Assembly (NCBI GenBank): GCA_965249715.1 | Contig: CBDFMP010000048.1 | Span: 69,713-133,712 of the forward strand | DNA: 64,000 nt | Direction of reading: 5' to 3' | Source of the DNA: Spirochaetota bacterium | GTDB lineage: Bacteria; Spirochaetota; UBA12135; COTS27 | In this document: positions 1-64,000 of the stretch, in pieces | Layout of the letters: every line of letters starts with the position of its first letter | Position numbering within the stretch: the first letter of the stretch is position 1 | Translations under genes and position numbers: made by a program | The notes under the pieces: model-generated | Database searches by the model: none | Seen by the model: only the letters and a program-made list of their open reading frames with translations | Told to the model about the DNA's origin: nothing

Positions 1-65
1 TGTAAAGAAAATGGCTGCCTTGGAAGGTGGCTTCTTTGATTTGGGCGCGGATGGCACTTCTATTA
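1..65 (-). repeat. Second copy of a 65-bp piece of the fbpC-like gene 3' region (matches 378-442); the window starts inside it
   Basis: By-eye alignment of 1-65 with 378-442 shows 64/65 identical. The reverse strand reads ..SAIRAQIKEATFQGSHFLY versus ..SAIRAKIKEATFQGSHFLY in the gene. Confidence 0.85.
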
Positions 66-255
66 AAGAGCGTATCGTCCATGGTCACAGCCATAAGGCT
101 CTTACGAAAGACCCCAATATGCAGGGAACGGCTAAATATATAGCTTTGGAGACATTGAGCAGGTCGCGGCGATAGTAAGTGACCGCGCTGACAATGCCTA
201 TGCCTAGGACAATCAACGTAAAAGTGCTGGTAAAAGAAAAATCCATCGTTATGAT

Positions 256-1413
256 TCAGGATGCAAATGCAACAATGTGTTGAAAGGAAAAAACAATGCC
301 CACTTCTTCATTGAGGTTATAACGATAAGTTGCGGGCATGAGCGAAAGCAGTTTTGTGCCTGAATGTAGCTCTAAGCTGTAAAGAAAATGGCTGCCTTGG
401 AAGGTGGCTTCTTTGATTTTGGCGCGGATGGCACTTCTATTATCCAGCCGTACGTCGTCGGGACGGACAAGGACTTTGACATTAAGCGACTGACGGCGGT
501 AGGGGTTTACTAGCGGAGCAGGTGCTGTGTCTGGCGGAGTCACAAGTTGAAATTTCTTGATGCGACCAAATTCACTGTTTAACGTACCTTCTTCAATGAT
601 GCCGTTCACCAGGACTCCCTTGCCAATAAAATCTGCAATGAAACGTGACCGCGGCTGGTAATAAATTTCATAAGGTGTGCCCACCTGTTCCAAGCCGTGT
701 GCGTGAATAACGCCGATCTTATCCGAGAGTGCAAAAGCTTCATTTTGGTCATGAGTGACAAGGAGGGCGGTCAGTTTTTCCTCTTTGATCAGCGCGCGCA
801 GGGTCACTTGCAATTTCTGCTTGAGCTCAATGTCTTGACTGGCTAGCGGTTCGTCCAGCAATAAAAGTGCAGGCTGCGGTGCCAGTGCGCGTGCGAGTGC
901 TGTACGCTGCTGCTCACCGCCGGAGATGGTATGCGGGTATTGGTTCACAACGTGTTCCAGTTTGAGGGCGGTGATGAGGGCATCCATGCGGCGATGCTGG
1001 TCTTTGCGTGACCCGTGTTTCATGGAAAGCAGGATATTGGCTTTGACGCTGAGGTGCGGGAAGAGTGCCAGATCCTGAAAGACCATATTGATATTGCGAT
1101 CGGCGGGCGGCACCAGCATTTGCGGACTGCTGATGACTTTGCCATTTAAATAAAGTTTGCCTGCAACGGGGGTTTCAAAACCGGCGATTGCTTTGAGCAA
1201 TGTTGTTTTTCCGCAACCGGAGGGCCCCAGCAGGCAGAAAATTTCTTCACGTTTGACACGCAACTCAATATTCGTAAGTACAGGCAGCTTGCCGTGAGCA
1301 AGCGACATGCCTGCAATATGTAAAAATGGTTTATCCTCCCGTGCCGCTGGGTGTGTAAGAATATGTTGCTGCGGCAGCTGGTTCGTGATAGGAGGAGGGA
1401 AGTCTTTTGTCAT
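256..1413 (-). CDS. fbpC: ABC importer ATP-binding protein, Fe(3+)-type (FbpC/PotA-like) with a C-terminal TOBE-like domain
   Basis: 385-aa ORF with Walker A GPSGCGKTT, ABC signature LSGGEQQRTALARAL and Walker B LLLLDEP. It lies downstream of the permease and Fe(3+)-type binding-protein genes. Confidence 0.85.
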   Translation of the reverse strand: MTKDFPPPITNQLPQQHILTHPAAREDKPFLHIAGMSLAHGKLPVLTNIELRVKREEIFCLLGPSGCGKTTLLKAIAGFETPVAGKLYLNGKVISSPQMLVPPADRNINMVFQDLALFPHLSVKANILLSMKHGSRKDQHRRMDALITALKLEHVVNQYPHTISGGEQQRTALARALAPQPALLLLDEPLASQDIELKQKLQVTLRALIKEEKLTALLVTHDQNEAFALSDKIGVIHAHGLEQVGTPYEIYYQPRSRFIADFIGKGVLVNGIIEEGTLNSEFGRIKKFQLVTPPDTAPAPLVNPYRRQSLNVKVLVRPDDVRLDNRSAIRAKIKEATFQGSHFLYSLELHSGTKLLSLMPATYRYNLNEEVGIVFSFQHIVAFAS

Positions 1414-1436
1414 GGTTGTGAAGGTTTGTGTCCTAC

Positions 1437-3185
1437 CTACTTGTGTACAGGTTGTGCAAAGCTGCGTGTGACAAGAAGAATAGGGATGAGGCAGGCGAGG
1501 ACCATGAGCAAACAGGCTGCCGCAGCTTCTTCTATCAGCTCATCGGAAGCAAAGGCGTAAATATGTGTGGCGAGTGTTTCAAAGTCAAACGGGCGCAAGA
1601 TGATGGTGGATGAAAGTTCTTTCAGGGAGTCAATGAAAACGATGAGGAAACTGGTGAGGATGCTTTTTTTTAAGATAGGCAAATGAATACGCGTGATGAG
1701 CTGGCTATCGCTGTACCCTAAGAGGCGTGCTGAATAATCAATATTGATCGGGATTTTTTTGAGACTGGAGCGCATGGCGCCCAGCGCAATACTGGTGAAG
1801 CGCACAACGTAGGCGAAAACAATGGCACTGCCTGTGCCAATAAGCAATAACCCGCTGCGAATGCCAAAAAGTGTTTCGCTTTGCAGGTCCAGCCAGTTGT
1901 CAAAGGCACCGAAGGGGATCATGATGCCAATGGCAAGAATGGTGCCGGGAATAGCGTAACCCATGTTGATCAGTTGTGTGAGGCCGCGGGCAAACAAGTG
2001 TTTGCGGCTGCGCTCAAAGTAGGCTACGGAGATGCCAATCAGGATGCTGATGGCGGCAGCCCCTAGTGCCAGCATTAGACTATTGGCGGTGGTGCGGAAG
2101 AAGTTATGCTCAATAAATGAAGGAACATTGCGAATACTGTAAAAGACCAGTACGGCTACCGGGACGATGAAACCGAAGATGATAGGTGCCCAGCAGTAGC
2201 AGGTGAAGAGCCAGCGGACTGCTGGTCGGGGCGTCTTGAGCGGAGGTGCATAAGAGGCGCCTTCACGTTGGTATTGTTCCTGCGCCGCGCGGCTAAATTG
2301 TTCAAGGAAGATCAGCGAGCAAACAACCATGATGGTGAAACTGGCTAGCCGCACTGCAGAGCCTAGGTCATTGAGATTGAGCCAGAGGTTATAAACGCCT
2401 AAGGAGACGGTATTGACTGCCAGATGTTGCACGCTGCCAAAGTCATTGAGTGTTTCCAGAATCACCAGGATCACTCCAACGGCAAGCGCAGGACGTGCCA
2501 TTGGCAGTGAAAGTTTGAAAAAGCCGCGCAGTCCGCCAATTCCCATCAGTGCCTGGGCACGGGCCAATGAGGCAGAATGCTCGTAAAAGGCTTTGCGCGC
2601 AAACAGATAGACGTACGGGTAAAGTGAGAGTGCCATGATCACACCCGCGCCGCCCAGACTGCGAACAGCAGGAAAATAATAATCATCGGGATTGTCCGTG
2701 CCTATGAGCTCACGGATAAAAATCTGAAGCGGCCCGCTGTAATCCAAAAACTCAGCGTAAATATACGCAGCAATGTAAGTGGGAATGGCAAAGGGAAGTG
2801 CCAGTGCCCAATTTAACCAGCGGCGTGTTGGAAATTGGTAATGACTGACAATCCAGGCATTGGTGACGCCCAGGATGAAAGCATAACTGGCGGTGAGACA
2901 GACCAGTGCGAATGAATTCCAAATATAGCTGGGGAGGGTGGTGTTCAGCAAATGCTGCCAGATGTTTTTTATGCCTGTTGCCGTGTAAACCTTTGCCGGT
3001 TCAGCAAAGGTAAACCATGCCAGCGCGATAATGGGCAGCAGAAAACAGGCTGCGATAGCACTCAGCCAAAGTGTTTGTACAAAGTTTGTTCGTGAGGACC
3101 TGACGCGGCTGATGCTGCGGCGGATAGTGTTGCTGGCGTGGCGGATAAAGCGATAGTTAAGCCGGATAAATGGCAGTTTGCACAT
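1437..3185 (-). CDS. fbpB: Iron(III)-type ABC transporter permease with a duplicated membrane domain
   Basis: Polytopic ORF of ~580 aa lying between the binding-protein and ATPase genes. ATG at 3185, with an alternative GTG at 3221. Confidence 0.8.
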   Translation of the reverse strand: MCKLPFIRLNYRFIRHASNTIRRSISRVRSSRTNFVQTLWLSAIAACFLLPIIALAWFTFAEPAKVYTATGIKNIWQHLLNTTLPSYIWNSFALVCLTASYAFILGVTNAWIVSHYQFPTRRWLNWALALPFAIPTYIAAYIYAEFLDYSGPLQIFIRELIGTDNPDDYYFPAVRSLGGAGVIMALSLYPYVYLFARKAFYEHSASLARAQALMGIGGLRGFFKLSLPMARPALAVGVILVILETLNDFGSVQHLAVNTVSLGVYNLWLNLNDLGSAVRLASFTIMVVCSLIFLEQFSRAAQEQYQREGASYAPPLKTPRPAVRWLFTCYCWAPIIFGFIVPVAVLVFYSIRNVPSFIEHNFFRTTANSLMLALGAAAISILIGISVAYFERSRKHLFARGLTQLINMGYAIPGTILAIGIMIPFGAFDNWLDLQSETLFGIRSGLLLIGTGSAIVFAYVVRFTSIALGAMRSSLKKIPINIDYSARLLGYSDSQLITRIHLPILKKSILTSFLIVFIDSLKELSSTIILRPFDFETLATHIYAFASDELIEEAAAACLLMVLACLIPILLVTRSFAQPVHK

Positions 3186-3370
3186 GGTGAGATCAAAGCT
3201 GGTTTGAGCTTGTCCGGGCACACTTACAACACTCAGGACAATAACAGGCCTGGAAGTGATTGTTAGGGCATGAGTGTTGTTATGGCTGCTACAGCTTCCA
3301 CTGGGATTATATCATGATTGTACATAAAAGTACATGCAGTCAATGCAGCTTATTGGCAATACTGATGTGA

Positions 3371-4447
3371 TTATTGATCAAACTTGACTTTGTCCAGCAG
3401 CAGGATGGCTTTGTCGTAGTTTGCCATGAGCTCTTGTAATGGAAGTGCGTCTTCCTTAAAGTCAATACTGAGCTCCTTGACCTTCGCGGGCTTTGTTATC
3501 GCACTATTGACAGGGAATTCAAAATTAACTTCGCTGTAAATAAATTGTGCATTGGGACTACTGAGGTATTCTAAAAATTTAAGCGCAGCTTTTTTATGCG
3601 GTGCATATTTGGTGAGCGCGGCACCGGAAATATTCATATGTGTCCCGCGAGTTGCTTGATTGGGAAAAATGAGACGCACAGCGCGCGCCCAGCTTTTTTG
3701 CTTGGGATTTTCTTCGTTAAGCAGCATTTTTCCGTAATAATAGCTGTTGCCTAGGCTTAAATCGCAGAGATTTTCTTTAATGGCTTTAACTTGCGTACGA
3801 TCGTTGCCCTGCGGCCTACGTGCCAGGTTGTTTTTTAGCCCGCGTAACCAAGCTTCGGTTTTGGCTGCACCGTGGTGAGCGACCAGCGAAGAAATAAGCG
3901 CAATGCTGTACTCATGATAGCCCGAGCGTGTGCAAATACGTCCTTTCCACTTTGGATCCGCTAAAGCTTCATAAGTAAGGGCCTCGTCAGCGGCTACACG
4001 CGTTTTGGACGCGTAAATAATACGTGCGCGTGTGGTGAGACCTATCCAACTTCCATCTGCCGCGCGATATTGGGCGGGAATATTGCTGTTAATGGTGCTT
4101 GAACGGATGTGTCCCAGTACGCCTGCTTCCTGAAGATACTTAAATCTCCCTACGTCCACTGTTAGAACAACATCTGCAGGAGAATTGCGGCCTTCACTTT
4201 TAAGACGCTCTAAGAGTCCCGACTTTAGGAAAACAACGCGTGTTTGAATGCCTGTTCTTTGCGTAAAATCGTCTAAGAGCGGGCGTAATAGAAATTTTTG
4301 ACGATAGGAATAAATATTAACAGTTTGTTTCTTGCCCTGAGCATAGGCAGGCGGGCTGGCAATCATTAAGCTGACACATAATAATAGCAGCCAGCAACGA
4401 TTGCTGAACAATATTTTGTATAGGGTAACTTGTGTTTGTTTATTCAT
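3371..4447 (-). CDS. fbpA: Periplasmic Fe(3+) ABC transporter substrate-binding protein
   Basis: Signal peptide ..LLLLCVSLMIASPPAYAQ. FbpA/AfuA-like strings VNIYSYRQ..LLDDFTQRTGI..SPADVVLTVD. ATG at 4447; the track ORF starts at TTG 4459. Confidence 0.8.
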   Translation of the reverse strand: MNKQTQVTLYKILFSNRCWLLLLCVSLMIASPPAYAQGKKQTVNIYSYRQKFLLRPLLDDFTQRTGIQTRVVFLKSGLLERLKSEGRNSPADVVLTVDVGRFKYLQEAGVLGHIRSSTINSNIPAQYRAADGSWIGLTTRARIIYASKTRVAADEALTYEALADPKWKGRICTRSGYHEYSIALISSLVAHHGAAKTEAWLRGLKNNLARRPQGNDRTQVKAIKENLCDLSLGNSYYYGKMLLNEENPKQKSWARAVRLIFPNQATRGTHMNISGAALTKYAPHKKAALKFLEYLSSPNAQFIYSEVNFEFPVNSAITKPAKVKELSIDFKEDALPLQELMANYDKAILLLDKVKFDQ

Positions 4448-4508
4448 AGCTTCTTTCAAAACTAAGCTTGTTTTGTTTGTTGTGTTAAAATAGGATAAAA
4501 AAAGCTTA

Positions 4509-4967
4509 TCAATAACGTGTCTCGCTTTCTGCCACTGCCTGATGTTTCAGTGCAGCCATGGCGGTATGCCATGGCAATAGTACACATTTGGTGCGTGCAG
4601 GATAGGCTTTCACACCTTCAAAAACTATCAGCTTATGCAGGGTTGCCTTGAGTGCCTGCGTGTCACTCTCACCCAGTACTAATTGACGAAAAGCCTGAAA
4701 AAGTTCTTTGATTTCAGTGGGAGTTTTGCCTTTAAGCATTGCGGTCATGAGTGATGCTGAGGCTTTTGCCAGCGCGCAGCAGCTGCCTTTGAAGGCAATT
4801 TCGCGGAGCTGTTCAGTGTTTGTTGTGAGCGCCATTTGCAGCCAGATATGATCGCCGCAGAGGGGGTTATAACCTTCGCTGGCATGGGTGTGCTGTGGTA
4901 ACGTTCCGTAATTTTGCGGATGTTTATTGTGGTCTAAGATAACCTGTTGATAGAGGTTATGCTCCAT
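4509..4967 (-). CDS. sufU: SufU/NifU-N-type Fe-S cluster scaffold or sulfur-transfer protein
   Basis: 152 aa from ATG 4967, preceded by AAGGAGG (4974-4980). Strings LYQQVILDHNKHPQNYG, NPLCGD and GSCCALAKAS. Sits directly after sufS. Confidence 0.85.
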   Translation of the reverse strand: MEHNLYQQVILDHNKHPQNYGTLPQHTHASEGYNPLCGDHIWLQMALTTNTEQLREIAFKGSCCALAKASASLMTAMLKGKTPTEIKELFQAFRQLVLGESDTQALKATLHKLIVFEGVKAYPARTKCVLLPWHTAMAALKHQAVAESETRY

Positions 4968-4981
4968 GGGGATCCTCCTTG

Positions 4982-6265
4982 TTAGGTGTTTAGCTTGGCG
5001 ACAACTTTTTTTAAGCCTGTTATCAGCGTATCCACATCGTCGCGTGTGTTGTAAATGCAGAACGAGGCGCGTAATGCTGCGTCGACACCGTATTTGTTGA
5101 TAATAGGCTGTGCACAATGGTGACCGCTGCGCACGGCGATGCCTTCTTCATCCAACAGCGTTCCTACGTCGTGCGGATGAAGCTCATTGATGTTAAAGGT
5201 GAAGACCGGCACGCGTGCGGCGGCATTGCCAATCATGTTCAGAAAAGGAAGCTGGCGTAAGCGCTCAGTGGCATAATCAAGCAAGTTTTGTTCCAGCGTC
5301 TGAAAAGTCCGTGTACCGATGGCTGTCAGCAAATCTAAGGCAGCCCCCAAGGCGATGACCCCGGCAATATTGCCGGTGCCCACCTCAAATTTTTGCGGCG
5401 CGCCTTGGAAGATCGTTTTTTCAAAACTCACGCTAAGGATGCCATTACCGCCGCGGCGATAGGGCGGCATTTTATCAAGCAGTTCCCTTTTGCCGTAAAG
5501 CACGCCAACGCCTGTGGGACCAAACATCTTATTAGAACTGAACGCAATGAAATCCACATCCAGCTTTTGTACGTCAATGCCTCCATGAACCATCGTCTGT
5601 GCACAATCTAATGCCACCACTGAGTCATTCTGATGCGCCAGCTTAATGATAGTTTCAATGGGATTAATGGTTCCCAACGTATTGGAGATATGCGCGAGAC
5701 TTACAATTTTTACTTCCGGTGAAAGCAGTTCCTTGTAATGCTGCAAATCCAATTCACCGCGTTCAGTGACGCGGACAACTTTAATAACAAGCTCCTGTTC
5801 CTCTGCCAACTTCTGCCATGGCAGGATATTGGCATGATGCTCCATTTCGGAGAGGATAATTTCATCGCCAGGCGAGAGCACGGTTTTACCGTACGATTCA
5901 GCAATCAGATTAAATGAATCGGTGGTGCCGTAAGTCAGGACAATTTCTTCAAGATGTACAGCATTGATGAAGTGTTTGAGTTTGCTGCGTGTTTGCTCAA
6001 AGAGCTCAGTTGCCAGTTGCGATGTGGTATAAACTCCGCGGTGTGTATTGACCCCTAACTTGCTGTAATAATAGTGGCTTGCAGTAATGACGGGAGTGGG
6101 TTTGAGCGTTGCCGCTGCGCTGTCCAGGTAGGTATAACGCTTACCGTGAATTTGCTGAGCAAGGGCTGGAAAAAGCGCTTTAATGTTGCCTGTTTGAATG
6201 TGCTTCAAGACTTCATCGGTGATGAAAGGTGGGGTTGTGGCTGAGGCGATTTTTGTTGATTCCAT
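4982..6265 (-). CDS. sufS: Cysteine desulfurase, SufS type (PLP-dependent, class V)
   Basis: 427 aa. PLP-lysine region SSNKMFGPTGVGVLYG and active-site loop RSGHHCAQP. Located in the suf operon. Confidence 0.9.
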   Translation of the reverse strand: MESTKIASATTPPFITDEVLKHIQTGNIKALFPALAQQIHGKRYTYLDSAAATLKPTPVITASHYYYSKLGVNTHRGVYTTSQLATELFEQTRSKLKHFINAVHLEEIVLTYGTTDSFNLIAESYGKTVLSPGDEIILSEMEHHANILPWQKLAEEQELVIKVVRVTERGELDLQHYKELLSPEVKIVSLAHISNTLGTINPIETIIKLAHQNDSVVALDCAQTMVHGGIDVQKLDVDFIAFSSNKMFGPTGVGVLYGKRELLDKMPPYRRGGNGILSVSFEKTIFQGAPQKFEVGTGNIAGVIALGAALDLLTAIGTRTFQTLEQNLLDYATERLRQLPFLNMIGNAAARVPVFTFNINELHPHDVGTLLDEEGIAVRSGHHCAQPIINKYGVDAALRASFCIYNTRDDVDTLITGLKKVVAKLNT

Positions 6266-6422
6266 GGTGGCTGATTGAAAAATAATTGAACAAGTCTCTT
6301 AATGACTTAGGGTTAGGTTAAGGGGGTTAATCGTTTGTAACGAGGTTGTTTATCCATTTACGATCAAGAAGCCGCTTTGTTGTGCTGGGGGTCAGCAGCA
6401 GCAGCAGGCTTCTTTAGGTCAG

Positions 6423-7799
6423 TTATGTTGCAAGCTGAGTGGGAAAGACGCGTGCTGAGAGCCGCTGTACGTATGCTGCTGCGTCTGCTGTTGAACCAAG
6501 TGCTGCTGCCAGTGCTATAAAAAAAGCTTTTGCGAACGCGGTGCTCAGTATGGTTTGTGCCGCTTGCGGTGAAATGCCGCGACTTGTCAGATAAAAAATT
6601 TCTTCAGGAGCTAATTGACCAATTGTGGCGCCGTGTCCGCATTTAACATCGTCAGCAAAGATCTCCAGTTGCGGGCGTGTGTGCATGACGGCTTTCTCGC
6701 CAAGCAGCAAGGTTTTACAGAGCTGCTCAGCATGAGTTTGCTGAGCGTCGCGATAAACAACAACATTGCCAGTGAAAGCTCCCCGGGCATGTTCAGCAAG
6801 GATGAACCTATAATGCTGGCTGCTGGTGGTTTGCGGACTTTTATGATGCAGTGAAATAATATTATTAAAATGCTGGCGGTCATGAGCTAATGCCAATCCA
6901 TGAACGTCAACATGAGCACCACTAGCTTGAAGCTCCAAACATTTTTCCAGCAGGGTCGCCTGTCCGCCTTGCTGCATGGAAAATGCAGTGTACGCACTAT
7001 TGGCTGCTAAGCTGCCGTGCAGCATATGGGTATGATTGACGTTTGTGCCTTCACAGAGCTCCTGAATGTGCAGACATTGTGCACCAGCAGCCAATGAGAG
7101 GTTGAAGTAGCTGTTTTGTAATAAGGCATAGGTGGGAGCATGAATTTCAATGAGCCTCAGCGCGGCATTTGTTTCCAGATGCAGGTGAATGCGCGGGAAA
7201 ATGAGTTTATCCTGCGCGCCTTTATCGTCAAGACTGAGTAAGATCAGTGGTGCAGCAAGCTTGTTTGCTTGCGGGATGCGAATAAAAACTTCCTGAGTTT
7301 CATGGAAACTGCCTTCTTTGACGGCGGCAAGTGCAGCGTTCAATTCCAGCATTAAGTTGGGCGCCGCAGCAGTGGCGGGTGTTTGCGAAAAGTTTGTTAA
7401 TGAATGTGTGAAATATTTGGCAATAAGCTCAGGATTTGTTTCAAGGATGAGCTGTTTGCTGCCAAGCCCCTGACAATGTTCGGGAACAAGCGTTCCGTTG
7501 ACAAATGTTAAAACAATGGCTGTAGCGGGTTCTGTGTTAAAACCAGTCACCCACTCAGCAACGCGCGCACGGATAGCGGCGTGGGCACTGCTGGCATTAT
7601 TAGCGGCTGGCGCAATGAGCTCGCTTGCCTGTTTTTTTTCAATTTTATTAAGAAAACTAAAATTGCTATTCTTCCAATATTCGTCTTTCTCCAGGTTCAG
7701 ATTATGCAGCGCGTGTTGAAAGCGCGCAAAAGCCTGATTGCCGTAATGGAGGCGTTGCTGAGCGATGTCTTTACTGAGGGGACGTGTGGCGGTGGTCAT
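6423..7799 (-). CDS. sufD: Fe-S cluster assembly protein SufD
   Basis: 458 aa between sufC and sufS. SufB/D-type C-terminal region ..DVKCGHGATIGQL..EEIFYLTSRGI. Confidence 0.85.
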   Translation of the reverse strand: MTTATRPLSKDIAQQRLHYGNQAFARFQHALHNLNLEKDEYWKNSNFSFLNKIEKKQASELIAPAANNASSAHAAIRARVAEWVTGFNTEPATAIVLTFVNGTLVPEHCQGLGSKQLILETNPELIAKYFTHSLTNFSQTPATAAAPNLMLELNAALAAVKEGSFHETQEVFIRIPQANKLAAPLILLSLDDKGAQDKLIFPRIHLHLETNAALRLIEIHAPTYALLQNSYFNLSLAAGAQCLHIQELCEGTNVNHTHMLHGSLAANSAYTAFSMQQGGQATLLEKCLELQASGAHVDVHGLALAHDRQHFNNIISLHHKSPQTTSSQHYRFILAEHARGAFTGNVVVYRDAQQTHAEQLCKTLLLGEKAVMHTRPQLEIFADDVKCGHGATIGQLAPEEIFYLTSRGISPQAAQTILSTAFAKAFFIALAAALGSTADAAAYVQRLSARVFPTQLAT

Positions 7800-7880
7800 G
7801 ATGATAACGGGTGCTGCTTGGCTGGAGTGATGGGATGGGCACTTACTTAGGCTCTTTTAGGATTAGGCTCTTTTAGGATC

Positions 7881-8633
7881 TTAGGCTGATATCAATTCGT
7901 ACCCATTTGCTTCAATGTCCATAGCCAGCTTAATGTTGCCAGTTTTGACAAGCTTGCCTGCTTTAAGGATATGAACGTAATCGGGATGGACATGCTCTAA
8001 AATGCGATGATAATGCGTGATGAGAACAAGCGCATTATTTGGGCTGCGCAGCTTTTCAATACCTGCTGCAACAATTTTAAGAGCGTCGATATCCAGACCA
8101 GAATCGGTTTCATCCAGAAAAACTATTCGCGGATTGAGCATTGCCAGCTGGATAATTTCATTTTGTTTTTTTTCACCACCGGAGAAGTCAACATTGAGCT
8201 CCCGTTCCAGTAGTGCCGGGTTGATGCCCAGGTGTTTTATTTTTTCTTGTAAAATAGTTTCAAATTCAAAGGCGTCCAATGGTTCACTGCCATGGTGTTT
8301 GCTGAGCTCGTTGAAAGCGGCACGCAGGAATTCTTTATTGGCAAGCCCGGCAATTTCTAAGGGGTATTGGAAGCTTATAAAAATGCCTTCACGGGCGCGC
8401 TCTTGTGGTTCTAACTTGAGCAGATCACGTGTTTTGAGATTGATCTCATACTCAATGCTGCCAGCTGTGACCTTGTAAAGCGGATGACCGGCAATGACCT
8501 TTGATAAGCTGCTTTTGCCAGCACCATTAGGCCCCATAATGGCATGAACCTCGCCTGCTTTTACATTGAGGTTGATGCCGTTTAAAACTGCTTTGTCTCC
8601 CACAGTGACGTGAAGATTTTTTATAGTTAACAT
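7881..8633 (-). CDS. sufC: Fe-S cluster assembly ATPase SufC
   Basis: 250 aa. Walker A GPNGAGKSS, signature FSGGEKKQNEI and Walker B VFLDETDSGLD. Confidence 0.92.
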   Translation of the reverse strand: MLTIKNLHVTVGDKAVLNGINLNVKAGEVHAIMGPNGAGKSSLSKVIAGHPLYKVTAGSIEYEINLKTRDLLKLEPQERAREGIFISFQYPLEIAGLANKEFLRAAFNELSKHHGSEPLDAFEFETILQEKIKHLGINPALLERELNVDFSGGEKKQNEIIQLAMLNPRIVFLDETDSGLDIDALKIVAAGIEKLRSPNNALVLITHYHRILEHVHPDYVHILKAGKLVKTGNIKLAMDIEANGYELISA

Positions 8634-8680
8634 TGTTTAAGCTCGGTATTCATAAAAGGTTATGTGGTTTGGCATTGGAG

Positions 8681-10177
8681 TTAGCCAACGCTGTTTTCTA
8701 ACTTCATTTCCAACAGGCGTATGGCTTCCACTGAAAACTCTAAGGGCAGTTTATTGAAGACGGATTTACAAAAGCCATTGATGAGCAAGGAAATAGCCAG
8801 CTCTTTGGAAATGCCGCGTGTTTGCAGGTAAAACAGTTGTTCATCGGAGATGCGCGAGGTGGTGGCTTCATGTTCGACAGTGGATGAATTGTTTTTGACT
8901 TCGATGAGCGGGAACGTATGCGCCGCGCACTTATCATAAACAAGCAGCGAATCGCACTGGGTGAAATTTTTAGCGTGTATGGCATTGGGACCAATTTTGA
9001 CCAACCCGCGATACACGTTTTGACTGGCATCGGCAGATATACCTTTAGCGATGATTTTCGAACGCGTGTATTTACCGACGTGAATCATTTTAGTGCCGGT
9101 ATCGGCTTGCATTTTTTTATTGGTGAGAGCGACAGAATAAAATTCACCGATGCTGTGATCGCCTTTGAGGATAACGGATGGATATTTCCAAGTGATGGCG
9201 GAGCCCGCTTCCACTTGCGTCCATGAAATTTTAGAATGGGCACCCTTGCAAATGCCGCGTTTGGTCACAAAGTTGTAAATGCCGCCCTTGCCTTCGTTGT
9301 CACCGCTGTACCAGTTTTGCACAGTAGAGTAATTGATGGTGGCGCCTTCCAGTGCCACCAATTCTACTACTGCAGCATGGAGTTGATTGGTGTCGCGGAT
9401 AGGCGCCGTGCAGCCCTCTAAGTAGTTTACAAAACTACCCTCGTCAGCAATAAGCAAGGTGCGTTCAAATTGCCCGGTTTCCATGGCATTAATGCGGAAG
9501 TACGTCGAGAGGTCCAATGGACATTTGAGGCCCTTAGGAATGTAGCAGAACGAGCCGTCTGAAAATACGGCTGAATTCAATGCAGCGTAAAAATTATCGG
9601 TATGCGGGACGACGGTACCAAGATACTTTTTAATGAGCATGGGATGTTTTTCCAATGCTTCTGAAAACGAGCAAAAAATAATGCCCAGCTCTTCCAGTTT
9701 TTCCTGATGTGTGGTGCCAAGTGAAACAGAATCGAAGACGGCATCGACAGCCACGCCTGACAGCCGTTTTTGTTCGGAAAGTGGGATGCCAAGCCGTTCA
9801 AAGGTTTTAAGAATTTCTTCATCGACCTCTTCCAAACTTTGTTTCTTGCTGCCGCTACCAATGGATTTAGGTGCTGAATAGTAGGAAATATTCTGAAAAT
9901 TAATGGCGGGATAAGTGATGCTTGCCCAACTGGGCTCCTGCATATGTTTCCAGGCTTGATAAGCCTTCAAGCGGAAAGCCAAGACAAATTCAGGCTCGTT
10001 TTTCTTGGCTGAAAGTTTTTTGATAATATGTTCGTTCAGCCCTTTTTCAAAGGTCTCAGTAGCGACAGACGTGCTGAACCCGGCCTGATATTCTTTGGCA
10101 AGGATCTCACTAGCGGCTTGTTTGTCTTTGGGCAATGTGGCTTGCGAAGTGTCTGTGTGCGGTGATTTTAGTTCCAT
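8681..10177 (-). CDS. sufB: Fe-S cluster assembly scaffold SufB
   Basis: 498 aa. Conserved SufB strings [11 protein letters not shown] and [21 protein letters not shown]. Confidence 0.92.
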
Positions 10178-10192
10178 GGGAGGTTTTATCAG

Positions 10193-10642
10193 TTATTTTG
10201 CGGTTGCCGATTGCGGTTCCAGCAGTTGGTTGAGTGTCGTATTTTTGTAAAATTCAATGAGCTTAGCATTAAGTTTTTGCATGGGGTGAGTGATATTGCA
10301 GAAGGATGAGTAGTTGCAATTATCGTCGTTAGCCGTGACGGTACAGCGCACAATGCCAAATGGTCCTTCTATTTTTTCAATAAGCTCATAAAGCGTGATG
10401 GAAGCAACAGGTTTAGCCAAAGAATAACCGCCTTTTGTGCCTTGTTTGGAATTGAGGATGCCTTTTTGGCATAAAATTTGGAAAGTCTTAGCGGCGTGCA
10501 TTTCAGGTATGCCGTAACGCTTAGCAATAGCCTTAACGGTGATGAGGTTATTGGGAATGGCCGTTCCATCCTGTTTGTTGGCATCAAGCAGGTGCTGCAA
10601 CATGATCAGCGAATATTCTATTCTGCGTGTTAACTGAAACAT
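10193..10642 (-). CDS. Rrf2-family transcriptional regulator (IscR/SufR-like), first gene of the suf cluster
   Basis: 149 aa with an N-terminal winged-HTH of Rrf2 type (RIEYSLIMLQHLL..GYSLAKP). A three-Cys stretch, CTVTANDDNCNYSSFC, is a possible Fe-S ligand site. Confidence 0.8.
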   Translation of the reverse strand: MFQLTRRIEYSLIMLQHLLDANKQDGTAIPNNLITVKAIAKRYGIPEMHAAKTFQILCQKGILNSKQGTKGGYSLAKPVASITLYELIEKIEGPFGIVRCTVTANDDNCNYSSFCNITHPMQKLNAKLIEFYKNTTLNQLLEPQSATAK

Positions 10643-11049
10643 GAAAATAAGCTACCTTTTAACATTTACGGATAATCCCGACCTTACAAATGAACGGATT
10701 TGTATACAGGACTTAATTTATCTTATTATAACATAAGCTGAAAAAATGTGTTAAATAATTAAAATGTAAGAAAAATTATTTTTATGATGACTTACCTGAT
10801 TGAGCTATTTTGAGTTATTGGAACTATTTGTGTGATGTGGGAGCTGTGCAGTTTTCTTGACAGTTGCCGAAGAACAGGTTAAAATATGCGGTGTAGTGGT
10901 GGCTTTTGTAAAGTGTCTAGGGTGCTGTTGTTATGTTAGAGCTATGGAAAAGCTAACGGCTGCAGCAGGAACAAAAAACAGTACGAAGAAATAAATATAC
11001 CCATGATAATGGGCTTAGTTTTAAACTTAATGTTATCAGGAAAATAATA

Positions 11050-11358
11050 ATGCCTAATTTAAAAGCAAGTATAGTCGGGCTCAGAAAACAACGCAAGCAA
11101 GCTGCCTATAATAAGGGTGTGCGTTCGCGAATACGCACGGCATTGCGTAAGTTGGTACTGTTGCTCAAGGACAAACAAAAGCCGACAATCGAGCAGCTGG
11201 CAACCATTCGCAAACGGCTCAGTCTCTTTTATAAACTGAGCGATAAAGCAACACGGAAAGGCGTCATCAAAAAAAATACAGTGGCGCGGCACAAGTCTGC
11301 TTTAGCAAAACATGTGCAGAAAGTAGAGCTTGCTGTAATGCCCAATTCCACTTCTTGA
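11050..11358 (+). CDS. rpsT: 30S ribosomal protein S20
   Basis: 102-aa basic ORF with an S20-like N-terminus (MPNLKAS..RKQRKQAAYNKGVRSRIRT). Confidence 0.85.
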   Translation: MPNLKASIVGLRKQRKQAAYNKGVRSRIRTALRKLVLLLKDKQKPTIEQLATIRKRLSLFYKLSDKATRKGVIKKNTVARHKSALAKHVQKVELAVMPNSTS

Positions 11359-11584
11359 CCACCAGCTGAGCAGGCGGCTGCCTACTATTAAATTATTAAA
11401 TTGTTAAATTGTCAAACTATTATATTGGCAAAAATTTATAACATTTTCTGAGCTTAGTGTTTTTGAAGCAGTTCAGCAAAGCTTGATTGCCGTGGTGTCT
11501 CAGTTATTTTCAATGTAGTGTTGCTTTTGTGTCATTGGATATTGTCAAGATGAGGTGTTTCATTTTTTATTGATTCACGCGAAG

Positions 11585-12202
11585 ATGAAGTTACTTTTTT
11601 TACTGAGTATCCCAGCTATTTCAGCATTTATTGGCTGGTTGACAAATTATTTTGCTATTAAAATGCTGTTTTATCCGCGTGAACCCGTTAATCTCGTTTT
11701 TTTTAAATTACAAGGGATATTTCCTAAGCGGCAACGGGCCTTGGCGCGCCAGCTGGGTGATGTTATTGCACGCGAACTCTTAAAAATTGATGATATTGTG
11801 GCGGCAATTGCTAATAACACCGAACTCAATGATGAGTTGCAGCGTACGACAGAAGCTTACATCGATGATTTTATTGAAAACCGACTGCTCGCAAAAATCC
11901 CAATGGCAAAAATGTTTATTAACGATGCCATGATAACATCGCTGAAAACAAGCTTTTTTGCCGATTGGGAACAGTTTATGGCAAACATTAAGACCACATT
12001 GGTGACACGTCTTGAGAAAGATTTGAATATCAAGCGATTGATTCAGGAGAAAGTACAAGGATTTTCATCAGACAAACTGGAAGAAATTATGATGGCTATT
12101 TTAAAAAAAGAATTTCGTTTTGTCGAACTAATCGGCGCTGTATTGGGGTTTCTGATAGGGTGTCTCCAGTTGGTAATCGCCAACTTTTACACAATGCTTT
12201 AA
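11585..12202 (+). CDS. DUF445-family membrane protein
   Basis: N-terminal TM segment plus the string FIGWLTNYFAIKMLFYPREP typical of DUF445, and a C-terminal TM. ATG at 11585; the track starts at GTG 11555. Confidence 0.65.
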   Translation: MKLLFLLSIPAISAFIGWLTNYFAIKMLFYPREPVNLVFFKLQGIFPKRQRALARQLGDVIARELLKIDDIVAAIANNTELNDELQRTTEAYIDDFIENRLLAKIPMAKMFINDAMITSLKTSFFADWEQFMANIKTTLVTRLEKDLNIKRLIQEKVQGFSSDKLEEIMMAILKKEFRFVELIGAVLGFLIGCLQLVIANFYTML

Positions 12203-12233
12203 CGGCAGCTAGCGGCTCAGGTTGACCAGCTCT

Positions 12234-14051
12234 ATGACCCCGCGCGGCTCTCCCGTGAGAGCTGCCCGTTACATTGTAGTGACGGGCGGTGTTATCTCTG
12301 GTTTAGGCAAGGGGGTGCTCACAGCTTCCTTAGGGGCGCTCTTCGTCAGTCAATATCGCGTCGTTTGCATTAAATGCGACGGCTATCTGAATGCCGATCC
12401 CGGTACGATGAACCCCATTGAACACGGCGAGGTTTATGTTTTAGACGATGGCGCCGAAGTGGACATGGACTTTGGCCATTATGAGCGCATCATCGGCGTA
12501 CGCGCAAAACGCGATTGGAACATTACGATGGGCAAGGTTTATCAACAGCTCCTGGAGAATGAACGACGCGGACGTTATTTGGGCAAGACGGTACAGCTCA
12601 TCCCGCATGCAACCAATGAAATTAAGGAGCGAATTTATACCATTGCCCGCAAAGAAGCAGCGGATATTGTTTTTATTGAGATTGGTGGAACAATTGGCGA
12701 TTTAGAGAATGAGCTTTTTATTGAAGCTATTCGGCAAATTAGAAGCGAAGTGCCCGCAGATAATATTCTTTTTGCACATCTTACTTATGTTCCCATTGTG
12801 GAGGGAAGCCGCGAACTCAAGTCAAAACCCACGCAGACATCGGTTAAGATTCTTAATCGTTCAGGGATTTACCCGGATATTATCTTTTGCCGCAGTGATC
12901 GCGCCATTACTCAGGAAATCCGAGATAAGATCTCGTTATATTGCAATGTCAAGACCGAAGCCGTCATCTCCAATATTAATATGGCGGATATAAACTTGCT
13001 GCCGGAACATTTTCAGGCGCAAGGCGTGACAAAGTTAATTGAGGACAAATTCAAGTTAAGTGTGCCCGGGATTTCTGCTGACAGACAAAAACGCCTGCAA
13101 ACCTTGAAAAAACTGCTGGCGCTCAAACACCGCACAGCGACGGCGACGGCGGCGGCGGGAGTGATGGTGCGGTTGGCTATTTGTGGAAAATATACGCGCT
13201 TGGAAGATTCTTATGCCAGTGTGCGCGAAGCTATTCTTCATGCGGCGGTGCATGTTACGGAAAAGTTAGGCATCGTCGTTTGCCCACAGGTTGTGTTTTG
13301 CGATGTTGCTAAATTGGCTGCGGTACAAACCGCTTCAGTGGGGAATGAGCTGCAAGTCGATGAGGCAATGATGGCGCCATTTGCCGGTTTAATTATCCCC
13401 GGCGGATTTGGTGTCCGCGGCTTGGAGGAGAAGATAACAATTATTCGTTATGCACGTGAGCACAACTTGCCGTTTATGGGTATTTGCCTGGGTATGCAAT
13501 TAGCGGTGATAGAATATGCGCGGCATGTTTGTCAGTTGGCAGGCGCCGGCACGGAAGAGGTACAGCGTGAGCAATTAAAAAATTCTGTACAGGCACAACA
13601 ACAGGCTGCGGCTGCGGCTGCGGCTGCGTTTATTCCGGTCATTCATCTATTGGATGAGCAAAAGTACATTCAATTAGTGGGGGGAACCATGCGCCTTGGC
13701 GCGCGTCCTGTCCATTTGCGTCCGGGGACACAAATGTACGATTTATACGGACAACAGGCGATTATTCACGAACGTTTTCGCCACCGTTATGAGGTGAATG
13801 CAGCTTATGTTGAGAGTTTAGAAGCGGCGGGATTGGTTTTTTCCGGGACGGCACCGCCTGAAGATGGGATTATGCAGGTACTGGAGTTGCCGCAACATCC
13901 CTGTTTTATTGGCGGGCAATTTCATCCTGAGTTGAGCTCCACTTTGGATGTGCCTGCGCCGTTTTTTGTGCATTTTCTAACGGCTGCTGTGCGCGTGGCT
14001 CAGCAGCGGCAGCAAGCTGCGGCTGACGCGAAACTTTCTTCTGTAAAATAA
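12234..14051 (+). CDS. pyrG: CTP synthase with low-complexity insertions
   Basis: YIVVTGGVISGLGKG N-terminus and GATase Cys motif GICLGMQL. About 605 aa versus ~545 typical. Contains Ala-rich inserts including (GCTGCG)x4 at 13605-13628. Confidence 0.92.
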   Translation: MTPRGSPVRAARYIVVTGGVISGLGKGVLTASLGALFVSQYRVVCIKCDGYLNADPGTMNPIEHGEVYVLDDGAEVDMDFGHYERIIGVRAKRDWNITMGKVYQQLLENERRGRYLGKTVQLIPHATNEIKERIYTIARKEAADIVFIEIGGTIGDLENELFIEAIRQIRSEVPADNILFAHLTYVPIVEGSRELKSKPTQTSVKILNRSGIYPDIIFCRSDRAITQEIRDKISLYCNVKTEAVISNINMADINLLPEHFQAQGVTKLIEDKFKLSVPGISADRQKRLQTLKKLLALKHRTATATAAAGVMVRLAICGKYTRLEDSYASVREAILHAAVHVTEKLGIVVCPQVVFCDVAKLAAVQTASVGNELQVDEAMMAPFAGLIIPGGFGVRGLEEKITIIRYAREHNLPFMGICLGMQLAVIEYARHVCQLAGAGTEEVQREQLKNSVQAQQQAAAAAAAAFIPVIHLLDEQKYIQLVGGTMRLGARPVHLRPGTQMYDLYGQQAIIHERFRHRYEVNAAYVESLEAAGLVFSGTAPPEDGIMQVLELPQHPCFIGGQFHPELSSTLDVPAPFFVHFLTAAVRVAQQRQQAAADAKLSSVK

Positions 14052-14062
14052 TCAGAACTTTT

Positions 14063-14986
14063 ATGGTAAGACAGCTGCGCGTTTGGTTTGAGTTCACGCG
14101 GCCTAAGACACTTGTCGTAAGCATTTTGCCGCTTGTGGCTGCTGTGCCCATTGCTGCGTCAAGCCCGGTGTTTTCATTATGGCGCGGACTCTTATTCATG
14201 GCAACCGTGCTGACCTTACAAATTGCCTGTAATTTCACAAACGATTATTATGACCAGGCGCGCGGGAGCGATAACACTGAACGTCAGGGGCCTAAACGCG
14301 CTTTGCAGGCGAAGCTGCTTTCACGTGTACAAGTGCGGAGAGCCATCATCGGAAGTTTCGTATTAGCGGCTTTGTTGATCATTCTATTGGTGCTTTCCGT
14401 ACGCTTAGCCGCTGTTTGGAATGTTGCGGTTGGCGTGCTGGGTGCAGTGGCAATGGGCTGTGCTTTTTTTTATACAGGCGGTCCTTATCCGCTTGCCTAT
14501 AAAGGGCTGGGTGAGGTGACGGCTTTTATTTTTTTTGGCCCCGTGATTGTCTTGACAGCGCTTTTTTTTATGGGAAGCGCAGGTGGTGAATTTCAATTTA
14601 TGACTGAGCCTCTTGTGCTCTCAGGCGCTGCAGCACTTGCGTGCAGTTACGGTGCATTTGCATATATGCTTATTACCGTTAACAATCTTCGTGATATTGA
14701 TTCCGATAGGAAAAGCGGCAAACAAACATTGACGGTACGCCTGGGACAGAACTTTGCATACGTTTCACTGTACGGCAGCATTATCCTGATGGGATTGGCA
14801 CCCCTTATGTGGGGATTGGCTGTCAGCAATTTATGGTTGTTATTGCCTTCTGCAGTGGCAATGTTGGGGCTGGCAGCACTTGGCAAGGTGCTCAAACGTC
14901 CGCAACCTGCGCTTAATAAGCTGCTGGGGCACTTGAGTGCTTTTGTTTGTATTTACACTTTCGTGCTGGTGGTGGTGGTGTTTTAA
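14063..14986 (+). CDS. menA: 1,4-dihydroxy-2-naphthoate polyprenyltransferase (UbiA superfamily)
   Basis: 307-aa polytopic ORF with motifs NDYYDQARGSD and NNLRDIDSDRKSGKQTL. Confidence 0.8.
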   Translation: MVRQLRVWFEFTRPKTLVVSILPLVAAVPIAASSPVFSLWRGLLFMATVLTLQIACNFTNDYYDQARGSDNTERQGPKRALQAKLLSRVQVRRAIIGSFVLAALLIILLVLSVRLAAVWNVAVGVLGAVAMGCAFFYTGGPYPLAYKGLGEVTAFIFFGPVIVLTALFFMGSAGGEFQFMTEPLVLSGAAALACSYGAFAYMLITVNNLRDIDSDRKSGKQTLTVRLGQNFAYVSLYGSIILMGLAPLMWGLAVSNLWLLLPSAVAMLGLAALGKVLKRPQPALNKLLGHLSAFVCIYTFVLVVVVF

Positions 14987-15061
14987 CTACACCAGCCGCT
15001 AAGCAGCGAGTTGTTGTTTTAGCGGAATTTTGCAGGTAGTAGGCTGGGTTTTTGCTTTCGC

Positions 15062-16477
15062 TTATGTATTGAAGAATACTTTTTTGTTTTTGACGGAAAC
15101 AAGTAATCGCTCGCCTTCGATAACAACAACCTTTGCAAATATTTTTTCAATTTTTCTGATGATAAGCGGATCTATTGAAAATAACGAGAAAAGATATATT
15201 GTTTTAAATAATAGCTTACTGACAAATTCGTCTTTACTTTTATGCCTCAGAATTTTTTCAATGTGATGATGGTCCAAATGCTTAAAACTCATATTAAAAA
15301 CAATAAGGATTTTTTCATGGTTATCACTTAGTTCGGCATTGTTTATATAGATATGATCATTTGTGGAGAATTGAGAGAATGTCCCTGAAATAGCTACATT
15401 TTCTTCTGTGAACAGTTCTGAGAGAATTAAAGCAGCATCAGTCGGTTTAACTTTGGAAAAAAACATAGACAGCTTCTTATCTTCCAGAATGGCTTTATAA
15501 ACAGCTAAGCGTTCATCGGTTTCTTCATAAGCTTTGTGTCCTTTTTGAATGAAAGACATTTGCATGACGGCAGTAATGAGGTCGCCATCCTCAATAAGCA
15601 TTTCGCTGTAGTAATAACGAGCTTTTAAGGTTATGGAAGAATAATCATTGACGTATTTGCTGAGGCTGGAGCGAAAGAGTTTACTGGCATCGCTAAATTG
15701 ACCAAGCTCGCGGTGAGCAATGCCCATGATGGTTTGCACTTCTTCCAGTTTGGCATAATGATGGTCAATGGACTTGCCCACGCTGATGGCTTCCGGGTAG
15801 CGCTCAAGCTTAAAAAGAATACGGACTTCTTTATGGCGCAAGCGGCAGTACCCATACGCGTGTTGCTCACCATTGCTGTGTTTAAGGGCTTGTTGGATAT
15901 GCGCGAGGGCATTGATATAATCGTTATTAATACCGTGCGTATCGCTGAGGAGTTCGGCGAGGCGTATGTTTTGCTGATCTTGGCTAAAGGCTTCTTGTAA
16001 ATGCACCAAAGCGGCATCGTACTTTTTCATATTGAAATAACACTTGCCCGTTTCCATATTCGCGATTAAATGTTTGGGAGCGTGTTTAAGGATCTGCAGA
16101 TATTCCTGTAAAGCACTTTTGGATTTATCAATATTTTCGTAGATTTTCGCTTTTTTTAGATGGATATCCACTTTGCCATTGGGATGAAGGGTTTTCGCGA
16201 TATAAAGTTTTTTTTGAATGATTTCATTGAGGTGAAAGAGTGCCAGGTACCAATGTTTTTTCATGGTATGGGCTTCCCAATAGGCCAGATGTACTTCTAG
16301 CGTAGCTTTCTTTTTTTGTGGCAGGCCGTTAAGAATGGAGAGCGCTAAGTCGGCTTGTTCACTGCGTATGTAGCCATTGAATTTTTCCATTTCACGTGGA
16401 AAAATATAAGTATTGTAAATTAACGGATAGGAGAGAATGGCGCCAACGATACAAGATGCTAAGATTACGTAAAACAT
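15062..16477 (-). CDS. Membrane-anchored TPR-repeat protein with an unassigned C-terminal domain
   Basis: 471 aa. N-terminal TM (MFYVILASCIVGAILSYPLI) and repeated TPR-like A/Y/L patterns. I cannot assign the last ~130 aa. Confidence 0.6.
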   Translation of the reverse strand: MFYVILASCIVGAILSYPLIYNTYIFPREMEKFNGYIRSEQADLALSILNGLPQKKKATLEVHLAYWEAHTMKKHWYLALFHLNEIIQKKLYIAKTLHPNGKVDIHLKKAKIYENIDKSKSALQEYLQILKHAPKHLIANMETGKCYFNMKKYDAALVHLQEAFSQDQQNIRLAELLSDTHGINNDYINALAHIQQALKHSNGEQHAYGYCRLRHKEVRILFKLERYPEAISVGKSIDHHYAKLEEVQTIMGIAHRELGQFSDASKLFRSSLSKYVNDYSSITLKARYYYSEMLIEDGDLITAVMQMSFIQKGHKAYEETDERLAVYKAILEDKKLSMFFSKVKPTDAALILSELFTEENVAISGTFSQFSTNDHIYINNAELSDNHEKILIVFNMSFKHLDHHHIEKILRHKSKDEFVSKLLFKTIYLFSLFSIDPLIIRKIEKIFAKVVVIEGERLLVSVKNKKVFFNT

Positions 16478-16708
16478 AATAAATTCTTTCCTAAAAACCC
16501 CCTTAATCGCTTATTTGAAATATTACTTAATTTTCGGCTTAAAGCTAATAACTATCGTAGTATTTTCCTAAGCCTGAGTTTACCAAGCACCCCACAATTT
16601 AAATGCGGACTTTCGCTGGCGACGCAAAGCTACCTTTGCATCAGGCTATGCCGATTCCACCTCAGGTAAAAACAGATACTAGATGAACGGGGGATTGAAT
16701 GAGGAACT

Positions 16709-16736
16709 AAAACCAGTATAAACATTTACTGGTTTT
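16709..16736. other. 9-bp-stem hairpin in a 420-bp non-coding spacer
   Basis: aaaaccagt(16709-16717)/actggtttt(16728-16736) with a 10-nt loop. The only U-run lies within the stem itself. Confidence 0.3.
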
Positions 16737-16901
16737 AAATGGTCAACGGGAATAATGGATATGGTTCAGAAAATACTGAATAAGCTATAAATTCATAGAT
16801 TTAAAATAACACAGCAATACCTATGGTTGAAACTGACCCACGCTAATTATATTATTAATCTAGAATTTCAAGTGGATTTTTTTAGCTTATATTTTTTAGA
16901 A

Positions 16902-18332
16902 TTATGCGATGGTAAATTTTACTGTTTGCGTGACTTGCTTAAAAATAGCTTCATTGGCTGCAAGTGTTTTAGCGCAGATGAGCACATTACCGGCTTTCAT
17001 AAGGTTATTTTGCGGTTTATGTACAGTATCACCTTTTTTAATGTGGATGAATAATGCGGCGACGCCTTGAATATTGGCGGCATTGGCAACGCCGCTTATG
17101 TCCATGACCATGCCCGGTTCGGTAATTAGTGCGCGTTCACAGACAATAGGACGTTTAGCAGGCTCCCAAGCTTCCAGGCTGCTGGGTTTGATGCCAAAAC
17201 TAGTCTCAAGCAATGCCTGCATTAAGTTGCAGCCCAAATGCAGCGGCGTTGTCCAACCGGACATGTAGCCACCGGAAAGCCGCGCCGCTACTTCGCCAAT
17301 ATAGGCTTTGCCGCGATAAATGCGAAGATCGCCCTTAGCAGCGCCATTTTCGATGCCCAGTGCCAGAATAGCTTGTTTGAACAGCGCGCAGGCTGCTTGT
17401 TGCTGCACTGCGGAAATGTTGCTGGGCGGCAGCGTGTGCCCTGTTTCAACAAAATATGGCGGATAAGCGATGATCCGCTCAGCAATGCCGCGGATGAAAA
17501 TTTCGCCGTTATGGACAATGGCATCGATGGAAAGCTCTGGGCCTGGCAGGTATTCTTCTAAGATGAGGGCATTGCTGCGTGAAAATGCGAGGCTTTCCTG
17601 CAGCGACGTGGTGAGACTTGCGCGATTGTCTATGCGTTTGACGCCGCGGCTCCCCATGGAGTCTGCTGGTTTTAGCACCAATGGGTAGGATAACTGTTTT
17701 TCTATTTGCGGTACCAATTTTAACGCACTGCCCGCAGCCATGTTTTCCAATGCCATATACCGCGGCTGTGCCAGTCCCGCTGCCGCCAAACAGTTACGCA
17801 TAAGAATTTTATGACTTGCCGTACGCGCGTCGCTAAGGCTCAAAGTAGGGGGCGGTACGCTGATACCAGGAATGGGATTAGCATACAGCGATTTTAACGT
17901 TGCATTCAGCACGGCGACAGTGGGGGTGTAGTCGTTTCCTACGGTCACCGCACATTCCAAACGTCCCTGTGTATTGCTGGACGTTCCCTGTACCGTTGGT
18001 GCTTTATGGGCTGAAATTCGTCCTATTTCCACCGGCTGATTACGGGCGATCGTTTTATAGGCCTGGTGCGCGCCGCGCTCCAGGTGGTTCACCAGCGCAC
18101 GCCGTGCCGCTTCACGCTCGCCAATACTTGCAGGAATAAACTGTGCCTGCGGCACCAGCTGTACGCCCGGTGCTTGGGGATTCCTGTCCATCACGCATAC
18201 ATGCATATTATGTGCCTGGGCGCACAGGATGAGCGGCACTTGCATAATGCCGCCACCCACCACTAATATGCCCCTGCCAGACAATTTTGCATTATGGGGT
18301 TGTTTTGTGGCAGGTATGGTTGTCTTTAGCAT
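16902..18332 (-). CDS. ATP-grasp domain protein (carboxylate-amine ligase family, substrate unknown)
   Basis: 476 aa. N-terminal Rossmann-like GILVVGGGIMQVPLI..VCVMD and ATP-grasp-like core ..YPLVLKPADSMGSRGV...LILEEYLPGPELSIDA. Confidence 0.65.
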   Translation of the reverse strand: MLKTTIPATKQPHNAKLSGRGILVVGGGIMQVPLILCAQAHNMHVCVMDRNPQAPGVQLVPQAQFIPASIGEREAARRALVNHLERGAHQAYKTIARNQPVEIGRISAHKAPTVQGTSSNTQGRLECAVTVGNDYTPTVAVLNATLKSLYANPIPGISVPPPTLSLSDARTASHKILMRNCLAAAGLAQPRYMALENMAAGSALKLVPQIEKQLSYPLVLKPADSMGSRGVKRIDNRASLTTSLQESLAFSRSNALILEEYLPGPELSIDAIVHNGEIFIRGIAERIIAYPPYFVETGHTLPPSNISAVQQQAACALFKQAILALGIENGAAKGDLRIYRGKAYIGEVAARLSGGYMSGWTTPLHLGCNLMQALLETSFGIKPSSLEAWEPAKRPIVCERALITEPGMVMDISGVANAANIQGVAALFIHIKKGDTVHKPQNNLMKAGNVLICAKTLAANEAIFKQVTQTVKFTIA

Positions 18333-18367
18333 AAAAATATGACTGTTTCGTTAATTTGCTTGTTTAA

Positions 18368-18406
18368 ATTTAGTTTACTAATTTAGTTTACTAATTTAGT
18401 TTACTA
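18368..18406. repeat. Perfect 13-bp tandem repeat x3 (atttagtttacta)
   Basis: Read directly at 18368-18380, 18381-18393 and 18394-18406. Lies in the divergent intergenic region between the ATP-grasp gene and the secreted-protein gene. Confidence 0.9.
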
Positions 18407-18504
18407 AGCTTTCATATAAAACAAGGAATTATAAGCTATTTTTTATAATTTTATTGTTGATCGGCGTAATTTTTTTTTCAAGCTATTTTTTTTTTTTTTC
18501 ATAC

Positions 18505-18533
18505 TTGACAACATTTTTATTAAAGAGTATAAT
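18505..18533 (+). promoter_or_regulatory. Consensus sigma70-type promoter (TTGACA-17 nt-TATAAT) preceded by a T14 tract
   Basis: TTGACA at 18505-18510, a 17-nt spacer, then TATAAT at 18528-18533. T14 at 18486-18499 and T9 at 18470-18478 lie upstream. The ATG at 18656 is ~120 nt downstream. Confidence 0.6.
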
Positions 18534-18655
18534 TTTCTTTGTAAAGATATGTCTTGATGCTCTTACAGGGGTTCTACTCCACTTCTGTGTGAAAAACAAG
18601 ATAAAACTAAAAATTACAATTAATATTAAAATTAAATTAGCGAGAGGTACTTCTC

Positions 18656-20072
18656 ATGAAAAGACTCCTACTCATTTCTTCCGTGCTTGTGGCAGGGTTG
18701 ACTTCATACGTGTTTGCTGCCGGCTATACTGCTGGTGTTAGCATTGATGCACGTGTTGGTGGTTACATAGTTGGTGGCGGCACTGCTTTTGAAACGTTTA
18801 CTGTAGAAACGACTACAGATTCTACAGGCGCAGTGGTTTACCAACAAGTTCCCGGTACTGGTCAGGCAATTGGCGATAACGCGCAGGAATATGACACCAC
18901 TAAAATTACATTTGATGCCAGCATTGACAATGTTTCTGCATCCGTCACATTTGCGGCTAACAGCGTAGATGGGGGGGCAACTAACTTCATCACACTTGAT
19001 TCTTTCAATGTAAAAGCCAGTGATCTATTTGGTATGTTGACACTTCAGTTTTATGACTGGGGTTATTCTGCAGGCAGCTCAGCCAATGAAGGCGATTACA
19101 TTCTATCAGACATTGGGTTTCCATGGTTTTTATGCCACTGTTAAGCCTATTGATATTCTCAGTATTGGTCTCGGTTTTGGTGTGAATACAGATAGCATTC
19201 GCGGTGTGCGGCTTGATTTCGGTATTGGCGGTCCCGTTCCTACGGATATTTATCTTGGTGTTGTTATTAATAGCATTGATAACGAAGATGATGCTGGTCA
19301 TGTTAAAGAAGGTACCATTGAGCGTCTGCAGGCAGGTTTCCAATCTAAGCTTTACGGCGATTATGTGAAACTAAGCTTCGGTATTACTCCACTTGGTACT
19401 GCTGTCAGTTACCTTGAGACTACCGCTACGGGTACAATAATTGTAAATACAGATGATGATGGCGTTGAGACATATACGAATGAAATACGCAGCTGCCGCT
19501 GATACAACTACGGAAATTAACTTTGTAGTTGATATTTCAGGCAGCGCTTCTTTCCTAGGCGGGCTTTTCAGCTTGGGTTATGGCGTGCAGTACGCAGCGC
19601 CTACTCTTACTAAAGCACTAGCTGCAGGTGGCGGCGGTCTTACTGGAGATGGTGTCGCAGTCGCTTATCCCACTGACTTCGGTTATCAGGCTATTTATAA
19701 CGGTGGTACTGACCTCTTGGAAGACATTGCTGTGAAACATTAATCCTGCTGTTACTGTTGGGCAATTCACTGTTTCACTGCCTATTAAGTTTGAGCTTTA
19801 CGGCACTACTTATGGCGGTTATCAGTTGCGTCAGGATCCAGTGTATATCATTGACATTGACGCCGACCATTAAGTGGTCGCCTGCTTCTGGCATTAGCGT
19901 CGTAGCGCTTATTGGTATTGACCTGATCAATACTTCTATAGGCGATCTCAATACTGATATTGGTGTTGGCTTTGTTGATCAAGGTCATACCAGCGGTGAA
20001 ACTGGTTTTGGTATTGATGATATTTTCGGACAGCTTCAAGTAGCTGCTTCATTCGGAGTATCTTCTGAGTAA
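18656..20072 (+). pseudogene. Secreted or surface protein gene of unknown family (~470 codons) interrupted by four successive +1 frameshifts
   Basis: Signal peptide MKRLLLISSVLVAGLTSYVFA. The reading frame moves from frame 2 (18656) to frame 0 (~19110), frame 1 (~19485), frame 2 (~19745) and frame 0 (~19865). The last two shifts are 1-nt length differences relative to the in-frame partial copy at 20192-20618. Confidence 0.7.
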
Positions 20073-20140
20073 GTTTTGTTATTTAGTTTTAGCGGGTTAG
20101 GCGATTAACAAAAAATCGTCCTGAGCTCGGTTAAAGCCTA

Positions 20141-20185
20141 AAGCCCACGCAGGATGCCAGTTGGTATTCTGCGTGGGCTTTTTTT
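20141..20185 (+). terminator. Rho-independent terminator, copy 1 of 4
   Basis: Stem gcccacgcag (20143-20152) / ctgcgtgggc (20169-20178), followed by T7 (20179-20185). Confidence 0.85.
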
Positions 20186-20191
20186 GTCGAT

Positions 20192-20618
20192 TGGAGAGGG
20201 TATCGCAGTTGCTTATCCCGATAACTTCGGTTATCAGGCTATTTATAACGGTGGTACTGACCTCTTGGAAGACATTGCTGTGAAAATTGTTCCCGCTGTT
20301 ACTGTTGGGCAATTCACTGTTTCACTGCCTATTAAGTTTGAGCTTTACGGCACTACTTATGGCGGTTATCAGTTGCGTCAGGATCCAGTGTATATCATTG
20401 ACGTTGAGCCGACTATTAAGTGGTCGCCTGCTGCTGGCATTACCGTCAAAGCGCTTATTGGTATTGACCTGATCAATACTTCTGTAGGCGATTTCAATAC
20501 TGATATTGGTATTGGCTTTGTTGATCAAGGTCATACCAGCGGTGAAACTGGTTTTGGTATTGATGATATTTTTGGACAGCTTCAAGTAGCTGCTTCATTC
20601 GGAATATCTTCTGAGTAA
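20192..20618 (+). pseudogene. Promoterless, frame-intact copy of the last ~140 codons of the 18656-20072 gene (3' cassette)
   Basis: Homology to 19644-20072 begins immediately after terminator copy 1. There are no frameshifts and many substitutions, and the stop is at 20616-20618. Confidence 0.8.
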
Positions 20619-20685
20619 GTTTTGTTATTTAGTTTTAGCGGGTTAGGCGATTAACAAAAAATCGTCTGAGCTCGGTTAAAGCCTA

Positions 20686-20730
20686 AAGCCCACGCAGGAT
20701 GCCAGTTGGTATTCTGCGTGGGCTTTTTTT
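20686..20730 (+). terminator. Rho-independent terminator, copy 2 of 4
   Basis: Same stem at 20688-20697 / 20714-20723, followed by T7 (20724-20730). Confidence 0.85.
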
Positions 20731-20906
20731 GTCGATGTTAGTGTAGGGGGCTATTTATAACGTGGTACTGACCTCTTGGGTCTGTGTGCCGATTGCTGTT
20801 ATGAGGTTTCGTTGGCGGCGCGCGGGGGGGCGTTGCATTGCGATGGGAGGACGTAGGCTTTCCGTGAGTGTCTTATTGTTTATCGTAGTGATGTTAGAAT
20901 TAGTAT

Positions 20907-21910
20907 ATGGGAAAGTGGAGTAAGCTGGTGCAGATTTTGGCATTCGGAATATTTTAAAGAGAATTACTGCTCGTGGCTTTGGTCAATAGTTATTATTTTA
21001 AGTATAGTTGGATGTGCATATTGGTTAGGCTTATGCTTTAATGAGAGTAAAGCTAATTAGTGTATTTAATTGCTACTATAATGATAGGAATATTTACGCC
21101 TGCTTTTACTATTTCTGAATACAGGAACATATAAATCAGAATTTCAGTTAAAAGAAGTTCATAGTGAGGATACTCGGTCTTAAGGACCGCTCATGCTGAT
21201 ATATCGGTCAGTTAAGAAAGGATCATGGTGAGGATAGTCGGTCAGTTAAAAGAAATTTATGACAGTAAGCTTAAGGCACAAAAAATAGCAATTTGATAAC
21301 AATAAAATTGTTTTTTTGGGTTCACGTATCTTATGGAAATTGCAGAAAAGTTAATTGAAGAAGTAACCAAGAGACAAGGAATATGAAAATTTGGATCTGA
21401 TGAAAGGATTTGTGTTTATAGGTATTTTTCCAAAGAAAGGGGGTTTAGGTGTATTGGACGTTATTCAAAAGTAGATCCAGAATTAAATAAATTTGTCGAG
21501 AATAAATTATTATCAGTGAAGGATTTATATCTAACGTATTTAAGAAAACCGATTGGGTAGAAGCAATAGCTTCCAAGTATTCCACATGATAATAGGATGC
21601 AGTATAGAGCGTTGGAAACGATACAGGGCGGATAGATCATATAAAAGAGGAGGATCAAGGCTTTTCCTTAAGAGGTATCAGAGCATATATTAAAGAGGAG
21701 CATGGACTTACGCCTGATGTTTATGAAAAATTTCGCATGAATGCTGAGCATATGATTGCTAAAAAATTACAGGATAAAACAGCTATAGGCGTTATTGTGT
21801 TTGAAAGCTGCCGCAAGGATTTTCTTTCATTGGAATGTATAAAAAAAGCTTGCACTAAGAATGATGAGCAGTTTATAATTAGGATGATATGTGATCATTT
21901 TCATGAATAA
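20907..21910 (+). pseudogene. Decayed copy of the 2-TM cassette gene (paralogue of 22745-23611)
   Basis: Upstream region and first ~23 nt are identical to those of 22745. A stop follows after 16 codons. Internal fragments are recognisable (CVYRYFSKERGFRCIGRYSK.., ~21410-21540) with in-frame stops. The C-terminal ~80 codons (21660-21910) are still alignable, including FRMNAEHMIAK. Confidence 0.75.
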
Positions 21911-21930
21911 GCATAATTAATGGATGAGGG

Positions 21931-22476
21931 ATGATGACAACAGCGACAATTGCAGAGAGCCAAACGATTCTTATGGACGTTATGGCTTATATTTGTAAAA
22001 GATATAGTAGCCCGGAAGAACTTTCCAAAGCAAGGCTGACGAAGCTAATTTATTTGGCGGATTGGAGGTCTGCTAAGACTAAGAGTGATAACAGTCAAAT
22101 CACGAATATTAAATGGTATTTTAATCATTACGGGCCTTATGTGGATGATGTGGTGGATGTGATCATTGATCACGAGGACACTTTTAAGCTTGACCCCGGT
22201 ACTAATATTTATGGTGGTGTCCGTGATCTTGTGAGGTTAAAAAAAGCGGATTACGAGTATGGGCAGCTGCAACGAGAGGAAGACAAAAAGCTCTTGGATG
22301 AAATTATTACTAGGAGTGCAGGGTTGAATTGGACTAGATTTATAGACTTAGTTTATTCATCTTACCCTATTACAGTTTCCGAACGCTATGCTCAGCTTGA
22401 TTTGCCAGCTTTAGCAAGAGAGTACAAAGAGCGCGAAAGCAAGCCGCATTTCGAGCTTATTGCTGATGACATTTAG
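21931..22476 (+). CDS. Panacea/DUF4065 (SocA/GepA-like) antitoxin-domain protein, copy 1
   Basis: 181 aa. Strings RLTKLIYLADW..WYFNHYGPYVDDV fit the DUF4065 pattern (KLxKLLY..W..GPV). About 65% identical by eye to 23671-24213. Confidence 0.7.
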   Translation: MMTTATIAESQTILMDVMAYICKRYSSPEELSKARLTKLIYLADWRSAKTKSDNSQITNIKWYFNHYGPYVDDVVDVIIDHEDTFKLDPGTNIYGGVRDLVRLKKADYEYGQLQREEDKKLLDEIITRSAGLNWTRFIDLVYSSYPITVSERYAQLDLPALAREYKERESKPHFELIADDI

Positions 22477-22541
22477 TCGCGTAGTTGTAATTTTTAAGGC
22501 TGGATGATTTAACTAATCGTCTGAAGCCCGATTAAAGCCTA

Positions 22542-22586
22542 AAGCCCACGCAGGATGCCAGTTGGTATTCTGCGTGGGCTTTTTTT
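22542..22586 (+). terminator. Rho-independent terminator, copy 3 of 4
   Basis: Stem at 22544-22553 / 22570-22579, followed by T7 (22580-22586). Confidence 0.85.
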
Positions 22587-22744
22587 GTCGATGTTAGTGT
22601 AGGGGTCGCGTGGGGGGGTCTGTGTGCCGATTGCTGTTATGAGGTTTCGTTGGCGGCGCGCGGGGGGGCGTTGCATTGCGATGGGAGGACGTAGGCTTTC
22701 CGTGAGTGTCTTATTGTTTATCGTAGTGATGTTAGAATTAGTAT

Positions 22745-23611
22745 ATGGGAAAGTGGAGTAAGCTGGAGCAGATTTGGGGATTCATAAAAGAAAACTACCG
22801 TTGGTGGGTTTTATATATATGTATATTGGGTGTTGTTAGCCTACTTGCAGATTCAAGTGAGCTAATGAGGTGTTTAAGACAACAAAAGTTAGGGTTAGTG
22901 GAGTGTTTTAGGCAACTAAATTTTGTATATTCTTTTACAACTCTCTTGGGACCGCTAGCTATATATGGTTTTGAGGAATGGAGAAAGTCTAAACTGAAAA
23001 AATCTTACAAGGAAAAATTTGAGAACCTGGAAATAACGTTTAAGGAGAATAGCTTAGACTTACATCTTACGTTAATTATAAAAAAATTAAATGCTCTAGC
23101 AGCAGCAAATAATCAGGCATTTGGAACCACTGAAAGACTTTGTATTTATAAACATTTTCCAAGAACTGAAAATGAAGGAGAATGTTTTAGGTGTGTCGGG
23201 CGTCGTTCAAGCAATAAAGAACTTGCCAAATTTACTAAGGATAATCTATATCCTATTGGGAATGGATTTATATCAAAAGTATATCGTGAGGGCAATGAGT
23301 GGTTGGTAGATAGGGATTTTCTGAGTATTTCGCCTGATGATAGGGATCGTATATTGCGAGGGGAGCATCCTGGTTCACTTGAGCAGTATCGAGCAGATAT
23401 TAAAAGGAGGCATGGGATTACAAGGGAGACTTCCAAAAGCTTTCGCATGAATGCTGAGCATATGATTGCTAAACAACTAAAGGATCATAACAATGAGGAG
23501 GTTATTGGAGTTATTTTATTTGAAAGTCAACGTAAGAATTTCCTTTCATTAGAGCTTATAAAAAAATCTTGCACAGAAACAGATGAGCAGCTTATAATTA
23601 ATATGATGTGA
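22745..23611 (+). CDS. 2-TM membrane protein with an unassigned ~160-aa C-terminal domain (GAF-like or HEPN-like strings); putative toxin/effector partner of the Panacea protein
   Basis: 288 aa. TM segments RWWVLYICILGVVSLLA and FVYSFTTLLGPLAIYGF, then a charged linker. C-terminal strings YPIGNGFISKV and EVIGVILFES, plus RMNAEH (an R-x4-H motif, nt 23444-23461). No SD; TAGAAT (22733-22738) lies 6 nt before the ATG. Confidence 0.6.
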   Translation: MGKWSKLEQIWGFIKENYRWWVLYICILGVVSLLADSSELMRCLRQQKLGLVECFRQLNFVYSFTTLLGPLAIYGFEEWRKSKLKKSYKEKFENLEITFKENSLDLHLTLIIKKLNALAAANNQAFGTTERLCIYKHFPRTENEGECFRCVGRRSSNKELAKFTKDNLYPIGNGFISKVYREGNEWLVDRDFLSISPDDRDRILRGEHPGSLEQYRADIKRRHGITRETSKSFRMNAEHMIAKQLKDHNNEEVIGVILFESQRKNFLSLELIKKSCTETDEQLIINMM

Positions 23612-23670
23612 ATGGTTTATGATACATAGGGCACTAAGTTTTGTATAGCTTCATACATGGATGACAGGAT

Positions 23671-24213
23671 ATGACAACGGCAGTAGCTGCAGAAAGCCAA
23701 ACAATACTTATGGATGTTATGGCTTATATTTGTAAAAAATATCCTTATGCGAGAGCTCTTTCTAAGGGAAGGCTGACGAAGCTGATTTACTTAGCAGATT
23801 GGAAGTCTGCTAAGGATAGAGGCAGGCAGATTACGGATATTGAATGGCACTATAATCATTATGGTCCTTATGTGGATGATGTGGTGGATGTGGTTATTAA
23901 ACACGATGACATTTTTGAGCTTGAAGCTGACACTAATATTTATGGTAGTATGAATGATCTTGTGAAGCTAAAAAAAGCAGATTATGGATATAAGAAGTTG
24001 CAGCAATTGGATGAGGATAAAAAGATCTTAAGTGAAATTATTGATAAGAGTGTAAAGTTAAATTGGACTGATTTTATTCAGTTAGTCTATTCATCATATC
24101 CTCTTAAGGTTTCTAAGCGTTATCAAGATCTTGACTTGCCGGTTTTAGCAAGAAAATACAAAAAGAGTAGACGCTGGTGGCTGAATTTTGAGCTTATTGC
24201 CGATGACATTTAG
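23671..24213 (+). CDS. Panacea/DUF4065 (SocA/GepA-like) antitoxin-domain protein, copy 2
   Basis: 180 aa. Strings RLTKLIYLADW..WHYNHYGPYVDDV. Lies 59 nt downstream of 22745-23611 and is followed by terminator copy 4. Confidence 0.7.
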   Translation: MTTAVAAESQTILMDVMAYICKKYPYARALSKGRLTKLIYLADWKSAKDRGRQITDIEWHYNHYGPYVDDVVDVVIKHDDIFELEADTNIYGSMNDLVKLKKADYGYKKLQQLDEDKKILSEIIDKSVKLNWTDFIQLVYSSYPLKVSKRYQDLDLPVLARKYKKSRRWWLNFELIADDI

Positions 24214-24271
24214 CAGCGTAGTTGTAATTTTTTAGGCTGGATGATTTAACTAGTCGTCTGAGTCTATTAGT

Positions 24272-24316
24272 AAGCCCACGCAGGATGCCAGTTGGTATTC
24301 TGTGTGGGCTTTTTTT
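24272..24316 (+). terminator. Rho-independent terminator, copy 4 of 4
   Basis: Stem at 24274-24283 / 24300-24309 (one G-U pair), followed by T7 (24310-24316). Could also serve the convergent kdsB. Confidence 0.8.
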
Positions 24317-24470
24317 GTCGATGTTAGTGTAAGGGGGAGCTCCGTGTGCGATTGCTGTTAGTGAGTTCGTGCGGAGCTGGCACGACGAGCTCAGGTGACG
24401 GAGAATGCTGTGAAGTATTAGCTAAATTAAGGGATAAGCCAGTTAGTCGTCAGTCCTTGACTGACGCGTC

Positions 24471-25271
24471 TCACTCAGTATGTGCGATGAGCGCTCGTAA
24501 ACGCGCTAAATCGGCGGCGTCGTTAATGTCCAGCGGGGGAGCAGCATTTGCATTGACTTCACAGGCAATGATGCTGTAGCCATGTTCTAAAATTCGTAAT
24601 TGTTCCAAGCGCTCGGCTTGTTCTAAGGGCGTGGGTTTGAGGCTGGGGTACTGTGTGAGAAAGGCGCTTTTGTAAGCGTAGATGCCAATGTGCTGCATGT
24701 AGCGATGAGAGGCTGCTGCTGTGGTGCTTGCGGGTAAGGCTGGAATGGGGGAGCGTGAGAAATAAAGTGCGCGGCCATCCGCGGCGGTGACAATTTTCAC
24801 GGCATTGGGATGTGCGGCGCGTTCGGGGGAGATGGCTTTCATCAATGTGAGGGCAGCCACATTGGCGGGAGCGGTTACGTTACTTTGCATGAGTGCAATG
24901 AGCGCTTTGACAGCGGCGCTGGGCACTAAGGGTTCATCGGCTTGCAGGTTCAGCACGTAATCGTAGTGTGTGTGCGGTTCTGCGGCACTGAGCCGCTTTA
25001 GCACCTCAGCGCTGCGTTCAGTGCCATTTGCGCACTGAGGCGATGTGTACATGACGCTGCCGCCGCAGTCCTCAATGGGAGCAGCAAGGCGTTTGTCATC
25101 AACGGCGACAATAAGGCGGGAAAAAAGACCTGCTTGTTTTAATGTGCGGGCGTTTTCGTAGCTATAAACAATGAGCGGTTTTTGTTTATGGACGGGCTGG
25201 AGGAGCTTTTGTGGGAGACGTGAGGAATGAAGGCGTGCCGGTATGACGGCAAGAATATTAGGCGTCACCAT
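24471..25271 (-). CDS. kdsB: 3-deoxy-manno-octulosonate cytidylyltransferase (CMP-KDO synthetase)
   Basis: 266 aa with motifs AVIPARLHSSRLPQKLL and NLQADEPL. Confidence 0.85.
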   Translation of the reverse strand: MVTPNILAVIPARLHSSRLPQKLLQPVHKQKPLIVYSYENARTLKQAGLFSRLIVAVDDKRLAAPIEDCGGSVMYTSPQCANGTERSAEVLKRLSAAEPHTHYDYVLNLQADEPLVPSAAVKALIALMQSNVTAPANVAALTLMKAISPERAAHPNAVKIVTAADGRALYFSRSPIPALPASTTAAASHRYMQHIGIYAYKSAFLTQYPSLKPTPLEQAERLEQLRILEHGYSIIACEVNANAAPPLDINDAADLARLRALIAHTE

Positions 25272-25369
25272 GCGAAATTTCTGAGCAGAAACAATGGATG
25301 ATTATACGAATGGGGTGAGCGGTGCGTGGCGGCAATGGTGACAATTGTGGTAATGGCAGCAATGGAACT

Positions 25370-26860
25370 TTAATGGGAGCGCAGGCTGAGTACCGCTTTA
25401 TTCTGTTTGATGTCAATAGCGGTAGGGTAGTCACCGGTGAAACACGCGGTGCAGAAGCGTTTTTGCGTGGGCGTGGCTTTGAGCATGGTGTCCAGCTTAA
25501 TGAACGCAAGCGAGTCGAGCCCCAAGTGTTCGCAGATCTCAGCGATGGTTTTATTGTTAGCGATGAGCGATGATTTATCAGGGAAGTCTATGCCGTAATA
25601 ACAACCATGTGTGATAGGTGGAGAAGTGACGCGCATATGGATTTCTTTGGCACCGCAGGCACGCAGCTGTATAATTTTAGCTTTGGTGGTGGTGCCGCGC
25701 ACAATGGAGTCGTCAATGATAATAATACGTTTGCCTTTGATGAGATGTTTGATGGGATTGAGTTTAAGCGAGACCATCTGTTTACGTACGGCTTTATTGG
25801 GTTGAATAAAGGAACGGCTGGTGTAGTGATTACGGGTGATGGCGAACTCCAAGGAAATACCGGAGGCTTCGGCATAACCAAGGGCGGCGATATTGCCGGA
25901 ATCGGGAATGGGAACAACAATGTCCGCTTCAGCGGGAGCTTCCTGTGCCAGCAGGCGACCTAGCTCTTTGCGAAAGGCGTAAACGGGTTCGTTAAAGACT
26001 ACCGAATCCGGGCGGGAAAAATAAATGAGCTCAAAAATACAGCGTGCTTCTTGAATTTTACGTGCGCGGATGCTTTCTGTACTGAAAATGGGTTCACGTG
26101 TGAACGCGCCGTCTTTGGCATTGACGTTGAGCGTGACCAGTTCGCCTGGGCGCACGCTACCCATACTTTCAGCATTCATAAAATCCAAGGCACAAGTTTC
26201 GGATGCCACTACCATTGCCTGTTGTGTGGGAGTGATGGGGATGCGTCCTAGACAAAGTGGTCGGAAGCCATGGGGATCACGGATTGCATAAAGTTGATCT
26301 TTACAGAGAATAAGCAGCGAGTAAGCGCCTTCTATGTGCTGGAGTGCATCAATAATGCTGTCTTTGAAAGAGCTAGCAGTGGATTGGGCGATGAGGTGGA
26401 CAAAAATTTCACTATCGTTGGTGGTTTGGAAGATGGCACCGCGTTGTTCCAATTTGTATTTGAGTTCGCGCGAGTTGCTGAGGTTGCCATTGTGTGCCAG
26501 CGCGAACGAGCCTTTGAGGTGCTCAACGACAAGCGGTTGGATATTACGCAGTTCGTTGCCGCCGGTGACGGAGTAACGCGTATGCCCAATGACTGGAGGG
26601 TGTGTGGTTTTCAGCCTGGCAGCGTTTTGAATTTCTGCAGGGCTGATTTTGTGACCAAGGAGATGACTGAAATTTTTCTGCACAAGCCCACTTGCAAGCG
26701 TGCTGTGGATGCGGCCTTCGTCCCACCAGGCGATGCCGCAGGCTTCTTCTCCGCGATGCTGCAAGGCAAACAGCCCTGTGGCAGTGAGCGCTGTGGCGTG
26801 AGGATGCTGAGTAATGCCAACAAGCCCGCAGGCTTCTTTTTTATCGCTGAAGACGCCCAT
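25370..26860 (-). CDS. purF: Amidophosphoribosyltransferase
   Basis: 496 aa. Ntn Cys after a short propeptide (..EACGLVGI), PRTase motif RIIIIDDSIVRGTT and C-terminal Cys residues of the 4Fe-4S-type PurF. Confidence 0.9.
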   Translation of the reverse strand: MGVFSDKKEACGLVGITQHPHATALTATGLFALQHRGEEACGIAWWDEGRIHSTLASGLVQKNFSHLLGHKISPAEIQNAARLKTTHPPVIGHTRYSVTGGNELRNIQPLVVEHLKGSFALAHNGNLSNSRELKYKLEQRGAIFQTTNDSEIFVHLIAQSTASSFKDSIIDALQHIEGAYSLLILCKDQLYAIRDPHGFRPLCLGRIPITPTQQAMVVASETCALDFMNAESMGSVRPGELVTLNVNAKDGAFTREPIFSTESIRARKIQEARCIFELIYFSRPDSVVFNEPVYAFRKELGRLLAQEAPAEADIVVPIPDSGNIAALGYAEASGISLEFAITRNHYTSRSFIQPNKAVRKQMVSLKLNPIKHLIKGKRIIIIDDSIVRGTTTKAKIIQLRACGAKEIHMRVTSPPITHGCYYGIDFPDKSSLIANNKTIAEICEHLGLDSLAFIKLDTMLKATPTQKRFCTACFTGDYPTAIDIKQNKAVLSLRSH

Positions 26861-27033
26861 GGGCAGTAAACAAGTGCACTTAGGCTCGGGCTGATGAAAC
26901 AGTGCCGGGAAGAGAGCTTAGTACTTAGGAATTATACTCTGAGCTGCCAAACAAATGACCATTTTTTAGTTAATTTTGCCTGCTGTTTGGATTTGCAATA
27001 AAACTTGCCGCGTACTGAGCACACGTTGATGAT

Positions 27034-30000
27034 TTATGCTGAGGTTAATGAGTTTTTGCGACGTTTGTTTGCCAGACTATGGATAGAATAGGCTTTGAAA
27101 TTCGGGTTTTTTGTATAAACTTTAATGGCTTCGGTGGCACAGTACATGGCTTTAAGGGTGGTGAAAACGCCAATGCCATAACGCTGGGCAACGAGACGAA
27201 TATAGGCATCGGATATTTCTGCCTGGCGCCCGGCTGGGGTATTGAAGACCAATTTAATCGTGCCGTCAATAATTTTTGCGACAAGTTCATTATCGCCCGG
27301 CTGTTTGGTTTGTTTATCCAGTTTCTGGACAATGCGGCTGGGCAAATCGTGTTTTTTTAGGAAAGCAGCAGTGCCTGGGGTGGCGTAAAGGGTATAACCC
27401 AGCTCGCAGAGTATTCGGCAATAAGGAATAATTTCACGCGGCTTCTCACTGAGCGATATTAAAATTCCGCAGCTGGCATGAACGTTCACGTATGGGAATG
27501 CAGCTTGGGAAGACGCTGCTGTGGCGGTGGTTGGCGGGACAGCATGGCGAACGGCGCGTTGGACTATGGGGAGCGGCTGATGAATGGCAGCCTGAGTTTT
27601 GTAAAAAGCTTCTGCAAGCGTCTCACCAACACCCATAACCTCACCGGTAGATTTCATTTCCGGTCCCAGCAGGGGATCCTCATTGGGGAATTTATTGAAA
27701 GGAAGCACCGCTTCTTTGAGTGCTACGTAGTCCAGTGTTTCAGGCTTGAAATCGTGTTGGAATTGCTCAGCACTGAGAGGGGCGCCCATCATCACGCGTA
27801 CGGCAAGCTTGACCCAGGGCACACCGGTGGCTTTACTCACAAAGGGAATAGTCCGTGAACCGCGCGGATTGGCTTCCAGGAAATAAACGTTATTCTGATG
27901 AATAGCAAACTGAATATTCATAAGCCCGATAATTTTAAGCTGTTTGGCAAGCTGTTTGGCTTGCAGCGTGATTTTTTTTAACAGGGGTGGGGAAATGTTT
28001 TGCGGCGGCAGGAAACACGCAGAATCGCCCGAGTGAATGCCCGCTTCTTCTATGTGTTCCAGGACTCCGCAGATAACGGCGTTTTCGCCGTCAGCAATCA
28101 GATCTACATCTACTTCCAGCGCAGCTTTAAGATATTTGTCCACAAGAATACTCACCGGGAGCAGTGACGTGGCACGTGCCTCGGCAAAAAAGACTTTCAA
28201 TTCTGTTTCGTTATACGCTACTTTCATCGCACGTCCACCCAGGACAAAAGATGGACGAATAAGTACGGGAAAACCAATGCGGCGTGCTGCTGCTAAGGTT
28301 TCTTCATAGCTAAATACAGCCTCGCTTTCCGGTTGCAATGCCTTGAGCTCATCCAAAATGGCGCGGAAACTTTTGCGATCTTCACTAATAAAAATATTTT
28401 CCTGTTGTGTGCCTAAAAGCTTGATGCCAGCAGCGGCAAGGTCGGCACTGAGGTTAAGCGAAGTTTGTCCGCCAAAGTGAACAATGACGCCCATTGCTTT
28501 TACAGCATGGAGCACGGCAAGCGTGTCTTCAACGGTGAGCGGCTCAAAAAAGAGCATTGCAGAGACGTCGTAATCTGTGGAGACCGTTTCAGGATTGGAA
28601 TTCAACATGACAGGAGCATACCCCAGTTTTCTCAGTTCCAGCGATGCCTGTACGCACATATAATCAAATTCAATGCCCTGCCCTATGCGATTGGGGCCGC
28701 CGCCAAGGATGACAATGCGTTTGGCAGCGGTTTCACTTTTAACAGCAAGTCGCTCTGAGAGCTCATCTTCGTCGTCGTAGGAGCTGTAATAATAGGGGGT
28801 TTCGGCAGCAAATTCACCGGCGCAGGTATCCACCACTTTATAATTGGGACGGATTTGCAACTTTTCACGGATAGCGCGCACTTCGCTTTCTGAACAATTA
28901 AATATGTATCCTAATTGAATATCGGAAAAACCACAGGCTTTGAGTGTGCGAAGAAAATGCGGGCTGTGCCGCGTGGGAATGTCTTGCGGAGCGAATGTGC
29001 TGGGGATTGCGGTCACGGCTTCTGCGCTCAGCAGGTGTGTCAAGTCTTGTTTCCAATAGGTTTGTTCAATGTTAAAAAGCTCTGCCAACTGATGAATAAA
29101 CCAGGGGTCTATCATGGAAGCCTGGCTCACCTCGGCTGGCGTGGCTCCCAGATAAAAAAGATCTTTGATGTAGGCAATACGATTGTAATGAAGCTTTTTG
29201 AGCTCGTTTTTCAATTCATGCCGTTCGCCTTGTTTGGCGGCAATACGCGCCTTGAGTTCTGCTGGACTAAGGGCATGGAGCTTATGGTAAGCAAAATAAT
29301 GACCATCGAAACCGGGTGCCGTCAATTCCAGCGCACGTATGGCTTTCTGAAAAGCCTCCTGGAAGCTGCGCCCCAGTGCCATTGTCTCTCCTACGGATTT
29401 CATTTGTATGCCCAAATAAGGCGAGGCGGTGGTAAACTTTTCAAAGGCAAAACGCGGTATCTTAACCACCACATAATCAATGCTGGGTTCAAAACAGGCA
29501 GGGGTGGAACGTGTGATGTCGTTTTCTATTTCATCAAGAGTATAACCGACCGCAAGCTTCGCCGCAATCTTTGCAATGGGAAATCCCGTTGCTTTCGATG
29601 CCAATGCCGATGAACGTGAAACACGCGGGTTCATTTCAATGACAAGGACTTCATCCGTGTCGGGATTGACGGCAAACTGGACGTTGGCGCCGCCGGTGTC
29701 CACGCCAATTTTATTGATGATCTGAATGGACATATTGCGCAGCGTTTGATATTGGCGATCACTGAGTGTTTGCTGCGGGGCAACGGTGATGCTGTCACCA
29801 GTGTGAATGCCAATGGGGTCCAAGTTCTCAATGGAACAGACGATGACAGCATTACCGACATTGTCTTTCATGACTTCCAGTTCAAATTCCTTCCAGCCGA
29901 CAATAGACTTTTCCACAACCACTTCATGAATGCGTGAGAGGTGCAAAGCATTCTCCACGCAGCTTATATAATCTGCTTCTGTGACAACCGTTGCGCCGCC

Positions 30001-30531
30001 GCTTCCCCCCATGGTAAATGAGGGACGGATGACCAGTGGTAATCCTAAACTGGCTAACGCTTCATGGGCATCGTTTAGGTTGCGGACGTGGCGTGCAGGC
30101 GTGGTTTGATAGCCTAATTCATGCATGGCTGTTTCAAAACACTCGCGATTTTCGGCTGTGCGAATGGCATTTTCATCGGCACCGATGAGCTTGACCCCGT
30201 ATTCATCAAGCACACCTGTTTCCTGTAATGCCAGGGCAGTATTCAATGAGGTCTGTCCACCAACAGTAGGCAGGAGAGCATCCACTTGCTCCAGACTGAG
30301 AATTTTACGTACGGTTGGTACGTCAATAGGTTCAATGTACACTTCATCAGCTGTTTCCTGATCGGTCATGATTGTAGCGGGATTAGAGTTCAGGAGAATG
30401 ACGCGATAGCCTTCCGCACGCAAGACCTTACAGGCCTGTGTTCCCGAATAGTCAAACTCACAGGCCTGCCCAATGACAATAGGCCCCGAGCCGATGACAA
30501 GGATGGTTTTTATATCTGTACGGCGTGGCAT
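27034..30531 (-). CDS. carB: Carbamoyl-phosphate synthase large subunit (with insertions)
   Basis: 1165 aa. Two ATP-grasp halves ([24 protein letters not shown]; [19 protein letters not shown]). About 90 aa longer than typical. Confidence 0.93.
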
Positions 30532-30588
30532 GGCATGGCGGGTGGAGAAATGAAATGGGCGGGAGGATGGGCTTAGTGATGGATTTTG

Positions 30589-31827
30589 CTATTTGTGTGT
30601 TGGTTCCTGCTTGGTATTTGCGGATGGCTGCTGCATAAATACACGTACCTGAGCGATGAAGTCTTCAAAGAGCGCATAGCTGTCTTGTGGACCTGGCGCC
30701 CCCTCGGGATGGTATTGGACGGAAGTATAATGTTGCGCGGGAACAGCGTGCCCAGCAACGGTGAGATCGTTTAAGTTAACATGTGAGAGCTCTTTATAAT
30801 GGTTTGGAGTTTTAGCGGCAAGTGTTTGTTTATTGAGTGCGGCAGCGGGTTTCAGCGCATAACCGTGATTTTGTGAACTGATGGCGATGCGCGCTTTTCC
30901 CAGTGTTTTAATGGGATGATTGGCGCCGTGATGTCCAAAACTAAGTTTATAACTTTGATAATTGTTTGCCAGTCCTAATAATTGATGTCCCAGACAGATG
31001 CCAAAGATGGGATAATGACCAATAAGCTTCTTTAGTGTTTGAAGAGTGTTTGTTAAATACTGTGGATCGCCAGGACCATTGGAGAGCAGGATGCCGTTTG
31101 GTCTTGCGCTGATGATGGCGGCAGCGGAGCTGGTGCAGGGCAGCACATAAACCTGCGCACCAAAAGCTTTGAGCAGGCGGAGGATATTTAGTTTAACACC
31201 GTAGTCAATCACGACAATCAGCGGTGTGGCAGTAGCGGACTGAGGGTGTTGCGCAGGTAACGGAAGCGTGATCGGCTGCTTTTTCCCCTTGCCGGTGAAT
31301 TCATAAGGAATGGCTGTGGTGACGCTTTCAGCCAAGGGCATTGTATTGTAATCGGGTGCCATTTCTATGCGGCGGAGCAGCTCCTTGTAAGACAGCGGCT
31401 CGGTGGATAAAATGCCCATGCAGCTGCCCTGAGTGCGCAGTTGCCGCGTAAGCCGCCGTGTGTCAATACCGGTAATAGCAAGTGTTTGCTGATTATCAAG
31501 GAATTCGGCTAATGTACAAGTGCCTGCACGCGTCCTGCAATAAGGATTGTAATGTTTGACGATGAGACCGTGCGCATGAATACTTTCCGATTCGCTTTCT
31601 CCTGCACGGATGCCGTAATTGCCAATTTCTGGATTGGTCAATGTGATTAGCTGTGTTTTATAGGAAGGATCAGTAAGAATTTCCTGATAACCGGTGAGAC
31701 TGGTATTGAAAACGAGCTCGCCACAGATACTGCCGCGGGTTTTTCCTATTGCTGTGCCAACAAATACTTCCCCCGTTGCCAGTACTAAAACTGCCTGCGC
31801 GGGTTTGGAAGAGTGTCCGTGCATCAT
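30589..31827 (-). CDS. carA: Carbamoyl-phosphate synthase small (glutaminase) subunit
   Basis: 412 aa with GATase motif PIFGICLGHQLL. Located immediately upstream of carB. Confidence 0.92.
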   Translation of the reverse strand: MMHGHSSKPAQAVLVLATGEVFVGTAIGKTRGSICGELVFNTSLTGYQEILTDPSYKTQLITLTNPEIGNYGIRAGESESESIHAHGLIVKHYNPYCRTRAGTCTLAEFLDNQQTLAITGIDTRRLTRQLRTQGSCMGILSTEPLSYKELLRRIEMAPDYNTMPLAESVTTAIPYEFTGKGKKQPITLPLPAQHPQSATATPLIVVIDYGVKLNILRLLKAFGAQVYVLPCTSSAAAIISARPNGILLSNGPGDPQYLTNTLQTLKKLIGHYPIFGICLGHQLLGLANNYQSYKLSFGHHGANHPIKTLGKARIAISSQNHGYALKPAAALNKQTLAAKTPNHYKELSHVNLNDLTVAGHAVPAQHYTSVQYHPEGAPGPQDSYALFEDFIAQVRVFMQQPSANTKQEPTHK

Positions 31828-32175
31828 TCAAGCTTGGTTTTTAACAAGCTGCTTCCCAGGTCAAATAATTTACTGAGCTTGCCAATAGTGTTATTTAATG
31901 GTGATTGAAAATTTGTTTAGTTTATTAATACTTGGCAAATTATAAAATCAAACTGCTTTGTTGCGGTAGGTTTTTAGCGTACGCCTGCGCGAAATGCAGC
32001 TAAACTGTAGGAAACACTTAAGTCATTTTATGCTTTATGCACCTATGTATAAGAAATATTAAAAAAATTCCCAAGCTTACGATAATCAAATGAACCAGCA
32101 TTGAGCTCATCAATGTCAAAATTTTGTGTAAACGTGATGCTGTTTGGAAATATATTTTGTGATTGAGACTGAAAT

Positions 32176-33396
32176 ATGCAGAAATATAGCGATTTAAAGC
32201 GATATTATCATTTTTCACAGACGGATCCGCGTGTTATCGCACTGGATCAAGCAGCGTTTGCAGGTGGTGCGGCACCGCCCAGCTTGAATAGAAATACAGC
32301 TGCTTATGCCCCTGCCACTGCTGCTGCTTCTGCTTACGGCCTTGCTCAGCCGGGTGAACAAACTGTTCCCGCGTCAACTTTTAAGCTTTTTCATGTTGTG
32401 CTCTTAGTGATCAGTCTTGCTTCATTTCTGTACGTGCGTGCAGAGGCACTGGGCAATAAAAATTCAGTTTTTTATGAACTTTATAAGGTTTTCACGACGC
32501 GTTTTGGTGAACTTTCCTTTGATTTTATGATCTTTCCGAAAGCACGCAGTACAAATGTCCTGAATGCACAGCTGGAGCTGCCTGCTGCTGCTGACTCAGT
32601 AGTCTCAGTGCCAGTCTCAGCCATTATTCCCGTAACAACGAACATCACGGCAAGCAGCACTGCTGCGCTTGCCGCTGTCAATGCAGCTGAACATGTTTCT
32701 GCAAATTTATCGCCCTCCTCACAACATGAGCTCAGTTCAGTGCCAGCTCTTGTTGAACATGCCGCAACAGCGACAACATTGGATACAGGAAATGCTAAGG
32801 GCATTGTTATTGCAGCTTCCCCAGCCACTGAACAGGCTGTTGCCATAAGTCAGGTTGCTGACACTAAGGCACCAAGCGCAGCAGCAGCCACTGCCGCAGT
32901 CCGCTCAGCTGGTTGGACGCCCCCTCAGACAATAGACATTTTTTTGCCACTTCTCAATGCTGATAAAACAACTGTCCAGCTTAACAAACAAAATATTGCG
33001 CTCAGCTCAAAAGCGCAAACACCGGCAGCGCTTTTAGTGGAAGTGGCTAAAAGCGTGACGCGTACAGCTTACAGCAGCCTGGGAGCATTGGATTTTTTCC
33101 CGGAAAAACTTATTGTCAAACGTGCCTGGGTGGAAAACCAGACGCTTATGGTGGATTTCAACCGCGCATTTGAGTACAGCCGTTATGGTCGTAAAGCCCT
33201 TGCCGTGCGCCTGCAACTGCTGCTGTGGAGTGTTTTTTCGGCTAATCAAAACCTGCAGCCAGCACCTATTCGGTTTGTTTCCATTCTGATAGAGGGACGC
33301 CGTAAAACTAAAATAGGCGGCGATGGTTGGGTGGTCAACCCTTTTTATTCTGAACGTGACCTGAAACCTGCCATTGGCTTTTTAGCTGCCGATTAA
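32176..33396 (+). CDS. Membrane-anchored Ala-rich protein with a C-terminal GerMN-like domain
   Basis: 406 aa. One TM (FKLFHVVLLVISLASFLYV), a long A/S/T-rich linker, and a C-terminal ..TLMVDFNRAF..LQLLLWSVF..VSILIEGRR pattern resembling GerMN. Confidence 0.45.
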   Translation: MQKYSDLKRYYHFSQTDPRVIALDQAAFAGGAAPPSLNRNTAAYAPATAAASAYGLAQPGEQTVPASTFKLFHVVLLVISLASFLYVRAEALGNKNSVFYELYKVFTTRFGELSFDFMIFPKARSTNVLNAQLELPAAADSVVSVPVSAIIPVTTNITASSTAALAAVNAAEHVSANLSPSSQHELSSVPALVEHAATATTLDTGNAKGIVIAASPATEQAVAISQVADTKAPSAAAATAAVRSAGWTPPQTIDIFLPLLNADKTTVQLNKQNIALSSKAQTPAALLVEVAKSVTRTAYSSLGALDFFPEKLIVKRAWVENQTLMVDFNRAFEYSRYGRKALAVRLQLLLWSVFSANQNLQPAPIRFVSILIEGRRKTKIGGDGWVVNPFYSERDLKPAIGFLAAD

Positions 33397-33473
33397 ACTG
33401 ATTTTAATATTGCAATCGTGAATTCAAAGCTCCTGTTCTATCCTGTATCATTTGATACCTGTTCCAGCAGTTA

Positions 33474-34301
33474 ATGTCCTCATCCCTCAGTATGTTTGCG
33501 ATTAAGACTTTTTTACCGCGTACGATGTTTGTTTTTCTATGCAGCTTCACCGTGTGGCAAGCACAGCAGCTTTGTACAGCGTTTCCCGCCAGCGCCGCCG
33601 CTTCCAGGCTATCCGCTGCCGCTGCCAGGCAGTCCGTTTATTATGTAGCAGCGCGTTATGACAGCAACCAGCTCCTGCGCGTGGTAGAGCGACCGATTGT
33701 TTATACAGATGGCATTCTTTTTACCTATTTGGCGCCCACTCCCAATACGGAGGTCAGCATCAGTGGTAGTTTTGTTGACTGGCAGCTGAATATTAAACTC
33801 AGCCCCAACGCCTTAGGGATTCACAGTGTATGGGTCCCGCTGAATTTTCCCCCAGGCCGTTACAGTTACAAGTTTAACGTTGACGGTATTTGGATCAACG
33901 ATCCCCAGCAACCTTATCGCATCCAGGAAACGCAGCACTTGGGGACTGCTGTTACTGAGCATTCCGCTTTTCAGCTCTCGCAAGTGGTTGAGCAGCACCT
34001 AAGTAGTCCCGTTGCCCGGGGGCAAGGACTTTTTACGTTTTATTTAGCCGATAAGGGCTACACACGCGTCAGCTGGGTGGGAACGGCTAATCTTTGGCAC
34101 CCCACGCGTGATGCAATGGTTCTGAAAAATGGTTATTGGCAGCTCACCCGCCACCTCCCCATTGATGCCCCGTACTACCTGTTGTTAGCGGACGGCAACC
34201 TGAGCGTGGATCCGCTGAACGTCAATATTGCCGCTACACGCTTTCAGCCTCAGGTAAGTGTGGCACAAGGTGGCGGTTATTTTCTCAGCGAACGCAACTA
34301 A
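33474..34301 (+). CDS. Secreted protein with CBM48/AMPK-beta-like (glycogen-binding-type) beta-sandwich domains
   Basis: 275 aa with a signal-like N-terminus. Contains VSISGSFVDWQ...GRYSYKFNVDGIWINDPQQP, the classic G.F.W...Y.YKF.VDG.W..DP pattern. Confidence 0.55.
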   Translation: MSSSLSMFAIKTFLPRTMFVFLCSFTVWQAQQLCTAFPASAAASRLSAAAARQSVYYVAARYDSNQLLRVVERPIVYTDGILFTYLAPTPNTEVSISGSFVDWQLNIKLSPNALGIHSVWVPLNFPPGRYSYKFNVDGIWINDPQQPYRIQETQHLGTAVTEHSAFQLSQVVEQHLSSPVARGQGLFTFYLADKGYTRVSWVGTANLWHPTRDAMVLKNGYWQLTRHLPIDAPYYLLLADGNLSVDPLNVNIAATRFQPQVSVAQGGGYFLSERN

Positions 34302-34313
34302 TACAGTGACTGA

Positions 34314-36167
34314 CTAATGCAAATAGTCAATCGTGATCGTGCAGCAGTGCTCCTCAGCGGGCTGCGGTAAGCTGAGCTGCGCGAGAATATCGTCAGTGGG
34401 CGAAATAATGGTTATTGCGGCTTTCTGCTGGTTTGTTGATGGTTTTCTGCTGCGGCGCGACCGTGCAGGCAATGTTGTTTGAAGTTCCGTTGGTTCAGTA
34501 AAATCAAGGCTCAGTCGCTGCTGGGCGGCAGCACAGAGCTTTGGAAAGGTCTCAACCCCATTCCAGCAATACAAGCGCCTCTCCATTAAGGATTTCACCA
34601 AGCTTCAATGTACTGAGTAGGTCGTCATGGTGCCCACTAACATCAGTGTACGGGGAGTGATGGTTGCCAATAGTACTCCTTGGCACTTGTTGCAGGCGAT
34701 AAAGGTCGCCATGAAATAATGTGCCGTGTTGGCATGGCTGCCTGTTGCGGCGTTTGCCTAACATGTTTGGCGGCGGCTTTTTAATGCAAATAGTCAACGG
34801 TGATCGTGCAGCAGTGCTCCTCAGCGGGCTGCGGTAAGCTGAGCTGCGCGAGAATATCGTTAGTGGGCGGAATAATGGTTGTTGCGGCTTCAAGCTGGTC
34901 TGTTGATGGTTTTCTGCTGCGGCGCGGCACAGTGCAGGCAATGTTGTTTGAAGTTCCGTTGGTTCAGTAAAATCAAGGCTCAGTCGCTGCTGGGCGGCAG
35001 CACAGAGCTTGGGAAAGGTTTCACCCCATTCCAGCAATACAAGCGCCCTCCATTAAGGATTTCACCAAGCTTCAATGTACTGAGTAGGTCGTCATGGTGC
35101 CCGCTAACATCAGTGTACGGGGAGTGATGGTTGCCAATAGTACTCCTTGGCACTTGTAGGCGATAAAGGTCGCCGTGAATAATCTGCCGCGTTGGCATGG
35201 CTGTCTGCTGCGGCGTTTGCCTAACATGCTTGGCGGCGGCATTTTAATGCAAATAGTCAACGGTGATCGTGCAGCAGTGTTCCTCAGCGGGTTGCGGTAA
35301 GCTGAGCTGCGCGAGAATATCGTCAGTGGGCGGAATAATGGTTGTTGCGGTTTCCTGCTGGTCTGTTGATGGTTTTCTGCTGCGGCGCGACCGTGCAGGC
35401 AATGTTGTTTGAAGTTCCGTTGGTTCAGTAAAATCAAGGCTCAGTCGCTGCTGGGCGGCAGCACAGAGCTTGGGAAAGGTCTCACCCCATTCCAGCAATA
35501 CAAGCGCCTCTCCATTAAGGATTTCACCAAAATTCAATGTACTGAGTAGGTCGTCATTGTGCCCGCTAACATCAGTGTACGGGGAGTGATGGTTGCCAAT
35601 AGTACTCCTTGGCACTTGTAGGCGATAAAGGTCGCCGTGAATAATCTGCCGCGTTGGCATGGCTGTCTGCTGCGGCGTTTGCCTAACATGCTTGGCGGCG
35701 GCATTTTAATGCAAATAGTCAACGGTGATCGTGCAGCAGTGCTCCTCAGCGGGCTGCGGTAAGCTGAGCTGCGCGAGAATATCGTCAGTGGGCGGAATAA
35801 TGGTTGTTGCGGCTTCCTGCTGGTCTGTTGATGGTTTTCTGCTGCGGCGCGACCGTGCAGGCAATGTTGTTTGAAGTTCCGTTGGTTCAGTAAAATCAAG
35901 GCTCAGTCGCTGCTGGGCGGCAGCACAGAGCTTGGGAAAGGTCTCACCCCATTCCAGCAATACAAGCGCCTCTCCATTAAGGATTTCACCAAAATTCAAT
36001 GTACTGAGTAGGTCATCATGGTGCCCACTATCATCAGTGTACGGGGAGTGATGGTTGCCAATAGTACTCCTTGGCACTTGTAGGCGATAAAGGTCGCCGT
36101 GAATAATCTGCCGCGTTGGCATGGCTGTCTGCTGCGGCGTTTGCCTAACATGCTTGGCGGCGGCATT
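34314..36167 (-). repeat. Four extra tandem copies (462-467 bp each) of the 3' half of tsaE
   Basis: Unit ends (stop codons) fall at 36168, 35706, 35244, ~34781 and 34314. Units at 35706-36167 and 35244-35705 keep full 138-aa ORFs differing from the gene copy by 2 aa and 1 aa. The two distal units carry indels. Confidence 0.92.
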
Positions 36168-36980
36168 TTAATGCAAATAGTCAACGGTGATCGTGCAGCA
36201 GTGCTCCTCAGCGGGCTGCGGTAAGCTGAGCTGCGCGAGAATATCGTCAGTGGGCGGAATAATGGTTGTTGCGGCTTCCTGCTGGTCTGTTGATGGTTTT
36301 CTGCTGCGGCGCGACCGTGCAGGCAATGTTGTTTGAAGTTCCGTTGGTTCAGTAAAATCAAGGCTCAGTCGCTGCTGGGCGGCAGCACAGAGCTTGGGAA
36401 AGGTCTCACCCCATTCCAACAATACAAGCGCCTCTCCATTAAGGATTTCACCAAAATTCAATGTACTGAGTAGGTCGTCATTGTGCCCGCTAACATCAGT
36501 GTACGGGGAGTGATGGTTGCCAATAGTACTCCTTGGCACTTGCAGGCGATAAAGGTCGCCGTGAATAATCTGCCGCGTTGGCATGGCTGTCTGCTGCGGC
36601 GTTTGCCTAACATGCTTGGCGGCGATGTTGCTGTATTGTTTGGGCAAGTTTTGTTGCAGGGAAGCTTGCACGGCTGCGATGGCAGCTTTTAACGGTACTG
36701 GTGTTTGTTGTTGCGGCTTAGCGGGATAACTGTAAGCTTGCAGCAATGTAAAAGTGGGGGAGGGCAAGGCGGCGGCTGTTACGCCCAGTGCACGTAACAT
36801 GCTGCGAATAAGATGAGATTTGCCGCTGCCCATGGGACCAGTGACCAGCACCACTTCATCGCCAACTAAACTTTTTATATAAGCTAAGGCAAACACCGTT
36901 GTGGCAGCTGCCGATGGAAGCAGGAAACGAAATGTTTCTCTGCCAGTAGCGGATGGTAACGAGCTTGGCGAGGTTGACAA
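36168..36980 (-). CDS. tsaE: tRNA t6A37 biosynthesis ATPase TsaE (YjeE), unusually long
   Basis: Walker A GPMGSGKSH, SPTFTLL, HGDLYRL and LLEWGE. At 270 aa it is much longer than the ~150 typical, with an internal Q/P/A-rich insert and a ~60-aa C-terminal extension. Only a TTG start (36980) is available. Confidence 0.8.
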   Translation of the reverse strand: MSTSPSSLPSATGRETFRFLLPSAAATTVFALAYIKSLVGDEVVLVTGPMGSGKSHLIRSMLRALGVTAAALPSPTFTLLQAYSYPAKPQQQTPVPLKAAIAAVQASLQQNLPKQYSNIAAKHVRQTPQQTAMPTRQIIHGDLYRLQVPRSTIGNHHSPYTDVSGHNDDLLSTLNFGEILNGEALVLLEWGETFPKLCAAAQQRLSLDFTEPTELQTTLPARSRRSRKPSTDQQEAATTIIPPTDDILAQLSLPQPAEEHCCTITVDYLH

Positions 36981-37023
36981 GGTTGACGCAGAAGCCGTGT
37001 TTGTTTAGCTTGGCATGGCAAAC

Positions 37024-38046
37024 TTAAATGTAACCGTGATCGATGAGCTTACTTTGTTTCATGAGTTTGGCTATATAAATTTCTTGTTTGTGTTCGCGCA
37101 ATTCACGCAGCAGATCAGCTTCTACTTCTGCGCGAATTTCTGCAAGTGGCGGAATGCCCGCGGCACTTTCTTTGGCGACATAAAATAAATAAATATAGGG
37201 ACTGAGGACAATTGGCATTGTCACAGTGTGAAGCGGCAATGGTGCCACAGCTGTGCGAATATTGGTTGCGAACGCCTTAAGCTCTTGCAGACGCAAATTG
37301 CCGGCATGCAGCGCGGCAAGCTGTTGCAACCGCGGGAGAAAAACTGCACTGAGCGCCGCGGCTTGTGAAACACGCCCACCAGGCTGCTGCAACGGTGTTT
37401 GTGGTTCCTTGTCATTATTGTTGTCATTGTTATTGCCGCTAACATTGAACGCTGTTTGTGCAGCTGAGTCCTGTGTTGGCATGGCAGCTTGAAATACTGC
37501 TAAGCGCTGCGCTGCCGCCATGGACATGAGTGCGCGCTGCAGCCGCAGTAAGTGCGCACGCAGCTTCCTGCGGGGTGCCGTTTCACGCGGCTCTGTGCAG
37601 GCAATAAAGGCAAGCGCGACGCGTCGTTCTTTATAATACTGCGCGCGATTGCTCTCGTAAAAAATTTTAAAATGCCGTGCTGTGGGCGTATCAATATCAT
37701 CGCTCACACGTGTTAGCAGTGCATTGATCTTCAGTTGCAGGCGCATATGCTCACGCAGCACTTCCGTTGTCATGCCAGCTGGCGGTGCTGCGCTTTGCTG
37801 CGTAAGCGCCTCGGTAAGCTCTGCTTCTGAAATTTCTATTTCTGACTTACGCGCCTGCTGGCGCAATAATGTTTTACGTGTGATATTCTCCTTGACCAGC
37901 TGCATCAGTGTTTCATCGTCTGGCAGCGGTGCTAAGGAAACTTGGCGCTTGCCGGTAAGCGCGCTCCGATATTTTTCTTTTATGTGTGCAAATTCTTCTG
38001 CAAGCAAGGCATCCGTTATGTGTTCGCCATTGATTTCTAATGCCAT
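37024..38046 (-). CDS. SurA-N-terminal-like chaperone-domain protein (no PPIase motif seen)
   Basis: N-terminus ALEINGEHITDALL.. is typical of SurA/PrsA-type N-domains. Contains a low-complexity NNNDNNND insert. ATG at 38046; the track starts at TTG 38079. Confidence 0.45.
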   Translation of the reverse strand: MALEINGEHITDALLAEEFAHIKEKYRSALTGKRQVSLAPLPDDETLMQLVKENITRKTLLRQQARKSEIEISEAELTEALTQQSAAPPAGMTTEVLREHMRLQLKINALLTRVSDDIDTPTARHFKIFYESNRAQYYKERRVALAFIACTEPRETAPRRKLRAHLLRLQRALMSMAAAQRLAVFQAAMPTQDSAAQTAFNVSGNNNDNNNDKEPQTPLQQPGGRVSQAAALSAVFLPRLQQLAALHAGNLRLQELKAFATNIRTAVAPLPLHTVTMPIVLSPYIYLFYVAKESAAGIPPLAEIRAEVEADLLRELREHKQEIYIAKLMKQSKLIDHGYI

Positions 38047-38063
38047 TTGTAAGAAGGCTGCAC

Positions 38064-39242
38064 TTAGCGAAAATGCCAAAATGACTTCTTCTCAGCACGC
38101 AGTTTACTGAGCTCAATGGTATCGTTGTCATTTTTTAACGCTGCAAGTTCACGGTAAAGCTCACGTGTGCGCGTATTAACGTTGCGCGGAATTTCCATAT
38201 TGACGCGAATCATGAGCTCGCCGCGTTCGCCGCGCCGTTGGAGAATCGGCATGCCCTTGCCTTTCACGCGCAAGACACTTCCAGCTTGCGTGCCAGCTGC
38301 AATAGTGACCTTAATGACTTCATCGTTCAGATTTTTTAATTCCAGTGCGGCGCCTAAGACGGCTTGTGTGATGCTGATATGCGCGTTGCAGTACAAGTCA
38401 TTGCCCTCGCGTTCAAAATAATCATCGCCGCGCACGCGGATGTGCAAGTACAAATCCCCTGCTGTGCCGCCGCGCTGGCTGGCATGTCCCTCACCGCTCA
38501 TACGAATGCTCTGCTCATCGTTAATGCCCGGTGGGATTTTTACTTTCACTTGTTTGTGCGCATTAACAATTCCCATCCCGTTGCAGCTATGGCAGGGATT
38601 GTCAATCTGGACCCCGCTGCCGCGGCAACGCGGACAGGTGGTGTTGATGGAAAAGATGCCCTTGTTTTGGCGCAATTGCCCGATGCCGCCGCAGTCGCGA
38701 CAATTACTGGGACTGCTGCCGCTGAGTGCGCCGCTGCCATTGCAGCTATCACACGCTACTTTTTTATTGATACTAAAATCGTACTCTGCACCCGTAAAAG
38801 CCTCGCTCAGGCTAATCTCCAATTCGTACTGCAGGTCGCCGCCGCCGCCGCCTGCACGCTGGCGATTGCGTGTTTGCCGATTGTTGCTGTTGCCGCCGAA
38901 AAAACTCTCAAAGATATTTTCGCCGCTAAAGGCCTCTTCAAATAAATCTGAAAAGGCTGAAAAATCGCCGCCGCCGCCTCTTCCGCCAAAAGGACTGCCT
39001 TGCGCGCTGCCCGCACCGCGCCTGATGGCTTCATAGCCATACTGGTCGTAAATTTGGCGCTTTTTATCATCTGAGAGAATGGAATAAGCCTCATTGATAG
39101 CCTTAAAACGCTCTTCGGCACGTTTGTCGCCCTTATTGCGATCAGGATGATTTTCAATCGCTTTTTTACGATAAGCACGTTTGAGCTCATCCTTAGTGGC
39201 GTTGCGTGAAGTGCTAAGGATATTATAAAGATCTTTTGTCAT
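38064..39242 (-). CDS. dnaJ: Chaperone DnaJ
   Basis: J domain with HPD, a G/F-rich region and four CxxCxGxG repeats (CDSCNGSG, CRDCGGIG, CPRCRGSG, CHSCNGMG). Probable start is ATG at 39242. Confidence 0.93.
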   Translation of the reverse strand: MTKDLYNILSTSRNATKDELKRAYRKKAIENHPDRNKGDKRAEERFKAINEAYSILSDDKKRQIYDQYGYEAIRRGAGSAQGSPFGGRGGGGDFSAFSDLFEEAFSGENIFESFFGGNSNNRQTRNRQRAGGGGGDLQYELEISLSEAFTGAEYDFSINKKVACDSCNGSGALSGSSPSNCRDCGGIGQLRQNKGIFSINTTCPRCRGSGVQIDNPCHSCNGMGIVNAHKQVKVKIPPGINDEQSIRMSGEGHASQRGGTAGDLYLHIRVRGDDYFEREGNDLYCNAHISITQAVLGAALELKNLNDEVIKVTIAAGTQAGSVLRVKGKGMPILQRRGERGELMIRVNMEIPRNVNTRTRELYRELAALKNDNDTIELSKLRAEKKSFWHFR

Positions 39243-39371
39243 TGTGCGCACTGCAACAGCTGGCAAGCTGCTGCTCAGGTTTCCAAGGAACTTCCGTACA
39301 GAATTTTAAAAATCCTGCGCCCAGCTCATGGTGACATTCAATAAAACTAACGAAGCGTAAAAAACGCACAG

Positions 39372-41321
39372 TTATTTCTTATCGTCGTCAACTACTTCGT
39401 AGTCAGCATCAACCACATTATCCTTGCTCTGGTGAGACTCAGTGGTGGTGCTGGATTTTTTCGCTGTTGTGTTGTCCTTGTTGTGAGGGCCGCTGCTGTT
39501 GCCATTGCCGCTTGCACCCTGGGGCTGCTGTTTGTAAAGCTCCTGTGAAATTTTATGTGTTGCCTTGGTTAACTCCTCAATGCCTTTTGTGATGGCAGCA
39601 CTGTCTTCTTTAATAATGTTTTCCTTGAGCGCATCCATAGTGGCTTTAATGGCTGCTTGTTCATCGCTTTTTAGCTTATCTTTGTGTTCTTTGAGCAATG
39701 TTTCCGTACGATAGAGGAGCTGGTTGCCATTGTTTTTTATTTCTGCCAGCTCACGGCGTTTTTTGTCCTGCTCGCGATTGGCTTCGCCTTGTTTGACCAT
39801 ATCGGCAATTTCGGAATCACTAAGACCGCCAGACACCTCAATCTTAATTTTATTCTCCTTGCCTGTACCAAGGTCTTTGGCACTTACATGGAGAATGCCA
39901 TTGGCATCAATATCAAAAGTGACTTCAATTTGCGGCATGCCACGCGGCGCTGCCGGGATCTCCACCAGATCAAAACGTCCAAGCAACTTGTTGTCACGCG
40001 CCATTTCACGTTCACCCTGATAGACATTGATGGTTACCGCTGGTTGGTTGTTTTCTGCGGTTGAAAAAATCTGACTTTTTTTAGTGGGAATGGTGGTATT
40101 GCGATCAATGAGGCGGGTCATCACCCCACCCAAAGTTTCAATGCCAAGCGATAGCGGTGTCACATCCAATAACAGGACATCTTTAACATCGCCGCCAAGG
40201 ATGCCGCCCTGAATGGCCGCGCCAACTGCCACAACCTCATCGGGATTGACACCTTTGCTGGGCTCGCGGTTGAAAATTTCCTTGACCAGCGCCTGAACGG
40301 CGGGGATACGTGTAGAACCGCCTACTAAAATCACTTCCTGAATCTCTGTTATCGGAAGTTCAGAATCCTTAATGGCATTTTCACAAGGCTCACGCAGTTG
40401 TTTGATCAAAGCTGCTGTTAGCTGTTCAAACTTTGCACGCGAAAGTGTGACATTCAAGTGTTTAGGCCCTGAAGAATCCGCCGTAATGAATGGCAAATTT
40501 ATAGTCGTATTGGTGGTGCTGGAAAGCTCCTGTTTAGCTTTTTCCGCCGCTTCTTTCAAGCGCTGTAAGGCAATGGCATCCTCTTTCAATGAAATGCCAT
40601 ATTGTTTTTTAAATTCATCGTTCAGATAGTCAATGATGATCTCATCAAAGTTATCACCTCCCAGCTGGGTGTCGCCATTTGTGGCTTTCACCTCAAAGAC
40701 GCCATCGCCCATTTCCAGGATAGAAATGTCAAAGGTGCCTCCGCCTAAGTCAAAAACCGCAAGCTTGAGTTCCTTTTTTTTGTCCAACCCATAAGCCAGC
40801 GCAGCGGCTGTCGGCTCGTTGACAATCCGTTTCACGTTCAGCCCAGCAATTTTCCCGGCATCTACAGTTGCTTGACGCTGAGAATCGTTGAAATAGGCGG
40901 GGACCGTAATAACGGCTTCTGTCACACTGCTGCCAAGGTAATCTTCCGCTGATTGTTTCATTTTTTGCAGAACTTCTGCTGAAATTTCCTGTGGCGTGTA
41001 TTCCTTGCCGTCTACTTTAACCTTTGTTTTTTTGTCTTTTGTGACAAGGTCATAAGGAAATTTATCCGGGCTGGCGGCATGACTGCTGCTGGATGCGCTT
41101 CCCATGAAACGTTTAATAGAATAAATAGTCCGTTTGGCATTCGTGACCATCTGATTTTTGGCTGCCTGCCCCACAAGGCGCTCATTGGTATCCGTGAACG
41201 CCACAATAGATGGTGTGGTGCGTTGTCCTTCAGCATTTTGAATGACAACAGGTTCTCCGCCCTCTATGACTGAGACACAGGAGTTAGTGGTTCCTAGGTC
41301 AATTCCGATGATTTTCCCCAT
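39372..41321 (-). CDS. dnaK: Chaperone DnaK (Hsp70)
   Basis: 649 aa with [18 protein letters not shown] and [11 protein letters not shown]. Confidence 0.97.
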
Positions 41322-41362
41322 GATTGATGTCCTCTTTTCAATATATAGCTTGTATTTTTAAC

Positions 41363-42091
41363 TTACGTTTGTGAAGTGTTATTTTCGGTTGTTGTATTAT
41401 TTGCCTTAGTATCGGCATAATGACTTGGTTGCGCAGCTGCTGCTGCTGTTGGTTCAGTAAGCGGTGCAGGCGACTCTTGTTTTTTTTGTAATACTTTCAC
41501 TTGTGCGGTTTTTATCACACGATCATGAAATAGATAGCCCTGCTCAAAAACCTCACCTACTGTTTCTATGTCCCCCTGTCCCGGTTCCTGCAACATCGCC
41601 TGATGCAGCAATGGATTAAAGGCATCGCCAGCTTGTGTGCTGGGTTTGACGGCATGAGCATTGATGATGCTGTCCAATTGTTGTTTGATGTTTACAAATC
41701 CTTCTAAAAATGACTTTGCAGCAGGATGCAGTTCTTTGCCCTGCTGGTCAAGTGCTTTTTCGTAATTGTTTAAAATAGGCAGAAGTTGTTTGATAAAACT
41801 TTCCGGAGCATATTTAAGTAATTGCTGTTTTTCTTCAATGGTACGCTTGCGGTAATTGTCAAATTCGGCTTGCTGGCGCTTGACCATATCTTCGTATTCG
41901 TCTATTTTTGCCCCCAAGGCACCAATCGTTTTGGCAACGGCCTCTGCAGCCTCGTCAGGATTGTCTATTTCTTCTTTAGCAGGTCCAACAGGTTGTTTTG
42001 GAGGTTTGGGCGCTGTTTGTTGGGGTGCTGCTTGTTGTTGCGGTTGTTTTGCTGCAGCTTTGGTGCTGCGTTCATTATCAGACTTTTTCAT
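41363..42091 (-). CDS. grpE: Nucleotide exchange factor GrpE
   Basis: 242 aa. Low-complexity N-terminus, then a coiled-coil plus GrpE C-terminal region. Located immediately upstream of dnaK. Confidence 0.85.
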   Translation of the reverse strand: MKKSDNERSTKAAAKQPQQQAAPQQTAPKPPKQPVGPAKEEIDNPDEAAEAVAKTIGALGAKIDEYEDMVKRQQAEFDNYRKRTIEEKQQLLKYAPESFIKQLLPILNNYEKALDQQGKELHPAAKSFLEGFVNIKQQLDSIINAHAVKPSTQAGDAFNPLLHQAMLQEPGQGDIETVGEVFEQGYLFHDRVIKTAQVKVLQKKQESPAPLTEPTAAAAAQPSHYADTKANNTTTENNTSQT

Positions 42092-42255
42092 GAATAGTTG
42101 TTTTATCTTTATGTGACGTCAACCTAGCGTAAAAATAAAAAATTTAAAGGTTAATTATCATCGTCTTATACGTATGTTAAAGTAATGAATTAAGATTAAA
42201 AGTAAAGAAAAAACTCTATAAAAACAGCGTTTTCATAGCTTGAATGTGTAGCTTT

Positions 42256-42891
42256 TCATGTTTTTTTGTGTAAGTTTTCATAAAATTCTAAAATTGTTTT
42301 ACCAAAACGGCGCGTTTGCAAAACTTGCAGCTCTTGTGTTGCTAAAAATTGCTGAAAATTCTCAAATGTAGCATTTTTATGCCCTGATGCGAGTTGTTGC
42401 AGTCGTTCGATGATCAGCAACCCTGTCGGGCACAGCAGCTTCATCGTTTGCAGCTGTTTTAAAAGACGTTTATATTCTGTTAGTGTGTTTAGCTGTGCGT
42501 ACGGCGGATCTAAAAAAATGATGTCAAATTGACTTGAGCTCAGCTGGCGGCTGCGGCGATAAAAATCGCCCGTAAGCACGGTTGTTTGACCATCTGGCAC
42601 GGCTAAGGCGTGCAGCCGCGTCAGATTGTTTTGCAGACTGCGTGCCAGCTGGACGTCACGCTCAATGAACACCACCTCGCCTGCGCCGCGTGAGAGCGCC
42701 TCCACCCCAATGGCACCCGAACCGGCAAATCCGTCGAGTATCCGCGTATGCTGTAAACGTCCTGCCAGCCGATCGAAGAGCGACTTGCGCACGATTGCCT
42801 GTGTGGGCGAGGGAGCTGTGCGATATTTGAAGCGCAGCTCCTGCCCCTTATAAATTCCCGCCAGAATGCGCGGACTGTGTACTGCTTTCAT
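42256..42891 (-). CDS. rsmD: 16S rRNA (guanine966-N2)-methyltransferase RsmD family
   Basis: 211 aa with SAM motif DGFAGSGAIGVEALSRGA and catalytic FLDPPY. Confidence 0.8.
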   Translation of the reverse strand: MKAVHSPRILAGIYKGQELRFKYRTAPSPTQAIVRKSLFDRLAGRLQHTRILDGFAGSGAIGVEALSRGAGEVVFIERDVQLARSLQNNLTRLHALAVPDGQTTVLTGDFYRRSRQLSSSQFDIIFLDPPYAQLNTLTEYKRLLKQLQTMKLLCPTGLLIIERLQQLASGHKNATFENFQQFLATQELQVLQTRRFGKTILEFYENLHKKT

Positions 42892-42973
42892 GTTCGGTGT
42901 GCCGAAACTGGCACTCCATGTTTGACTTTACAATTGTTTATAATCGTTTATAATTGTAAAGTCGGGTGCTGCA

Positions 42974-45457
42974 CTAAGCAGCGGGCACAGCTGTTGACAG
43001 CTTGCGGTAACGCAGGGCATTGCCAATGACCGAAAGCGAGCTGACGCTCATTAGCGCTGCTGCCAGCATCGGCGATAATAATAGTCCTGTAACAGGATAA
43101 AGGATGCCCGCTGCCAAAGGTACGCCCACGGCATTGTAAACAAATGCTAAAAAGAGATTACTCTTAATGTTGGCGACGGTCTGTTTACTGAGTGTGAAGA
43201 GGCTGAGCAGGGTATGCAAATTGCCGCTGAGGAGCGTGGCATGCGCAGTTGCTAACGCGACACCGCTTCCTGTGCCCATGGCAATGCTGACATCCGCTGC
43301 TGCTAATGCTGGCGCGTCATTGACGCCGTCGCCTGCCATGAGTACGGTATGCCCGGCGCGTTTAAAGGCCTCCAGCTGGTCTAGCTTGGCTTGCGGGCTC
43401 AGCTGGCTATATATCCCACTGAGCCCCCAATGGTCACCCGTGAGCTTATTAATTTGTGTTTGCACGGCTGTGCAGGCAGCTTTATGATCTCCACTGAGCA
43501 GCCAAACGGCAATGCCGCGTTTTCTCAGCGCACGGACGGTAGCAGCGGCGCTGGGACGTAAAACATCGTTCAGGGTGAACGTACTGATGATCTGACGGTT
43601 TGTGGCAAGGAAAAGCTGTGTGCCGCTGACAGCTGCTTCAGTAGCGGGTAGGTCAATGCCCAGCTGCGCTGCCATAGCATTGCTGCCGGCATAATAACAC
43701 TGCCCTTCAATGGTACCGCTTATGCCCACACCGGGAGTCGCTTTAAAATCCTTAACGGGAAATAAACTTAGCTGTGCCTGCCGTGCAGCAGCAATGATCC
43801 CCTGTGCCAAGGGATGCTCGCTGAGTGCTTCCAGCGATGCCAGCAGACTCAGTGCCCGCTCTTTCGTGTAACCATCATTTTGCAATGTCTGCTCAGTAAG
43901 CTTGGGTTTGCCTTCTGTGAGCGTACCTGTTTTATCAATGGCCACTAAGCTCACGGCATTAAAACGTTCTAAAACTTCCACGTTTTGAATAAGCATGCCG
44001 CTTTTGGCGCCGCGGCCAATGCCCACTGTAAGCGCAAGCGGTATAGCCAAACCCAAAGCGCAGGGGCAGGCAACAATGAGCACACTCACTGCCACAAGCA
44101 GCGCATTGCCCAGCGCCGGTGCCGGACCCCATCCCCACCAGATGACAAAACTAAATGCAGCTATGACAAGCACACTGGGGATGAAAATTTTTGAAACGCG
44201 TTCAGTTATGTCTTGCAATGGCGGACGACTGCGTTGCGCACGTGCGGTAAGGGTCATCAACTCGCTCAATAGCGTATTGGCACCTACACGCGTGGTGCAC
44301 ATAATAAACGCGCCTGAGCCATTGACACTTCCGCCAATAACAGGATTTCCCGCTTGTTTAAGGATGGGCGCAGCTTCGCCAGTAAGCAATGCTTCTGAAA
44401 CCTCGCTGAGCCCAGCCACCACTGTGCCGTCAGTAGGGATTTTGCTGCCGGGCTGCACAAGGAGAAAATCGCCTACGGCAACCTCCGCTAAAACAACGGT
44501 TTCCATATTGAGCGTGTTTAGCTCCAGTGCCGCGGCGGTCTGTGTGAGCGGCGGCGGCACATACTTTTGCAATCGCAATGCCTGCTGTGGACTTAATTCC
44601 ATCAGCTGTCTGAGTGCGTCACCGGTGCGCATGCGCGCACGTTCTTCCAAAAACTGCCCAAGGATCACAAGCGTGATGATAACCGCTGCCGTTTCAAAAT
44701 AAAGCCCCACCGTTCCGTTTGCACTGAGCGCGCTGCTTGGAATTAGTGCCGGTGCTATGTAGGAGAGCATAAGCAGCCATAACGAATATCCATAAGCAGC
44801 AAATGTACCCAAGGCAATGAGTGAAAACATATTAAGCGTCTTGCGCTTCAGCGCCACCCAGGCACGCGTGAAAATAAAGGTGCCTGTGCCCCAGATGACT
44901 ATTGTGGCGGCGGTTAGGCTGAGCAGCTTTAATGTCAGCTGGCTCAGTCCCAATGGACGTATTAGCGTTGGCGTCATTTCTATCAGCACTACTGGCATGG
45001 TGAAACAGAGTGCAATGATAAAGCGCCACTTTAGTCTGTGTAAACTAAACAAAGCTGCTGCGTCACTGGCAATGCCCTGAGCACCTGCGCTTAAAATGGG
45101 CTCCAGCGCCATGCCGCATTCGGGGCAACTGTCGGGTTTGTTTGTAATGATCTCCGGGTGCATGGGACAACTGTACTGGCTGCCTGCTGTTGTGGCGGGT
45201 GCAGGAGCGGGCAGGATGCCCTGTGTCCTCAGGGTGCGGATGAGACGCTTCCAGCGCCGCTGCAATGTACGCAACATTATCGGGAATAATGTTGTGTACT
45301 GCTTGGGCTCATCAGTAAATCGCTGCAAACAACCTTTGCTACAGAAATAGTACGGACTGTTTTTATAAGTGGTGTGAAAACGCTTATCACGTAATTGCAT
45401 GCCGCAGACAGGATCTTGCAACAATGGAGATGTTGGTGAAGGGATGTCTGATGGCAT
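42974..45457 (-). CDS. copA: Copper-translocating P1B-type ATPase with TRASH/YHS-like and CPMHPE-type N-terminal metal sites
   Basis: CPC (ACPCALGLA), DKTGTLT, GDGVNDAP and LTGEA. N-terminus contains DPVCGMQL..YYFCSKGCLQRF and YSCPMHPEI..CPECGMAL. ATG at 45457. Confidence 0.9.
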   Translation of the reverse strand: MPSDIPSPTSPLLQDPVCGMQLRDKRFHTTYKNSPYYFCSKGCLQRFTDEPKQYTTLFPIMLRTLQRRWKRLIRTLRTQGILPAPAPATTAGSQYSCPMHPEIITNKPDSCPECGMALEPILSAGAQGIASDAAALFSLHRLKWRFIIALCFTMPVVLIEMTPTLIRPLGLSQLTLKLLSLTAATIVIWGTGTFIFTRAWVALKRKTLNMFSLIALGTFAAYGYSLWLLMLSYIAPALIPSSALSANGTVGLYFETAAVIITLVILGQFLEERARMRTGDALRQLMELSPQQALRLQKYVPPPLTQTAAALELNTLNMETVVLAEVAVGDFLLVQPGSKIPTDGTVVAGLSEVSEALLTGEAAPILKQAGNPVIGGSVNGSGAFIMCTTRVGANTLLSELMTLTARAQRSRPPLQDITERVSKIFIPSVLVIAAFSFVIWWGWGPAPALGNALLVAVSVLIVACPCALGLAIPLALTVGIGRGAKSGMLIQNVEVLERFNAVSLVAIDKTGTLTEGKPKLTEQTLQNDGYTKERALSLLASLEALSEHPLAQGIIAAARQAQLSLFPVKDFKATPGVGISGTIEGQCYYAGSNAMAAQLGIDLPATEAAVSGTQLFLATNRQIISTFTLNDVLRPSAAATVRALRKRGIAVWLLSGDHKAACTAVQTQINKLTGDHWGLSGIYSQLSPQAKLDQLEAFKRAGHTVLMAGDGVNDAPALAAADVSIAMGTGSGVALATAHATLLSGNLHTLLSLFTLSKQTVANIKSNLFLAFVYNAVGVPLAAGILYPVTGLLLSPMLAAALMSVSSLSVIGNALRYRKLSTAVPAA

Positions 45458-45471
45458 TGTCAATAATAATT

Positions 45472-45506
45472 GCTAAATAGCTAAAATAATCGCTAAATAG
45501 CTAAAA
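45472..45506. repeat. Perfect 15-bp direct repeat (gctaaatagctaaaa) x2 with 20-bp phasing, just upstream of copA
   Basis: Copies at 45472-45486 and 45492-45506, located 15-50 nt upstream of the copA ATG. Confidence 0.85.
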
Positions 45507-45542
45507 GCTTAGCGAATAAAGCTGATGTTGAATGGGATGGCG

Positions 45543-46770
45543 TTATTGGTGGCGAGCGAGTGTATTGTAAATGGTGTTGAATTCATTTTCATCGCTTAAA
45601 AGTTCAAGCGCACGTTCAATGAATGGCATCACAACTGGTTCTTGCGGTTGCACTAGTAGGTTAGCTATTGATATTTCCTCATCGGGTGGAATGCCCTCAC
45701 GGAGATACTGCACTTCGCCGTCACCGTTTACATTGCCGGGATAGCTGGTACGTGAAGAAGTAACGGTGACCAGCCAACCATTAGCCAGATCACGTGCTAA
45801 GATCCCGCCCGCACAGCCTAAGGTGTCCCTGCCAATGTGAATAAGCTGCGCACGTTGCCGCATAGCCAATGAGAACATTTCAGCGCCGCTGCAAGTATCG
45901 TGGTCCGTGATGAGAATAAGCGGTCCCGTGCGGTAATGGTGTGTGCCCTCGGGAACTATGGTCAGGGTGTTTGTAACGAATGTCCTTATCCCGGTGCGTT
46001 CATTTTCAATCAGATAAGGACGCGCTTGATCAATAAATCGTGCTGCAAGAAAACGCGCATTGTCCTGTGATCCACCTGCAGCTGTGCGGATATCAACAAT
46101 CAGCCCCGTCATACCGGCAGCATTAAAACGTTTGAGTGTGTCTTCAATACGTATGAAATACGCGCGTGCGCCTGCCAATCTGCTGGAACCCTCAAATCCT
46201 ACAACAAGCGCGTCAATTAAAATATAACCAATGACGTGAGTTAATGATCCCGTATAAATACCAGCATCCCGCAATGCCTGCAGCTCGATGATACCGCTGG
46301 GAAAGATGTCTTGTGTACTGGTATTGGTGAGATAAGTGCTTGTTGCCAACCAGGTGATTTTGTTTTTATAAATCGTCTTCTTGAAAATCGAACTGTTCTG
46401 TGACGCACCCATACAAATAAACATCCGTAGGAAATTCAAAATAAACATGGGGATCATCCAGCTGATGTTCAACGTCATTGAGAACGCTTGCGAATTCACA
46501 ATCGCTCATCCCATCGTACACACTAGCTGCAAACATGTCACGCAAACCATTGATGCTGCCGCCGTTAGCACTTGGGATTTGATCATGATAGGCATAAACC
46601 ATGCGCAAGTCTTCAAAGAATAAATTATAGGTTTCCGTATGACTGGCAAATTGTGTATTTAAAATAAGTCCGCACCCGCTGAGCAGCAGACTCCCCAAGC
46701 TGAGCATTATCAGCCCCAACACGCGTAAGGGTTTAGCAGAAGCTTTTGCATGAAGCATGGGCGTTATCAT
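45543..46770 (-). pseudogene. S41-family peptidase lipoprotein split across two overlapping frames
   Basis: The N-terminal ORF (46366-46770) has lipobox LLLSGC. The C-terminal ORF (45543-46499) has the S41-like motif GLIVDIRTAAGGS. The frames overlap at 46366-46499. Confidence 0.6.
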
Positions 46771-46798
46771 GGTTTAATTTTACCCTGAAGCTTAACTT

Positions 46799-47704
46799 TT
46801 ACCAATAAATGGCAATGCCCACATTCAGTTTTTGCGTAAACGTCAGTTTGTTTTTGGGCACAGGTTCCACAAAATACTCCAATGCTACAGCGTACTGGGT
46901 GTGCAAGGCCATGGTGGGGGTAAAAAACCACTCGTACGTGACGGCAGCTGTGGTGCGCACCGTATTACCCCAATGATAAAGTGCGGTCGTTTCTAACAAA
47001 GTATTGATCAGCACATCCACAAGTCCATTGCTATTTTCTAATACTTGTTCTAAATGGAAATTGTAAACGTTAAAACGCGGGCGTGCCACAGCACCGATAA
47101 CGGGAAGATAATAATGGATGCGCAAATGATGTTTTTTTAAAGCAAAATTCACCATCAGTGCCGGGCCAATGGTCATGGTGGCACTCCAGCCATAACTGAG
47201 AAAATTCTGAATCAACCAAAAGTCTAGATTGCCTTCAACCATAAACCCAAGGTAAAGTGTTGCTACTTTTGTTCGCAATACGCTAAATGCTGAACTATAG
47301 GCTAGATTGACGAGGATATCCAAGTCAGCGCCTGATTGGGTAACGGGCCCATTGTCACCTGTGGCGTAGTTGACTAAGAGCGCTCCCGCGCCTGCTGTCA
47401 TTTGCACATAATGATAATGCTGCGGAGCAATATGCTCATACCCCAGGTGGAGATTGCCGCCAAGTCCCAGACGATAAAGCGAAGAAACGACGAGATCACG
47501 ACCATCGTTTAAAAATATTCCACCAGCAATGGTAAAAACATTACGCCGCGCCTCAGTCTCAGTGTCCGTGTCCAATGCCGGTTCAGCTGCGGGTGCCTCA
47601 GCTGGCGGTGCTGTTATTTCCTGTGCTAATAGCTTGGCTGGTTCATGTAACCAGCTGCTGACTAAGTAGCTGCCAGCGATGAGCAAGATGTAAAGTATTC
47701 TCAT
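46799..47704 (-). CDS. Putative outer-membrane beta-barrel protein (paralogue family, member 1)
   Basis: 301 aa. Signal peptide MRILYILLIAGSYLVSS, amphipathic strand pattern and aromatic C-terminus ..VGIAIYW. Shares blocks with 49414-50211 (KHHLRIHYYLPVIG/KHTLELNWYVPLVG; WGNTVRTT/WGNSFRTT). Confidence 0.6.
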   Translation of the reverse strand: MRILYILLIAGSYLVSSWLHEPAKLLAQEITAPPAEAPAAEPALDTDTETEARRNVFTIAGGIFLNDGRDLVVSSLYRLGLGGNLHLGYEHIAPQHYHYVQMTAGAGALLVNYATGDNGPVTQSGADLDILVNLAYSSAFSVLRTKVATLYLGFMVEGNLDFWLIQNFLSYGWSATMTIGPALMVNFALKKHHLRIHYYLPVIGAVARPRFNVYNFHLEQVLENSNGLVDVLINTLLETTALYHWGNTVRTTAAVTYEWFFTPTMALHTQYAVALEYFVEPVPKNKLTFTQKLNVGIAIYW

Positions 47705-47724
47705 CCCTTTAATTTCTCATCCCT

Positions 47725-48179
47725 TTAATAAATGGCAATACCAAGACCGACCTGATGGACATAGTCTGTTTGTGTATTGGCGGTTAATTTCGGATAATAA
47801 GCTACTTTCAAGATAATTCGCGTATTCTGAATCATATTTTGGACGGCTCAGTACCTTCGCTTTCGTTTGCCGAAAGTGGTAACAGTAATAGGACGCTGCT
47901 GATAATAATAAGAGCTGTTGTGAGTCTTAGGTTTTTGCTAAGTGACATGATTTTATCATCCATAAGCTTAAAAGATTAATGATAATAACTATTTTAACGG
48001 CATGGTCTATAATTATAAATTAAAGTAGCAAATTTGTTGCTTTATAATAGAGCTGTACAGGTTTTTTAGACTTTATTTAATATATTGCCGTTGAATACAT
48101 TCAGTTCGGGAGGTAATTTGAGTTTTGCCGGCGGTGATGCCTGCAGTCCTTGTAGCCAAGCTGCCAGCAGCGGCACTTT
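47725..48179 (-). pseudogene. Internally deleted duplicate of the OMP-2 gene plus its upstream spacer and the neuB 3' end
   Basis: 47725-47948 aligns with the 3' and 5' ends of 49414-50211 (start cat at 47946-47948; stop after ~38 codons). 47950-48145 aligns with 50212-50405. 48146-48179 aligns with an internal neuB piece (~50944-50985). Confidence 0.75.
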
Positions 48180-49413
48180 GACAATGCCGCGGAGCAATAT
48201 GCTCATGCCCTAAGCGGAGCTTGCCATCAAGTCCTAGACGATAAAACAAAGAAACGACGAGCTCACGACTATCGTTTAAAAACATTCCACCAGCAATGGT
48301 AATGGTAAAAACATTGCGCTGCGCCCTCAGTGTCCGTGTCCAAGGCAGGCTCAGCTGTGGGTGCCCTCAGCAAGCGGTGCTGTTATTTCCTGTGTTAATA
48401 GCTTAGCTTGGCTGGTTCATGTAACCAGCCGCCAGCAGCGGCACTTTGACAATGCCGCGGAGCAATGTGCTCATGCCCTAAGCGGAGCTTGCCATCTAGT
48501 CCTAGACAATAAAACAAAGAAACGACGAGCTCACGACCATCATTTAAAAACATTCCACCAGCAATGGTAATGGTAAAAACATTGCGCTGCGCCCTCAGTG
48601 TCCGTGTCCAAGGCAGGCTCAGCTGTGGGTGCCCTCAGCAAAGCGGTGCTGTTATTTCCTGTGCTAATAGCTTGGCTGGTTTCATGTAACCAGCAGCTAC
48701 CAGCGCACTTTGACAATGCCGCGGAGCAATGTGCTCATGCCCTAAGCGGAGCTTGCCATCTAGTCCTAGACGATAAAACAAAGAAACGACGAGCTCACGA
48801 ATAAAAGGCAATGGTAATGGTAAAAAAGCCCTCAGTGTCCGTGTCCAAGGCAGGCTCAGCTGTGGGTGCCATCAGCAAGCGGTGCTGTTATTTCCGAGCT
48901 TGGCTGGTTTCATGTAAGCAGCTGCCAGCGATTTAAAATACACCCCTCTAATAAAAGGCAAGCCGCCAGTAGCGGCACTTTGACAATGCCGCGGAGCAAT
49001 GTGCTCATACCCTAAGCGGAGCTTGCCACCTAGTCCTAGACGATAAAACAAAGAAACGACGAGCTCACGACCATCATTCCACCAGCAATGGTAATGGTAA
49101 AAACATTGCGCTGCGCCCTCAGTGTCCGTGTCCAAGGCAGGCTCAGCTGTGGGTGCCCTCAGCAAGCGGTGCTGTTATTTCCTGTGCTAATAGCTTGGCT
49201 GGTTTCATGTAAGCAGCTGCCAGCGATGAGCAAGATGTAAAATATTCTCATCCCTCTAATAAAAGGCAAGCCGCCAGCAGCGGCAGCAAGCGGTGCTGTT
49301 ATTTCCTGTGTTAATAGCTTGGCTGGTTCATGTAAGCTTGGCTGGTTCATGTAAGCAGCTGCCAGCGATGAGCAAGATGTAAAATATTCTCACCCCTTTA
49401 ATTTCTCATCCCT
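48163..49413 (-). repeat. About 5 degenerate tandem copies (~240-290 bp) of the 5' end (first ~90 codons) of OMP-1, some including its start region and the OMP-2 stop junction
   Basis: Recurring blocks gccagcagcggcactttgacaatgccgcggagcaat..ctcagtgtccgtgtccaaggcaggctcagctgtggg..ggctggttcatgtaa are homologous to 47415-47704. Units start near 48163, 48431, 48695 and 48962, and at least one further unit begins in the rearranged stretch after ~49230. Confidence 0.8.
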
Positions 49414-50211
49414 CTAATAAAAGGCAATGCCAAGACCGACCTGATGGACATAGTCTGTTTGTGTATTGGCGGTTAATTCCGGATAATAATCTAATGAGAC
49501 GCCATAATGGCAAACAAAGCCTATAGACGGAAGTACTCCAATGCGGTAGGTTAAATTTATGGTAGTGCGAAAACTATTTCCCCATGAGCGCAGCCCCAGC
49601 TCCACTGGTTCTGTCTCGGCGTTCAGTGAACTGATGCCTACGAGCGGTACATACCAATTGAGCTCCAATGTATGTTTTCCGATAATGAATTCACCGATGA
49701 TGGCTGCGCCTAAGGTAGTTGTGGAAAAGGTATCGTAGCGATAAAGAATAGCGTCGCTCAGCAAAGTTGTATTATTTTCAATCGTAAAACCTAGATATAG
49801 ATTGAGAACTTTCAGTGGGAGGAGATTATAGCTTAGGTTGAAGGTGCCATTGATCAAACCGCGCAATGTTTCGTCGGGAGCATTGGGGGTGAACTCATGC
49901 CAAAATATTTCCACCCGCCCAAAGCCACGGACGCGATTTTTGATAAAATCCAATTGCACCCGTCCGCCGTAAACATAATAGTATGTGATCTCGGGCACTT
50001 CTATTTCTTCAAGATAATTCGCGTACTCTGAACTGTATCCAGGCACATCTACATTGTAAAACATGACGCTGGGAAGGATTGTGAAGATAAATTTTGTTTT
50101 TTTGGACGGCTCAGTACCTTCGCTTTCGTGTGCTGTTAGTGGTAGTAGCAATAGAGCGCTGCTGACAATAACAAGAGCTGTTATTATTCTTAGGTTTTTG
50201 ATAAGTGACAT
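49414..50211 (-). CDS. Putative outer-membrane beta-barrel protein (paralogue family, member 2)
   Basis: 265 aa. Signal peptide ..ALVIVSSALLLLPLTAHE and C-terminus ..VGLGIAFY. Paralogous to 46799-47704. Confidence 0.6.
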   Translation of the reverse strand: MSLIKNLRIITALVIVSSALLLLPLTAHESEGTEPSKKTKFIFTILPSVMFYNVDVPGYSSEYANYLEEIEVPEITYYYVYGGRVQLDFIKNRVRGFGRVEIFWHEFTPNAPDETLRGLINGTFNLSYNLLPLKVLNLYLGFTIENNTTLLSDAILYRYDTFSTTTLGAAIIGEFIIGKHTLELNWYVPLVGISSLNAETEPVELGLRSWGNSFRTTINLTYRIGVLPSIGFVCHYGVSLDYYPELTANTQTDYVHQVGLGIAFY

Positions 50212-50328
50212 AACTTTTTCCTCGCTAAGCTTAAAATATTGATAATAATAGTTGTCTCAACTGTATTACCTATATTATAAATTAAAATAGTAAATTTATT
50301 GCTTTTATAATAGAGCTGTACAGTTTTT

Positions 50329-51666
50329 TCAGACTTTATTTAATGGTTTGCCGTTAAAGGCATTCAGTTCGGGAGGTACATTGAGTTTTGCGGCGGTGAT
50401 GCCTGCCCCGCTGGTTATGCTCTTTGCACTCATGAGTTGTTCTCTGCCCTTGCCAGTGGAGTGGCGCAGCACCTCTTCCCAGTCCGGTGGCAGACCTGCT
50501 TCATTGCCCTGCTCGGCGCGCAAATAGGCGCTATTGGCGTGGCTAAGCGGCGTTCCCGCGGCAATAGGCGCAGTGGCAATGAGGGAACGTTTGCTGGTAT
50601 GATAATAAGGTTTTTCGCATGCTGCCAGGGTTTTCACACCATCACCCAGTGTGGCACTCAGCTCTTCGCTGCTGTAAAACGCACTTAGTGTTTTACCAAG
50701 CAGGCTGAGCAGCTGTGTTTTGAGCGCGCGCGGATTGATCAATTTTTCGCTCAGTGCCTGTGTACAGGCACGCATGACGGGAGCTGCGGCGTTTTTGTTG
50801 GCTCCCCGTACTGTAATAAGCTCTTGCATGGTTTGGCTGAGCGCCGTGCTCAGCTCGGCAAATTCCTGCGGGATGAGCGCAACACTGTCATCGAGGCCAG
50901 CTCCGCTGCGGCTAAGCGTGAGGTGTTTTTCAAGGATAAGCGGCCTGCCTGCAAGGCCTTGCAGCCAAGCTGCCAGCAGCGGCACTTTCAAGGGATGTGG
51001 AGTGTGATCGGAGAGACCTGTGAGCATTCCTGTTGTGCGTGCAAGTGTGAGCAATGTGAGCAGGTTGTAATCGCTGGGGCGGCTGGGATAACAGGTCACA
51101 CACTGCATGAGGGCAATGCTGGCACTGAGCTTGTCAAGCGACTGCTGCTTTTGCACCGCATTTGTTTTAAGAAAACGCATGAATGCTTGGATATCGGCTG
51201 AGCGGCTCATGCCGATGGAACAGAAAACAGGAAGCTGCGTTTTTAGTACTGCACGCCAGAGGTCGTAATAGGTTAGCTCGGGGGATGCTATTTTATGCGC
51301 GGCAACGCCTAGCTCAGTGAGCAGCTGCAAACTGCGGCTGCCAAAGCAGGAAGCGAAAAACAGGATATTAGAGGCGGCTGCACTTTGTTTGAGTGCCATA
51401 AAGAATTCCCGCTCACGTTCCAATGTTTTAAACTTTTGGTACAGCTGGACGCGTTTGCCCCCCAGTCTGAGTGTACCGCTTTCAGGATGAAGAATTTCAT
51501 CAGCGAAGACAACTTGAAATTTGACGGCGTTTGCACCGGCACTTGCCGCTGCATGGATAAGTTCCTTGGCATGCTGCAGGCTGCCTGCATGTGCGGTGCC
51601 GGCCTCAGCAATGAGGAAAACATTATGCCGACTGTGCCGGGCAAGAAATGTCTGCATGACGCCCAT
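50329..51666 (-). CDS. NeuB-family sialic-acid-type (N-acetylneuraminate/pseudaminate-like) synthase, long form
   Basis: 445 aa. FLIAEAGTAHAGSLQHAKELIHAAASAGANAVKFQ and ..AHKIASPELT.. are typical of NeuB. The C-terminal region is SAF-like. No neuA/neuC lies nearby. Confidence 0.7.
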   Translation of the reverse strand: MGVMQTFLARHSRHNVFLIAEAGTAHAGSLQHAKELIHAAASAGANAVKFQVVFADEILHPESGTLRLGGKRVQLYQKFKTLEREREFFMALKQSAAASNILFFASCFGSRSLQLLTELGVAAHKIASPELTYYDLWRAVLKTQLPVFCSIGMSRSADIQAFMRFLKTNAVQKQQSLDKLSASIALMQCVTCYPSRPSDYNLLTLLTLARTTGMLTGLSDHTPHPLKVPLLAAWLQGLAGRPLILEKHLTLSRSGAGLDDSVALIPQEFAELSTALSQTMQELITVRGANKNAAAPVMRACTQALSEKLINPRALKTQLLSLLGKTLSAFYSSEELSATLGDGVKTLAACEKPYYHTSKRSLIATAPIAAGTPLSHANSAYLRAEQGNEAGLPPDWEEVLRHSTGKGREQLMSAKSITSGAGITAAKLNVPPELNAFNGKPLNKV

Positions 51667-51705
51667 AACACAATGGACAATGGGGCTGCGAATTTATGTG
51701 GATGG

Positions 51706-52115
51706 CTAACGCGTCAGCAGCACTGCAGCTGCCAGCGCAGCCCAGGCGGCTACAAATGCCAGCCCGCCAATGGGAGCAATCATTCCCAGCCACTGCCAGT
51801 TGCTGAGTGCCAGAAAATACAAACTGCCTGAGAAGAAGAGGATGCCAAGACCAAAGCCCCATGCCGCGCCAAGCAGCCAAGTGCTATTTAGCGAGCTGTC
51901 TTTCATGAGAATACCGGTAGCCAGCAATGCCAGACTATGAAAAAAGTGATAGTGGTTTGCCGTTGTGAATGTTGGCGCGCGGTCATCACCGGGAGCGGCG
52001 CAGTGAGAATGGGCGCCAGGGCATGCGCACCAAATGCGCCGATGAGCACGGCTAAACCTCCCAAGCTACTGGCGCTTAGCAGGACTAGCTGCGCTAAGTG
52101 TTTCACGTCTGGCAT
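51706..52115 (-). pseudogene. DUF423-family small membrane protein split by a frameshift
   Basis: The N-terminal part from ATG 52115 reads ..GGLAVLIGAFGAHAL... The conserved continuation FTTANHYHFFHSLALLATGIL.. is in another frame around 51940-51990. The C-terminal part is 51706-51927 (..FFSGSLYFLAL..IAPIGGLAFV). Confidence 0.6.
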
Positions 52116-52120
52116 GGTGC

Positions 52121-52864
52121 TCAGGGACTGATTGTTGTTTTTAGATATTCGCGATTTAGGTGTGCGATTGTGTTGTAAGGAATACTTTTGGGGCAGGCAG
52201 CACTGCATTCGGCTTCATTGGTACAGGCACCAAACTTGGCTGCGTCCATAGCGGTGACCATATTGACCACGCGTGTTTTGTGTTCGACTTGTCCCTGCGG
52301 GAGCTGGAAGAGGTGATTGATCTTAGCAGCGGTAAAGAGCATGGCAGCGGCATTTTTGCAACTGGCTACACACGCGCCGCAGCCAATGCACGCGGCGGCT
52401 TCAAAGGCAGCATCAGCATTGTGTTTGGGCACGGGTAGGTTGTTGGCCTCAGGCGCTGAACCACTGCGTACGCTGATATAACCACCGGCATGGAGAATAT
52501 GCTCAAATGCACTCCTGTCGACAATCAGATCTTTTTGCACGGGAAAGGCACGCGCACGCCAGGGCTCCACAATGATGGTATCGCCGTCTTTAAATTCACG
52601 CATATGCAGCTGGCAGACGGTTGTTGCTTTGCGCCCGCCATGGGGTTTGCCATTGATCATCATGCCGCAACTCCCGCAGATGCCTTCGCGGCAATCGTGT
52701 TCAAAAGCAATGCCGTCTTGGTCTGCACTCTCCAGCTGCTCATTGAGCATATCTAACATCTCTAAAAATGAAATGTCCGGACTCACGTCTGTTAAACGAT
52801 GTGTTTGCAATTTCCCTTTTGCAGTCGCGCTGGCCTGCCGCCAAATTTTAAGTGTGAGGTTCAT
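52121..52864 (-). CDS. sdhB: Succinate dehydrogenase/fumarate reductase iron-sulfur subunit
   Basis: Cys clusters CREGICGSC, CIGCGACVASC and CTNEAECSAACP. Probable start is ATG at 52864. Confidence 0.92.
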   Translation of the reverse strand: MNLTLKIWRQASATAKGKLQTHRLTDVSPDISFLEMLDMLNEQLESADQDGIAFEHDCREGICGSCGMMINGKPHGGRKATTVCQLHMREFKDGDTIIVEPWRARAFPVQKDLIVDRSAFEHILHAGGYISVRSGSAPEANNLPVPKHNADAAFEAAACIGCGACVASCKNAAAMLFTAAKINHLFQLPQGQVEHKTRVVNMVTAMDAAKFGACTNEAECSAACPKSIPYNTIAHLNREYLKTTISP

Positions 52865-52921
52865 GACAATTTCAATTCTCCAATGTTTGCATGCGGTGAG
52901 CTCAGTTAACTTGTAATGGGC

Positions 52922-52965
52922 AACAGCGCAGCGGGACAGCACAAATACTGCTCCGCTGCGCTGTT
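52922..52965 (-). other. 13-bp perfect-stem hairpin in the 215-nt sdhA-sdhB spacer
   Basis: aacagcgcagcgg (52922-52934) pairs with ccgctgcgctgtt (52953-52965) around an 18-nt loop. No U-run follows on the transcribed strand. Confidence 0.6.
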
Positions 52966-53079
52966 AGCTGTAATTTGCTGCGAGCCTAGTCGCAACCACA
53001 ACCACAGCCACAGCCAGATGTTAACTTTTTCATTATGCAATGCTCCTCTGAAAATTTAGGATCCCCTAGGTTTAAGGCA

Positions 53080-54993
53080 TTATTTATAACTGCGTTGTGA
53101 GAGTGAAACATTTTCAAACTGCAGTTCTTCTTGATGACGTTCGGGCTCAGTAGCAGTGCCTTTATACTCCCATGCTGCTACGTGACTGAAAGCTTTATCA
53201 TTGCGTTTGGCTTCATTTTCTGCTGTTTGGTACTCTTCACGGAAATGTGCGCCACAAGACTCCTCACGATTGAGGGCATCTAAGATCATCAGATCGCAAA
53301 ATTCCAGATAATCGCTTACACGGCCAGCTTTTTCCAGCGATGCATTGATGTCATCGTGTGCACCTGCAATAGAGACATTGCTGTAAAACTCTTCACGCAG
53401 CGCTTTTGTGAGCGTGAGTGCTTTTTTCAGTCCAGCGTGTGTGCGTGCCATGCCGCAGTATTCCCACATGAGCTTGCCAAGTTTGCGATGAAAATAATCC
53501 ACGGATTTGTCACCCTTAATGGCAAGTAACTTCTGTGTTTGTTGTTCCACCTTAACAATAGCCGTTTTAAAACATTCGGCATTTTCTGCACTGCGTGTAG
53601 GTTTTGCTGAAGCAAGGTAATTTCCCAATGTGTAAGGAACTACAAAATAGCCGTCCGCCAGTCCCTGCATCAATGCCGAAGCACCCAAACGATTGGCGCC
53701 GTGATCAGAGAAGTTGGCTTCACCCAACACAAAAAGCCCCTTGACGGTGCTCATGAGATTATAATCCACCCATAACCCGCCCATGGTGTAATGCACAGCG
53801 GGGTAAATACGCATTGGTGTGCGGTAGGGGTTTTCACCGGTAATGCGTTCATACATTTCAAAAAGATTGCCGTATTTATCGCGGATTGCAGGTTCACCCA
53901 GCCGTTTGATAGCCACTGCAAAATCCAGATACACGGCAAGCCCCGTTTTGCCTACGCCGCGTCCTTCGTCACAAGCTTCTTTGGCACGGCGTGAGGAAAT
54001 GTCACGCGGCGCCAGGTTGCCAAAACTAGGATAAATGCGCTCCAAATAATAATCGCGTTCTGTTTCGGGAATGTCAACAGCTTTACGGCGATCACCTTTT
54101 TGCTGCGGGACCCAGACACGGCCATCATTGCGCAGCGATTCGCTCATTAACGTGAGCTTCGATTGAAAAGCTTCGGATACAGGAATACAGGTGGGGTGAA
54201 TTTGTGTGAAACAGGGATTGGCAAAAGCGGCACCTTGTTTGTACGCGCGATAAGCGGCGGTGACATTGGAAGCTTTGGCATTGGTGGAGAGGTAGAAGAC
54301 ATTGCCGTAGCCGCCCGTGCAAAGCAGTACCGCATGGCCAGCAAACGCCTTAATTTCGCCGTTTGTAAGGTTGCGCGTAATGATGCCGCGCGCAATATTA
54401 TTTTCTGTCACCAGTTCCAGCATTTCGTGCTGGGTGTACATTTCAATAGCACCACGGGCTATTTCTTTATTCAGCGCACCGTAAGCGCCCAGCAACAGCT
54501 GCTGACCTGTCTGCCCGCGTGCGTAAAATGTCCGCGAGACCTGCGCCCCGCCAAACGAGCGATTGTCCAACAACCCGCTGTATTCACGCGCAAACGGCAC
54601 CCCTTGCGCCACACATTGATCAATAATATTCACGGAGACCTGCGCCAGCCGATAAACATTGGCTTCCCGTGAGCGATAATCGCCGCCTTTAATGGTATCG
54701 TAAAAGAGGCGATAGATGCTGTCGCCATCATTTTGATAATTTTTTGCAGCGTTAATGCCGCCCTGTGCAGCAATGGAATGCGCCCGCCGCGGCGAGCTGT
54801 GAATGCAAAAGACCTTTACGTGATAACCCAGCTCTGCAAGTGTGGCAGCGGCAGCTGCACCTGCAAGTCCCGTTCCCACCACCAGTATTGTAAATTTACG
54901 GCGATTGGCGGGATTGATCAATTTCATATCAAATTTATGTTTATCCCACTTTTCAGCAAGCGGGCCGCTGGGTATTTGGCTATCAAAATTCAC
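53080..54993 (-). CDS. sdhA: Succinate dehydrogenase/fumarate reductase flavoprotein subunit
   Basis: 637 aa with FAD motif [24 protein letters not shown] and HYTMGG. Confidence 0.95.
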
Positions 54994-55029
54994 GTTTGTC
55001 TTCCTGAATAAATTATTGTTCGCTACTGC

Positions 55030-55728
55030 TTAGCGATAACCAAGCCAAATGGCAAAAGGGATGCTGGCAAAACCAATGGCAACAATAAAACCAAAACTGA
55101 ACGCAAGCCACTTGAGAGGACTTTCCAATTTTCCACTGTAAATGCCGATTGACTTGAAGGCACTCTGCAGACCATGTGAGAGATGAGCACCCACAAGGCA
55201 GACGGCGATAATATAAAGCCACGCGTAAACAGGATCACTCAGGTGCGTAAGCAGCAAGCTGTAAAGGTCGTACATGGTTTCACCGGGGACGCCGGGCACA
55301 GGAATACTTGTTTTTTCACCGAAGCGAAACCCGCGCACATGCATCATGACAAATACCAGCACAATAGTGCCGGTAATGCCCATATTGGCTGAGAATAGGG
55401 TGCTTTTACCAAGGGTGCGGCGTGTGCTGTATTTAACAGGACGTGCGCGGCTGTTTGTCCAGGTATTCCACGCGGTAAGTCCAATGTGCAACAGAAAACC
55501 CGCTAAAATACCCAGCTCCAGCACGGTATAAATGGCTTTGTTTTTGCTAAGCTGATAACCGTAATAGTTAAAGGCATCTGCACTGACGTAAAAAAGCAGA
55601 TTGCCCAAAAGATGAACAATGATAAACCCAATTAAAAATAATCCCGAAAATGCAACAATGCCTTTTCTGCCAATAGAGGAGTTGAGAACAGTTTTTAGCG
55701 TAGAACTTTTTGTTTGCGTTGAATTCAT
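55030..55728 (-). CDS. sdhC: Succinate dehydrogenase cytochrome b subunit (single large b558-type anchor)
   Basis: Polytopic ORF of ~232 aa with five TM segments, immediately upstream of sdhA. ATG at 55728; the track starts at GTG 55761. Confidence 0.8.
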   Translation of the reverse strand: MNSTQTKSSTLKTVLNSSIGRKGIVAFSGLFLIGFIIVHLLGNLLFYVSADAFNYYGYQLSKNKAIYTVLELGILAGFLLHIGLTAWNTWTNSRARPVKYSTRRTLGKSTLFSANMGITGTIVLVFVMMHVRGFRFGEKTSIPVPGVPGETMYDLYSLLLTHLSDPVYAWLYIIAVCLVGAHLSHGLQSAFKSIGIYSGKLESPLKWLAFSFGFIVAIGFASIPFAIWLGYR

Positions 55729-55907
55729 GATAAGCCGATGTTCGAGTTCGGCGGTTGTCACCGCTGAGCTCTCATACCTTAGATTATAATACTATTAACT
55801 TGTAATTCGTTAAAAAATATTAAAAAAAAACTTAAAAATAGTACAAGTTTTTTTATTAAACTGAGTAAATGAACAGAAACTTAGCCGATTTTTAAGCTGG
55901 GCAGCCC

Positions 55908-56186
55908 ATGGCAAAACATCAAACACTTCGTAAGGAAGTAAAAGTAGGCGTTAAACTCTTGCGCGGACATGACGAGGTGAAAAAAATTATAATCGGGCGT
56001 TATGAGAATTGCCGCCATCGTTATGCACCTGGGGCATTTAAGACAATGAGCAAGACGAAGAGTGGGTTTAAACTGAAAGCTTTTGATGGATCGGGTGTAC
56101 ACGATCTGCACGTGTACTTAAAAACACCACTTTCAGCTGCTGCGCGTACGCTCGTAGAGGCTTACATTAAACATGTAAGCAGATGA
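55908..56186 (+). CDS. Hypothetical small basic protein
   Basis: 92-aa ORF with an ATG start in an otherwise non-coding gap. I recognise no family. Confidence 0.35.
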   Translation: MAKHQTLRKEVKVGVKLLRGHDEVKKIIIGRYENCRHRYAPGAFKTMSKTKSGFKLKAFDGSGVHDLHVYLKTPLSAAARTLVEAYIKHVSR

Positions 56187-56319
56187 TAGTTCAGGTTCTT
56201 TTGCTTTCAGAAAGAAAAATAAATTTTCTTTAAAAATTGCTACACAATAGTACAATCGTGATATAGCTTATGAGTGTGGGTGAAGAGCCGACGCTGCACT
56301 TGTTTTGAGGTTAGTTAAA

Positions 56320-56736
56320 ATGAATAAGGACGTACTTTACACAGCATCAGATGTTGCTAATTTTTTTCTTGGGCAGCTGAAAAATAAAAAAAAGCCAGGA
56401 ACACTCAAACAGGAAAGGCAACTTTCAGCCACTATTCGTGCGATGAAAATTTGGGGCTTAGTAATTTCATTTGTCATACTCTCAGTTCCATTAGTCTTAG
56501 TTGCATTTGTTTTAGCAATCTTATGGATGCTGCATAAAATATGGCTTTTGAATAAAGTTTTTGGGATTAAAACTGCTAAACCTGTTAAATTTGGACCGAA
56601 TAAGGTTTTGAAATATGCCTTCAGTGTTATGAAATACACACTGGTGGCTGCATTGGGGATTGTTTTTAAGGCAGCACTTCAAAAAGTGCGCCCTAAAAGC
56701 TTCGCTCACGCGCCCATCAAAGCGCGCAGCATGTAG
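56320..56736 (+). CDS. Hypothetical membrane protein
   Basis: ORF of ~138 aa from ATG 56320 with two hydrophobic segments (WGLVISFVILSVPLVLVAFVLAILWML; LVAALGIVF). Its 3' end overlaps the convergent mgsA by 31 nt. Confidence 0.4.
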   Translation: MNKDVLYTASDVANFFLGQLKNKKKPGTLKQERQLSATIRAMKIWGLVISFVILSVPLVLVAFVLAILWMLHKIWLLNKVFGIKTAKPVKFGPNKVLKYAFSVMKYTLVAALGIVFKAALQKVRPKSFAHAPIKARSM

Positions 56737-57095
56737 AAAGCTGTAGCGGGATTGGTGGCTAGCGGGATATTGTGCAGGTCAGCTAGGCGCAGCAGCATTT
56801 GAATATCGGGTTCGTGCGGGTGTTTGCCCAACGGGTCGCGAAAAAAGATAATGGCAGCGAGCTTTTTGCGTGCAGCAAGTGCAGCAATTTCCGCATCGCC
56901 GCCAAGTGGCCCTGATAGCTTGGTCGTAACTTTGAGCCCCGCGTGTTTGACGTGCTTACCGGTGGTACCAGTGGCTATTAGCTTGGCATGTTTTAAAATA
57001 TCAATGTGATCTTTTAAAAATGCGACCATCTCCGCTTTTTTGCCGTCATGGGCAATGAGTGCAATAGGCTTAATTTGCTTCTTAGCTGTTTTCAT
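56706..57095 (-). CDS. mgsA: Methylglyoxal synthase
   Basis: 129 aa with IALIAHDGKKAEMVAF, LIATGTTG and DPLGKHPHEPDI. Confidence 0.88.
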   Translation of the reverse strand: MKTAKKQIKPIALIAHDGKKAEMVAFLKDHIDILKHAKLIATGTTGKHVKHAGLKVTTKLSGPLGGDAEIAALAARKKLAAIIFFRDPLGKHPHEPDIQMLLRLADLHNIPLATNPATAFYMLRALMGA

Positions 57096-57253
57096 TGTTA
57101 ATGTTTATTTAAACTCCTCTTCACAACAAGGAATTAGTGGGCAGCTTTATTATACTCTTAATTGCATAAAAATAAGGTAATTGTTTGAAGACTTTTCCTA
57201 ACTAAGTTATAATTCAGTAACTTGGATAAATAACCGTTGATACAACTGTTACG

Positions 57254-58138
57254 ATGGACATATTGTCAGCTCCCGCACTTTCCTTAACACCTCTTAATTC
57301 TTATCAGGTCAAGCTTCCCACATGGAGCGGTCCTATGGAATTATTACTGGACCTCATTCGTTCAGCGCAACTGGAAATTACCGAACTCTCGCTTACACAA
57401 ATAACGGAAGATTACCTAAATCGCCTTACTGAGCTTAAACGGCTGGACATTGCCGTGAGTGTGGATTTTTTAGTTATGGGGGCGACGTTGGCGCTTTATA
57501 AAACGCGCGCGCTTCTGGGAGAGCCGGCTGAAGTGGAAGCAGCCGATGCCTACAAGGAAGCATTGGTCCAGCAACTGCTTAAATATGAGCAATACAAACA
57601 GGCGGCTATGCGTTTGGAACAGTTTTTGGAGCAGACGCCCGCTGTTACATTGGAAAAGGTGTCCTTAACAGCGCGTTTGCCGGCGACTGCTAAAGCTTAT
57701 CCTGTGGAACAACATGGGCAGTGGCAGCCTGCATCTTTGGCGGACTTGGCTGCGGCATTTTATCGCATCATGGATCGGCAGACACAAACGCTTGCCAAAG
57801 ATTCTTTTAGCAAATTTGCAGAAAAGGTTGAGGAGAAACGTTTATGGATAGTCAGCGAGCTTAAAGGCGCGCGCGGGATGAAAGGAGTGCCATTTTCGTA
57901 TTTTGTCAAAGCTGCAAGCGGCAACGCACCACTGCCCAGTGAAGTGCTGGCTGTGTTTGTCGCGCTTTTAGAACTTTACAAGCTGGCACAGCTGGAAGCT
58001 TATCAAGCTGAAGCTTTCGCAGAGATTATGCTCTTTAATAATGCCGCGCGTGCGCGCTCAACACCCGCTGAAACCAAGTCGACTGCTGCCACTGAAGTCA
58101 AACACGTCGACACAGCAGACGAACAAGCAGATCACTAA
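57254..58138 (+). CDS. scpA: Segregation and condensation protein A (kleisin)
   Basis: 294 aa. N-terminal GPMELLLDLIRSAQLEITELSLTQITEDYL is typical of ScpA. Its last ~56 codons form unit 0 of the downstream repeat array. Confidence 0.85.
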   Translation: MDILSAPALSLTPLNSYQVKLPTWSGPMELLLDLIRSAQLEITELSLTQITEDYLNRLTELKRLDIAVSVDFLVMGATLALYKTRALLGEPAEVEAADAYKEALVQQLLKYEQYKQAAMRLEQFLEQTPAVTLEKVSLTARLPATAKAYPVEQHGQWQPASLADLAAAFYRIMDRQTQTLAKDSFSKFAEKVEEKRLWIVSELKGARGMKGVPFSYFVKAASGNAPLPSEVLAVFVALLELYKLAQLEAYQAEAFAEIMLFNNAARARSTPAETKSTAATEVKHVDTADEQADH

Positions 58139-60347
58139 ACATAACTTTGTTGTGTTTTTAGAACATTACAAGCTGGCACAGCTGGAAGCTTATCAAGCTG
58201 AAGCTTTTGCAGAGATTATGCTCTTTAATAATGCTGCGCGTGCGCGCCCAACACCCGCTGAAATCGGGGCGGCGGCTGCCATTGAAATCAAGCACGCCGA
58301 CACAGCAGACGAACAAGCAGATAACTAAACATAACTTTGTTGCGTTTTTAGAACATTACAAGCTGGCACAGCTGGAAGTTTATCAAGCTGAAGTTTTCGC
58401 CGGGATTATGCTCTTTAACAATGCCGCGCGTGCGCGCTCAACACCCGCTGAAATCGTGTCGGCTGCTGCCATTGAAATCAAGTGCGCTGAGACAGCAGAC
58501 GAACAAGCAGATCACTAAACATAACTTTGTTGTGTTTTTAGAACATTACAAGCTGGCACAGCTGGAAGTTTATCAAGCTGAAGCTTTCGCAGAGATTATG
58601 CTCTTTAACAATGCCGCGCATGCGCGCCCAACACCCGCTGAAATCGTGTCGGCTGCTGCCATTGAAATCAAGCGCGCCGAGACAGCAGACGAACAAGCAG
58701 ATAACTAAACATAACTTTGTTGCGTTTTTAGAACATTACAAGCTGGCACAGCTGGAAGCTTATCAAGCTGAAGTTTTCGCCGGGATTATGCTCTTTAACA
58801 ATGCCGCGCGTGCGCGCTCAACACCCGCTGAAACCGTGTCGGTTGCTGCCATTGAAATCAAGTGCGCTGAGACAGCAGACGGACAACGATAACTAACGTA
58901 ATTTTGTTGCGTTTTTAGAACATTACAAGCTGGCACAGCTGGAAGCTTATCAAGCTGAAGTTTTCGCCGGGATTATGCTCTTTAACAATGCTGCGGGTGC
59001 AACACCCACTGAAACCGTTTTTAGAACATTACAAGCTGGCACAGCTGGAAGCTTATCAAGCTGAAGTTTTCGCCGGGATTATGCTCTTTAACAATGCCGC
59101 GCGTGCGCGCCCAACACCCGCTGAAACCGTGTCGGCTGCTGCCATTGAAATCAAGTGCGCGAGACAGCAGACGAACAAGCAGATAACTAAGCATAACTTT
59201 GTTGCGTTTTTGGAACTTTACTAGCTGGCACAGCTGGAAGCTTATCAAGCTGAAGTTTTCGCCGGGATTATGCTCTTTAACAATGCCGCGCGTGCGCGCC
59301 CAACACCCGCTGAAACCGTGTCGGCTGCTGCCATTGAAATCAAGTGCGTCGAGACAGTAGACGAACAAGCAGATAACTAAGCGTAACTTTGTTGCGTTTT
59401 TAGAACATTACAAGCTGGCACAGCTGGAAGATCACTAACATAACTTTGTTGTGTTTTTAGAACATTACAAGCTAGCTCAAGCTGAAGTTTTCGCAGAGAT
59501 TATGCTCTTTAACAATGCCGCGCGTGCGCGCCCAACGTTGAAACCTGCGCTGAACGTCGACACAGTAGACGAACAAGCAGATAGCGGTAACTTTGTTGCG
59601 TTTTTGAACATTACAAGCTGGCACAGCTGGAAGTTTATCAGATTGAAGCTTTCGCAGAGATTATGCTCTTTAACAATGCCGCGATGCGCGCCCAACACCC
59701 GCTGAAATCGTGTCGGCTGCTGCCATTGAAATCAAGTGCGCTGAGACACAGACGAACAAGCCGATAACTAAGCGTAATTTTGTTGCGTTTTTAGAACATT
59801 ACAAGCTGGCACAGCTGAAAGTTTATCAGATTGAAGTTTTCGCAGAGATTATGCTCTTTAACAATGCCGCGCGTGCGCGCTCAACACCCGCTGAAACCGT
59901 GTCGGTTGCTGCCATTGAAATCAAGTGCGCTGAGACAGCAGACGAACAAGCAGATAACTAAACATAACTTTGTTGCGTTTTTAGAACATTACAAGCTGGC
60001 ACAGCTGGAAGTTTATCAAGCTGAAGTTTTCGCCGGGATTATGCTCTTTAACAATGCCGCGCGTGCGCGCTCAACACCCACTGAAACCGTGTCGGCTGCT
60101 GCCATTGAAATCAAGTGCGCTGAGACAGCAGACGAACAAGCAGATAACTAAACATAACTTTGTTGCGTTTTTGGAACTTTACTAGCTGGCACAGCTGGAA
60201 GCTTATCAAGCTGAAGTTTTCGCCGGGATTATGCTCTTTAACAATGCCGCGCGTGCGCGCTCAACACCCGCTGAAACCGTGTCGGCTGCGCCATTGAAAT
60301 CAAGCGCGCCGAGACAGCAGACGAACAAGCCGATAACTAAGCGTAAC
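58139..60347. repeat. Tandem array (~190-bp period; ~11 full and 3 truncated units) copying the overlapping 3' ends of scpA (+) and hemJ (-)
   Basis: The unit landmark gaac(a/t)ttacaagctggcacagctgg occurs at 57971, 58161, 58351, 58541, 58731, 58918, 59024, 59213, 59403, 59460, 59606, 59794, 59984 and 60174. Each unit carries the scpA stop, and its reverse strand carries the hemJ C-terminal ..LSY.LVRLLSRRA codons. Confidence 0.92.
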
Positions 60348-61379
60348 CACGCCAATAACAATAAGCGTCGCAATGAGCGCCGGTAGCGGTTGTTTGAAAA
60401 TGGCTAAGAATACGATGCCGGTAAAGAGCATGGGTGCCACTTTATTGAAGCGCCGCAGCCGACGGCTGATACTTGTTGGCTGGGGGTGGTGTGGCTCCAG
60501 CATGACGCCCGCGATACAAATATGGTAGACCGCCAGTATTATGATCAACATCATTTTCCAGTATATCCAAGACTGGACAAACGCATTGCTTTTATAAGTT
60601 AATGCAATAAGCAGCCCGGAGATAATGGTGAGTATAAACGCAGAAATGGCAACACCGAATATATTGAGTTCCATGGAACTGTACTGTTTTTGTAGGGCTG
60701 CGCGCACTTCAGGGGTTAATGGCTCAGCTCCAGCAGTAGTGCTAAGCGCTTTCTGATGGTACACAGGCAGTTGTCCCCCACAAAAAATTGCCGCCATCCA
60801 GCTTACCATTGTAATAATATGAGCGACTAACATAAAATGGTAAGAAAAATTCTCCTCCCAGAAAAGAACTATAAGCTCATTTTTAAACGTCACAATGAGT
60901 GCCGATGGTGATTGTTTGTAAATTGCTAATAATATAATGCCCATAAAGAGCATGATGCCCATCAGTTTAATGAATAAGTGCAGACGGCGACTGCTCATTA
61001 CCGGCTGGGAGCGGCGCAGTTTCAGCATGATGCCCACGGCATACATATGGTAGCCCACCAGTGCTATGACCAACATCATTTTCCAGTGTATCCAAGACTG
61101 TGCAAAGGCATTGCTTCTGAGTGCAAGCTCAATCCCGAAAGCAATGGTGAGCATAAGCGCAGGCGTGGCAATAACGCTGAGGAGTCTGCGTTCCATGAAA
61201 CTGTACTGTTTTTGTAGGGCTGCGCGCACTTCAGGGGTTAATGGCTTAGCTCCATCAGCAGTGCTAAGCGCTTTCCGATGGTATGTAAGCAGTTGTCCCG
61301 CCAAAAAAAGTGCCGCCATCCAGCTTACCATTGCAATAATATGAATGCCTAAACTAAAATGATGAGAATATAGTTCCAT
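60300..61379 (-). CDS. hemJ: In-frame head-to-tail fusion of two HemJ (protoporphyrinogen IX oxidase, UPF0093) modules
   Basis: 359 aa. Both halves start with ..(E)LYS(H/Y)HF..HII(A/T)MVSWMAA and repeat the whole ~175-aa HemJ architecture. Function of the fusion is uncertain. Confidence 0.65.
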   Translation of the reverse strand: MELYSHHFSLGIHIIAMVSWMAALFLAGQLLTYHRKALSTADGAKPLTPEVRAALQKQYSFMERRLLSVIATPALMLTIAFGIELALRSNAFAQSWIHWKMMLVIALVGYHMYAVGIMLKLRRSQPVMSSRRLHLFIKLMGIMLFMGIILLAIYKQSPSALIVTFKNELIVLFWEENFSYHFMLVAHIITMVSWMAAIFCGGQLPVYHQKALSTTAGAEPLTPEVRAALQKQYSSMELNIFGVAISAFILTIISGLLIALTYKSNAFVQSWIYWKMMLIIILAVYHICIAGVMLEPHHPQPTSISRRLRRFNKVAPMLFTGIVFLAIFKQPLPALIATLIVIGVVTLSYRLVRLLSRRA

Positions 61380-61448
61380 TACAAATGTACTCCCTACCGC
61401 GTGGTATTGAATTTCATAAGAGTTAATGTTTGAATATGTAAAAAATAA

Positions 61449-61637
61449 TTAAAGCCGATTGAGCTCATTGAGACTATTGAGCGCAGCAATTCCATAAGCC
61501 TCAGCCATTGACGAATAAATAAACGTATTATTCAGGAAGTAGCGTAAGTTGTTAGCCGCGCCGCGCTGGTTCATGATGGCTTGACCTAGATGGATGAGCT
61601 CCGAAGTTTGTCGCCCCAAGCAGTGCGCGCCTAAAAT
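61449..61637 (-). pseudogene. Stray copy of the last ~62 codons of sthA
   Basis: ..[51 protein letters not shown] aligns with the true sthA C-terminus. The upstream end is fused to a fragment of the scpA/hemJ repeat (61640-61700). Confidence 0.85.
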
Positions 61638-61681
61638 TTCCCAACACCCGCTGAAACTAAGTTGGCTGCTGCCACTTGAAG

Positions 61682-62236
61682 TCAAGCGCGCCGAGACAGC
61701 AGACGGATAAACAGATAACTAAGCGTAACCACGCCAATAACAATAAGCGTCGCAATGAGCGCTGGTAGCGGTTGTTTGAAAATGGCTAAGAATACGATGC
61801 CGGTAAAGAGCATGGGTGCCACTTCATTGAAGAGCCGTAGCTGACGACTGCTCATTGTTGGCTGGGAGCGGCGTAGTTTCAGCATGATGCCCACGGCACA
61901 CATATGGTAGCCCACCAGTGCTATGACCAACATCATTTTCCAGTGTATCCAAGACTGTGCAAAGGCATTGCTTCTGAGTGCAAGATCAAGTCCGAAGACA
62001 ATGGTGAGCACAAGTGCAGGACTGGCAATAATGCTGAGGAGTCTGCGTTCCATGGAACTGTACTGTTTTTGTAGGGCTGCGCGCACTTCAGGGGTTAATG
62101 GCTCAGCTCCATCAGCAGTGTTAAGCGCTTCCTGATGGTACACAAACAGTCGTCCCACATAAAAAAGTGCCGCCATCCAGCTTACCACTGCAATAATATG
62201 AATGCCGAAACTAAAATGATAAGAATATAGTTCCAT
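61682..62236 (-). CDS. hemJ: Protoporphyrinogen IX oxidase HemJ (UPF0093 family)
   Basis: 184 aa with [22 protein letters not shown] and four TM segments. Confidence 0.8.
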
Positions 62237-62305
62237 TACAAATGTACTCCCTACCGCGTGGTCTTGAATTTCATAAGAGTTAATGTTTGAATATGTGAAA
62301 AATAT

Positions 62306-63856
62306 TTAAAGCCGATTGAGACCGTTGAGTGCAGCAATTCTATAAGCCTCAGCCATTGACGGATAATTAAACGTATTATTCAGGAAGTAGCGCAAGTTGT
62401 TAGCCTCGCCGCGCTGGCTCATGATGGCTTGACCTATATGGATGATCTCCGAAGCTTGCCGACCAAAGCAGTGAGTGCCTAAGATTTCCAGCGTCTTACG
62501 ATGGAAGAGCATCTTCAGCATGCCAATGTTATCGCCAAGGATCTGCGCTTTCGCAAGATTTTTAAAATTGGCAATGCCCACTTCATAAGGGATTTTTGCT
62601 TCCGTCAATTCGCGTTCGGTCTTGCCTATGCAGCTGATCTCGGGTGTGGTGTAAATACCGGTGGGAATATACAATGGCGAGAAATAAAAGCCTTTTAAGC
62701 TAAGTTTTGTCGCCACCAGGCAACGGCCTTGATCATAAGCGACACCCGCTAAACTTGGCCAGCCAATGACGTCACCGGCGGCAAAAATATTTGCTATCTT
62801 CGTCTGATAATCTTCGTTGACAGGCACAACGCCGCGTTTGTTGACAGTAATGCCAACGCGATCCAGTTTGAGACTGTTAATATTGGCGACGCGTCCTTGT
62901 GTCCAGAGCAGATAGGGCGCCTTAATGCACTTTCCCGATGTTAATATTAATTCTATATGATCATCGTATGTTTTCACAGCAGCATAATGTTCGCAGTTGC
63001 GGATGACAATACCCTGATCGCTCATATGGTAGTTAATGGCATTGCTAATCTCAGCGTCCAGGAAATCCAGCACGGTACTGCGGCTGTTGATCAGATCCAC
63101 TTTAGTGCCGAGGTTTTTTAAAATGCTTGCATACTCGCAGCCCACCACACCAGCGCCATAAATGGCAACGCCCACGGGGGTTTCAGTGAGGCCTAAGATT
63201 TTATCGCTGTCTAAGATGCGCGGGTGATTAAAATCAATGGTTTTGGGATGCATGGGACGTGAACCGGAGGCAATGACAATGTTTTCTGCCGTCACGCGTT
63301 CCTTACTGCCATTGGTATCAGTGAGAATGAGCGTGTGTTCATCATAAAAGGAAGCTTCAGCAAACCGCAGGGCAACCTTATTGCGTTTGTAAAAATTGTG
63401 GCGCATGCGCACTTGTGCATCAATGACCGTACGCGCCATGTTCAGAAAGTCTTTGAACGAAGGTGTGGGGGCACTGTATTCTTTGCCCAGATAAGGGATT
63501 TTGGAAAGATTCAAGTAGGCGATAATGCTTTGGCGCACGGATTTTGAGGGAATCGTCCCCCAATGTGTGCAGCCGCCGCCTATTTCTTTGAACCGCTCAA
63601 TGGCAAGAACACGTTTATTGGCTTTGCTTGCCATCATGGAAGCGCCTTCACCGGCAGGCCCTGTTCCAATGACAATAAAATCGTAATGGTAATGATGTTT
63701 CTTAGAGCTTTTACGCGCCGCTTGTTTGGGTTTGGTGTTTGGCTTGCTTGTGGCTGCGTTGTCTGATGCAGAGGGGGCGTCTGAAGCCTTAGCGGTTGCA
63801 GGTGGTTCTGACTTTGTGGTGTGAACTTGTGTGGAGTAAGGAGAGTATTGTCCCAT
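62306..63856 (-). CDS. sthA: Soluble pyridine nucleotide transhydrogenase with a ~50-aa basic low-complexity N-terminal extension
   Basis: YDFIVIGTGPAGEGASM..IGGGCTHWGTIPSK is diagnostic of SthA. At 516 aa it exceeds the ~466 typical. Confidence 0.88.
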   Translation of the reverse strand: MGQYSPYSTQVHTTKSEPPATAKASDAPSASDNAATSKPNTKPKQAARKSSKKHHYHYDFIVIGTGPAGEGASMMASKANKRVLAIERFKEIGGGCTHWGTIPSKSVRQSIIAYLNLSKIPYLGKEYSAPTPSFKDFLNMARTVIDAQVRMRHNFYKRNKVALRFAEASFYDEHTLILTDTNGSKERVTAENIVIASGSRPMHPKTIDFNHPRILDSDKILGLTETPVGVAIYGAGVVGCEYASILKNLGTKVDLINSRSTVLDFLDAEISNAINYHMSDQGIVIRNCEHYAAVKTYDDHIELILTSGKCIKAPYLLWTQGRVANINSLKLDRVGITVNKRGVVPVNEDYQTKIANIFAAGDVIGWPSLAGVAYDQGRCLVATKLSLKGFYFSPLYIPTGIYTTPEISCIGKTERELTEAKIPYEVGIANFKNLAKAQILGDNIGMLKMLFHRKTLEILGTHCFGRQASEIIHIGQAIMSQRGEANNLRYFLNNTFNYPSMAEAYRIAALNGLNRL

Positions 63857-64000
63857 GATGGCCTGCTGAGTGTTATAAATGAAGATTTTTTAGAGTTTTT
63901 ATGGGCTTTGGTGGGGGGGTTAGCCTTTATTTTTAAATTTTATTAGTTTTTAAAATATCGGAGTGACGGGGGATAAATTGAATACGAACGGCGGCTTCTG

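Follow-up and report, generated by a model that had tools for sequence, protein, structure and literature searches.

The window, by which we mean the whole 64-kb stretch of DNA analyzed here from a single assembly, carries tandem or nested copies of gene ends at all six loci named in the original prediction. At its left edge, self-comparison identified a 3' repeat of an fbpC-like gene (1..442, minus strand) with a 377-nt unit comprising the last 62 codons of an ABC ATPase gene (256-1413) and 190 nt downstream: positions 378-442 recur at 1-65 (98.5% identity over 65 nt, offset 377), where the second copy (65->1) is truncated by the window start.

Arrays at gene ends

A secreted-protein gene (18641..20072, plus strand), homologous to a 531-aa COTS27 protein, is a probable pseudogene split over four reading frames. 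Its 3' end is repeated in array A (19644..20779, plus strand), which consists of two 548-nt units (19644-20191 and 20192-20736, 96% alike) and a 32-nt stub of a third (20749-20779). Each unit combines the last ~430 nt of the gene with a terminator that has a 19-bp stem. Two additional +1 frameshifts are present in the copy attached to the gene, and the array ends ~10 nt beyond the strong terminator. Two diverged ~1855-nt cassettes follow (20660..24370, plus strand; GC 38-39%), each with a SocA/Panacea antitoxin-like gene (21931-22476; 23671-24213) and both closed by the same terminator (22541-22582; 24272-24311), while a 288-aa partner ORF (22745-23611) is retained by the second only. The kdsB gene (24471..25271, minus strand) is convergent with this block, and these co-directional, toxin-antitoxin-like cassettes separate it from array A by 3.6 kb.

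Array B (34315..36630, minus strand) lies between tsaE (36168..36980, minus strand; 270 aa, intact; PF02367, E = 3.5e-17) and a convergent gene with a CBM48/AMPK1_CBM domain match (33474..34301, plus strand). Its five 462-nt units each contain the terminal ~153 tsaE codons and a further 5 nt, with unit B1 forming the true 3' end of the gene. Units B1-B3 are 97.8-98.5% alike and indel-free; indels occur at 3 positions in B4 and at 5 in B5, which is ~95% alike, such that their number rises with distance from the gene. The CBM48 stop codon is 13 nt from the last unit, and the two stops were formerly ~18 nt apart; array B is without a strong terminator. A homologue search did not find a COTS27 TsaE orthologue.

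The neuB-omp265-omp301 locus is co-directional (minus strand). Here omp301 (46799..47704) is an intact outer-membrane-like gene with a signal peptide and a C-terminal aromatic residue, and omp265 (49414-50211) and neuB (50329-51666) are also intact; between omp301 and omp265, the span 47705-49493 contains four to five 5' fragments of the outer-membrane-like gene. Array C (48151..49413, minus strand) has four ~268-nt units from omp301 codons ~16-97, which are 73-84% identical to omp301 and out of frame with it, with +1, -5 and +6 indels in common; a fifth fragment (49284-49413) adjoins omp265. Self-comparison also identified a second-copy remnant of neuB 3' end, intergenic region and omp265 (47705..48144, minus strand), in which 47837-48144 matches 50100-50406 (84%), 47705-47804 matches the omp265 3' end and intergenic region (90%), and the interior of this omp265 copy has been deleted. 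The parents of this large duplication are omp265 and neuB (49414..51666). Neither omp301 nor omp265 matched any Pfam family at E <= 0.01, Surface_Ag_2 (PF01617) included, which leaves their earlier "OMP-1" label unverified in a gene context syntenic with the Spirochaetota symbiont COTS27.

The intact scpA gene (57254..58138, plus strand), whose last ~50 nt are antisense to the hemJ 3' coding sequence, leads into array D (57956..60347). Its 14 units, ~190 nt long apart from three truncated ones (106, 61 and 143 nt), combine the last ~60 codons of scpA (plus strand) with the last ~14 codons of hemJ (minus strand). scpA takes its 3' end from the first unit and hemJ-a from the last, so the overlapping 3' ends of these genes are now 2.2 kb apart; this array, too, is without a strong terminator. 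Edge units are 86-92% identical and interior units 93-98%, the best partners are non-adjacent (U03-U13, 97.9%), and there is a higher-order period of 380 nt, features that, along with the truncated units, are signs of unequal crossing-over. The graded decay proposed originally describes the tsaE array but not the scpA array, where edge units diverge most.

Adjacent to array D, an sthA 3' fragment and three hemJ copies span 60262-62489. The hemJ-b/hemJ-a gene (60300..61379, minus strand; 359 aa) is an in-frame fusion of two copies (offset 522 nt, or 174 codons; 77% alike) and represents the one gene-internal duplication, in frame and backed up by the intact hemJ-c (61682-62236, minus strand), which of the hemJ copies is nearest to COTS27 HemJ (55%). 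By self-comparison, the sthA fragment (last ~60-78 codons; 61449..61685, minus strand) belongs to a duplicated unit of ~860 nt containing the sthA 3' end, the intergenic region, hemJ and 40 nt more. The parent sthA (62306-63856, minus strand) is intact and co-directional with hemJ, and pairwise dN/dS among hemJ copies is near-neutral (0.65-1.3).

Repeat content of the window and of COTS27

By self-BLAST, 12,812 of the 64,000 bases (20%) are self-similar; about one-fifth of the window consists of tandem gene-end copies that look like harmless junk. Tandem Repeats Finder (TRF) coverage was 9.7% overall and 9.0% for periods of at least 100 nt, compared with 0.52% and 0.017% in 80 control loci (1.37 Mb) from diverse bacteria, a long-period density far exceeding that of ordinary bacterial DNA. 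The point differences between copies noted originally are borne out: divergence is 2-27% across loci, mostly through transitions (Ts:Tv at variable sites of 22:11, 34:11 and 14:6, or 2-3:1), and arrays include truncated units, nested duplications, internal deletions and higher-order blocks. The corresponding range of identities, 73% to 98.5%, suggests that the duplication process has been long-running.

In self-comparison, similarity between loci was limited to the adjacent scpA and hemJ regions, in agreement with the proposal that the arrays are independent. The arrays carry no mobile-element genes, as had been claimed: Pfam scans of 33 ORFs found no transposase or integrase, and the only inverted repeats in the window are terminator hairpins. 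Rfam and tRNA scans of the window returned zero matches. The hairpin shared by array A and the cassettes was the sole strong site in a terminator scan, and terminator-like sites were overall as numerous as in shuffled sequence, with no excess. Microhomology at the junctions of arrays A, B and D was 0-1 nt by eye, at junctions too diverged to interpret. Short repeats within intact genes had a period that was a multiple of 3 in 17 of 21 cases versus 8 of 15 in intergenic DNA, which is a trend only (P = 0.14). The window also carries frameshifted genes, which we read as pseudogenes that point to relaxed selection, though they could instead be assembly errors.

The nearest relative found is COTS27, a subcuticular Spirochaetota symbiont from crown-of-thorns starfish (AP019861.1; PMC7444263), with identities of 46% for ScpA, 54% for KdsB, 77% for SdhA, 83% for MgsA and 73% for SthA. 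Gene order is conserved in both neuB-sdhCAB-mgsA-scpA-hemJ-sthA and carAB-purF-kdsB. Judging from this synteny, the source of the window is an uncultured bacterium related to COTS27, and the Anaplasmataceae setting implied by the original prediction is wrong. Searches of JGI metagenomes with ScpA or an alignment of the clade-specific orf92 found no relatives, and exact look-ups of the SthA, ScpA and KdsB proteins of the window located them on no other contig. SdhA proved too conserved as a marker, with 80 unrelated phyla matching at ~70% identity and COTS27 not among the matches listed.

In the outgroup COTS27, this gene order includes a single hemJ, with 205 bp between scpA and hemJ. The COTS27 genome is itself rich in tandem repeats: short ones make up 8.2% of one locus (L081), its assembly has 23 gaps caused by tandem repeats, and, as in the window, transposable elements are absent (PMC7444263). 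These repeats are found between genes of all orientations, no less in divergent and co-directional spacers than in convergent ones, and carB has an internal in-frame 45-nt repeat. COTS27 also contains one 70-nt fragment copied from the kdsB 3' end; it lies between two Glug genes, themselves duplicates, where a convergent junction has been duplicated. However, repeats in the two COTS27 loci examined are 10-177 nt and either intergenic or in-frame within genes, with no long gene-end arrays, and its GC is 39.6% versus about 47% for the window genome. The two genomes are not strictly equivalent, since COTS27 repeats are mostly short-period and not gene-derived, but the tendency toward tandem repeats is lineage-wide rather than genome-specific as first supposed.

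Selection and mutation as possible sources of the gene-end bias

All primary units cross a gene end, and the flanking genes tsaE, scpA, hemJ-c, sthA, omp265, omp301, neuB and fbpC are intact. With random placement on a de-duplicated map, the probability that all six primary units would avoid the interior of a single gene is 0.019. The gene-terminus preference proposed originally is significant (P about 0.02), but its association with convergent junctions is not secure: among five junctions, considered post hoc, counting three arrays gives P = 0.033 for enrichment, and counting two gives P = 0.18. Gene-internal endpoints fall in 3' versus 5' regions at 7:1 (manual count; binomial P about 0.035). 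Three arrays had been placed exactly between convergent genes, which is accurate for CBM48/tsaE and scpA/hemJ but not for the secreted-protein gene and kdsB, given the intervening cassettes.

We consider it reasonably probable (roughly 0.65) that these patterns reflect a symbiont lineage under relaxed selection in which illegitimate tandem duplication is frequent and unequal crossing-over then expands the copies, with array positions set by survivorship. Segments of 0.2-1.9 kb would be duplicated at a high rate, initially by illegitimate events (replication slippage or template switching) that involve microhomology barely or not at all, and the resulting arrays would be enlarged and reshuffled by homologous unequal crossing-over or slippage among copies. 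In a host-restricted population, junk DNA would be only weakly selected against, and arrays may then persist and decay. The preference for gene termini would be due to survivorship: if both endpoints of a duplication fell within one gene, that gene would be destroyed and the duplication purged, whereas one crossing a gene end would leave an intact copy of each flanking gene and add only promoterless fragments. The most permissive sites would be the 3' ends of transcription units, convergent junctions included, since an insertion there neither parts a gene from its promoter nor splits a set of co-transcribed genes. Because single-gene-internal duplications disrupt genes while gene-end duplications spare their neighbors, purifying selection alone could yield the observed pattern, and there is no need to invoke the proposed mechanism that targets convergent 3' ends or gene termini.

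Alternatively, as proposed originally, the 3' ends of transcription units may be mutational hotspots, at which stalled forks or converging RNA polymerases lead to template switching that duplicates gene termini. The two arrays exactly between convergent genes, with stops that were ~18 nt apart (CBM48|tsaE) or overlapping (scpA|hemJ), are consistent with this idea, as are the end of array A just after a strong terminator, the presence of three arrays at five convergent junctions and the 7:1 bias toward 3' regions. However, the enrichment loses significance when only the two exact cases are counted, the pattern was chosen after the fact, and no array is present at menA|TPR gene or orf92|mgsA, which make up two of the five convergent junctions. 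Neither array B nor array D has a strong terminator, terminator-like sites are no commoner than in shuffled sequence, the neuB-omp265-omp301 and sthA-hemJ loci are co-directional, and COTS27 repeats show no preference for convergent spacers. Selection alone predicts an identical bias; conversely, given the 3' bias and the two to three arrays at five convergent junctions, a mutational hotspot where transcription units end would look no different from selection. We regard a hotspot as unlikely, and it is similarly doubtful that abutting or overlapping convergent 3' ends in particular are true hotspots at which polymerase or transcription-replication collisions trigger template switching. If they were, the genome would be a natural record of conflict-driven duplication.

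A function for the arrays is very improbable. Four to five promoterless partial copies directly upstream of a predicted surface-protein gene could suggest that the omp301 5' fragments are silent donors for antigenic variation, and the 2.2-kb separation introduced by array D could suggest selected spacers that part converging transcription. However, the omp301 cassettes are out of frame and share indels, and we rejected the antigenic-variation reading on the basis of this frame disruption. Furthermore, similar arrays occur at the cytoplasmic housekeeping genes tsaE, scpA, fbpC and sthA, copies decay by indels with near-neutral dN/dS, and no conserved sequence is common to the arrays. Least credible is an assembly artefact in which arrays were made or inflated from a single- or low-copy repeat: although short-read assembly could misstate the copy number of tsaE units that are 97-98% alike, and several frameshifted genes call assembly quality into question, stutter would yield identical copies, as opposed to the divergent, transition-rich, truncated, nested, internally deleted and higher-order copies seen here, and reading frames stay open where the flanking genes run precisely into the arrays.

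Relation to known repeat systems

The REP/BIME elements of enterobacteria are ~35-nt palindromes that form one dispersed family. Like them, the repeats in the window gather where transcription units end on the 3' side and where genes converge, positions that selection tolerates, but their units are 190-1855 nt, derived from adjacent genes and unique to each locus; a REP/BIME-like family was rejected on these grounds. Silent cassettes for antigenic variation include Borrelia vls, the Treponema pallidum tprK donor sites and the Anaplasma msp2/p44 pseudogenes. The omp301 locus alone resembles these systems, with promoterless partial surface-gene copies beside a full-length copy, yet its cassettes are frameshifted and decaying, and the identical architecture at cytoplasmic housekeeping genes indicates that the process is not antigen-specific.

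The closest match is Ehrlichia ruminantium, in which truncated gene fragments are created and intergenic DNA is enlarged with no involvement of mobile elements, in a genome with a GC of about 29%. Both are host-restricted bacteria with many long-period tandem repeats at gene borders and in non-coding DNA, and in the window, too, these repeats create truncated fragments while parent genes stay intact, intergenic DNA is enlarged and mobile elements are lacking. They differ in that E. ruminantium belongs to the Rickettsiales, while the window derives from a Spirochaetota-like marine-invertebrate symbiont with a GC of about 47%, and in that between-strain copy-number variation is the hallmark of E. 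ruminantium, whereas the window repeats are known from a single assembly. The analogy drawn in the original prediction is apt: PMC10710844 describes long tandem repeats in E. ruminantium non-coding DNA that expand and contract (Collins et al. 2005 and Frutos et al. 2006, as cited in PMC10710844 and PMC7343930). The window is another case of the tandem-repeat genome already known from that species.

Gene-fragment ORFs of this kind are likely to be mis-annotated as genes, and one array ORF is already in a public protein set as P0026. Short-read assemblies will collapse or gap such loci, while the arrays could serve as copy-number (VNTR-type) markers of strains. After E. ruminantium, this is a second, phylogenetically independent host-restricted genome whose inflation is due to tandem duplication and not to mobile elements, and it is a mid-GC genome from a barely studied lineage of marine-invertebrate symbionts. 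Selection alone can produce a striking preference for gene ends, a null model that should precede any targeting mechanism.

Positional bias of the tandem copies

Repeat density in the window is far above that of ordinary bacterial DNA: TRF assigned 9.7% of it to tandem repeats versus 0.52% of control sequence from diverse bacteria (80 loci, 1.37 Mb), and 9.0% versus 0.017% for periods of at least 100 nt. TRF delimited arrays at 34315-36624 (period 462, 5 copies, 97% matches), 48151-49224 (period 268, 4.1 copies) and 57956-60347 (period 190 or 380, ~12.5 copies), and self-BLAST added two 548-nt copies (19644-20736), a diverged pair of ~1.85-kb cassettes (20660-24370), nested hemJ/sthA duplications (60262-62489), a neuB/omp265 fragment (47837-48144) and matching 65-nt stretches at 1-65 and 378-442, with 12,812 of 64,000 bases self-similar by the latter method. 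Together, the two methods confirm that tandem copies of gene ends exist. Tandem repeats of short period (8-32 nt) cluster in intergenic spacers (7847-7882, 11384-11432, 18367-18407, 21144-21249, 45465-45509, 47698-47729 and 49316-49418); of those within genes, the few that score high have 6- and 21-nt periods and are hence in frame.

The anticipated bias of the copies toward gene termini was borne out. On a de-duplicated map (56.4 kb, 45 genes, 88% coding), random placement gave P = 0.019 for none of the six primary units lying wholly within one gene, indicating that the bias is real. Enrichment at convergent junctions, five of which occur among the 45 genes (four without orf92, a 92-aa small ORF), is suggestive. 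The arrays of tsaE (array B) and scpA/hemJ (array D) sit exactly at such junctions, as originally described, but for the array of the secreted-protein gene (array A) this holds only on the assumption that the SocA cassettes between it and kdsB were inserted later. Under non-disruptive placement, P was 0.033 for at least three of six units at convergent junctions and 0.18 for at least two of six; since the pattern was also noticed post hoc, the enrichment is not established.

Gene-internal endpoints fell in 3' rather than 5' regions by 7 to 1 (our count), consistent with tolerance of duplications at transcription-unit ends, where no promoter-bearing 5' fragments arise and no operon is interrupted. 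Alternatively, transcription-unit ends may be duplication hotspots, which would leave the same 3' excess. This is unlikely, since tandem repeats at the loci examined in the sister genome COTS27, a starfish symbiont (AP019861.1), show no orientation preference.

We favor, with a probability of roughly 65%, a combination of frequent illegitimate tandem duplication, weak selection against extra DNA and a purifying filter on position. Illegitimate tandem duplications would arise frequently and be expanded and reshuffled by unequal crossing-over or slippage, while selection against extra DNA would be weak in a host-restricted symbiont, with which the putative pseudogenes of the window fit. Purifying selection would then purge disruptive duplications and so set where arrays persist: if both ends of a duplication fell within a single gene, that gene would be disrupted, whereas a duplication across a gene end would spare an intact copy of each neighbor. 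The original prediction invoked a process acting on gene ends; its arrays and terminus bias are real, but its convergent component lacks that standing and purifying selection alone would predict the bias.

Structure and decay of the arrays

The intact tsaE gene (36168-36980, minus strand; PF02367; 270 aa) is followed by five repeats of a 462-nt unit comprising its last ~153 codons and 5 nt, and 13 nt separate the end of array B from the stop of a convergent CBM48-domain gene. Units B1-B3 are 97.8-98.5% identical with zero indels, B4 has three indel positions, and B5 has five and is ~95% identical, so that decay rises with distance from tsaE. An array-derived 161-aa ORF is listed as a gene in the public protein set (P0026). 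TsaE itself has a long tail at its C terminus and a ~50-aa insertion separating the two stretches that match Pfam; a word-indexed search retrieved no COTS27 orthologue.

Array D consists of fourteen ~190-nt units (U01-U14), three of them truncated (106, 61 and 143 nt), each carrying the final ~60 scpA codons (plus strand) and the final ~14 hemJ codons (minus strand); scpA is completed by the first unit and hemJ-a, one of three hemJ copies, by the last. Because the scpA stop lies within antisense hemJ coding sequence (tail-to-tail overlap, 57254-58138/60300-60350), the two genes originally overlapped by ~50 nt. The ScpA C-terminal tail is ~14 aa longer than in COTS27. Edge units U01, U02 and U14 share 86-92% identity with the others versus 93-98% among interior units, best partners are non-adjacent (U03-U13, 97.9%), and the pair 7-8 is 97% identical to the pair 13-14, so that a higher-order period of 380 nt results. 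Such features are marks of unequal crossing-over. In the adjacent hemJ/sthA region (region E), a ~860-nt unit that runs from the sthA 3' end through the intergenic region and hemJ to 40 nt downstream is duplicated (60884-61641 versus 61744-62489, 88%), and two hemJ copies have been joined in frame by a duplication of 522 nt (174 codons), giving a 359-aa ORF. The three hemJ copies show pairwise dN/dS values of 0.65-1.3, and hemJ-c is nearest to COTS27 HemJ (55%); the COTS27 counterpart has one hemJ and a 205-bp scpA-hemJ spacer.

The secreted-protein gene (18641-20072), whose COTS27 homologue is a 531-aa protein, lies broken up among four reading frames and is either a pseudogene or a product of assembly indels. 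The insertions seen lie outside long homopolymers, and the distal duplicate (20193-20612) is one uninterrupted frame. The 548-nt unit of array A comprises the last ~430 nt of the secreted-protein gene and a 19-bp-stem terminator, and is present in two copies and a 32-nt stub of a third. Next come the two diverged ~1.85-kb cassettes of the SocA island (20660-24370; GC 38-39% versus ~47% for the window), then convergent kdsB. Each cassette carries a SocA/Panacea antitoxin-like gene (PF13274; 21931-22476 and 23671-24213) and terminates in the same 19-bp-stem terminator as the secreted-gene unit, and the second cassette alone keeps a 288-aa partner ORF (22745-23611), which has no Pfam or PADLOC match. 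The island is absent at the COTS27 kdsB locus and is probably an acquired toxin-antitoxin module that was duplicated later. At the window edge, the last 62 codons of an fbpC-like gene and 190 nt downstream begin to repeat. An S41 peptidase lipoprotein gene (45543-46770), seemingly split into overlapping ORFs of 134 and 318 aa, and a DUF423 gene (51706-52208), whose match to the COTS27 homologue is limited to residues 41-117 of the latter, may be further pseudogenes.

Region C originally had the order neuB-omp265-omp301, with the three genes on the minus strand. Three events followed: duplication of a large unit extending from the 3' end of neuB to roughly omp301 codon 97, loss of the interior of the second omp265 copy, and amplification of a 268-nt piece (omp301 codons ~16-97) four times. 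Common indels of +1, -5 and +6 put these cassettes out of frame with omp301. A function of the arrays, for example as antigenic-variation cassettes or transcriptional spacers, is very improbable. Neither outer-membrane-like gene, omp301 or omp265, matches a Pfam family, leaving the earlier 'OMP-1' label unsupported.

Artefact and mobile elements

The arrays are neither artefact nor mobile. Transitions outnumber transversions at variable sites (22:11 in array B, 34:11 in array D, 14:6 in array A), copies at the various loci are 73% to 98.5% identical, and the repeats contain nested events, truncated units and internal deletions, so that assembly stutter, already doubted in the original prediction, is scarcely credible. 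As also foreseen, Pfam scans of 33 ORFs found no transposase or integrase; the families seen were housekeeping and SocA-like, with the remaining ORFs unmatched. Inverted repeats in the window are terminator hairpins only, and self-BLAST found no sequence common to different arrays save the adjacent D and E regions.

Kinship with COTS27 and known systems

For ScpA, the closest non-self homologue is COTS27_01062 from 'Spirochaetota bacterium' COTS27 (46% identity); for KdsB, it likewise comes from COTS27 (54%). Two COTS27 loci are collinear with the window (neuB-DUF423-sdhB-sdhA-sdhC-orf92-mgsA-scpA-hemJ-sthA and carA-carB-purF-kdsB), with 39% to 83% identity across the collinear genes; membership in Anaplasmataceae was rejected on these grounds. 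COTS27 is a subcuticular symbiont living in crown-of-thorns starfish with a 2.68-Mb genome, 39.6% GC and 1650 genes (PMC7444263). Plus-strand GC skew is positive almost throughout the window (cumulative +2.7), though the minus strand holds most genes, and peaks at 0.26-0.30 over 20-26 kb. The orf92 product (55908-56186; ~60% identity to COTS27, invariant IGRYENCRHRY motif) has no relatives in JGI metagenomes and is apparently a small protein specific to the clade.

At the first COTS27 locus, almost all intergenic spacers, among them co-directional sdhB|sdhA, divergent mgsA|scpA and convergent scpA|hemJ, hold short tandem repeats (10-77 nt). At the second (L082), carB has an internal, in-frame 45-nt x 3.8 repeat (6086-6257), two Glug genes are tandemly duplicated, and between them lies a 70-nt duplicate of the 3' end of kdsB (93%; 10710-10779 and 14458-14526), a relic of a gene end at a convergent junction, of the same kind as in the window. 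These repeats and the kdsB relic indicate that the propensity for tandem duplication is lineage-wide, and the proposal of a genome-specific process does not stand.

The closest known phenomenon is tandem-repeat plasticity in Ehrlichia ruminantium, whose genome is ~64% coding and whose tandem repeats in non-coding regions expand and contract (PMC10710844; PMC7343930). Of its four listed defining features, the three that a single assembly can show were found in the window; the fourth is a copy number that differs from strain to strain. The repeats described here are therefore of a known kind, Ehrlichia-type repeat plasticity, in a lineage that is new.

Follow-up and report, generated by a model that had tools for sequence, protein, structure and literature searches.

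The window analysed here, a stretch of 64,000 nucleotides from a Spirochaetota bacterium, carries a real and intact two-gene module, hereafter cassette B, in which a gene for a 288-aa protein, the putative toxin, is followed by a gene for a 180-aa protein, PanA-B (Table 1). Both genes lie on the plus strand and, as the original prediction had it, are separated by a spacer of 59 nt, a layout within the limits used by Kurata 2022 for PanAT pairs (same strand, no more than 100 nt apart). The downstream protein had been read as a DUF4065/Panacea protein, and a profile search agrees with this reading, since PanA-B matches PF13274 SocA_Panacea with 48.9 bits (cut-off 25.7; E=1.5e-12) over residues 35-141 (nt 23773-24093). 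The protein has no extra N-terminal domain, and no HTH, PAD1 or ZBD domain was detected in it. Cassette B has a G+C content of 0.37, compared with 0.47 for the whole window and 0.54 for kdsB. The surface-like protein ORFs adjoining the cassettes were without any family match, and tRNA and Rfam scans over the whole window were empty.

Table 1. Features of the tandem Panacea cassettes, with positions counted from the first nucleotide of the window.
Feature	Position	Strand	Basis or remark
Terminator hairpin (19-bp stem and T-run) before cassette A	20685-20726	+	One of 4 repeated elements
Leader/promoter module of cassette A, G+C-rich	20778-20906	+	98% identical to 22616-22744
Cassette A toxin pseudogene	20907-21910	+	Remnants in three frames
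PanA-A, intact Panacea paralogue, 181 aa	21931-22476	+	PF13274, E=5.5e-10, 40.6 bits
Terminator hairpin separating cassettes A and B	22541-22582	+	One of 4 repeated elements
Leader/promoter module of cassette B, G+C-rich	22616-22744	+	98% identical to 20778-20906
Toxin gene, 288 aa, probable divergent toxFtsL/PanT-T13/D9 member	22745-23611	+	Homologue searches, HMM, model
TM1, residues ~20-40	22802-22864	+	Kyte-Doolittle 1.78, AlphaFold2 model
Second hydrophobic helix, residues ~57-76, continuous with the long helix	22913-22972	+	Hydropathy, AlphaFold2 model
Long charged alpha-helix, residues ~77-121	22973-23107	+	Matches coiled-coil/'FtsL-like' region of relatives
GAF-fold domain, residues ~126-288	23120-23608	+	AlphaFold2 model, Foldseek, conserved columns
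Top sigma-70-like match of the region, TGCACA-17-TATAAT, 10/12	23570-23598	+	Within toxin 3' end, 73 nt 5' of PanA ATG
PanA-B antitoxin, 180 aa	23671-24213	+	PF13274 match
Cassette B terminator, 19-bp-stem hairpin and T-run	24272-24318	+	One of 4 repeated elements

The sequence ahead of the toxin gene contains an extended -10-like element, TGtTAGAAT, at 22730-22738, which ends 6 nt 5' of the toxin ATG and the TAGAAT part of which (22733-22738) had already been pointed out. No AGGAGG-like Shine-Dalgarno sequence was seen ahead of this ATG, as had also been noted, and the cassette B mRNA may therefore be leaderless, an arrangement with which the sequence is compatible. Owing to its poor -35, the TGtTAGAAT site was not called in a simple sigma-70 scan, and the folding of the leader RNA was unremarkable relative to shuffled sequences (z=-0.67). 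The strongest sigma-70-like site of the region, near the end of the toxin gene, is a possible antitoxin-only promoter, and its TATAAT is also found in cassette A. The terminator that had been assigned to cassette B is present, and its hairpin element has four matches in the region at no more than three mismatches, with 0 expected by chance.

Directly upstream of cassette B lies a second, diverged cassette, A (~20750-22525; genes 20907-22476), which was absent from the original prediction. Its toxin gene is broken into remnants of residues 1-13, 13-48, 126-170 and 171-288, spread over three frames with at least four in-frame stops, while its coiled-coil part is unrecognisable. Its antitoxin, PanA-A, is intact, although no functional toxin partner is left to it; its identity to PanA-B is 67% (dN/dS 0.30-0.42), and a C-terminal ..FELIADDI tail is common to the two paralogues (..NFELIADDI in PanA-B). 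Judging from the sequence, the locus appears to hold two old, diverged cassettes in tandem, the first of which has had its toxin decay and its antitoxin kept. Because cassette A lost its toxin and retained PanA under purifying selection (dN/dS 0.3-0.4), toxicity of this kind of toxin is favoured.

By sequence, the 288-aa protein had no significant match in Pfam, NCBIfam, PADLOC, PHROGs or PDB sequences. Its architecture is described here from hydropathy, an AlphaFold2 model and the conserved columns of its relatives. The model (pLDDT 86.7) consists of helices at residues 6-17, 19-45 and 51-121 and of an alpha/beta domain with a six-stranded sheet at residues 130-288. The membrane anchor of two N-terminal helices that had been expected is supported, with TM1 being clear; residues 57-75 are marginal in hydropathy (~1.2 by hand count, against a threshold of 1.4) and are helical in the model; they align with a clear TM2 in most relatives. 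The distribution of hydropathy and charge, by a crude method, favours a hairpin of two helices that leaves the C-terminus inside the cell, and the coiled coil and the GAF domain are predicted to be cytoplasmic by the positive-inside rule. Foldseek confirmed at the level of the fold the GAF-like character that had been suspected from short strings, as the top PDB matches of the C-terminal domain are GAF domains (probability 1.0; target-normalised TM-score up to 0.70). The string RMNAEH is indeed encoded at nt 23444-23461; however, the HEPN RNase identity suggested for its R-x4-H motif is ruled out, since the motif is not conserved among 27 relatives (R234 column, R 14, K 11, N 2; H239 column, A 10, S 9, D 4, H 3, N 1) and the fold is alpha/beta rather than all-alpha. 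The residues that are invariant across the family are R131, F148, R153, S155, Y169, G174, M235, E260 and S261.

The binding of ligands is a classic function of GAF domains, and cAMP/cGMP-binding GAFs and the enzyme fRMsr are among the best structural matches of the toxin domain. The domain might accordingly be regarded as a small-molecule sensor or a small enzyme, in which a nucleotide or a phage-infection metabolite bound at a polar site (E130, R131, R153, S155, Y169, E260, S261) would switch the membrane part on, and PanA would act as a sensor or regulator and not simply as a plug. In keeping with this, a set of charged or polar residues does not vary even among relatives with identities of only 20-25%, relatives are located in defence islands, and Ernits 2023 favours Panacea as a sensor of unknown cues (PMC10440598). 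On the other hand, no conserved signal-producing enzyme (cyclase, CD-NTase or TIR) lies beside the pair in 10 homologue loci, the catalytic cysteines of fRMsr are not kept (the C133 column is S in 21/27 relatives), and the window toxin has no match to Pfam GAF (PF01590) or to a cNMP-binding family, one of 22 relatives reaching E=0.031 to GAF. Gating by a ligand seems improbable to us as the explanation of the locus, and it is in any case compatible with, and not exclusive of, a toxin-antitoxin reading.

An exhaustive search of 1.84 billion representatives returned homologues of the toxin down to E=6.6e-36, with 20 more below 1e-3, and thus the ORF is not a chance one. The same length and architecture are found in 22 proteins, namely the window toxin, P0002 and 20 more distant relatives. 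The family is rare, and the subfamily of the window toxin comprises only two sequences among ~15 billion proteins. When genome, metagenome and viral collections were scanned by pattern for loci akin to the P0001/P0002 pair, nothing was found, and a genome scan with the group-1 alignment recovered three MAGs only, with the T13 reference genomes not among them. When the window PanA was compared with 72,556 plasmids (E<1e-10), the sole match was a PanA adjoining a toxin homologue on a Vibrio harveyi plasmid.

Among the homologue loci with readable context, which belong to different taxa, a Panacea gene was found immediately 3' of the toxin gene in all ten (10/10), while the genes flanking the pair differ from locus to locus. 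Together with the PF13274 partner in the window, this linkage bears out the prediction of a toxin-first Panacea (PanAT) two-gene module. Moreover, the identities of toxin and PanA co-vary (r=0.93, Mantel p ~2e-4, 9 pairs); no member diverges more than the window toxin in this comparison, its identity to the others being 21-28%. The neighbours of relatives include R-M genes, Abi_C, GAPS4/Tn7 and a VspR island.

Such a toxin had been proposed as undescribed, whereas the combination of a TM anchor, a GAF domain and a PanA partner is already represented by PanT cluster T13 in the catalogue of Kurata 2022 (PMC8832971) and by the validated toxFtsL_D9:PanA (PMC10440598). In Dataset S1 of Kurata 2022, T13 is toxin-first with mostly overlapping genes, has one member annotated GAF, and includes Photobacterium aquimaris and the Gelidibacter mesophilus protein WP_027127282.1 (PMC8832971). 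The latter is the toxin of the pair validated in Ernits 2023, toxFtsL_D9:PanA (WP_027127282.1 / WP_027127283.1), a protein of 281 aa annotated 'GAF; FtsL; transmembrane' that is neutralised by a stand-alone PanA (PMC10440598). It acts slowly, causing filamentation, FtsZ delocalisation and a delayed, sudden collapse or lysis of the culture with no membrane depolarisation; this toxicity and division phenotype was shown for one family member, in E. coli only (PMC10440598).

An HMM built from relatives only, the named members being Vibrio, Photobacterium, Pseudoalteromonas, Aeromonas and Chryseobacterium proteins, with no window sequence among them, gave 63.4 bits for the window toxin, which corresponds to E=2e-12 in a search of 1.84e9 sequences. 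A Photobacterium aquimaris protein belongs to this HMM clade, and the same species is listed in T13; the link of the window toxin to G. mesophilus toxFtsL_D9 runs via shared species, gene arrangement and architecture. The features in common are an N-terminal TM region, the GAF fold, the toxin-first order and a stand-alone Panacea antitoxin, as well as a toxin of ~280-300 aa in which a long alpha-helix precedes the C-terminal GAF domain. The window pair is thus probably a divergent member of a described toxin-antitoxin family and not a new kind of system. Given the observed ORFs, Panacea domain, GAF fold, HMM family membership, strict linkage, co-divergence and pseudogene, we consider it likely that the locus is a chromosomal type II Panacea (PanAT) toxin-antitoxin module of the toxFtsL (Kurata T13 / NetFlax D9) family.

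The window pair also differs from the rest of the family in several respects. The toxin is only 21-28% identical to the other members examined, and it lacks an additional C-terminal helix and an acidic-aromatic tail, both kept in most relatives. Its nearest relative, P0002 (36-42% identical), is also without the tail, so that the absence of the tail is a subfamily trait and not decay. Its gene is separated from PanA by the 59-nt spacer, whereas the junction in the 10 relative loci is an overlap of 1 to 23 nt or a gap of 2 nt. PanA has an extra C-terminal tail in comparison with the toxFtsL_D9:PanA system, and the window holds two tandem cassettes with one toxin dead. In addition, no DivIC/FtsL match was obtained for the window toxin at E<=0.1, despite the long helix 51-121; among 27 relatives, six (6/27) have such matches on TM2 plus the coiled coil, at 19-25 bits and below the cut-off of 28.9.

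Some of these differences could be taken to mean that an old insertion is losing its cargo, the two cassettes, to decay, with a toxin that is unexpressed or non-toxic and PanA genes that have no current function. The dead toxin of the adjoining cassette A, the loss of a C-terminal tail kept elsewhere, the loss of the tight gene coupling of the relatives and the lack of a canonical -35 or Shine-Dalgarno sequence would agree with such decay. Nevertheless, we hold it to be very unlikely, because the 288-aa ORF of cassette B is uninterrupted and retains every family-invariant residue, its product has a high predicted folding confidence, the closest relative P0002 is equally tailless, and dN/dS is 0.2-0.4 both for the PanA paralogues and for the final 51 codons that can be aligned in the decayed toxin gene.

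For a module of the toxFtsL family, what we infer about the window pair (direct binding, toxicity, division target, topology and biological role) is as follows. The toxin would insert into the inner membrane via its N-terminal helical hairpin, predicted N-in/C-in, so that the long helix and the GAF-fold domain would face the cytoplasm. The downstream stand-alone PanA would bind the toxin directly and keep it from acting. Loss or displacement of PanA would leave a free toxin, which would be expected to act like the tested relative, that is, by analogy with toxFtsL_D9, to block divisome assembly slowly, with FtsZ delocalisation and filamentation, and then to cause lysis with no depolarisation. 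The pair might serve in abortive-infection-type defence or in the stabilisation of a genomic island, as the gene neighbourhoods of the relatives, on which the defence role rests, suggest.

The zipper of FtsL is periplasmic, and as the coiled coil of the window toxin is predicted to be cytoplasmic, the idea of an FtsL mimic is topologically awkward. The FtsL-like assignment of the tested relative was made with HHpred (PMC10440598). A holin-like killer might be considered in its place, namely a counterpart of class III (T4 T-type) holins, consisting of an anchor and a GAF-like domain that controls oligomerisation, which would make timed membrane lesions and be restrained by PanA in the manner of an antiholin; the 'FtsL-like' label would then describe a generic TM segment plus zipper, in line with the fact that all DivIC/FtsL matches of the relatives fall below Pfam cut-offs. 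The best Foldseek matches among viral models are phage proteins of 200-260 aa (E ~1e-6, 244-299 aligned columns), jumbo-phage proteins of ~214 aa rank 4th and 7th in that list, and matches lower down are annotated 'T holin lysis mediator', 'Class III holin' and 'Holin' (E 4e-4 to 6e-4). The PDB matches include the T4 holin T periplasmic domain with the antiholin RI (6px4/6pxe, TMt ~0.63, E ~2e-4). T is controlled by proteins that bind it, RI and RIII (PMC8385771), and the delayed, sudden culture collapse reported for the tested relative would also suit a holin (PMC10440598).

Against this, there is no sequence link to any Pfam or PHROG holin family and no consistent match in 27 members, no homologue was found by tblastn in 50,697 phage genomes, and the locus has no endolysin or phage context. 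With a fold as widespread as GAF, structural resemblance by itself is weak evidence for holin kinship. For the window toxin, a hairpin of two helices that leaves the GAF domain inside the cell is predicted, while T has one TM segment and a periplasmic domain (PMC8385771); moreover, the toxFtsL effect does not come from depolarisation, and FtsZ delocalises (Ernits 2023, PMC10440598). A holin-like killer is therefore improbable as well. A broader proposal, to which we give a low probability, is that the toxFtsL/T13 toxins as a whole are inward-facing structural counterparts of T4-type class III holins and not FtsL mimics, built of a membrane hairpin and a GAF-like control domain, with the polar site E130/R131/R153/S155/E260/S261 sensing a trigger and PanA acting as the antiholin. 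The tail swap, in which the acidic-aromatic C-terminal tail is missing from the toxin while PanA-A and PanA-B each carry the ..FELIADDI tail, would in that case represent a re-wired interface.

Compared with other known systems, the window pair has partial counterparts. The T4 holin T with RI/RIII is a lethal membrane protein checked by a binder and resembles the window toxin in combining a membrane anchor with a GAF-like alpha/beta domain (TMt ~0.63), but the window toxin has neither sequence similarity to it nor phage context, and the phenotype of the tested relative differs. The membrane-depolarising PanT toxins (T3 of E. coli, T12/D11 of Bartonella and Helicobacter PanT; Kurata 2022) are also neutralised by Panacea and have predicted TM helices; however, they are small peptides or coiled-coil proteins with a C-terminal TM and cause rapid depolarisation (PMC8832971), whereas in the window toxin the TM helices are N-terminal and are combined with a GAF domain of 160 aa, and the relative that has been tested is non-depolarising. 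The GAF domains proper (PF01590; cNMP-binding PDE/cyclase GAFs and fRMsr) have their fold in common with the window toxin, which gives no Pfam GAF match. In SocAB of Caulobacter, the founding DUF4065/Panacea system, one partner carries the PF13274 SocA_Panacea domain, as here. The SocB partner is soluble, inhibits the DNA polymerase beta-clamp and has no similarity to the window toxin, and SocA promotes the degradation of SocB by serving as a ClpXP adaptor.

The locus opens no new class, since Panacea-neutralised toxins of the TM plus GAF type have been catalogued before, with one of them validated. To the toxFtsL family, of which it is a probable member, it adds a very divergent subfamily that lacks the C-terminal tail of the rest, as well as a natural case of tandem cassettes in which one antitoxin has outlived its toxin, a convenient system for cross-neutralisation tests. 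It also bears on how toxFtsL toxins work, as a predicted cytoplasmic coiled coil and GAF domain fit poorly with periplasmic FtsL mimicry and T4-type holins are among the best structural matches in the viral models; all of this offers leads to toxin-antitoxin and phage-defence specialists.

Cassette B comprises two separate, non-overlapping genes, which encode the 288-aa toxin and, after a spacer of 59 nt, the 180-aa Panacea antitoxin (PanA). A PF13274 match had been expected for the second protein, and SocA_Panacea was indeed recovered over residues 35-141 with 48.9 bits (curated cut-off 25.7; E=1.5e-12); the 288-aa protein had no significant match in Pfam, PADLOC or NCBIfam. The two-ORF layout and the quoted strings were found where the original prediction had placed them; the cassette's own terminator, which it had mentioned, was also present and, as it had noted, no Shine-Dalgarno sequence was found before the toxin ATG. 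The best sigma-70-like site of the region, TGCACA-17-TATAAT, lies ahead of panA, within the 3' end of the toxin gene. Toxin-first modules commonly carry a promoter for the antitoxin alone, and this site might be a candidate for such a promoter. The G+C content of cassette B (0.37) is lower than that of the window (0.47) and of the adjoining kdsB (0.54), and housekeeping genes lie on both sides of the cassette, with sufBC, pyrG, ubiA-like, TPR and ATP-grasp on one and kdsB, purF and carB on the other. Another stretch of low G+C (0.32-0.38) holds a TPR-repeat protein gene and also lies among housekeeping genes.

Positions of the features discussed (window coordinates, unless a homologue locus is named)
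Feature	Position	Strand	Remark
Second low-G+C stretch	15000-16999		
TPR-repeat protein gene	15062-16477	-	
Surface-like protein gene	18656-20666		
Its overlapping ORFs	18656-19144, 19053-19502, 19453-19743		
Its 3'-end repeat copies	19644-20120, 20192-20666		
40-nt hairpin terminator, four copies	20141-20180, 20686-20725, 22542-22581, 24272-24311		
Unit A	about 20750-22525		opens with same terminator as found at end of unit B
Leader + first 13 toxin codons	20778-20945 (A), 22616-22783 (B)		G+C-rich; partial copy about 24320-24380
Unit A Panacea gene	21931-22476		intact, 181 aa; PF13274, E=5.5e-10
TAGAAT	22733-22738		TGn ahead; 6 nt before toxin ATG
Toxin gene, 288-aa ORF	22745-23611	+	ORF call
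RMNAEH string	23444-23461		
Toxin C-terminal end region	23540-23608		tail comparison, alignments A2 and A7
TGCACA-17-TATAAT	23570-23598		
PanA gene, 180-aa ORF	23671-24213	+	PF13274 SocA_Panacea
PanA C-terminal tail region	24160-24210		
Terminator of cassette B	24272-24318		19-bp-stem hairpin + T-run
Homologue locus L002	1814-7057		ResIII/RE + Abi_C by toxin-PanA pair
R-M neighbours, L004, L005, L013	2864-7283, 2627-7298, 5001-10864		type I HsdR, type ISP, type I HsdRMS among types seen
Homologue locus L009	2576-10903		pair in Tn7-like cargo adjoining GAPS4
Homologue locus L015	5001-9442		V. cholerae island with VspR + helicases

The family had been put forward as possibly undescribed, but Panacea-paired toxins with transmembrane helices and a GAF domain have already been catalogued and validated. 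Kurata et al. 2022 (PMC8832971) defined the PanAT systems, with a list of 88 toxin clusters; in the available text of that paper, cluster T13 has at least 19 occurrences, is toxin-first and mostly overlapping, has one member annotated 'GAF domain-containing protein', and was left without assay. Its members include Photobacterium aquimaris and the Gelidibacter mesophilus pair WP_027127282.1/WP_027127283.1, which was later validated as toxFtsL_D9:PanA by Ernits et al. 2023 (PMC10440598). These authors describe a 281-aa toxin, annotated 'GAF; FtsL; transmembrane', which prevents colony formation unless a stand-alone Panacea antitoxin neutralises it; the toxin is slow, and under its action cells filament, FtsZ delocalises and lysis comes late. 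The family of the window toxin, to which a P. aquimaris protein belongs, matches toxFtsL_D9 in length (280-300 aa), transmembrane helices, long helix, GAF fold and toxin-first order. An HMM built from family hits whose named members are Vibrio, Photobacterium, Pseudoalteromonas, Aeromonas and Chryseobacterium proteins, with no window sequence included, scored the window toxin at 63.4 bits (E=2e-12 in a 1.84e9-sequence space) and its closest relative, P0002, at 82.9 bits. The window toxin is very probably a toxFtsL/T13 member, its comparison with WP_027127282.1 being one of description and not of alignment.

This family is rare. A word-indexed search gave the window toxin and P0002 (305 aa, 36-42% identical) only, while exhaustive phmmer against 1.84 billion representatives gave 22 proteins at E<1e-3, i.e., the query, P0002 and 20 more distant ones (163-309 aa, the shortest N-terminally truncated), all with the C-terminal domain in common. 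Residues R131, F148, R153, S155, Y169, G174, M235, E260 and S261 are invariant, held in the motifs ER[IV][CS][IV]Y, GR[YF]S, YP..G.I and [IV]FES. Gene context was obtained for ten distinct homologues, from metagenome contigs (L001-L003), MAGs (L004, L005, L007), a Vibrio harveyi conjugative plasmid (L008, neighbour annotated 'Panacea domain-containing protein'), P. aquimaris (L009-L012), Chryseobacterium (L013) and Vibrio cholerae (L015/L016). In all ten loci a PF13274 gene begins a few nucleotides from the toxin stop, which bears out the linkage that the original prediction had put forward for checking, and the other flanking genes vary. Toxin and antitoxin identities are correlated (nine pairs; r=0.93, Mantel p about 2e-4), the partner PanAs have long motifs in common with the window PanA, and the single match of the latter among 72,556 plasmids (E<1e-10) is the V. 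harveyi PanA adjoining a toxin homologue; the toxin-PanA pair is, therefore, inherited and diverging as one unit.

An AlphaFold2 model of the toxin, built from the 22-sequence alignment (mean pLDDT 86.7, pTM 0.69), consists of three helices (6-17, 19-45 and 51-121) and then an alpha/beta domain (130-288). Foldseek matched it to GAF domains in the PDB with probability 1.0 (1f5m, 3ci6, cNMP-binding GAFs), including free methionine-R-sulfoxide reductases (TMt up to 0.70). Hydropathy gave a clear TM1 (residues 22-40) and a second segment (57-75), marginal here and clear in most relatives. The predicted PanAT pair, membrane anchoring and, at the fold level, GAF-like domain have held up, whereas the undescribed family and the HEPN reading have not. 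A HEPN identity was rejected, since the R-x4-H columns are variable among 27 aligned relatives (R234 is R/K/N; H239 is A/S/D in 23/27 and H in 3/27) and the fold is not all-alpha. K/R residues are abundant at the N-termini and in the 20 residues after TM2; by the positive-inside rule, this speaks for a hairpin with both ends inside (N-in/C-in), whose long helix and GAF domain would lie in the cytoplasm, within reach of a cytoplasmic PanA.

The best viral structural matches were phage proteins of 200-260 aa (E about 1e-6, 244-299 columns), of which two carry a GAF-domain annotation; proteins annotated as T4-type or class III holins ranked lower (E 4e-4 to 6e-4). The PDB matches also included the periplasmic domain of T4 holin T in complex with antiholin RI. 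No mention of this resemblance was found in the available text of PMC10440598. A holin-like killer is nevertheless unlikely: no sequence link to holin families of Pfam or PHROGs and no homologue in 50,697 phage genomes was found, the predicted topology differs from that of holin T, and the tested relative caused no membrane depolarisation. The invariant polar residues and GAF fold suggest a putative binding site, and a sensing role for Panacea was favoured by Ernits et al. (PMC10440598); yet no conserved signal-generating enzyme lies nearby, and a ligand-gated effector is equally improbable.

Repeat analysis showed two tandem units; cassette B is the second, and the first, unit A, had been overlooked. 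The unit A toxin gene is dead, its remnants (residues 1-13, 13-48, 126-170 and 171-288) being spread over three frames and interrupted by four or more in-frame stops, with its middle part unrecognisable, while its intact PanA is 67% identical to that of unit B. Judging from dS (0.5-0.7) and dN/dS (0.30-0.42) between the two PanA genes, and dN/dS of 0.22 over the final 51 codons of the dead toxin that can be aligned, the units are two old alleles that both worked through most of their history; one toxin was lost recently, and the flanks have been homogenised. A toxin decayed with its antitoxin kept is the pattern predicted by toxin-antitoxin logic. The 168-nt leader with first codons is 98% identical between the units although their bodies are only about 77% identical at this dS. 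Gene conversion or a portable promoter module may account for this; the leader RNA fold is not unusual (z=-0.67). All four copies of the 40-nt terminator fall within 4.2 kb, with none elsewhere in the 64-kb window, and they bracket the repeated units and are the likely substrate of the tandem duplications. With an intact toxin ORF, every invariant residue kept, a confident predicted fold and purifying selection, it is highly improbable that both cassettes are an inert remnant. Upstream, overlapping ORFs break up a surface-like protein gene whose N-terminus resembles a signal peptide (no Pfam or NCBIfam match). About 480 nt of its 3' end occur in tandem (period about 547 nt, 94-96% identity), with the same hairpin after each copy. 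The gene may be frameshifted and carry a silent 3' cassette, perhaps as a variation locus.

Taken as a whole, a type II PanAT module with toxFtsL-like action is probable. PanA would bind and silence the membrane-anchored toxin with its cytoplasmic GAF domain, and the freed toxin would disturb divisome assembly, with lysis following as for the G. mesophilus relative. Since the zipper of FtsL lies in the periplasm and the hairpin topology, if right, puts the 'FtsL-like' long helix in the cytoplasm, literal FtsL mimicry is doubtful. The neighbourhoods of relatives point, by association, to a defence or addiction role, with R-M genes (type I and type ISP) directly upstream or downstream of the pair in L002, L004, L005 and L013, Abi_C in L002, Tn7 cargo with GAPS4 in L009 and the VspR island of V. 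cholerae.

The window toxin is the most divergent family member (21-28% identical to other toxins; PanA 40-48% to other family PanAs), and toxin and panA are 59 nt apart, in place of the overlap or 2-nt gap of relatives. It has no DivIC/FtsL signal, in contrast to sub-threshold matches on TM2 and the start of the coiled coil in 6/27 members. Neither it nor P0002 has the extra C-terminal helix and acidic-aromatic tail (..A.EEGF/GY, ..AKEAQL) of most homologues, while both window PanAs end in ..(N/H)FELIADDI, a tail absent from other PanAs; these differences may reflect a re-wired interface or a degradation tag. The window pair is a divergent member of a known, experimentally validated kind, with a tandem arrangement and an orphan antitoxin as additional local features.

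Follow-up and report, generated by a model that had tools for sequence, protein, structure and literature searches.

Why would the 3′ half of an essential gene be repeated five times, up to the very end of the neighbouring gene? The question is raised by tsaE in an uncultured spirochaete, a distant relation of an echinoderm symbiont, within the 64-kb stretch of DNA that was analysed as a whole (hereafter, the window). A preliminary description of this locus, made from the DNA alone, held that a housekeeping tRNA-modification gene is not an expected target for cassette variation, and saw in the array an unusual duplication process that might produce stand-alone C-terminal TsaE fragments.

The tsaE gene and its repeat units

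The features of the locus, in the order in which tsaE is read, are the following.

36168..36980, minus strand: tsaE, 270 aa from a TTG at 36980; residues 133-270 are present in every unit
36168..36629, minus strand: unit 1, 462 nt, the expressed 3′ part of tsaE, with its TAA at 36170-36168
35706..36167, minus strand: unit 2, with an intact 138-aa ORF at 35706-36122 (P0005)
35244..35705, minus strand: unit 3, with an intact 138-aa ORF at 35244-35660 (P0006)
34781..35243, minus strand: unit 4, a pseudogene copy in which a 72-aa ORF is left (34980-35198)
34314..34780, minus strand: unit 5, the most decayed copy, with a TAG stop, abutting the native 3′ flank
34302..34313, no strand: native spacer of 12 nt, from the array end (the original tsaE stop) to the convergent stop
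33474..34301, plus strand: convergent gene, 275 aa, glycogen-binding AMPK1_CBM (Pfam PF16561, E=8.5e-13)

The parent gene had been named tsaE, and our results bear this out. Its product matches Pfam PF02367 (E=3.5e-17, 63 bits, cut-off 26.6) in two stretches (profile positions 2-64 and 67-120), and the 270-aa translation carries a Walker A P-loop (GPMGSGKS), the HxDLYR switch motif (HGDLYRL) and the EW motif (LLEWGE), of which the last two lie, as first reported, inside the repeated part. The TsaE chain 6n9a_E of the PDB matches the product at residues 34-83 and 169-199. The public gene call for tsaE (P0007) starts at 36896 and yields 242 aa; alignment with the syntenic TsaE of COTS27 (38% identity) extends to residue 3, which favours the long TTG start. 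The convergent AMPK1_CBM gene is intact and lies outside the repeat. GC skew places neither origin nor terminus near the locus, and Rfam and tRNA scans of the 64-kb window gave no matches.

Tandem Repeats Finder delimited the array at 34315-36624, with a period of 462, 5.0 copies, 97% matches, 0% indels and a score of 4312, and both a self-shift comparison and a separate repeat search recovered the same array. Counted in whole units, it occupies 34314-36629 on the minus strand as 5.0 head-to-tail copies of a 462-bp unit (97% match), the copy number being that of one assembly. Recomputing the unit gave the composition already proposed, that is, 45 nt (..AAKHVRQTPQQTA) followed by 138 codons and a stop, or 462 nt, which equals 154 codons and keeps the reading frame from unit to unit. 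All units are co-oriented and spaced by 462 nt, or by 463 and 467 nt where indels occur. Their stop codons end at 36168, 35706, 35244 and 34781 (all TAA) and at 34314 (TAG), as had been listed, and the 12 nt noted between the array end and the convergent stop were found as well. If the period is followed, unit 1 begins at 36629, and its exact identity with unit 2 sets in only at 36624; the two preceding codons read AAC ATC versus AAT GCC, which amounts to three transitions. A repeat of such length and identity cannot have arisen by chance. Each of the extra units has an ATG 45 nt past the preceding stop.

Divergence from unit 1 follows a gradient. Over whole 462-nt units, unit 2 has nine substitutions and unit 3 eight, with no indels in either, unit 4 has 13 substitutions and two indels, and unit 5 has 23 substitutions and three indels. 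Within the 138-aa ORFs, unit 2 differs from unit 1 by six substitutions, two of them non-synonymous (V>D, N>H), and unit 3 by five, one of them non-synonymous (A>T), so that the two proximal extra units do keep complete ORFs with the two and one residue differences described before. The distal units do carry indels. In unit 4 a 1-nt deletion truncates the ORF at 72 aa, and there are also a 2-nt insertion and seven substitutions relative to the consensus; unit 5 departs from the consensus by 18 substitutions and by three insertions, of 1, 3 and 1 nt. Unit 5 would be the oldest copy in the array. Differences between the intact units (7-9 sites per 462) are scattered and mostly synonymous, and form no discrete variable regions; private changes in units 1-3 comprise six synonymous and three non-synonymous ones, and units 2 and 3 have a synonymous excess in 4/5 transitions (P about 0.05). 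We also considered that the indels of units 4 and 5 could be long-read errors, and dropped this explanation because long ORFs elsewhere in the window are intact (up to 1165 aa), which argues against sequencing noise as their source.

The whole array might be an artefact of assembly, in which strain variants or mis-resolved repeat reads from one or two true copies were strung into five units. The genome is represented by a single contig of 202,120 bp in one assembly, and the identical stretches of up to about 200-250 nt that neighbouring units share are hard for short reads. However, such an artefact does not sit well with private substitutions or indels in each unit and an ordered gradient of divergence, nor with the fact that reads must contain the junction between stop and mid-gene. 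Four further arrays in the same window differ in age (74-97% identity), and base-level quality elsewhere in the window is high, as judged from long intact ORFs. We consider it very unlikely that the five units were created by assembly.

A shared junction and exchange between units

An identical junction, TTGCATTAAAA[T/A]GCCGCCGCCAA[G/A]CATG, is found at all four internal joins, which argues for one founding event and subsequent copying of whole units. The joined sites share no more than 1-2 nt, and the breakpoints show no long flanking repeat and no significant hairpin (z 0.1-0.3). Metagenome scans with TsaE peptides and with the exact junction DNA were both without matches, so that the junction lacks independent confirmation. 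In the four-gamete test, alignment columns 102/163 and 102/189 carry all four allele combinations among the units, demonstrating that exchange between units took place. We considered a stop formed anew at the duplication join (TA + A) and rejected this as unprovable: in an ungapped in-frame alignment the stop lies wholly within the unit, which leaves a single transition between TAA and TAG.

Recombination among partial gene copies is familiar in spirochaetes, where silent-cassette arrays serve antigenic variation, as in the vlsE/vls cassettes of Borrelia burgdorferi and the tprK donor sites of Treponema pallidum. With these systems the tsaE locus shares head-to-tail partial copies beside an expressed spirochaete gene and recombination between the copies. 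It could by analogy be a reservoir of alternative C-terminal halves that are swapped into the expressed slot, cassette-like, to give functional TsaE variants; the exchange revealed by the four-gamete tests fits such a role, and cycling through the expressed slot would account for the synonymous bias. However, TsaE is a cytoplasmic tRNA-modification ATPase and no surface antigen. The tsaE copies are 95-99% identical, co-oriented and each provided with a stop, the intact units are only one or two residues apart at scattered positions without variable regions, and the two distal ones are frameshifted. Moreover, the other arrays of the window derive from unrelated genes. We consider a cassette reservoir very unlikely.

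Coding potential of the extra units

The suggestion that stand-alone C-terminal fragments are made from the array can be phrased more precisely: the ORFs of units 2 and 3 would be translated by reinitiation 45 nt past each stop, as TsaE fragments devoid of the P-loop that might, for example, modulate the TsaB-TsaD-TsaE complex. Both ORFs are intact, with an ATG in each and the frame preserved, they retain HGDLYRL and LLEWGE, and their changes show an excess of synonymous third-position substitutions. On the other hand, no promoter-like or terminator-like site was found on the gene strand of the array in a scan whose promoter part was limited to sigma-70-type consensus sites. No Shine-Dalgarno-like motif precedes the internal ATG, which is weak evidence, since many genuine genes here have no obvious one either and the comparison is uninformative. 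The fragment itself has no Walker A motif and misses the P-loop half of a single-domain fold; against PF02367 the 138-aa ORFs score 19.2 bits, under the cut-off of 26.6, and match profile positions 67-120 only. Decay has been tolerated in units 4 and 5, and a further array in the window, at scpA, has a 190-bp non-triplet period and broken ORFs.

That the ORFs are intact can be put down to the probable youth of the copies. Six random substitutions would introduce no new stop with a probability of about 0.81, so that at the present divergence intact ORFs are expected by chance (P about 0.8). Junction-spanning alternative-frame ORFs of 121 aa, a plus-strand ORF of 82 aa and a frameshift ORF of 161 aa had no match in Pfam, indicating that neither strand conceals a further gene. 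The proposal of translated fragments thus gained no positive support; the small synonymous excess keeps it alive, and we regard it as very unlikely. The extra tsaE copies are most likely decaying leftovers and not part of any tsaE-specific system. Public gene calls list unit ORFs as proteins (P0001, P0005, P0006), entries that should be flagged as annotation errors.

Other arrays in the window

The tsaE array is one of at least five tandem-duplication loci in the 64 kb. The others are as follows.

57956-60347: about 13 copies of a 190-bp unit from the 3′ end of scpA, extending to the convergent UPF0093 gene
47805-49493: array of 5′ fragments of an outer-membrane-like gene
same 64-kb window: a 548-bp segment present twice, and additional copies of UPF0093

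These four other arrays differ in age and range from 74 to 97% identity. About 9% of the window consists of gene-fragment array DNA; in a control set of 82 other loci (900 kb in all), no array with a period of at least 100 was found. The 190-bp period of the scpA array is not a multiple of three and its ORFs are broken, showing that coding capacity is no general property of such arrays. Since the 3′ end of scpA is repeated in the same architecture, the housekeeping status of tsaE is incidental. The duplication process is not aimed at tsaE. The unusual duplication proposed for this housekeeping gene is hence real as a propensity of the genome to duplicate, distinct from cassette variation, but it is not directed at tsaE, at least four other loci being affected within 64 kb.

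The 3′-end arrays of tsaE and scpA both fill convergent junctions, at which the ancestral gaps were tiny or overlapping. The remaining arrays of the window lie away from convergent junctions and derive from unrelated genes.

Comparison with relatives

In COTS27 (AP019861.1), the nearest relative, dnaJ, a surA-like gene and tsaE are followed by the convergent CBM gene after a 32-nt gap, with no array. A third spirochaete genome (L083) has dnaJ, the surA-like gene and tsaE in this order, again with no array. A search of genome contigs for TsaE loci returned only COTS27 and distant TsaE loci. The lack of an array in the two nearest available relatives with the same gene order points to a recent, lineage-specific gain, and on this comparison the tsaE array is a derived state.

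At the site of the scpA array, COTS27 has a 205-nt gap alone. Both tsaE and scpA are single-copy in that genome, which has no partial-gene array at the examined loci; the repeats at its syntenic loci are all of short period (7-73 bp) and lie mostly between genes. COTS27 and the present genome share a deep 'marine spirochaete' neighbourhood, and genic tandem repeats have been reported for it (Wada et al. 2020, PMC7444263): all 23 assembly gaps of its genome are due to tandem repeats in genic regions (PMC7444263). COTS27 differs from the genome studied here in having no long-period partial-gene array at its syntenic tsaE and scpA loci.

The gaps of the relatives also bear on the possibility that the array is kept as a useful spacer. 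In this reading its 1.85 kb would part two convergent genes without intrinsic terminators, and may so reduce collisions or antisense RNA over tsaE. The 3′-end arrays of tsaE and scpA lie exactly at convergent junctions, and no terminator-like site follows either convergent gene. However, other arrays of the window are not at such junctions, and the relatives cope with gaps of 32 and 205 nt. It is highly improbable, in our view, that spacing accounts for the persistence of the array.

A proposed history of the array

Taken together, we think it probable that the array arose within this lineage as a tandem segmental duplication, and that this genome is prone in general to duplicating segments of 190-550 bp, the tsaE array being one outcome. 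The history would start with an illegitimate join between a base at the tsaE stop, or immediately behind it, and about codon 117, which sits within a lineage-specific insertion of TsaE. The join itself is seen in the sequence, and its sharing by all units suggests that it was founded once. In a second step, two copies would have become five, partly homogenised as units underwent unequal homologous exchange or gene conversion with one another; the four-gamete tests reveal the exchange, and either enzymatic route may have carried it out. Third, a stop closes every unit and the first unit would always complete a normal tsaE, so that the gene would stay intact and gain or loss of units would be nearly neutral. 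Gene-end-anchored arrays may survive, even in essential genes, because of this near-neutrality. Fourth, the extra units would most likely be transcribed only as an extended 3′ tail behind tsaE and yield no functional proteins, as suggested by the absence from them of the P-loop half and of any promoter-like or terminator-like site. Finally, units 2 and 3, at about 1% divergence, are probably young and are intact, and units 4 and 5, which are frameshifted, are probably older.

That most of the changes private to intact units are synonymous counts against strict neutrality of the extra copies. A bolder history would have gene-end-anchored amplification still ongoing, with units routinely cycling through the expressed slot so that the C-terminal halves of TsaE and ScpA are reshuffled under selection, and/or with the 138-aa ORFs translated as regulatory fragments without the P-loop. 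Continual reshuffling through the expressed slot would explain a synonymous bias in 'silent' copies. We give this combination little credence; if true, reshuffling or regulatory fragments would constitute an undescribed route to variation or regulation at housekeeping loci.

Discussion

Tandem repeats and truncated duplicated gene fragments are reportedly features of Ehrlichia ruminantium. Many long-period arrays (about 100-500 bp), largely non-coding, lie by the genes of this host-associated bacterium and lower its coding density, and the defining observation is copy-number variation between strains or passages. The likeness lies in many long-period arrays with truncated copies of adjacent genes, of which the window holds at least five loci in 64 kb, as well as in a lowered coding density and an association with a host. 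In contrast to E. ruminantium, one of the Alphaproteobacteria, the present genome belongs to the Spirochaetota and its array is known from one assembly; its units clearly derive from a gene and keep register with the stop codon of the parent.

Classical amplicons measure from kilobases up to hundreds of kilobases and include whole genes; they are under selection for dosage and are unstable. Classical tandem duplication and amplification proceeds by a join at little or no homology, followed by unequal homologous exchange (Anderson & Roth 1977; Sandegren & Andersson 2009). The tsaE array agrees with this scheme in the identical novel junction at every unit boundary and in the little homology at the founding join, but its unit measures 462 bp, or half a gene, and its copies have lasted to 1-5% divergence and the acquisition of indels.

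The locus is hence a cautionary case, in which a striking array at an essential gene is the symptom of a genome-wide proneness to duplication and no tsaE-specific device. It can further serve as a natural experiment to learn why the duplications that survive in essential genes are anchored at gene ends. If the pattern extends throughout the genome, this spirochaete would join Ehrlichia ruminantium as a second and independent case in which tandem arrays of gene fragments have expanded a genome.

Layout and confirmation of the tsaE array

The preliminary description reported, from the sequence alone, five tandem copies of the 3′ half of tsaE between the gene and its convergent neighbour. Its factual statements on the array were all borne out by Tandem Repeats Finder (TRF), self-comparison, repeat spacing, the unit stops and Pfam. 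The gene and its units lie as follows.

36980–36168, minus strand: tsaE parent ORF, 270 aa from a TTG start; Pfam PF02367, E = 3.5e-17, 63 bits against a cut-off of 26.6
36168, 35706, 35244 and 34781 (TAA) and 34314 (TAG), minus strand: stops of units 1 to 5, placed by the recurring TTTGCATTA motif

TRF returned a single array at 34315–36624, with a period of 462, 5.0 copies, 97% matches and a score of 4312. Shifting the sequence against itself by 462 gave blocks of 20/20 identity from ~36624 onward, a repeat search gave unit spacings of 462, 462, 463 and 467, and the TTTGCATTA motif occurs five times on the minus strand of the array. Each unit consists of 45 nt, 138 codons and a stop (462 nt, or 154 codons). 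The start of unit 1 could be refined, by period, to 36629; its first two codons are AAC ATC, against AAT GCC in the other units, a difference of three transitions. At the far end, 12 nt separate the array from the stop codon of its convergent neighbour, the ORF at 33474–34301, whose product has an AMPK1_CBM domain.

The parent protein contains the GPMGSGKS, HGDLYRL and LLEWGE motifs, and its residues 34–83 and 169–199 are matched by PDB TsaE chains. TsaE measures 141 aa in a third spirochaete genome (locus L083, 9973–10398), 252 aa in COTS27 (locus L001, 12584–13342) and 270 aa in the window (36168–36980). Two insertions, one on either side of HGDLYR, and a long C-terminal extension of low complexity account for this lengthening; the insertion that precedes the motif contains the 5′ breakpoint of the array duplication.

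One shared junction, and exchange between units

The join TTGCATTAAAA[T/A]GCCGCCGCCAA[G/A]CATG is identical at all four internal unit boundaries, which argues for one founding duplication, later copied as whole units. The joined sites, just past the stop codon and at codon ~117, share at most 1–2 nt of sequence. Since no long repeats were found flanking them and no significant hairpins at the array breakpoints, the founding event was illegitimate. The breakpoint at codon ~117 falls inside a TsaE insertion that is missing from the COTS27 protein.

Divergence from unit 1 is graded along the array. Counted over the full 462 nt, substitutions number 9 in unit 2, 8 in unit 3, 13 in unit 4 and 23 in unit 5. 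Units 2 and 3 have no indels; unit 4 has two, a deletion of 1 nt and an insertion of 2 nt, and the three of unit 5 are all insertions. Sequencing noise is an unlikely source of these indels, since long ORFs (up to 1165 aa) stand unbroken and densely packed across the remainder of the window. An assembly artefact, in which the genome would hold one or two copies, is very unlikely given the presence of unit-specific variants and the ordered gradient of divergence. All four allele combinations are found among the units at alignment columns 102/163 and again at 102/189; this indicates that unequal crossover or gene conversion has occurred between units.

Coding potential of the extra units

Units 2 and 3 keep their 138-aa ORFs, differing from the gene copy by 2 and 1 residues, respectively. 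The preliminary description had proposed that these might yield stand-alone C-terminal TsaE fragments. We found no evidence for functional fragments: a consensus scan of the gene strand of the array revealed no promoter-like site, and the 138-aa ORF covers the second half of a single TsaE domain (profile positions 67–120), lacks the P-loop and scores 19 bits, below the Pfam threshold. No Shine-Dalgarno-like motif precedes the internal ATG, as is also the case for many genuine genes of the window. Open frames are expected in units 2 and 3 because their divergence is low and few substitutions create stops (3.5% of those possible, leaving a probability of ~0.81 that the ORF remains open after 6 hits). 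Private changes in units 1–3 (35244–36629) are mainly synonymous third-position GC-to-AT transitions, with 6 synonymous against 3 non-synonymous changes in this small sample; in units 2 and 3 alone, 4/5 transitions are synonymous (P ~0.05, on very few sites). If unequal exchange moved units in and out of the expressed slot, this bias would be accounted for without translation of the extra copies. Translation of units 2 and 3 into P-loop-less fragments is a reading that we consider very unlikely. The extra units would rather be co-transcribed as the 3′ tail of the tsaE transcript and presumably stay untranslated.

The same consensus scan detected no terminator-like sites on the gene strand of the array. 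That the array is a selected spacer, keeping apart convergent genes that have no terminators, seems highly improbable to us. ORFs in alternative frames and on the opposite strand of the array matched no family, and Rfam and tRNA scans of the window found nothing.

Three array ORFs are present in a public protein collection: P0001, a 161-aa frameshift ORF across units 4 and 5 (34552–35037), and the 138-aa ORFs P0005 (35706–36122) and P0006 (35244–35660). They cluster together with the tsaE call P0007 (start at 36896) and are probably annotation artefacts.

Comparison with relatives

DnaJ comparison places the organism in Spirochaetota. The window proteins that were looked up, all encoded on one 202,120-bp contig, are singletons at 90% identity or cluster solely with other copies from the window. 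In two metagenome scans the organism was not met a second time. Judged solely by the origin of its relatives, it may be host-associated.

In the nearest relative, the starfish symbiont COTS27 (AP019861.1), the locus is syntenic (grpE, dnaK, dnaJ, surA-like, tsaE of 252 aa and a convergent CBM gene), 32 nt separate the stops of tsaE and the CBM gene, and no long-period repeat is found. In the third genome (L083), a contig of 1.68 Mb carries dnaJ, a surA-like gene and a 141-aa tsaE, with no array at the tsaE locus. Since the syntenic loci of both relatives have no array, the tsaE array is a derived feature specific to this lineage, which gained 1.85 kb in an ancestrally tiny convergent gap.

Other duplications in the window

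Self-BLAST and TRF uncovered at least four duplication loci besides the tsaE array. The unusual duplication process suggested at first is upheld, but it is not specific to tsaE.

57254–58138, plus strand: scpA parent gene; Pfam SMC_ScpA, E = 9e-19
57956–60347: scpA 3′-end array; last ~63 codons plus ~8 nt, ~13 copies, 190-bp period, 71–97% identity
47805–49493: mosaic 5′-fragment array; ~5 degenerate copies, period ~268 bp, 74–94% identity
19644–20191 and 20192–20736: 2 × 548-bp direct duplication, 95.8% identity
60262–62489: UPF0093 (HemJ/CopD-like) copies; a 359-aa fused ORF with two domain copies and a 184-aa copy (61682–62236)
21675–24336: duplicated two-gene cassette, one gene SocA/Panacea antitoxin-like (181 and 180 aa); ~76% DNA identity

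The scpA array has the same architecture as the tsaE array. It occupies the whole space before the convergent UPF0093 gene and extends 45 nt inside that gene; its ORFs are broken, and its period is not divisible by three. In COTS27 no array lies between scpA and the convergent UPF0093 gene, which is single there, encodes 204 aa and is separated from scpA by a 205-nt gap. The UPF0093 copies of the window are 78–88% identical in DNA. The last ~15 UPF0093 codons (..LSYRLVRLLSRRA, then the stop) lie antisense in the final scpA repeat unit (60300–60347), and antisense ORFs of internal scpA units carry a similar peptide, LSYLLVRLLSRA. Either scpA and UPF0093 overlapped ancestrally, or the tail was gained from the array.

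The copies at 47805–49493 derive from the 5′ end of an outer-membrane-like gene (46799–47704) together with the sequence upstream of it, and this ORF-poor stretch of 1.7 kb also contains a 5′ fragment of a paralogue (49414–50211); neither gene has a Pfam match. The 548-bp duplication sits where short plus-strand ORFs follow one another in changing frames (18656–20736), a region that looks like a fragmented surface-protein gene and likewise has no Pfam match. The cassette at 21675–24336 may belong to a mobile or defence-related island because its GC content is low (~39–41%).

As a control, TRF was run on 82 other loci (900 kb), 80 of them tsaE loci from other genomes, and no array of period ≥100 was detected; nor were long-period arrays present at the syntenic loci of relatives. 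Tandem repeats are numerous in COTS27 at L001 5500–9970 and 14279–19104, mostly intergenic and AT-rich with periods of 7–73 bp, and differ in style from the long gene-derived units of the window.

Discussion

The array probably arose as a random duplication, tolerated because its unit contains the stop, and was then shaped by exchange and decay. A duplication-prone genome would make short segmental tandem duplications at random; where the unit contains the start or stop of a gene, one complete copy would remain, and the event would be tolerated even in essential genes. Surviving arrays would grow, shrink and partly homogenise by homologous exchange, with decay of the copies at their outer end. 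The tsaE array would be such a survivor: unit 1 would be the end of the working gene, units 2 and 3 silent copies of recent origin, and units 4 and 5 pseudogene debris. The extra copies would be neutral.

Tandem repeats and truncated gene duplicates reportedly occur in Ehrlichia ruminantium, in work by Collins in 2005 and Frutos in 2006, and this process most resembles that of the tsaE array. Classical duplication and amplification genetics describes a similar process, but the units here are far smaller, sub-genic and long-lived. The vls and tprK cassette arrays of spirochaetes are alike in layout only: of their hallmarks, neither a surface antigen nor discrete variable regions were found in the tsaE array, and we give very little credence to its being a cassette reservoir of C-terminal variants. 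Genic tandem repeats are abundant in the sister lineage COTS27 (Wada et al. 2020, PMC7444263), although its syntenic loci that we examined show short-period repeats only, unlike the window. The genome-wide pattern of duplication is more interesting than the tsaE array by itself.

Follow-up and report, generated by a model that had tools for sequence, protein, structure and literature searches.

The patchwork described here (positions 47705-49413) lies within a stretch of 64,000 nucleotides, hereafter referred to as the window, and is flanked by two intact minus-strand genes, OMP-1 and OMP-2 (Table 1). These genes had been regarded as paralogues in an earlier note made from the nucleotide sequence alone, and their products indeed share 27% identity over 170 aa (E 3e-18). 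A third paralogue, OMP-3, is located outside the window (C48:140019-140945), and the terminal residue is aromatic in all three proteins. Upstream of OMP-2 lies a gene for a NeuB-family synthase (neuB), whose matches to NCBIfam fall below cut-off. The neighbours in the window comprise copA, an S41 peptidase gene, neuB, DUF423 and sdhBA, and scans of the window for Rfam families and tRNAs came back empty. The assembly is a MAG of 49 contigs and 2.42 Mb, which is 85% complete. Repeat finding, TRF and BLAST (E down to 1e-111) located every piece of the patchwork where the earlier note had placed it, and BLAST against the 2.42-Mb assembly returned local matches only, that is, no copies of the patch elsewhere.

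Table 1. Genes and repeat-derived pieces at the OMP-1/OMP-2 locus, in window coordinates (nt, nucleotide positions relative to the OMP-1 start).
Feature	Position	Strand	Source, evidence and remarks
OMP-1	46799-47704	-	Intact ORF, 301 aa; predicted outer-membrane beta-barrel
Last 25 OMP-2 codons, stop/start junction and OMP-1 start	47800-47691	-	Source 49489-49380; 94.5% over 110 nt
Perfect 16-bp x2 tandem of OMP-1 SD and ATG	47698-47729	-	Creates mini-uORF MRN*; TRF, sequence
Inner OMP-2 scrap, 25 nt (SEYANYLE)	47831-47807	-	Source 50032-50008; 24/25 bases
neuB 3' end, spacer and OMP-2 codons 1-37	48144-47837	-	Source 50406-50100; 84% identity, E 1e-52
part: OMP-2 codons 1-37	47837-47948	-	
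part: neuB/OMP-2 spacer	47949-48065	-	
part: neuB 3' end	48066-48144	-	
Scrap from the middle of neuB	48179-48148	-	Source 50988-50957; 31/32 bases; fused to OMP-1 nt 293
U4, short type, OMP-1 nt 47-293	48432-48179	-	Carries the full 32-35-nt neuB scrap
U3, short type, OMP-1 nt 46-293	48698-48447	-	Ends in 20-nt neuB-scrap remnant
U2, long type, with OMP-2-stop junction	48711-48965	-	OMP-1 fragment at about 48940-48711; ATG changed to GTG; three internal deletions
U1, long type, with OMP-2-stop junction	48981-49275	-	OMP-1 nt -8 to 293 at 49260-48981
U0, OMP-1 nt -34 to 100	49428-49290	-	GTG start; 19-bp internal tandem
OMP-2	49414-50211	-	Intact ORF, 265 aa; paralogue of OMP-1
NeuB-family synthase gene (neuB)	50329-51666	-	Pfam PF03102, E 1e-45; source of both neuB pieces

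Degenerate copies of the 5' part of OMP-1, about five of which had been counted previously, were found as units U0-U4 at 49428-48179 of the minus strand, and TRF describes the array that they form by a period of 268, 4.1 copies and a score of 1236. U0 follows directly after the real OMP-2 stop and is truncated onto scrap at 49289-49270. Every full unit (U1-U4) ends at OMP-1 nt 293, where it is fused to AAAGTGCCGCTGCTGGC, corresponding to neuB from 50988 onward; U1-U3 carry ~20 nt of this neuB scrap, whereas in U4 the scrap is complete, and the neuB 3' end comes next. The OMP-2-stop junction motif recurs in the copies, as had been noticed: it is provided by the real OMP-2 stop in U0 and, ahead of U1, by a copied stretch with the final 10 nt of OMP-2 plus junction, and it is degenerate in U2. 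ORF-like stretches are present in the fragments as well. U1 has SD and ATG together with a 10-nt deletion, and its coding capacity is limited to a 30-aa peptide. As compared to OMP-1, the units U1-U4 have in common a G insertion (+1), which brings a TGA into frame, a 5-nt deletion and a 6-nt insertion, and each of them additionally contains private, frame-breaking indels. Substitutions are scattered and amount to 10-14% between the units and OMP-1 and to 1.7-7% among the units. Because U1-U4 share these changes and are closer to each other than to OMP-1, the founder fragment was a diverged pseudogene piece already before its amplification.

The earlier note had further described an internally deleted copy of OMP-2 with its upstream spacer and the neuB 3' end as well as a scrap from the middle of neuB, and all of these pieces could be traced to their sources (Table 1). 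Differences from the source number 9/78 in the neuB end, 23/116 in the spacer and 15/112 in the OMP-2 codons. The OMP-2 remnant provides a 43-codon ORF and then runs out of frame. A 25-nt scrap from within OMP-2, which had been overlooked before, is found between the two larger OMP-2 pieces. The 16-bp tandem duplication at the OMP-1 start is also present at the OMP-2/U0 junction (49387-49418), and its occurrence at both sites indicates that it predates the large duplication. The block comprising the OMP-2 3' end and the junction is less diverged (6/110) than the remaining duplicated segment (47/306; Fisher p = 0.007), so the duplicated part is not necessarily inert throughout. The similarity of the junction block could mean that the OMP-1 leader is under constraint or that gene conversion took place later.

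In our estimation, the patchwork is with a probability of roughly 85% non-functional debris in decay, left by a single tandem duplication that spanned the neuB/OMP-2/OMP-1 junction and was amplified in part at a later time. As the full OMP-1 fragments all end at nt 293 on the same neuB scrap, a single tandem duplication of ~1.9 kb explains the layout. Starting from a presumed ancestral order of neuB, a 117-nt spacer, OMP-2, a 20-nt junction, OMP-1 and the S41 peptidase gene, this duplication reached from neuB position 50988 to OMP-1 nt 293, as shown by the common join point. Its product was neuB - OMP-2 - (OMP-1 nt 1-293) / (neuB 50988 to 3' end - spacer' - OMP-2' - junction') - intact OMP-1. 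Subsequently, the downstream copy shed ~1.1 kb via three deletions (source 50956-50407, 50099-50033 and 50007-49490), the first of which, in neuB, has the 7-nt microhomology GCCTGC(A/C). Of this copy, a scrap and the 3' end of neuB remained, along with the spacer and a stump of OMP-2'. The upstream OMP-1 fragment, by then ~10% diverged and carrying the +1, -5 and +6 indels, was re-amplified along with the initial 20 nt of the scrap, whereby two new join points gave rise to U1 and U2 as long units (~308 bp) and to U3 and U4 as short ones (268 bp). These secondary join points connect the scrap to OMP-1 nt 46 at the microhomology GCAGCT and to the last 10 nt of OMP-2 at TTG, respectively. Following amplification, the units decayed separately. 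As a consequence of these events, OMP-1 would have come to lie at its present distance of 1.7 kb from OMP-2, and it is probably transcribed from the duplicated spacer/OMP-2' leader rather than from the OMP-2 promoter. The proposal that the region is a record of repeated failed duplications is thus supported in a refined form, namely one junction-spanning duplication followed by deletions and a secondary amplification, in a genome with ~200 such arrays.

Bacterial duplication-amplification, as known from Salmonella and E. coli genetics, involves duplication at a microhomology join point and subsequent RecA-dependent unequal exchange. The present locus resembles these cases in its single join point (OMP-1 nt 293/neuB 50988), its head-to-tail units, its secondary join points and the microhomologies of 3-8 nt at join and deletion points. 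We infer that sequences at this locus may have been joined illegitimately or by strand slippage at microhomologies and then subjected to RecA-dependent unequal exchange, and the same process may have filled 9.5% of the genome with arrays. Classical bacterial amplifications are unstable and become lost without selection, whereas the copies described here persisted to 2-16% divergence and decay.

An AlphaFold model of OMP-1, based on a five-sequence alignment, reached a mean pLDDT of 72 and a pTM of 0.66. It predicts an N-terminal/signal helix (residues 2-28), disorder up to residue ~53 and then 10-12 strands; the pLDDT of the linker is below 50, and strands beta1 and beta2 are modelled at residues 54-70 and 76-92 with a 5-residue turn in between. 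When this model was used in Foldseek, the best PDB matches were the barrels of OmpT, Pla and OpcA (E 1e-8 to 1e-5), and OMP-1 terminates with ...IAIYW. On account of the barrel model, these matches and the aromatic C-terminal residues, the label 'OMP' is reasonable for this predicted protein, in keeping with its earlier designation as a beta-barrel candidate. Both termini of such barrels usually face the periplasm, and the topology assumed for OMP-1 follows this rule. Searches of Pfam and NCBIfam assigned no family to OMP-1, OMP-2 or ten relatives. A profile search with OMP-1 retrieved 103 representatives among 1.8 billion proteins, a word-based homologue search returned the window's own protein as sole match, and the 36-nt unit motif had no match in metagenome contigs.

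The closest genome, which belongs to the same GTDB genus, is that of the starfish symbiont 'Spirochaetes bacterium COTS27' (AP019861), in which the gene order is gyrB, OMP-1 homologue, S41 peptidase gene, rsmD and copA. The homologue has 404 aa, is 42% identical over residues 49-301 and contains a long low-complexity N-terminal linker; a search for related loci from a two-sequence alignment retrieved COTS27 only. A genome of the same family (G002) has the order gyrB-OMP-1-S41 peptidase with a 17-nt gap, and in one of the same taxonomic order (G003), OMP-1-S41 peptidase is preceded by a different gene. OMP-2, neuB and the array are absent from the OMP-1 locus in COTS27, G002 and G003. Since the pairing with the S41 peptidase gene recurs in all three genomes, OMP-1 is, judging from gene order, a conserved single-copy orthologue paired with this gene. 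In the genome of the window, the gene next after gyrB is OMP-3, which is 22% identical to the COTS27 protein, and the region upstream of OMP-1 is thus a lineage-specific rearrangement zone.

Read evidence was drawn from Logan contigs of four runs of one sample. These contigs reproduce the diagnostic junctions 47614-47770 and 47760-48177 at 99% or more, and the same holds true for the unit-specific pieces 48709-48761, 48841-48895, 48979-49031 and 49368-49459 (at least 99%). A 78-nt Logan contig, found in three runs at approximately single-copy depth, matches 49221-49285 and then continues with CTTTGACAATGCC, which is a full unit end; it represents a unit-end-to-U1-start junction. The assembly instead enters the truncated U0 end past 49285, and 13 of the 31-mers of the 78-nt contig are absent from the whole assembly. 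Conversely, Logan contigs of three runs do not contain the assembly junction 49285/49286. Either the assembly lost at least part of a unit at the U0/U1 boundary or the array is polymorphic, and the contigs fit both; in view of the extra junction in the reads, the number and order of units at this boundary are not secure. Together with a MAG that comes in 49 contigs and is 85% complete, the missing assembly junction and the variant junction with its 13 novel 31-mers might suggest that repeat-containing reads were joined wrongly over all or part of the array. However, private substitutions and indels as present in the units are not something that assemblers invent, the independently made Logan contigs confirm the key junctions and the unit-specific pieces, and the doubt is confined to how many units there are near U0/U1 and in what order. 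We therefore consider an assembly artefact hardly credible.

Several features of the region could also be taken to indicate a regulatory role. The duplicated spacer retains an AT-rich block that is better conserved than its surroundings, promoter-like hexamers are present in this spacer at 48019-47982 of the minus strand, and terminator-like hairpins followed by a T-run are found on the same strand at the unit junctions (49287-49270 and 48976-48962). Combined with the conserved junction block and the variant array junction in the reads, these features would suit a scenario in which the array together with the OMP-2' stump is a selected 5' region that shields OMP-1 from transcription coming from OMP-2 and provides it with its own promoter, while the copy number of the units tunes expression. 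However, the consensus scans are weak with 9/12 matches, and the copy, by the same weak scan, has kept a promoter-like site other than that found at 50260-50233 in the source spacer. Moreover, OMP-1 follows gyrB in COTS27 and G002 with no such region intervening, and a regulatory explanation is not needed, as ~200 similar arrays exist elsewhere in the genome. Such a function of the patchwork appears unlikely to us; for the part closest to OMP-1, the junction block and the AT-rich spacer block are weak signs that still permit a regulatory role.

The earlier note had alternatively raised the possibility of a reservoir for N-terminal variation, in which case the OMP-1 5' fragments would serve as donors that vary the N-terminal part of expressed OMP-1 by gene conversion. 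Antigenic variation by gene conversion is exemplified by vlsE, msp2, tprK and pilS. Like the silent-cassette loci of these systems (Borrelia vls, Anaplasma msp2, Treponema pallidum tprK and Neisseria pilS), the patchwork combines clustered, truncated and promoter-less surface-gene copies close to an expressed gene, and the spirochaete that carries it is likewise associated with a host. In addition, the fragments immediately precede a gene predicted to encode a surface beta-barrel, the start region is kept in U0 and U1, the junction block is unusually alike in both copies, the reads contain a variant array junction and recA is present. However, the units are only 1.7-7% apart and thus offer almost no diversity, with no variable segments between conserved ones, and their common +1 frameshift with in-frame TGA as well as their private indels mean that conversion across units would break OMP-1. 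They span OMP-1 residues 16-98, that is the signal peptide, the disordered linker with its pLDDT below 50 and strands beta1-beta2 on a 5-residue turn, and not the long, variable surface loops. Furthermore, OMP-1 is single-copy and free of an array in the relatives and does not belong to a variable family there, housekeeping genes across the genome, including mutS, are affected by arrays of this kind as well, and neither variants nor joints in OMP-1 nt 1-300, i.e. no expression-site heterogeneity, were detected in the Logan contigs of four runs, which have a depth of 3-8x and drop rare variants. Taken together, a donor role of the fragments is highly improbable. A related scenario, which we rate as very unlikely, is that the array actively expands and contracts in the symbiont population and that recombination of U0/U1 with the OMP-1 5' end provides phase variation of a surface barrel out of duplication debris; if so, OMP-1 would be switched off by an imported frameshift, or its signal peptide or leader would be changed. 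Neither a reverse transcriptase, nor a recombinase, nor an inverted repeat was found near the locus. A diversity-generating retroelement was rejected, given that a reverse transcriptase gene is missing among the neighbours and that the mismatches are of all kinds rather than adenine-specific, and so was phase variation by an invertible promoter, as 46700-51800 contains no inverted repeats of at least 25 nt. Clustered OMP gene fragments should not be equated with a variation system without checks of frame, diversity and genomic background.

Debris of a junction-spanning duplication also accords with what is seen in the remainder of the genome. TRF analysis of the whole assembly revealed 197 arrays with a period of at least 80 bp, which occupy 230,539 bp or 9.5% of the genome and have a median period of 296 bp, a median of 2.9 copies and a median match of 94%. 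In a 400-kb sample of the COTS27 genome, 29 arrays of period >= 80 bp account for 4.7%, and the array habit is thus shared across the genus. An explanation of the richness in arrays by loss of recA or mutS was rejected, as both genes are intact in the window's genome and in four relatives. Hence, ~10% of the genome of this marine spirochaete and ~5% of that of COTS27 consist of gene-end tandem arrays despite intact recA and mutS. This wider pattern is more interesting than the OMP locus, which by itself matters little, as one more, though unusually well-resolved, example of a junction-spanning tandem duplication in decay.

The locus is of an already known kind, that is the gene-fragment tandem array of the Ehrlichia ruminantium type: its units are arranged head-to-tail with one join point and derive from the flanking genes, and many arrays are present genome-wide. 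Ehrlichia ruminantium reportedly contains large tandem repeats and truncated, duplicated gene fragments. As in the genome studied here, the bacterium is host-associated and carries many head-to-tail arrays with units of 100-500 bp in non-coding gaps; the units originate from the ends of flanking genes, and the copies decay. The copy number varies in Ehrlichia ruminantium, whereas such variation is only hinted at here by one variant junction. By TRF, 201 repeats were found in Ehrlichia ruminantium, which make up 6.3% of 1.5 Mb (PMC3287509). The present case differs further in that it concerns another phylum, namely a marine spirochaete with the starfish symbiont COTS27 as a near relative, in that the OMP locus contains gene 5' fragments rather than 3' ends, and in its apparent two-stage history with a 1.9-kb duplication and subsequent amplification of 268-/308-bp units. 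The array-rich genomes of these spirochaetes thus look like an independent parallel to Ehrlichia ruminantium.

Among the 197 arrays, the one at the OMP locus has a typical period (268 bp) and, with a match of 74%, is one of the six most decayed. When overlaps with flanking ORFs were determined by a crude test that considers ORFs of >= 150 aa, 88 arrays were found to overlap a 3' end only, 8 a 5' end only and 25 both, whereas 28 are inside ORFs and 48 overlap none. By this crude measure, arrays at 5' ends are rare and the OMP locus is atypical for the genome in that respect. The scarcity of 5'-fragment arrays would fit selection against additional start-bearing fragments. An example of the 3' type is provided by the housekeeping gene mutS, downstream of which mutS 3' fragments form a similar array.

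The start of OMP-1 lies in a perfect tandem duplication of 16 bp (two copies) that comprises the Shine-Dalgarno (SD) sequence and the ATG codon, and from which a three-codon uORF arises; the same tandem occurs at two positions of the window (see table). In the congener COTS27 (AP019861), the OMP-1 orthologue at locus L020 has its own SD and ATG in an independent, likewise perfect 20-bp × 2 tandem, giving rise to a 10-codon uORF. Presence of such tandems in both genomes could reflect chance, given that the genomes are repeat-prone, or a recurrent means of tuning initiation. In the whole source assembly (GCA_965249715.1), 197 tandem arrays with a period of at least 80 bp make up 9.5% of the sequence. 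A crude ORF test of these 197 arrays shows 88 whose overlap with flanking long ORFs is confined to the 3' end, against 8 for which it is confined to the 5' end. The assembly encodes intact recA and mutS. Directly downstream of the latter, fragments of the mutS C-terminal domain with stop codons are contained in a 296-bp array.

Coordinates of the features discussed
Feature	Sequence	Position
16-bp × 2 tandem	window	47698-47729; 49387-49418
20-bp × 2 tandem	L020	8149-8188
mutS C-terminal fragments	contig C19	9281-10013
296-bp array	contig C19	9522-10362
gyrB and third OMP paralogue	contig C48	139155-140945
254-bp × 2.7 array	contig C48	140921-141835
78-nt Logan contig	window	49221-49285 (matching part)
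AT-rich spacer block	window	50280-50330; 48010-48065
S41 peptidase gene	window	45543-46770

Within the fragment array, a 78-nt Logan contig found in three runs fuses the start region of U1, the second OMP-1 fragment unit after the OMP-2 stop, to the complete end of a unit (…GCGGCA|CTTTGACAATGCC), and 13 of its 31-mers are missing from the whole assembly. The assembly's own junction at 49285/49286 was looked for in the Logan contigs and not found.

On contig C48, beyond the limits of the window, the gene that comes next after gyrB encodes a third OMP paralogue (308 aa), and the 254-bp × 2.7 array starts at its 3' end. In relatives, the OMP-1 orthologue follows gyrB; the locus was therefore split or inverted in the lineage of the source genome. 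Downstream of OMP-1, the S41 peptidase lipoprotein gene occupies two overlapping frames. It is unbroken in three relatives (356-416 aa); for the split copy the alternatives are a pseudogene and an indel error.

Directly 3' of the neuB stop, both copies of the neuB/OMP-2 spacer carry a well conserved AT-rich block, which opens with the palindrome CTGTACAG; the 25 nt following it are nearly unrelated between the two copies.
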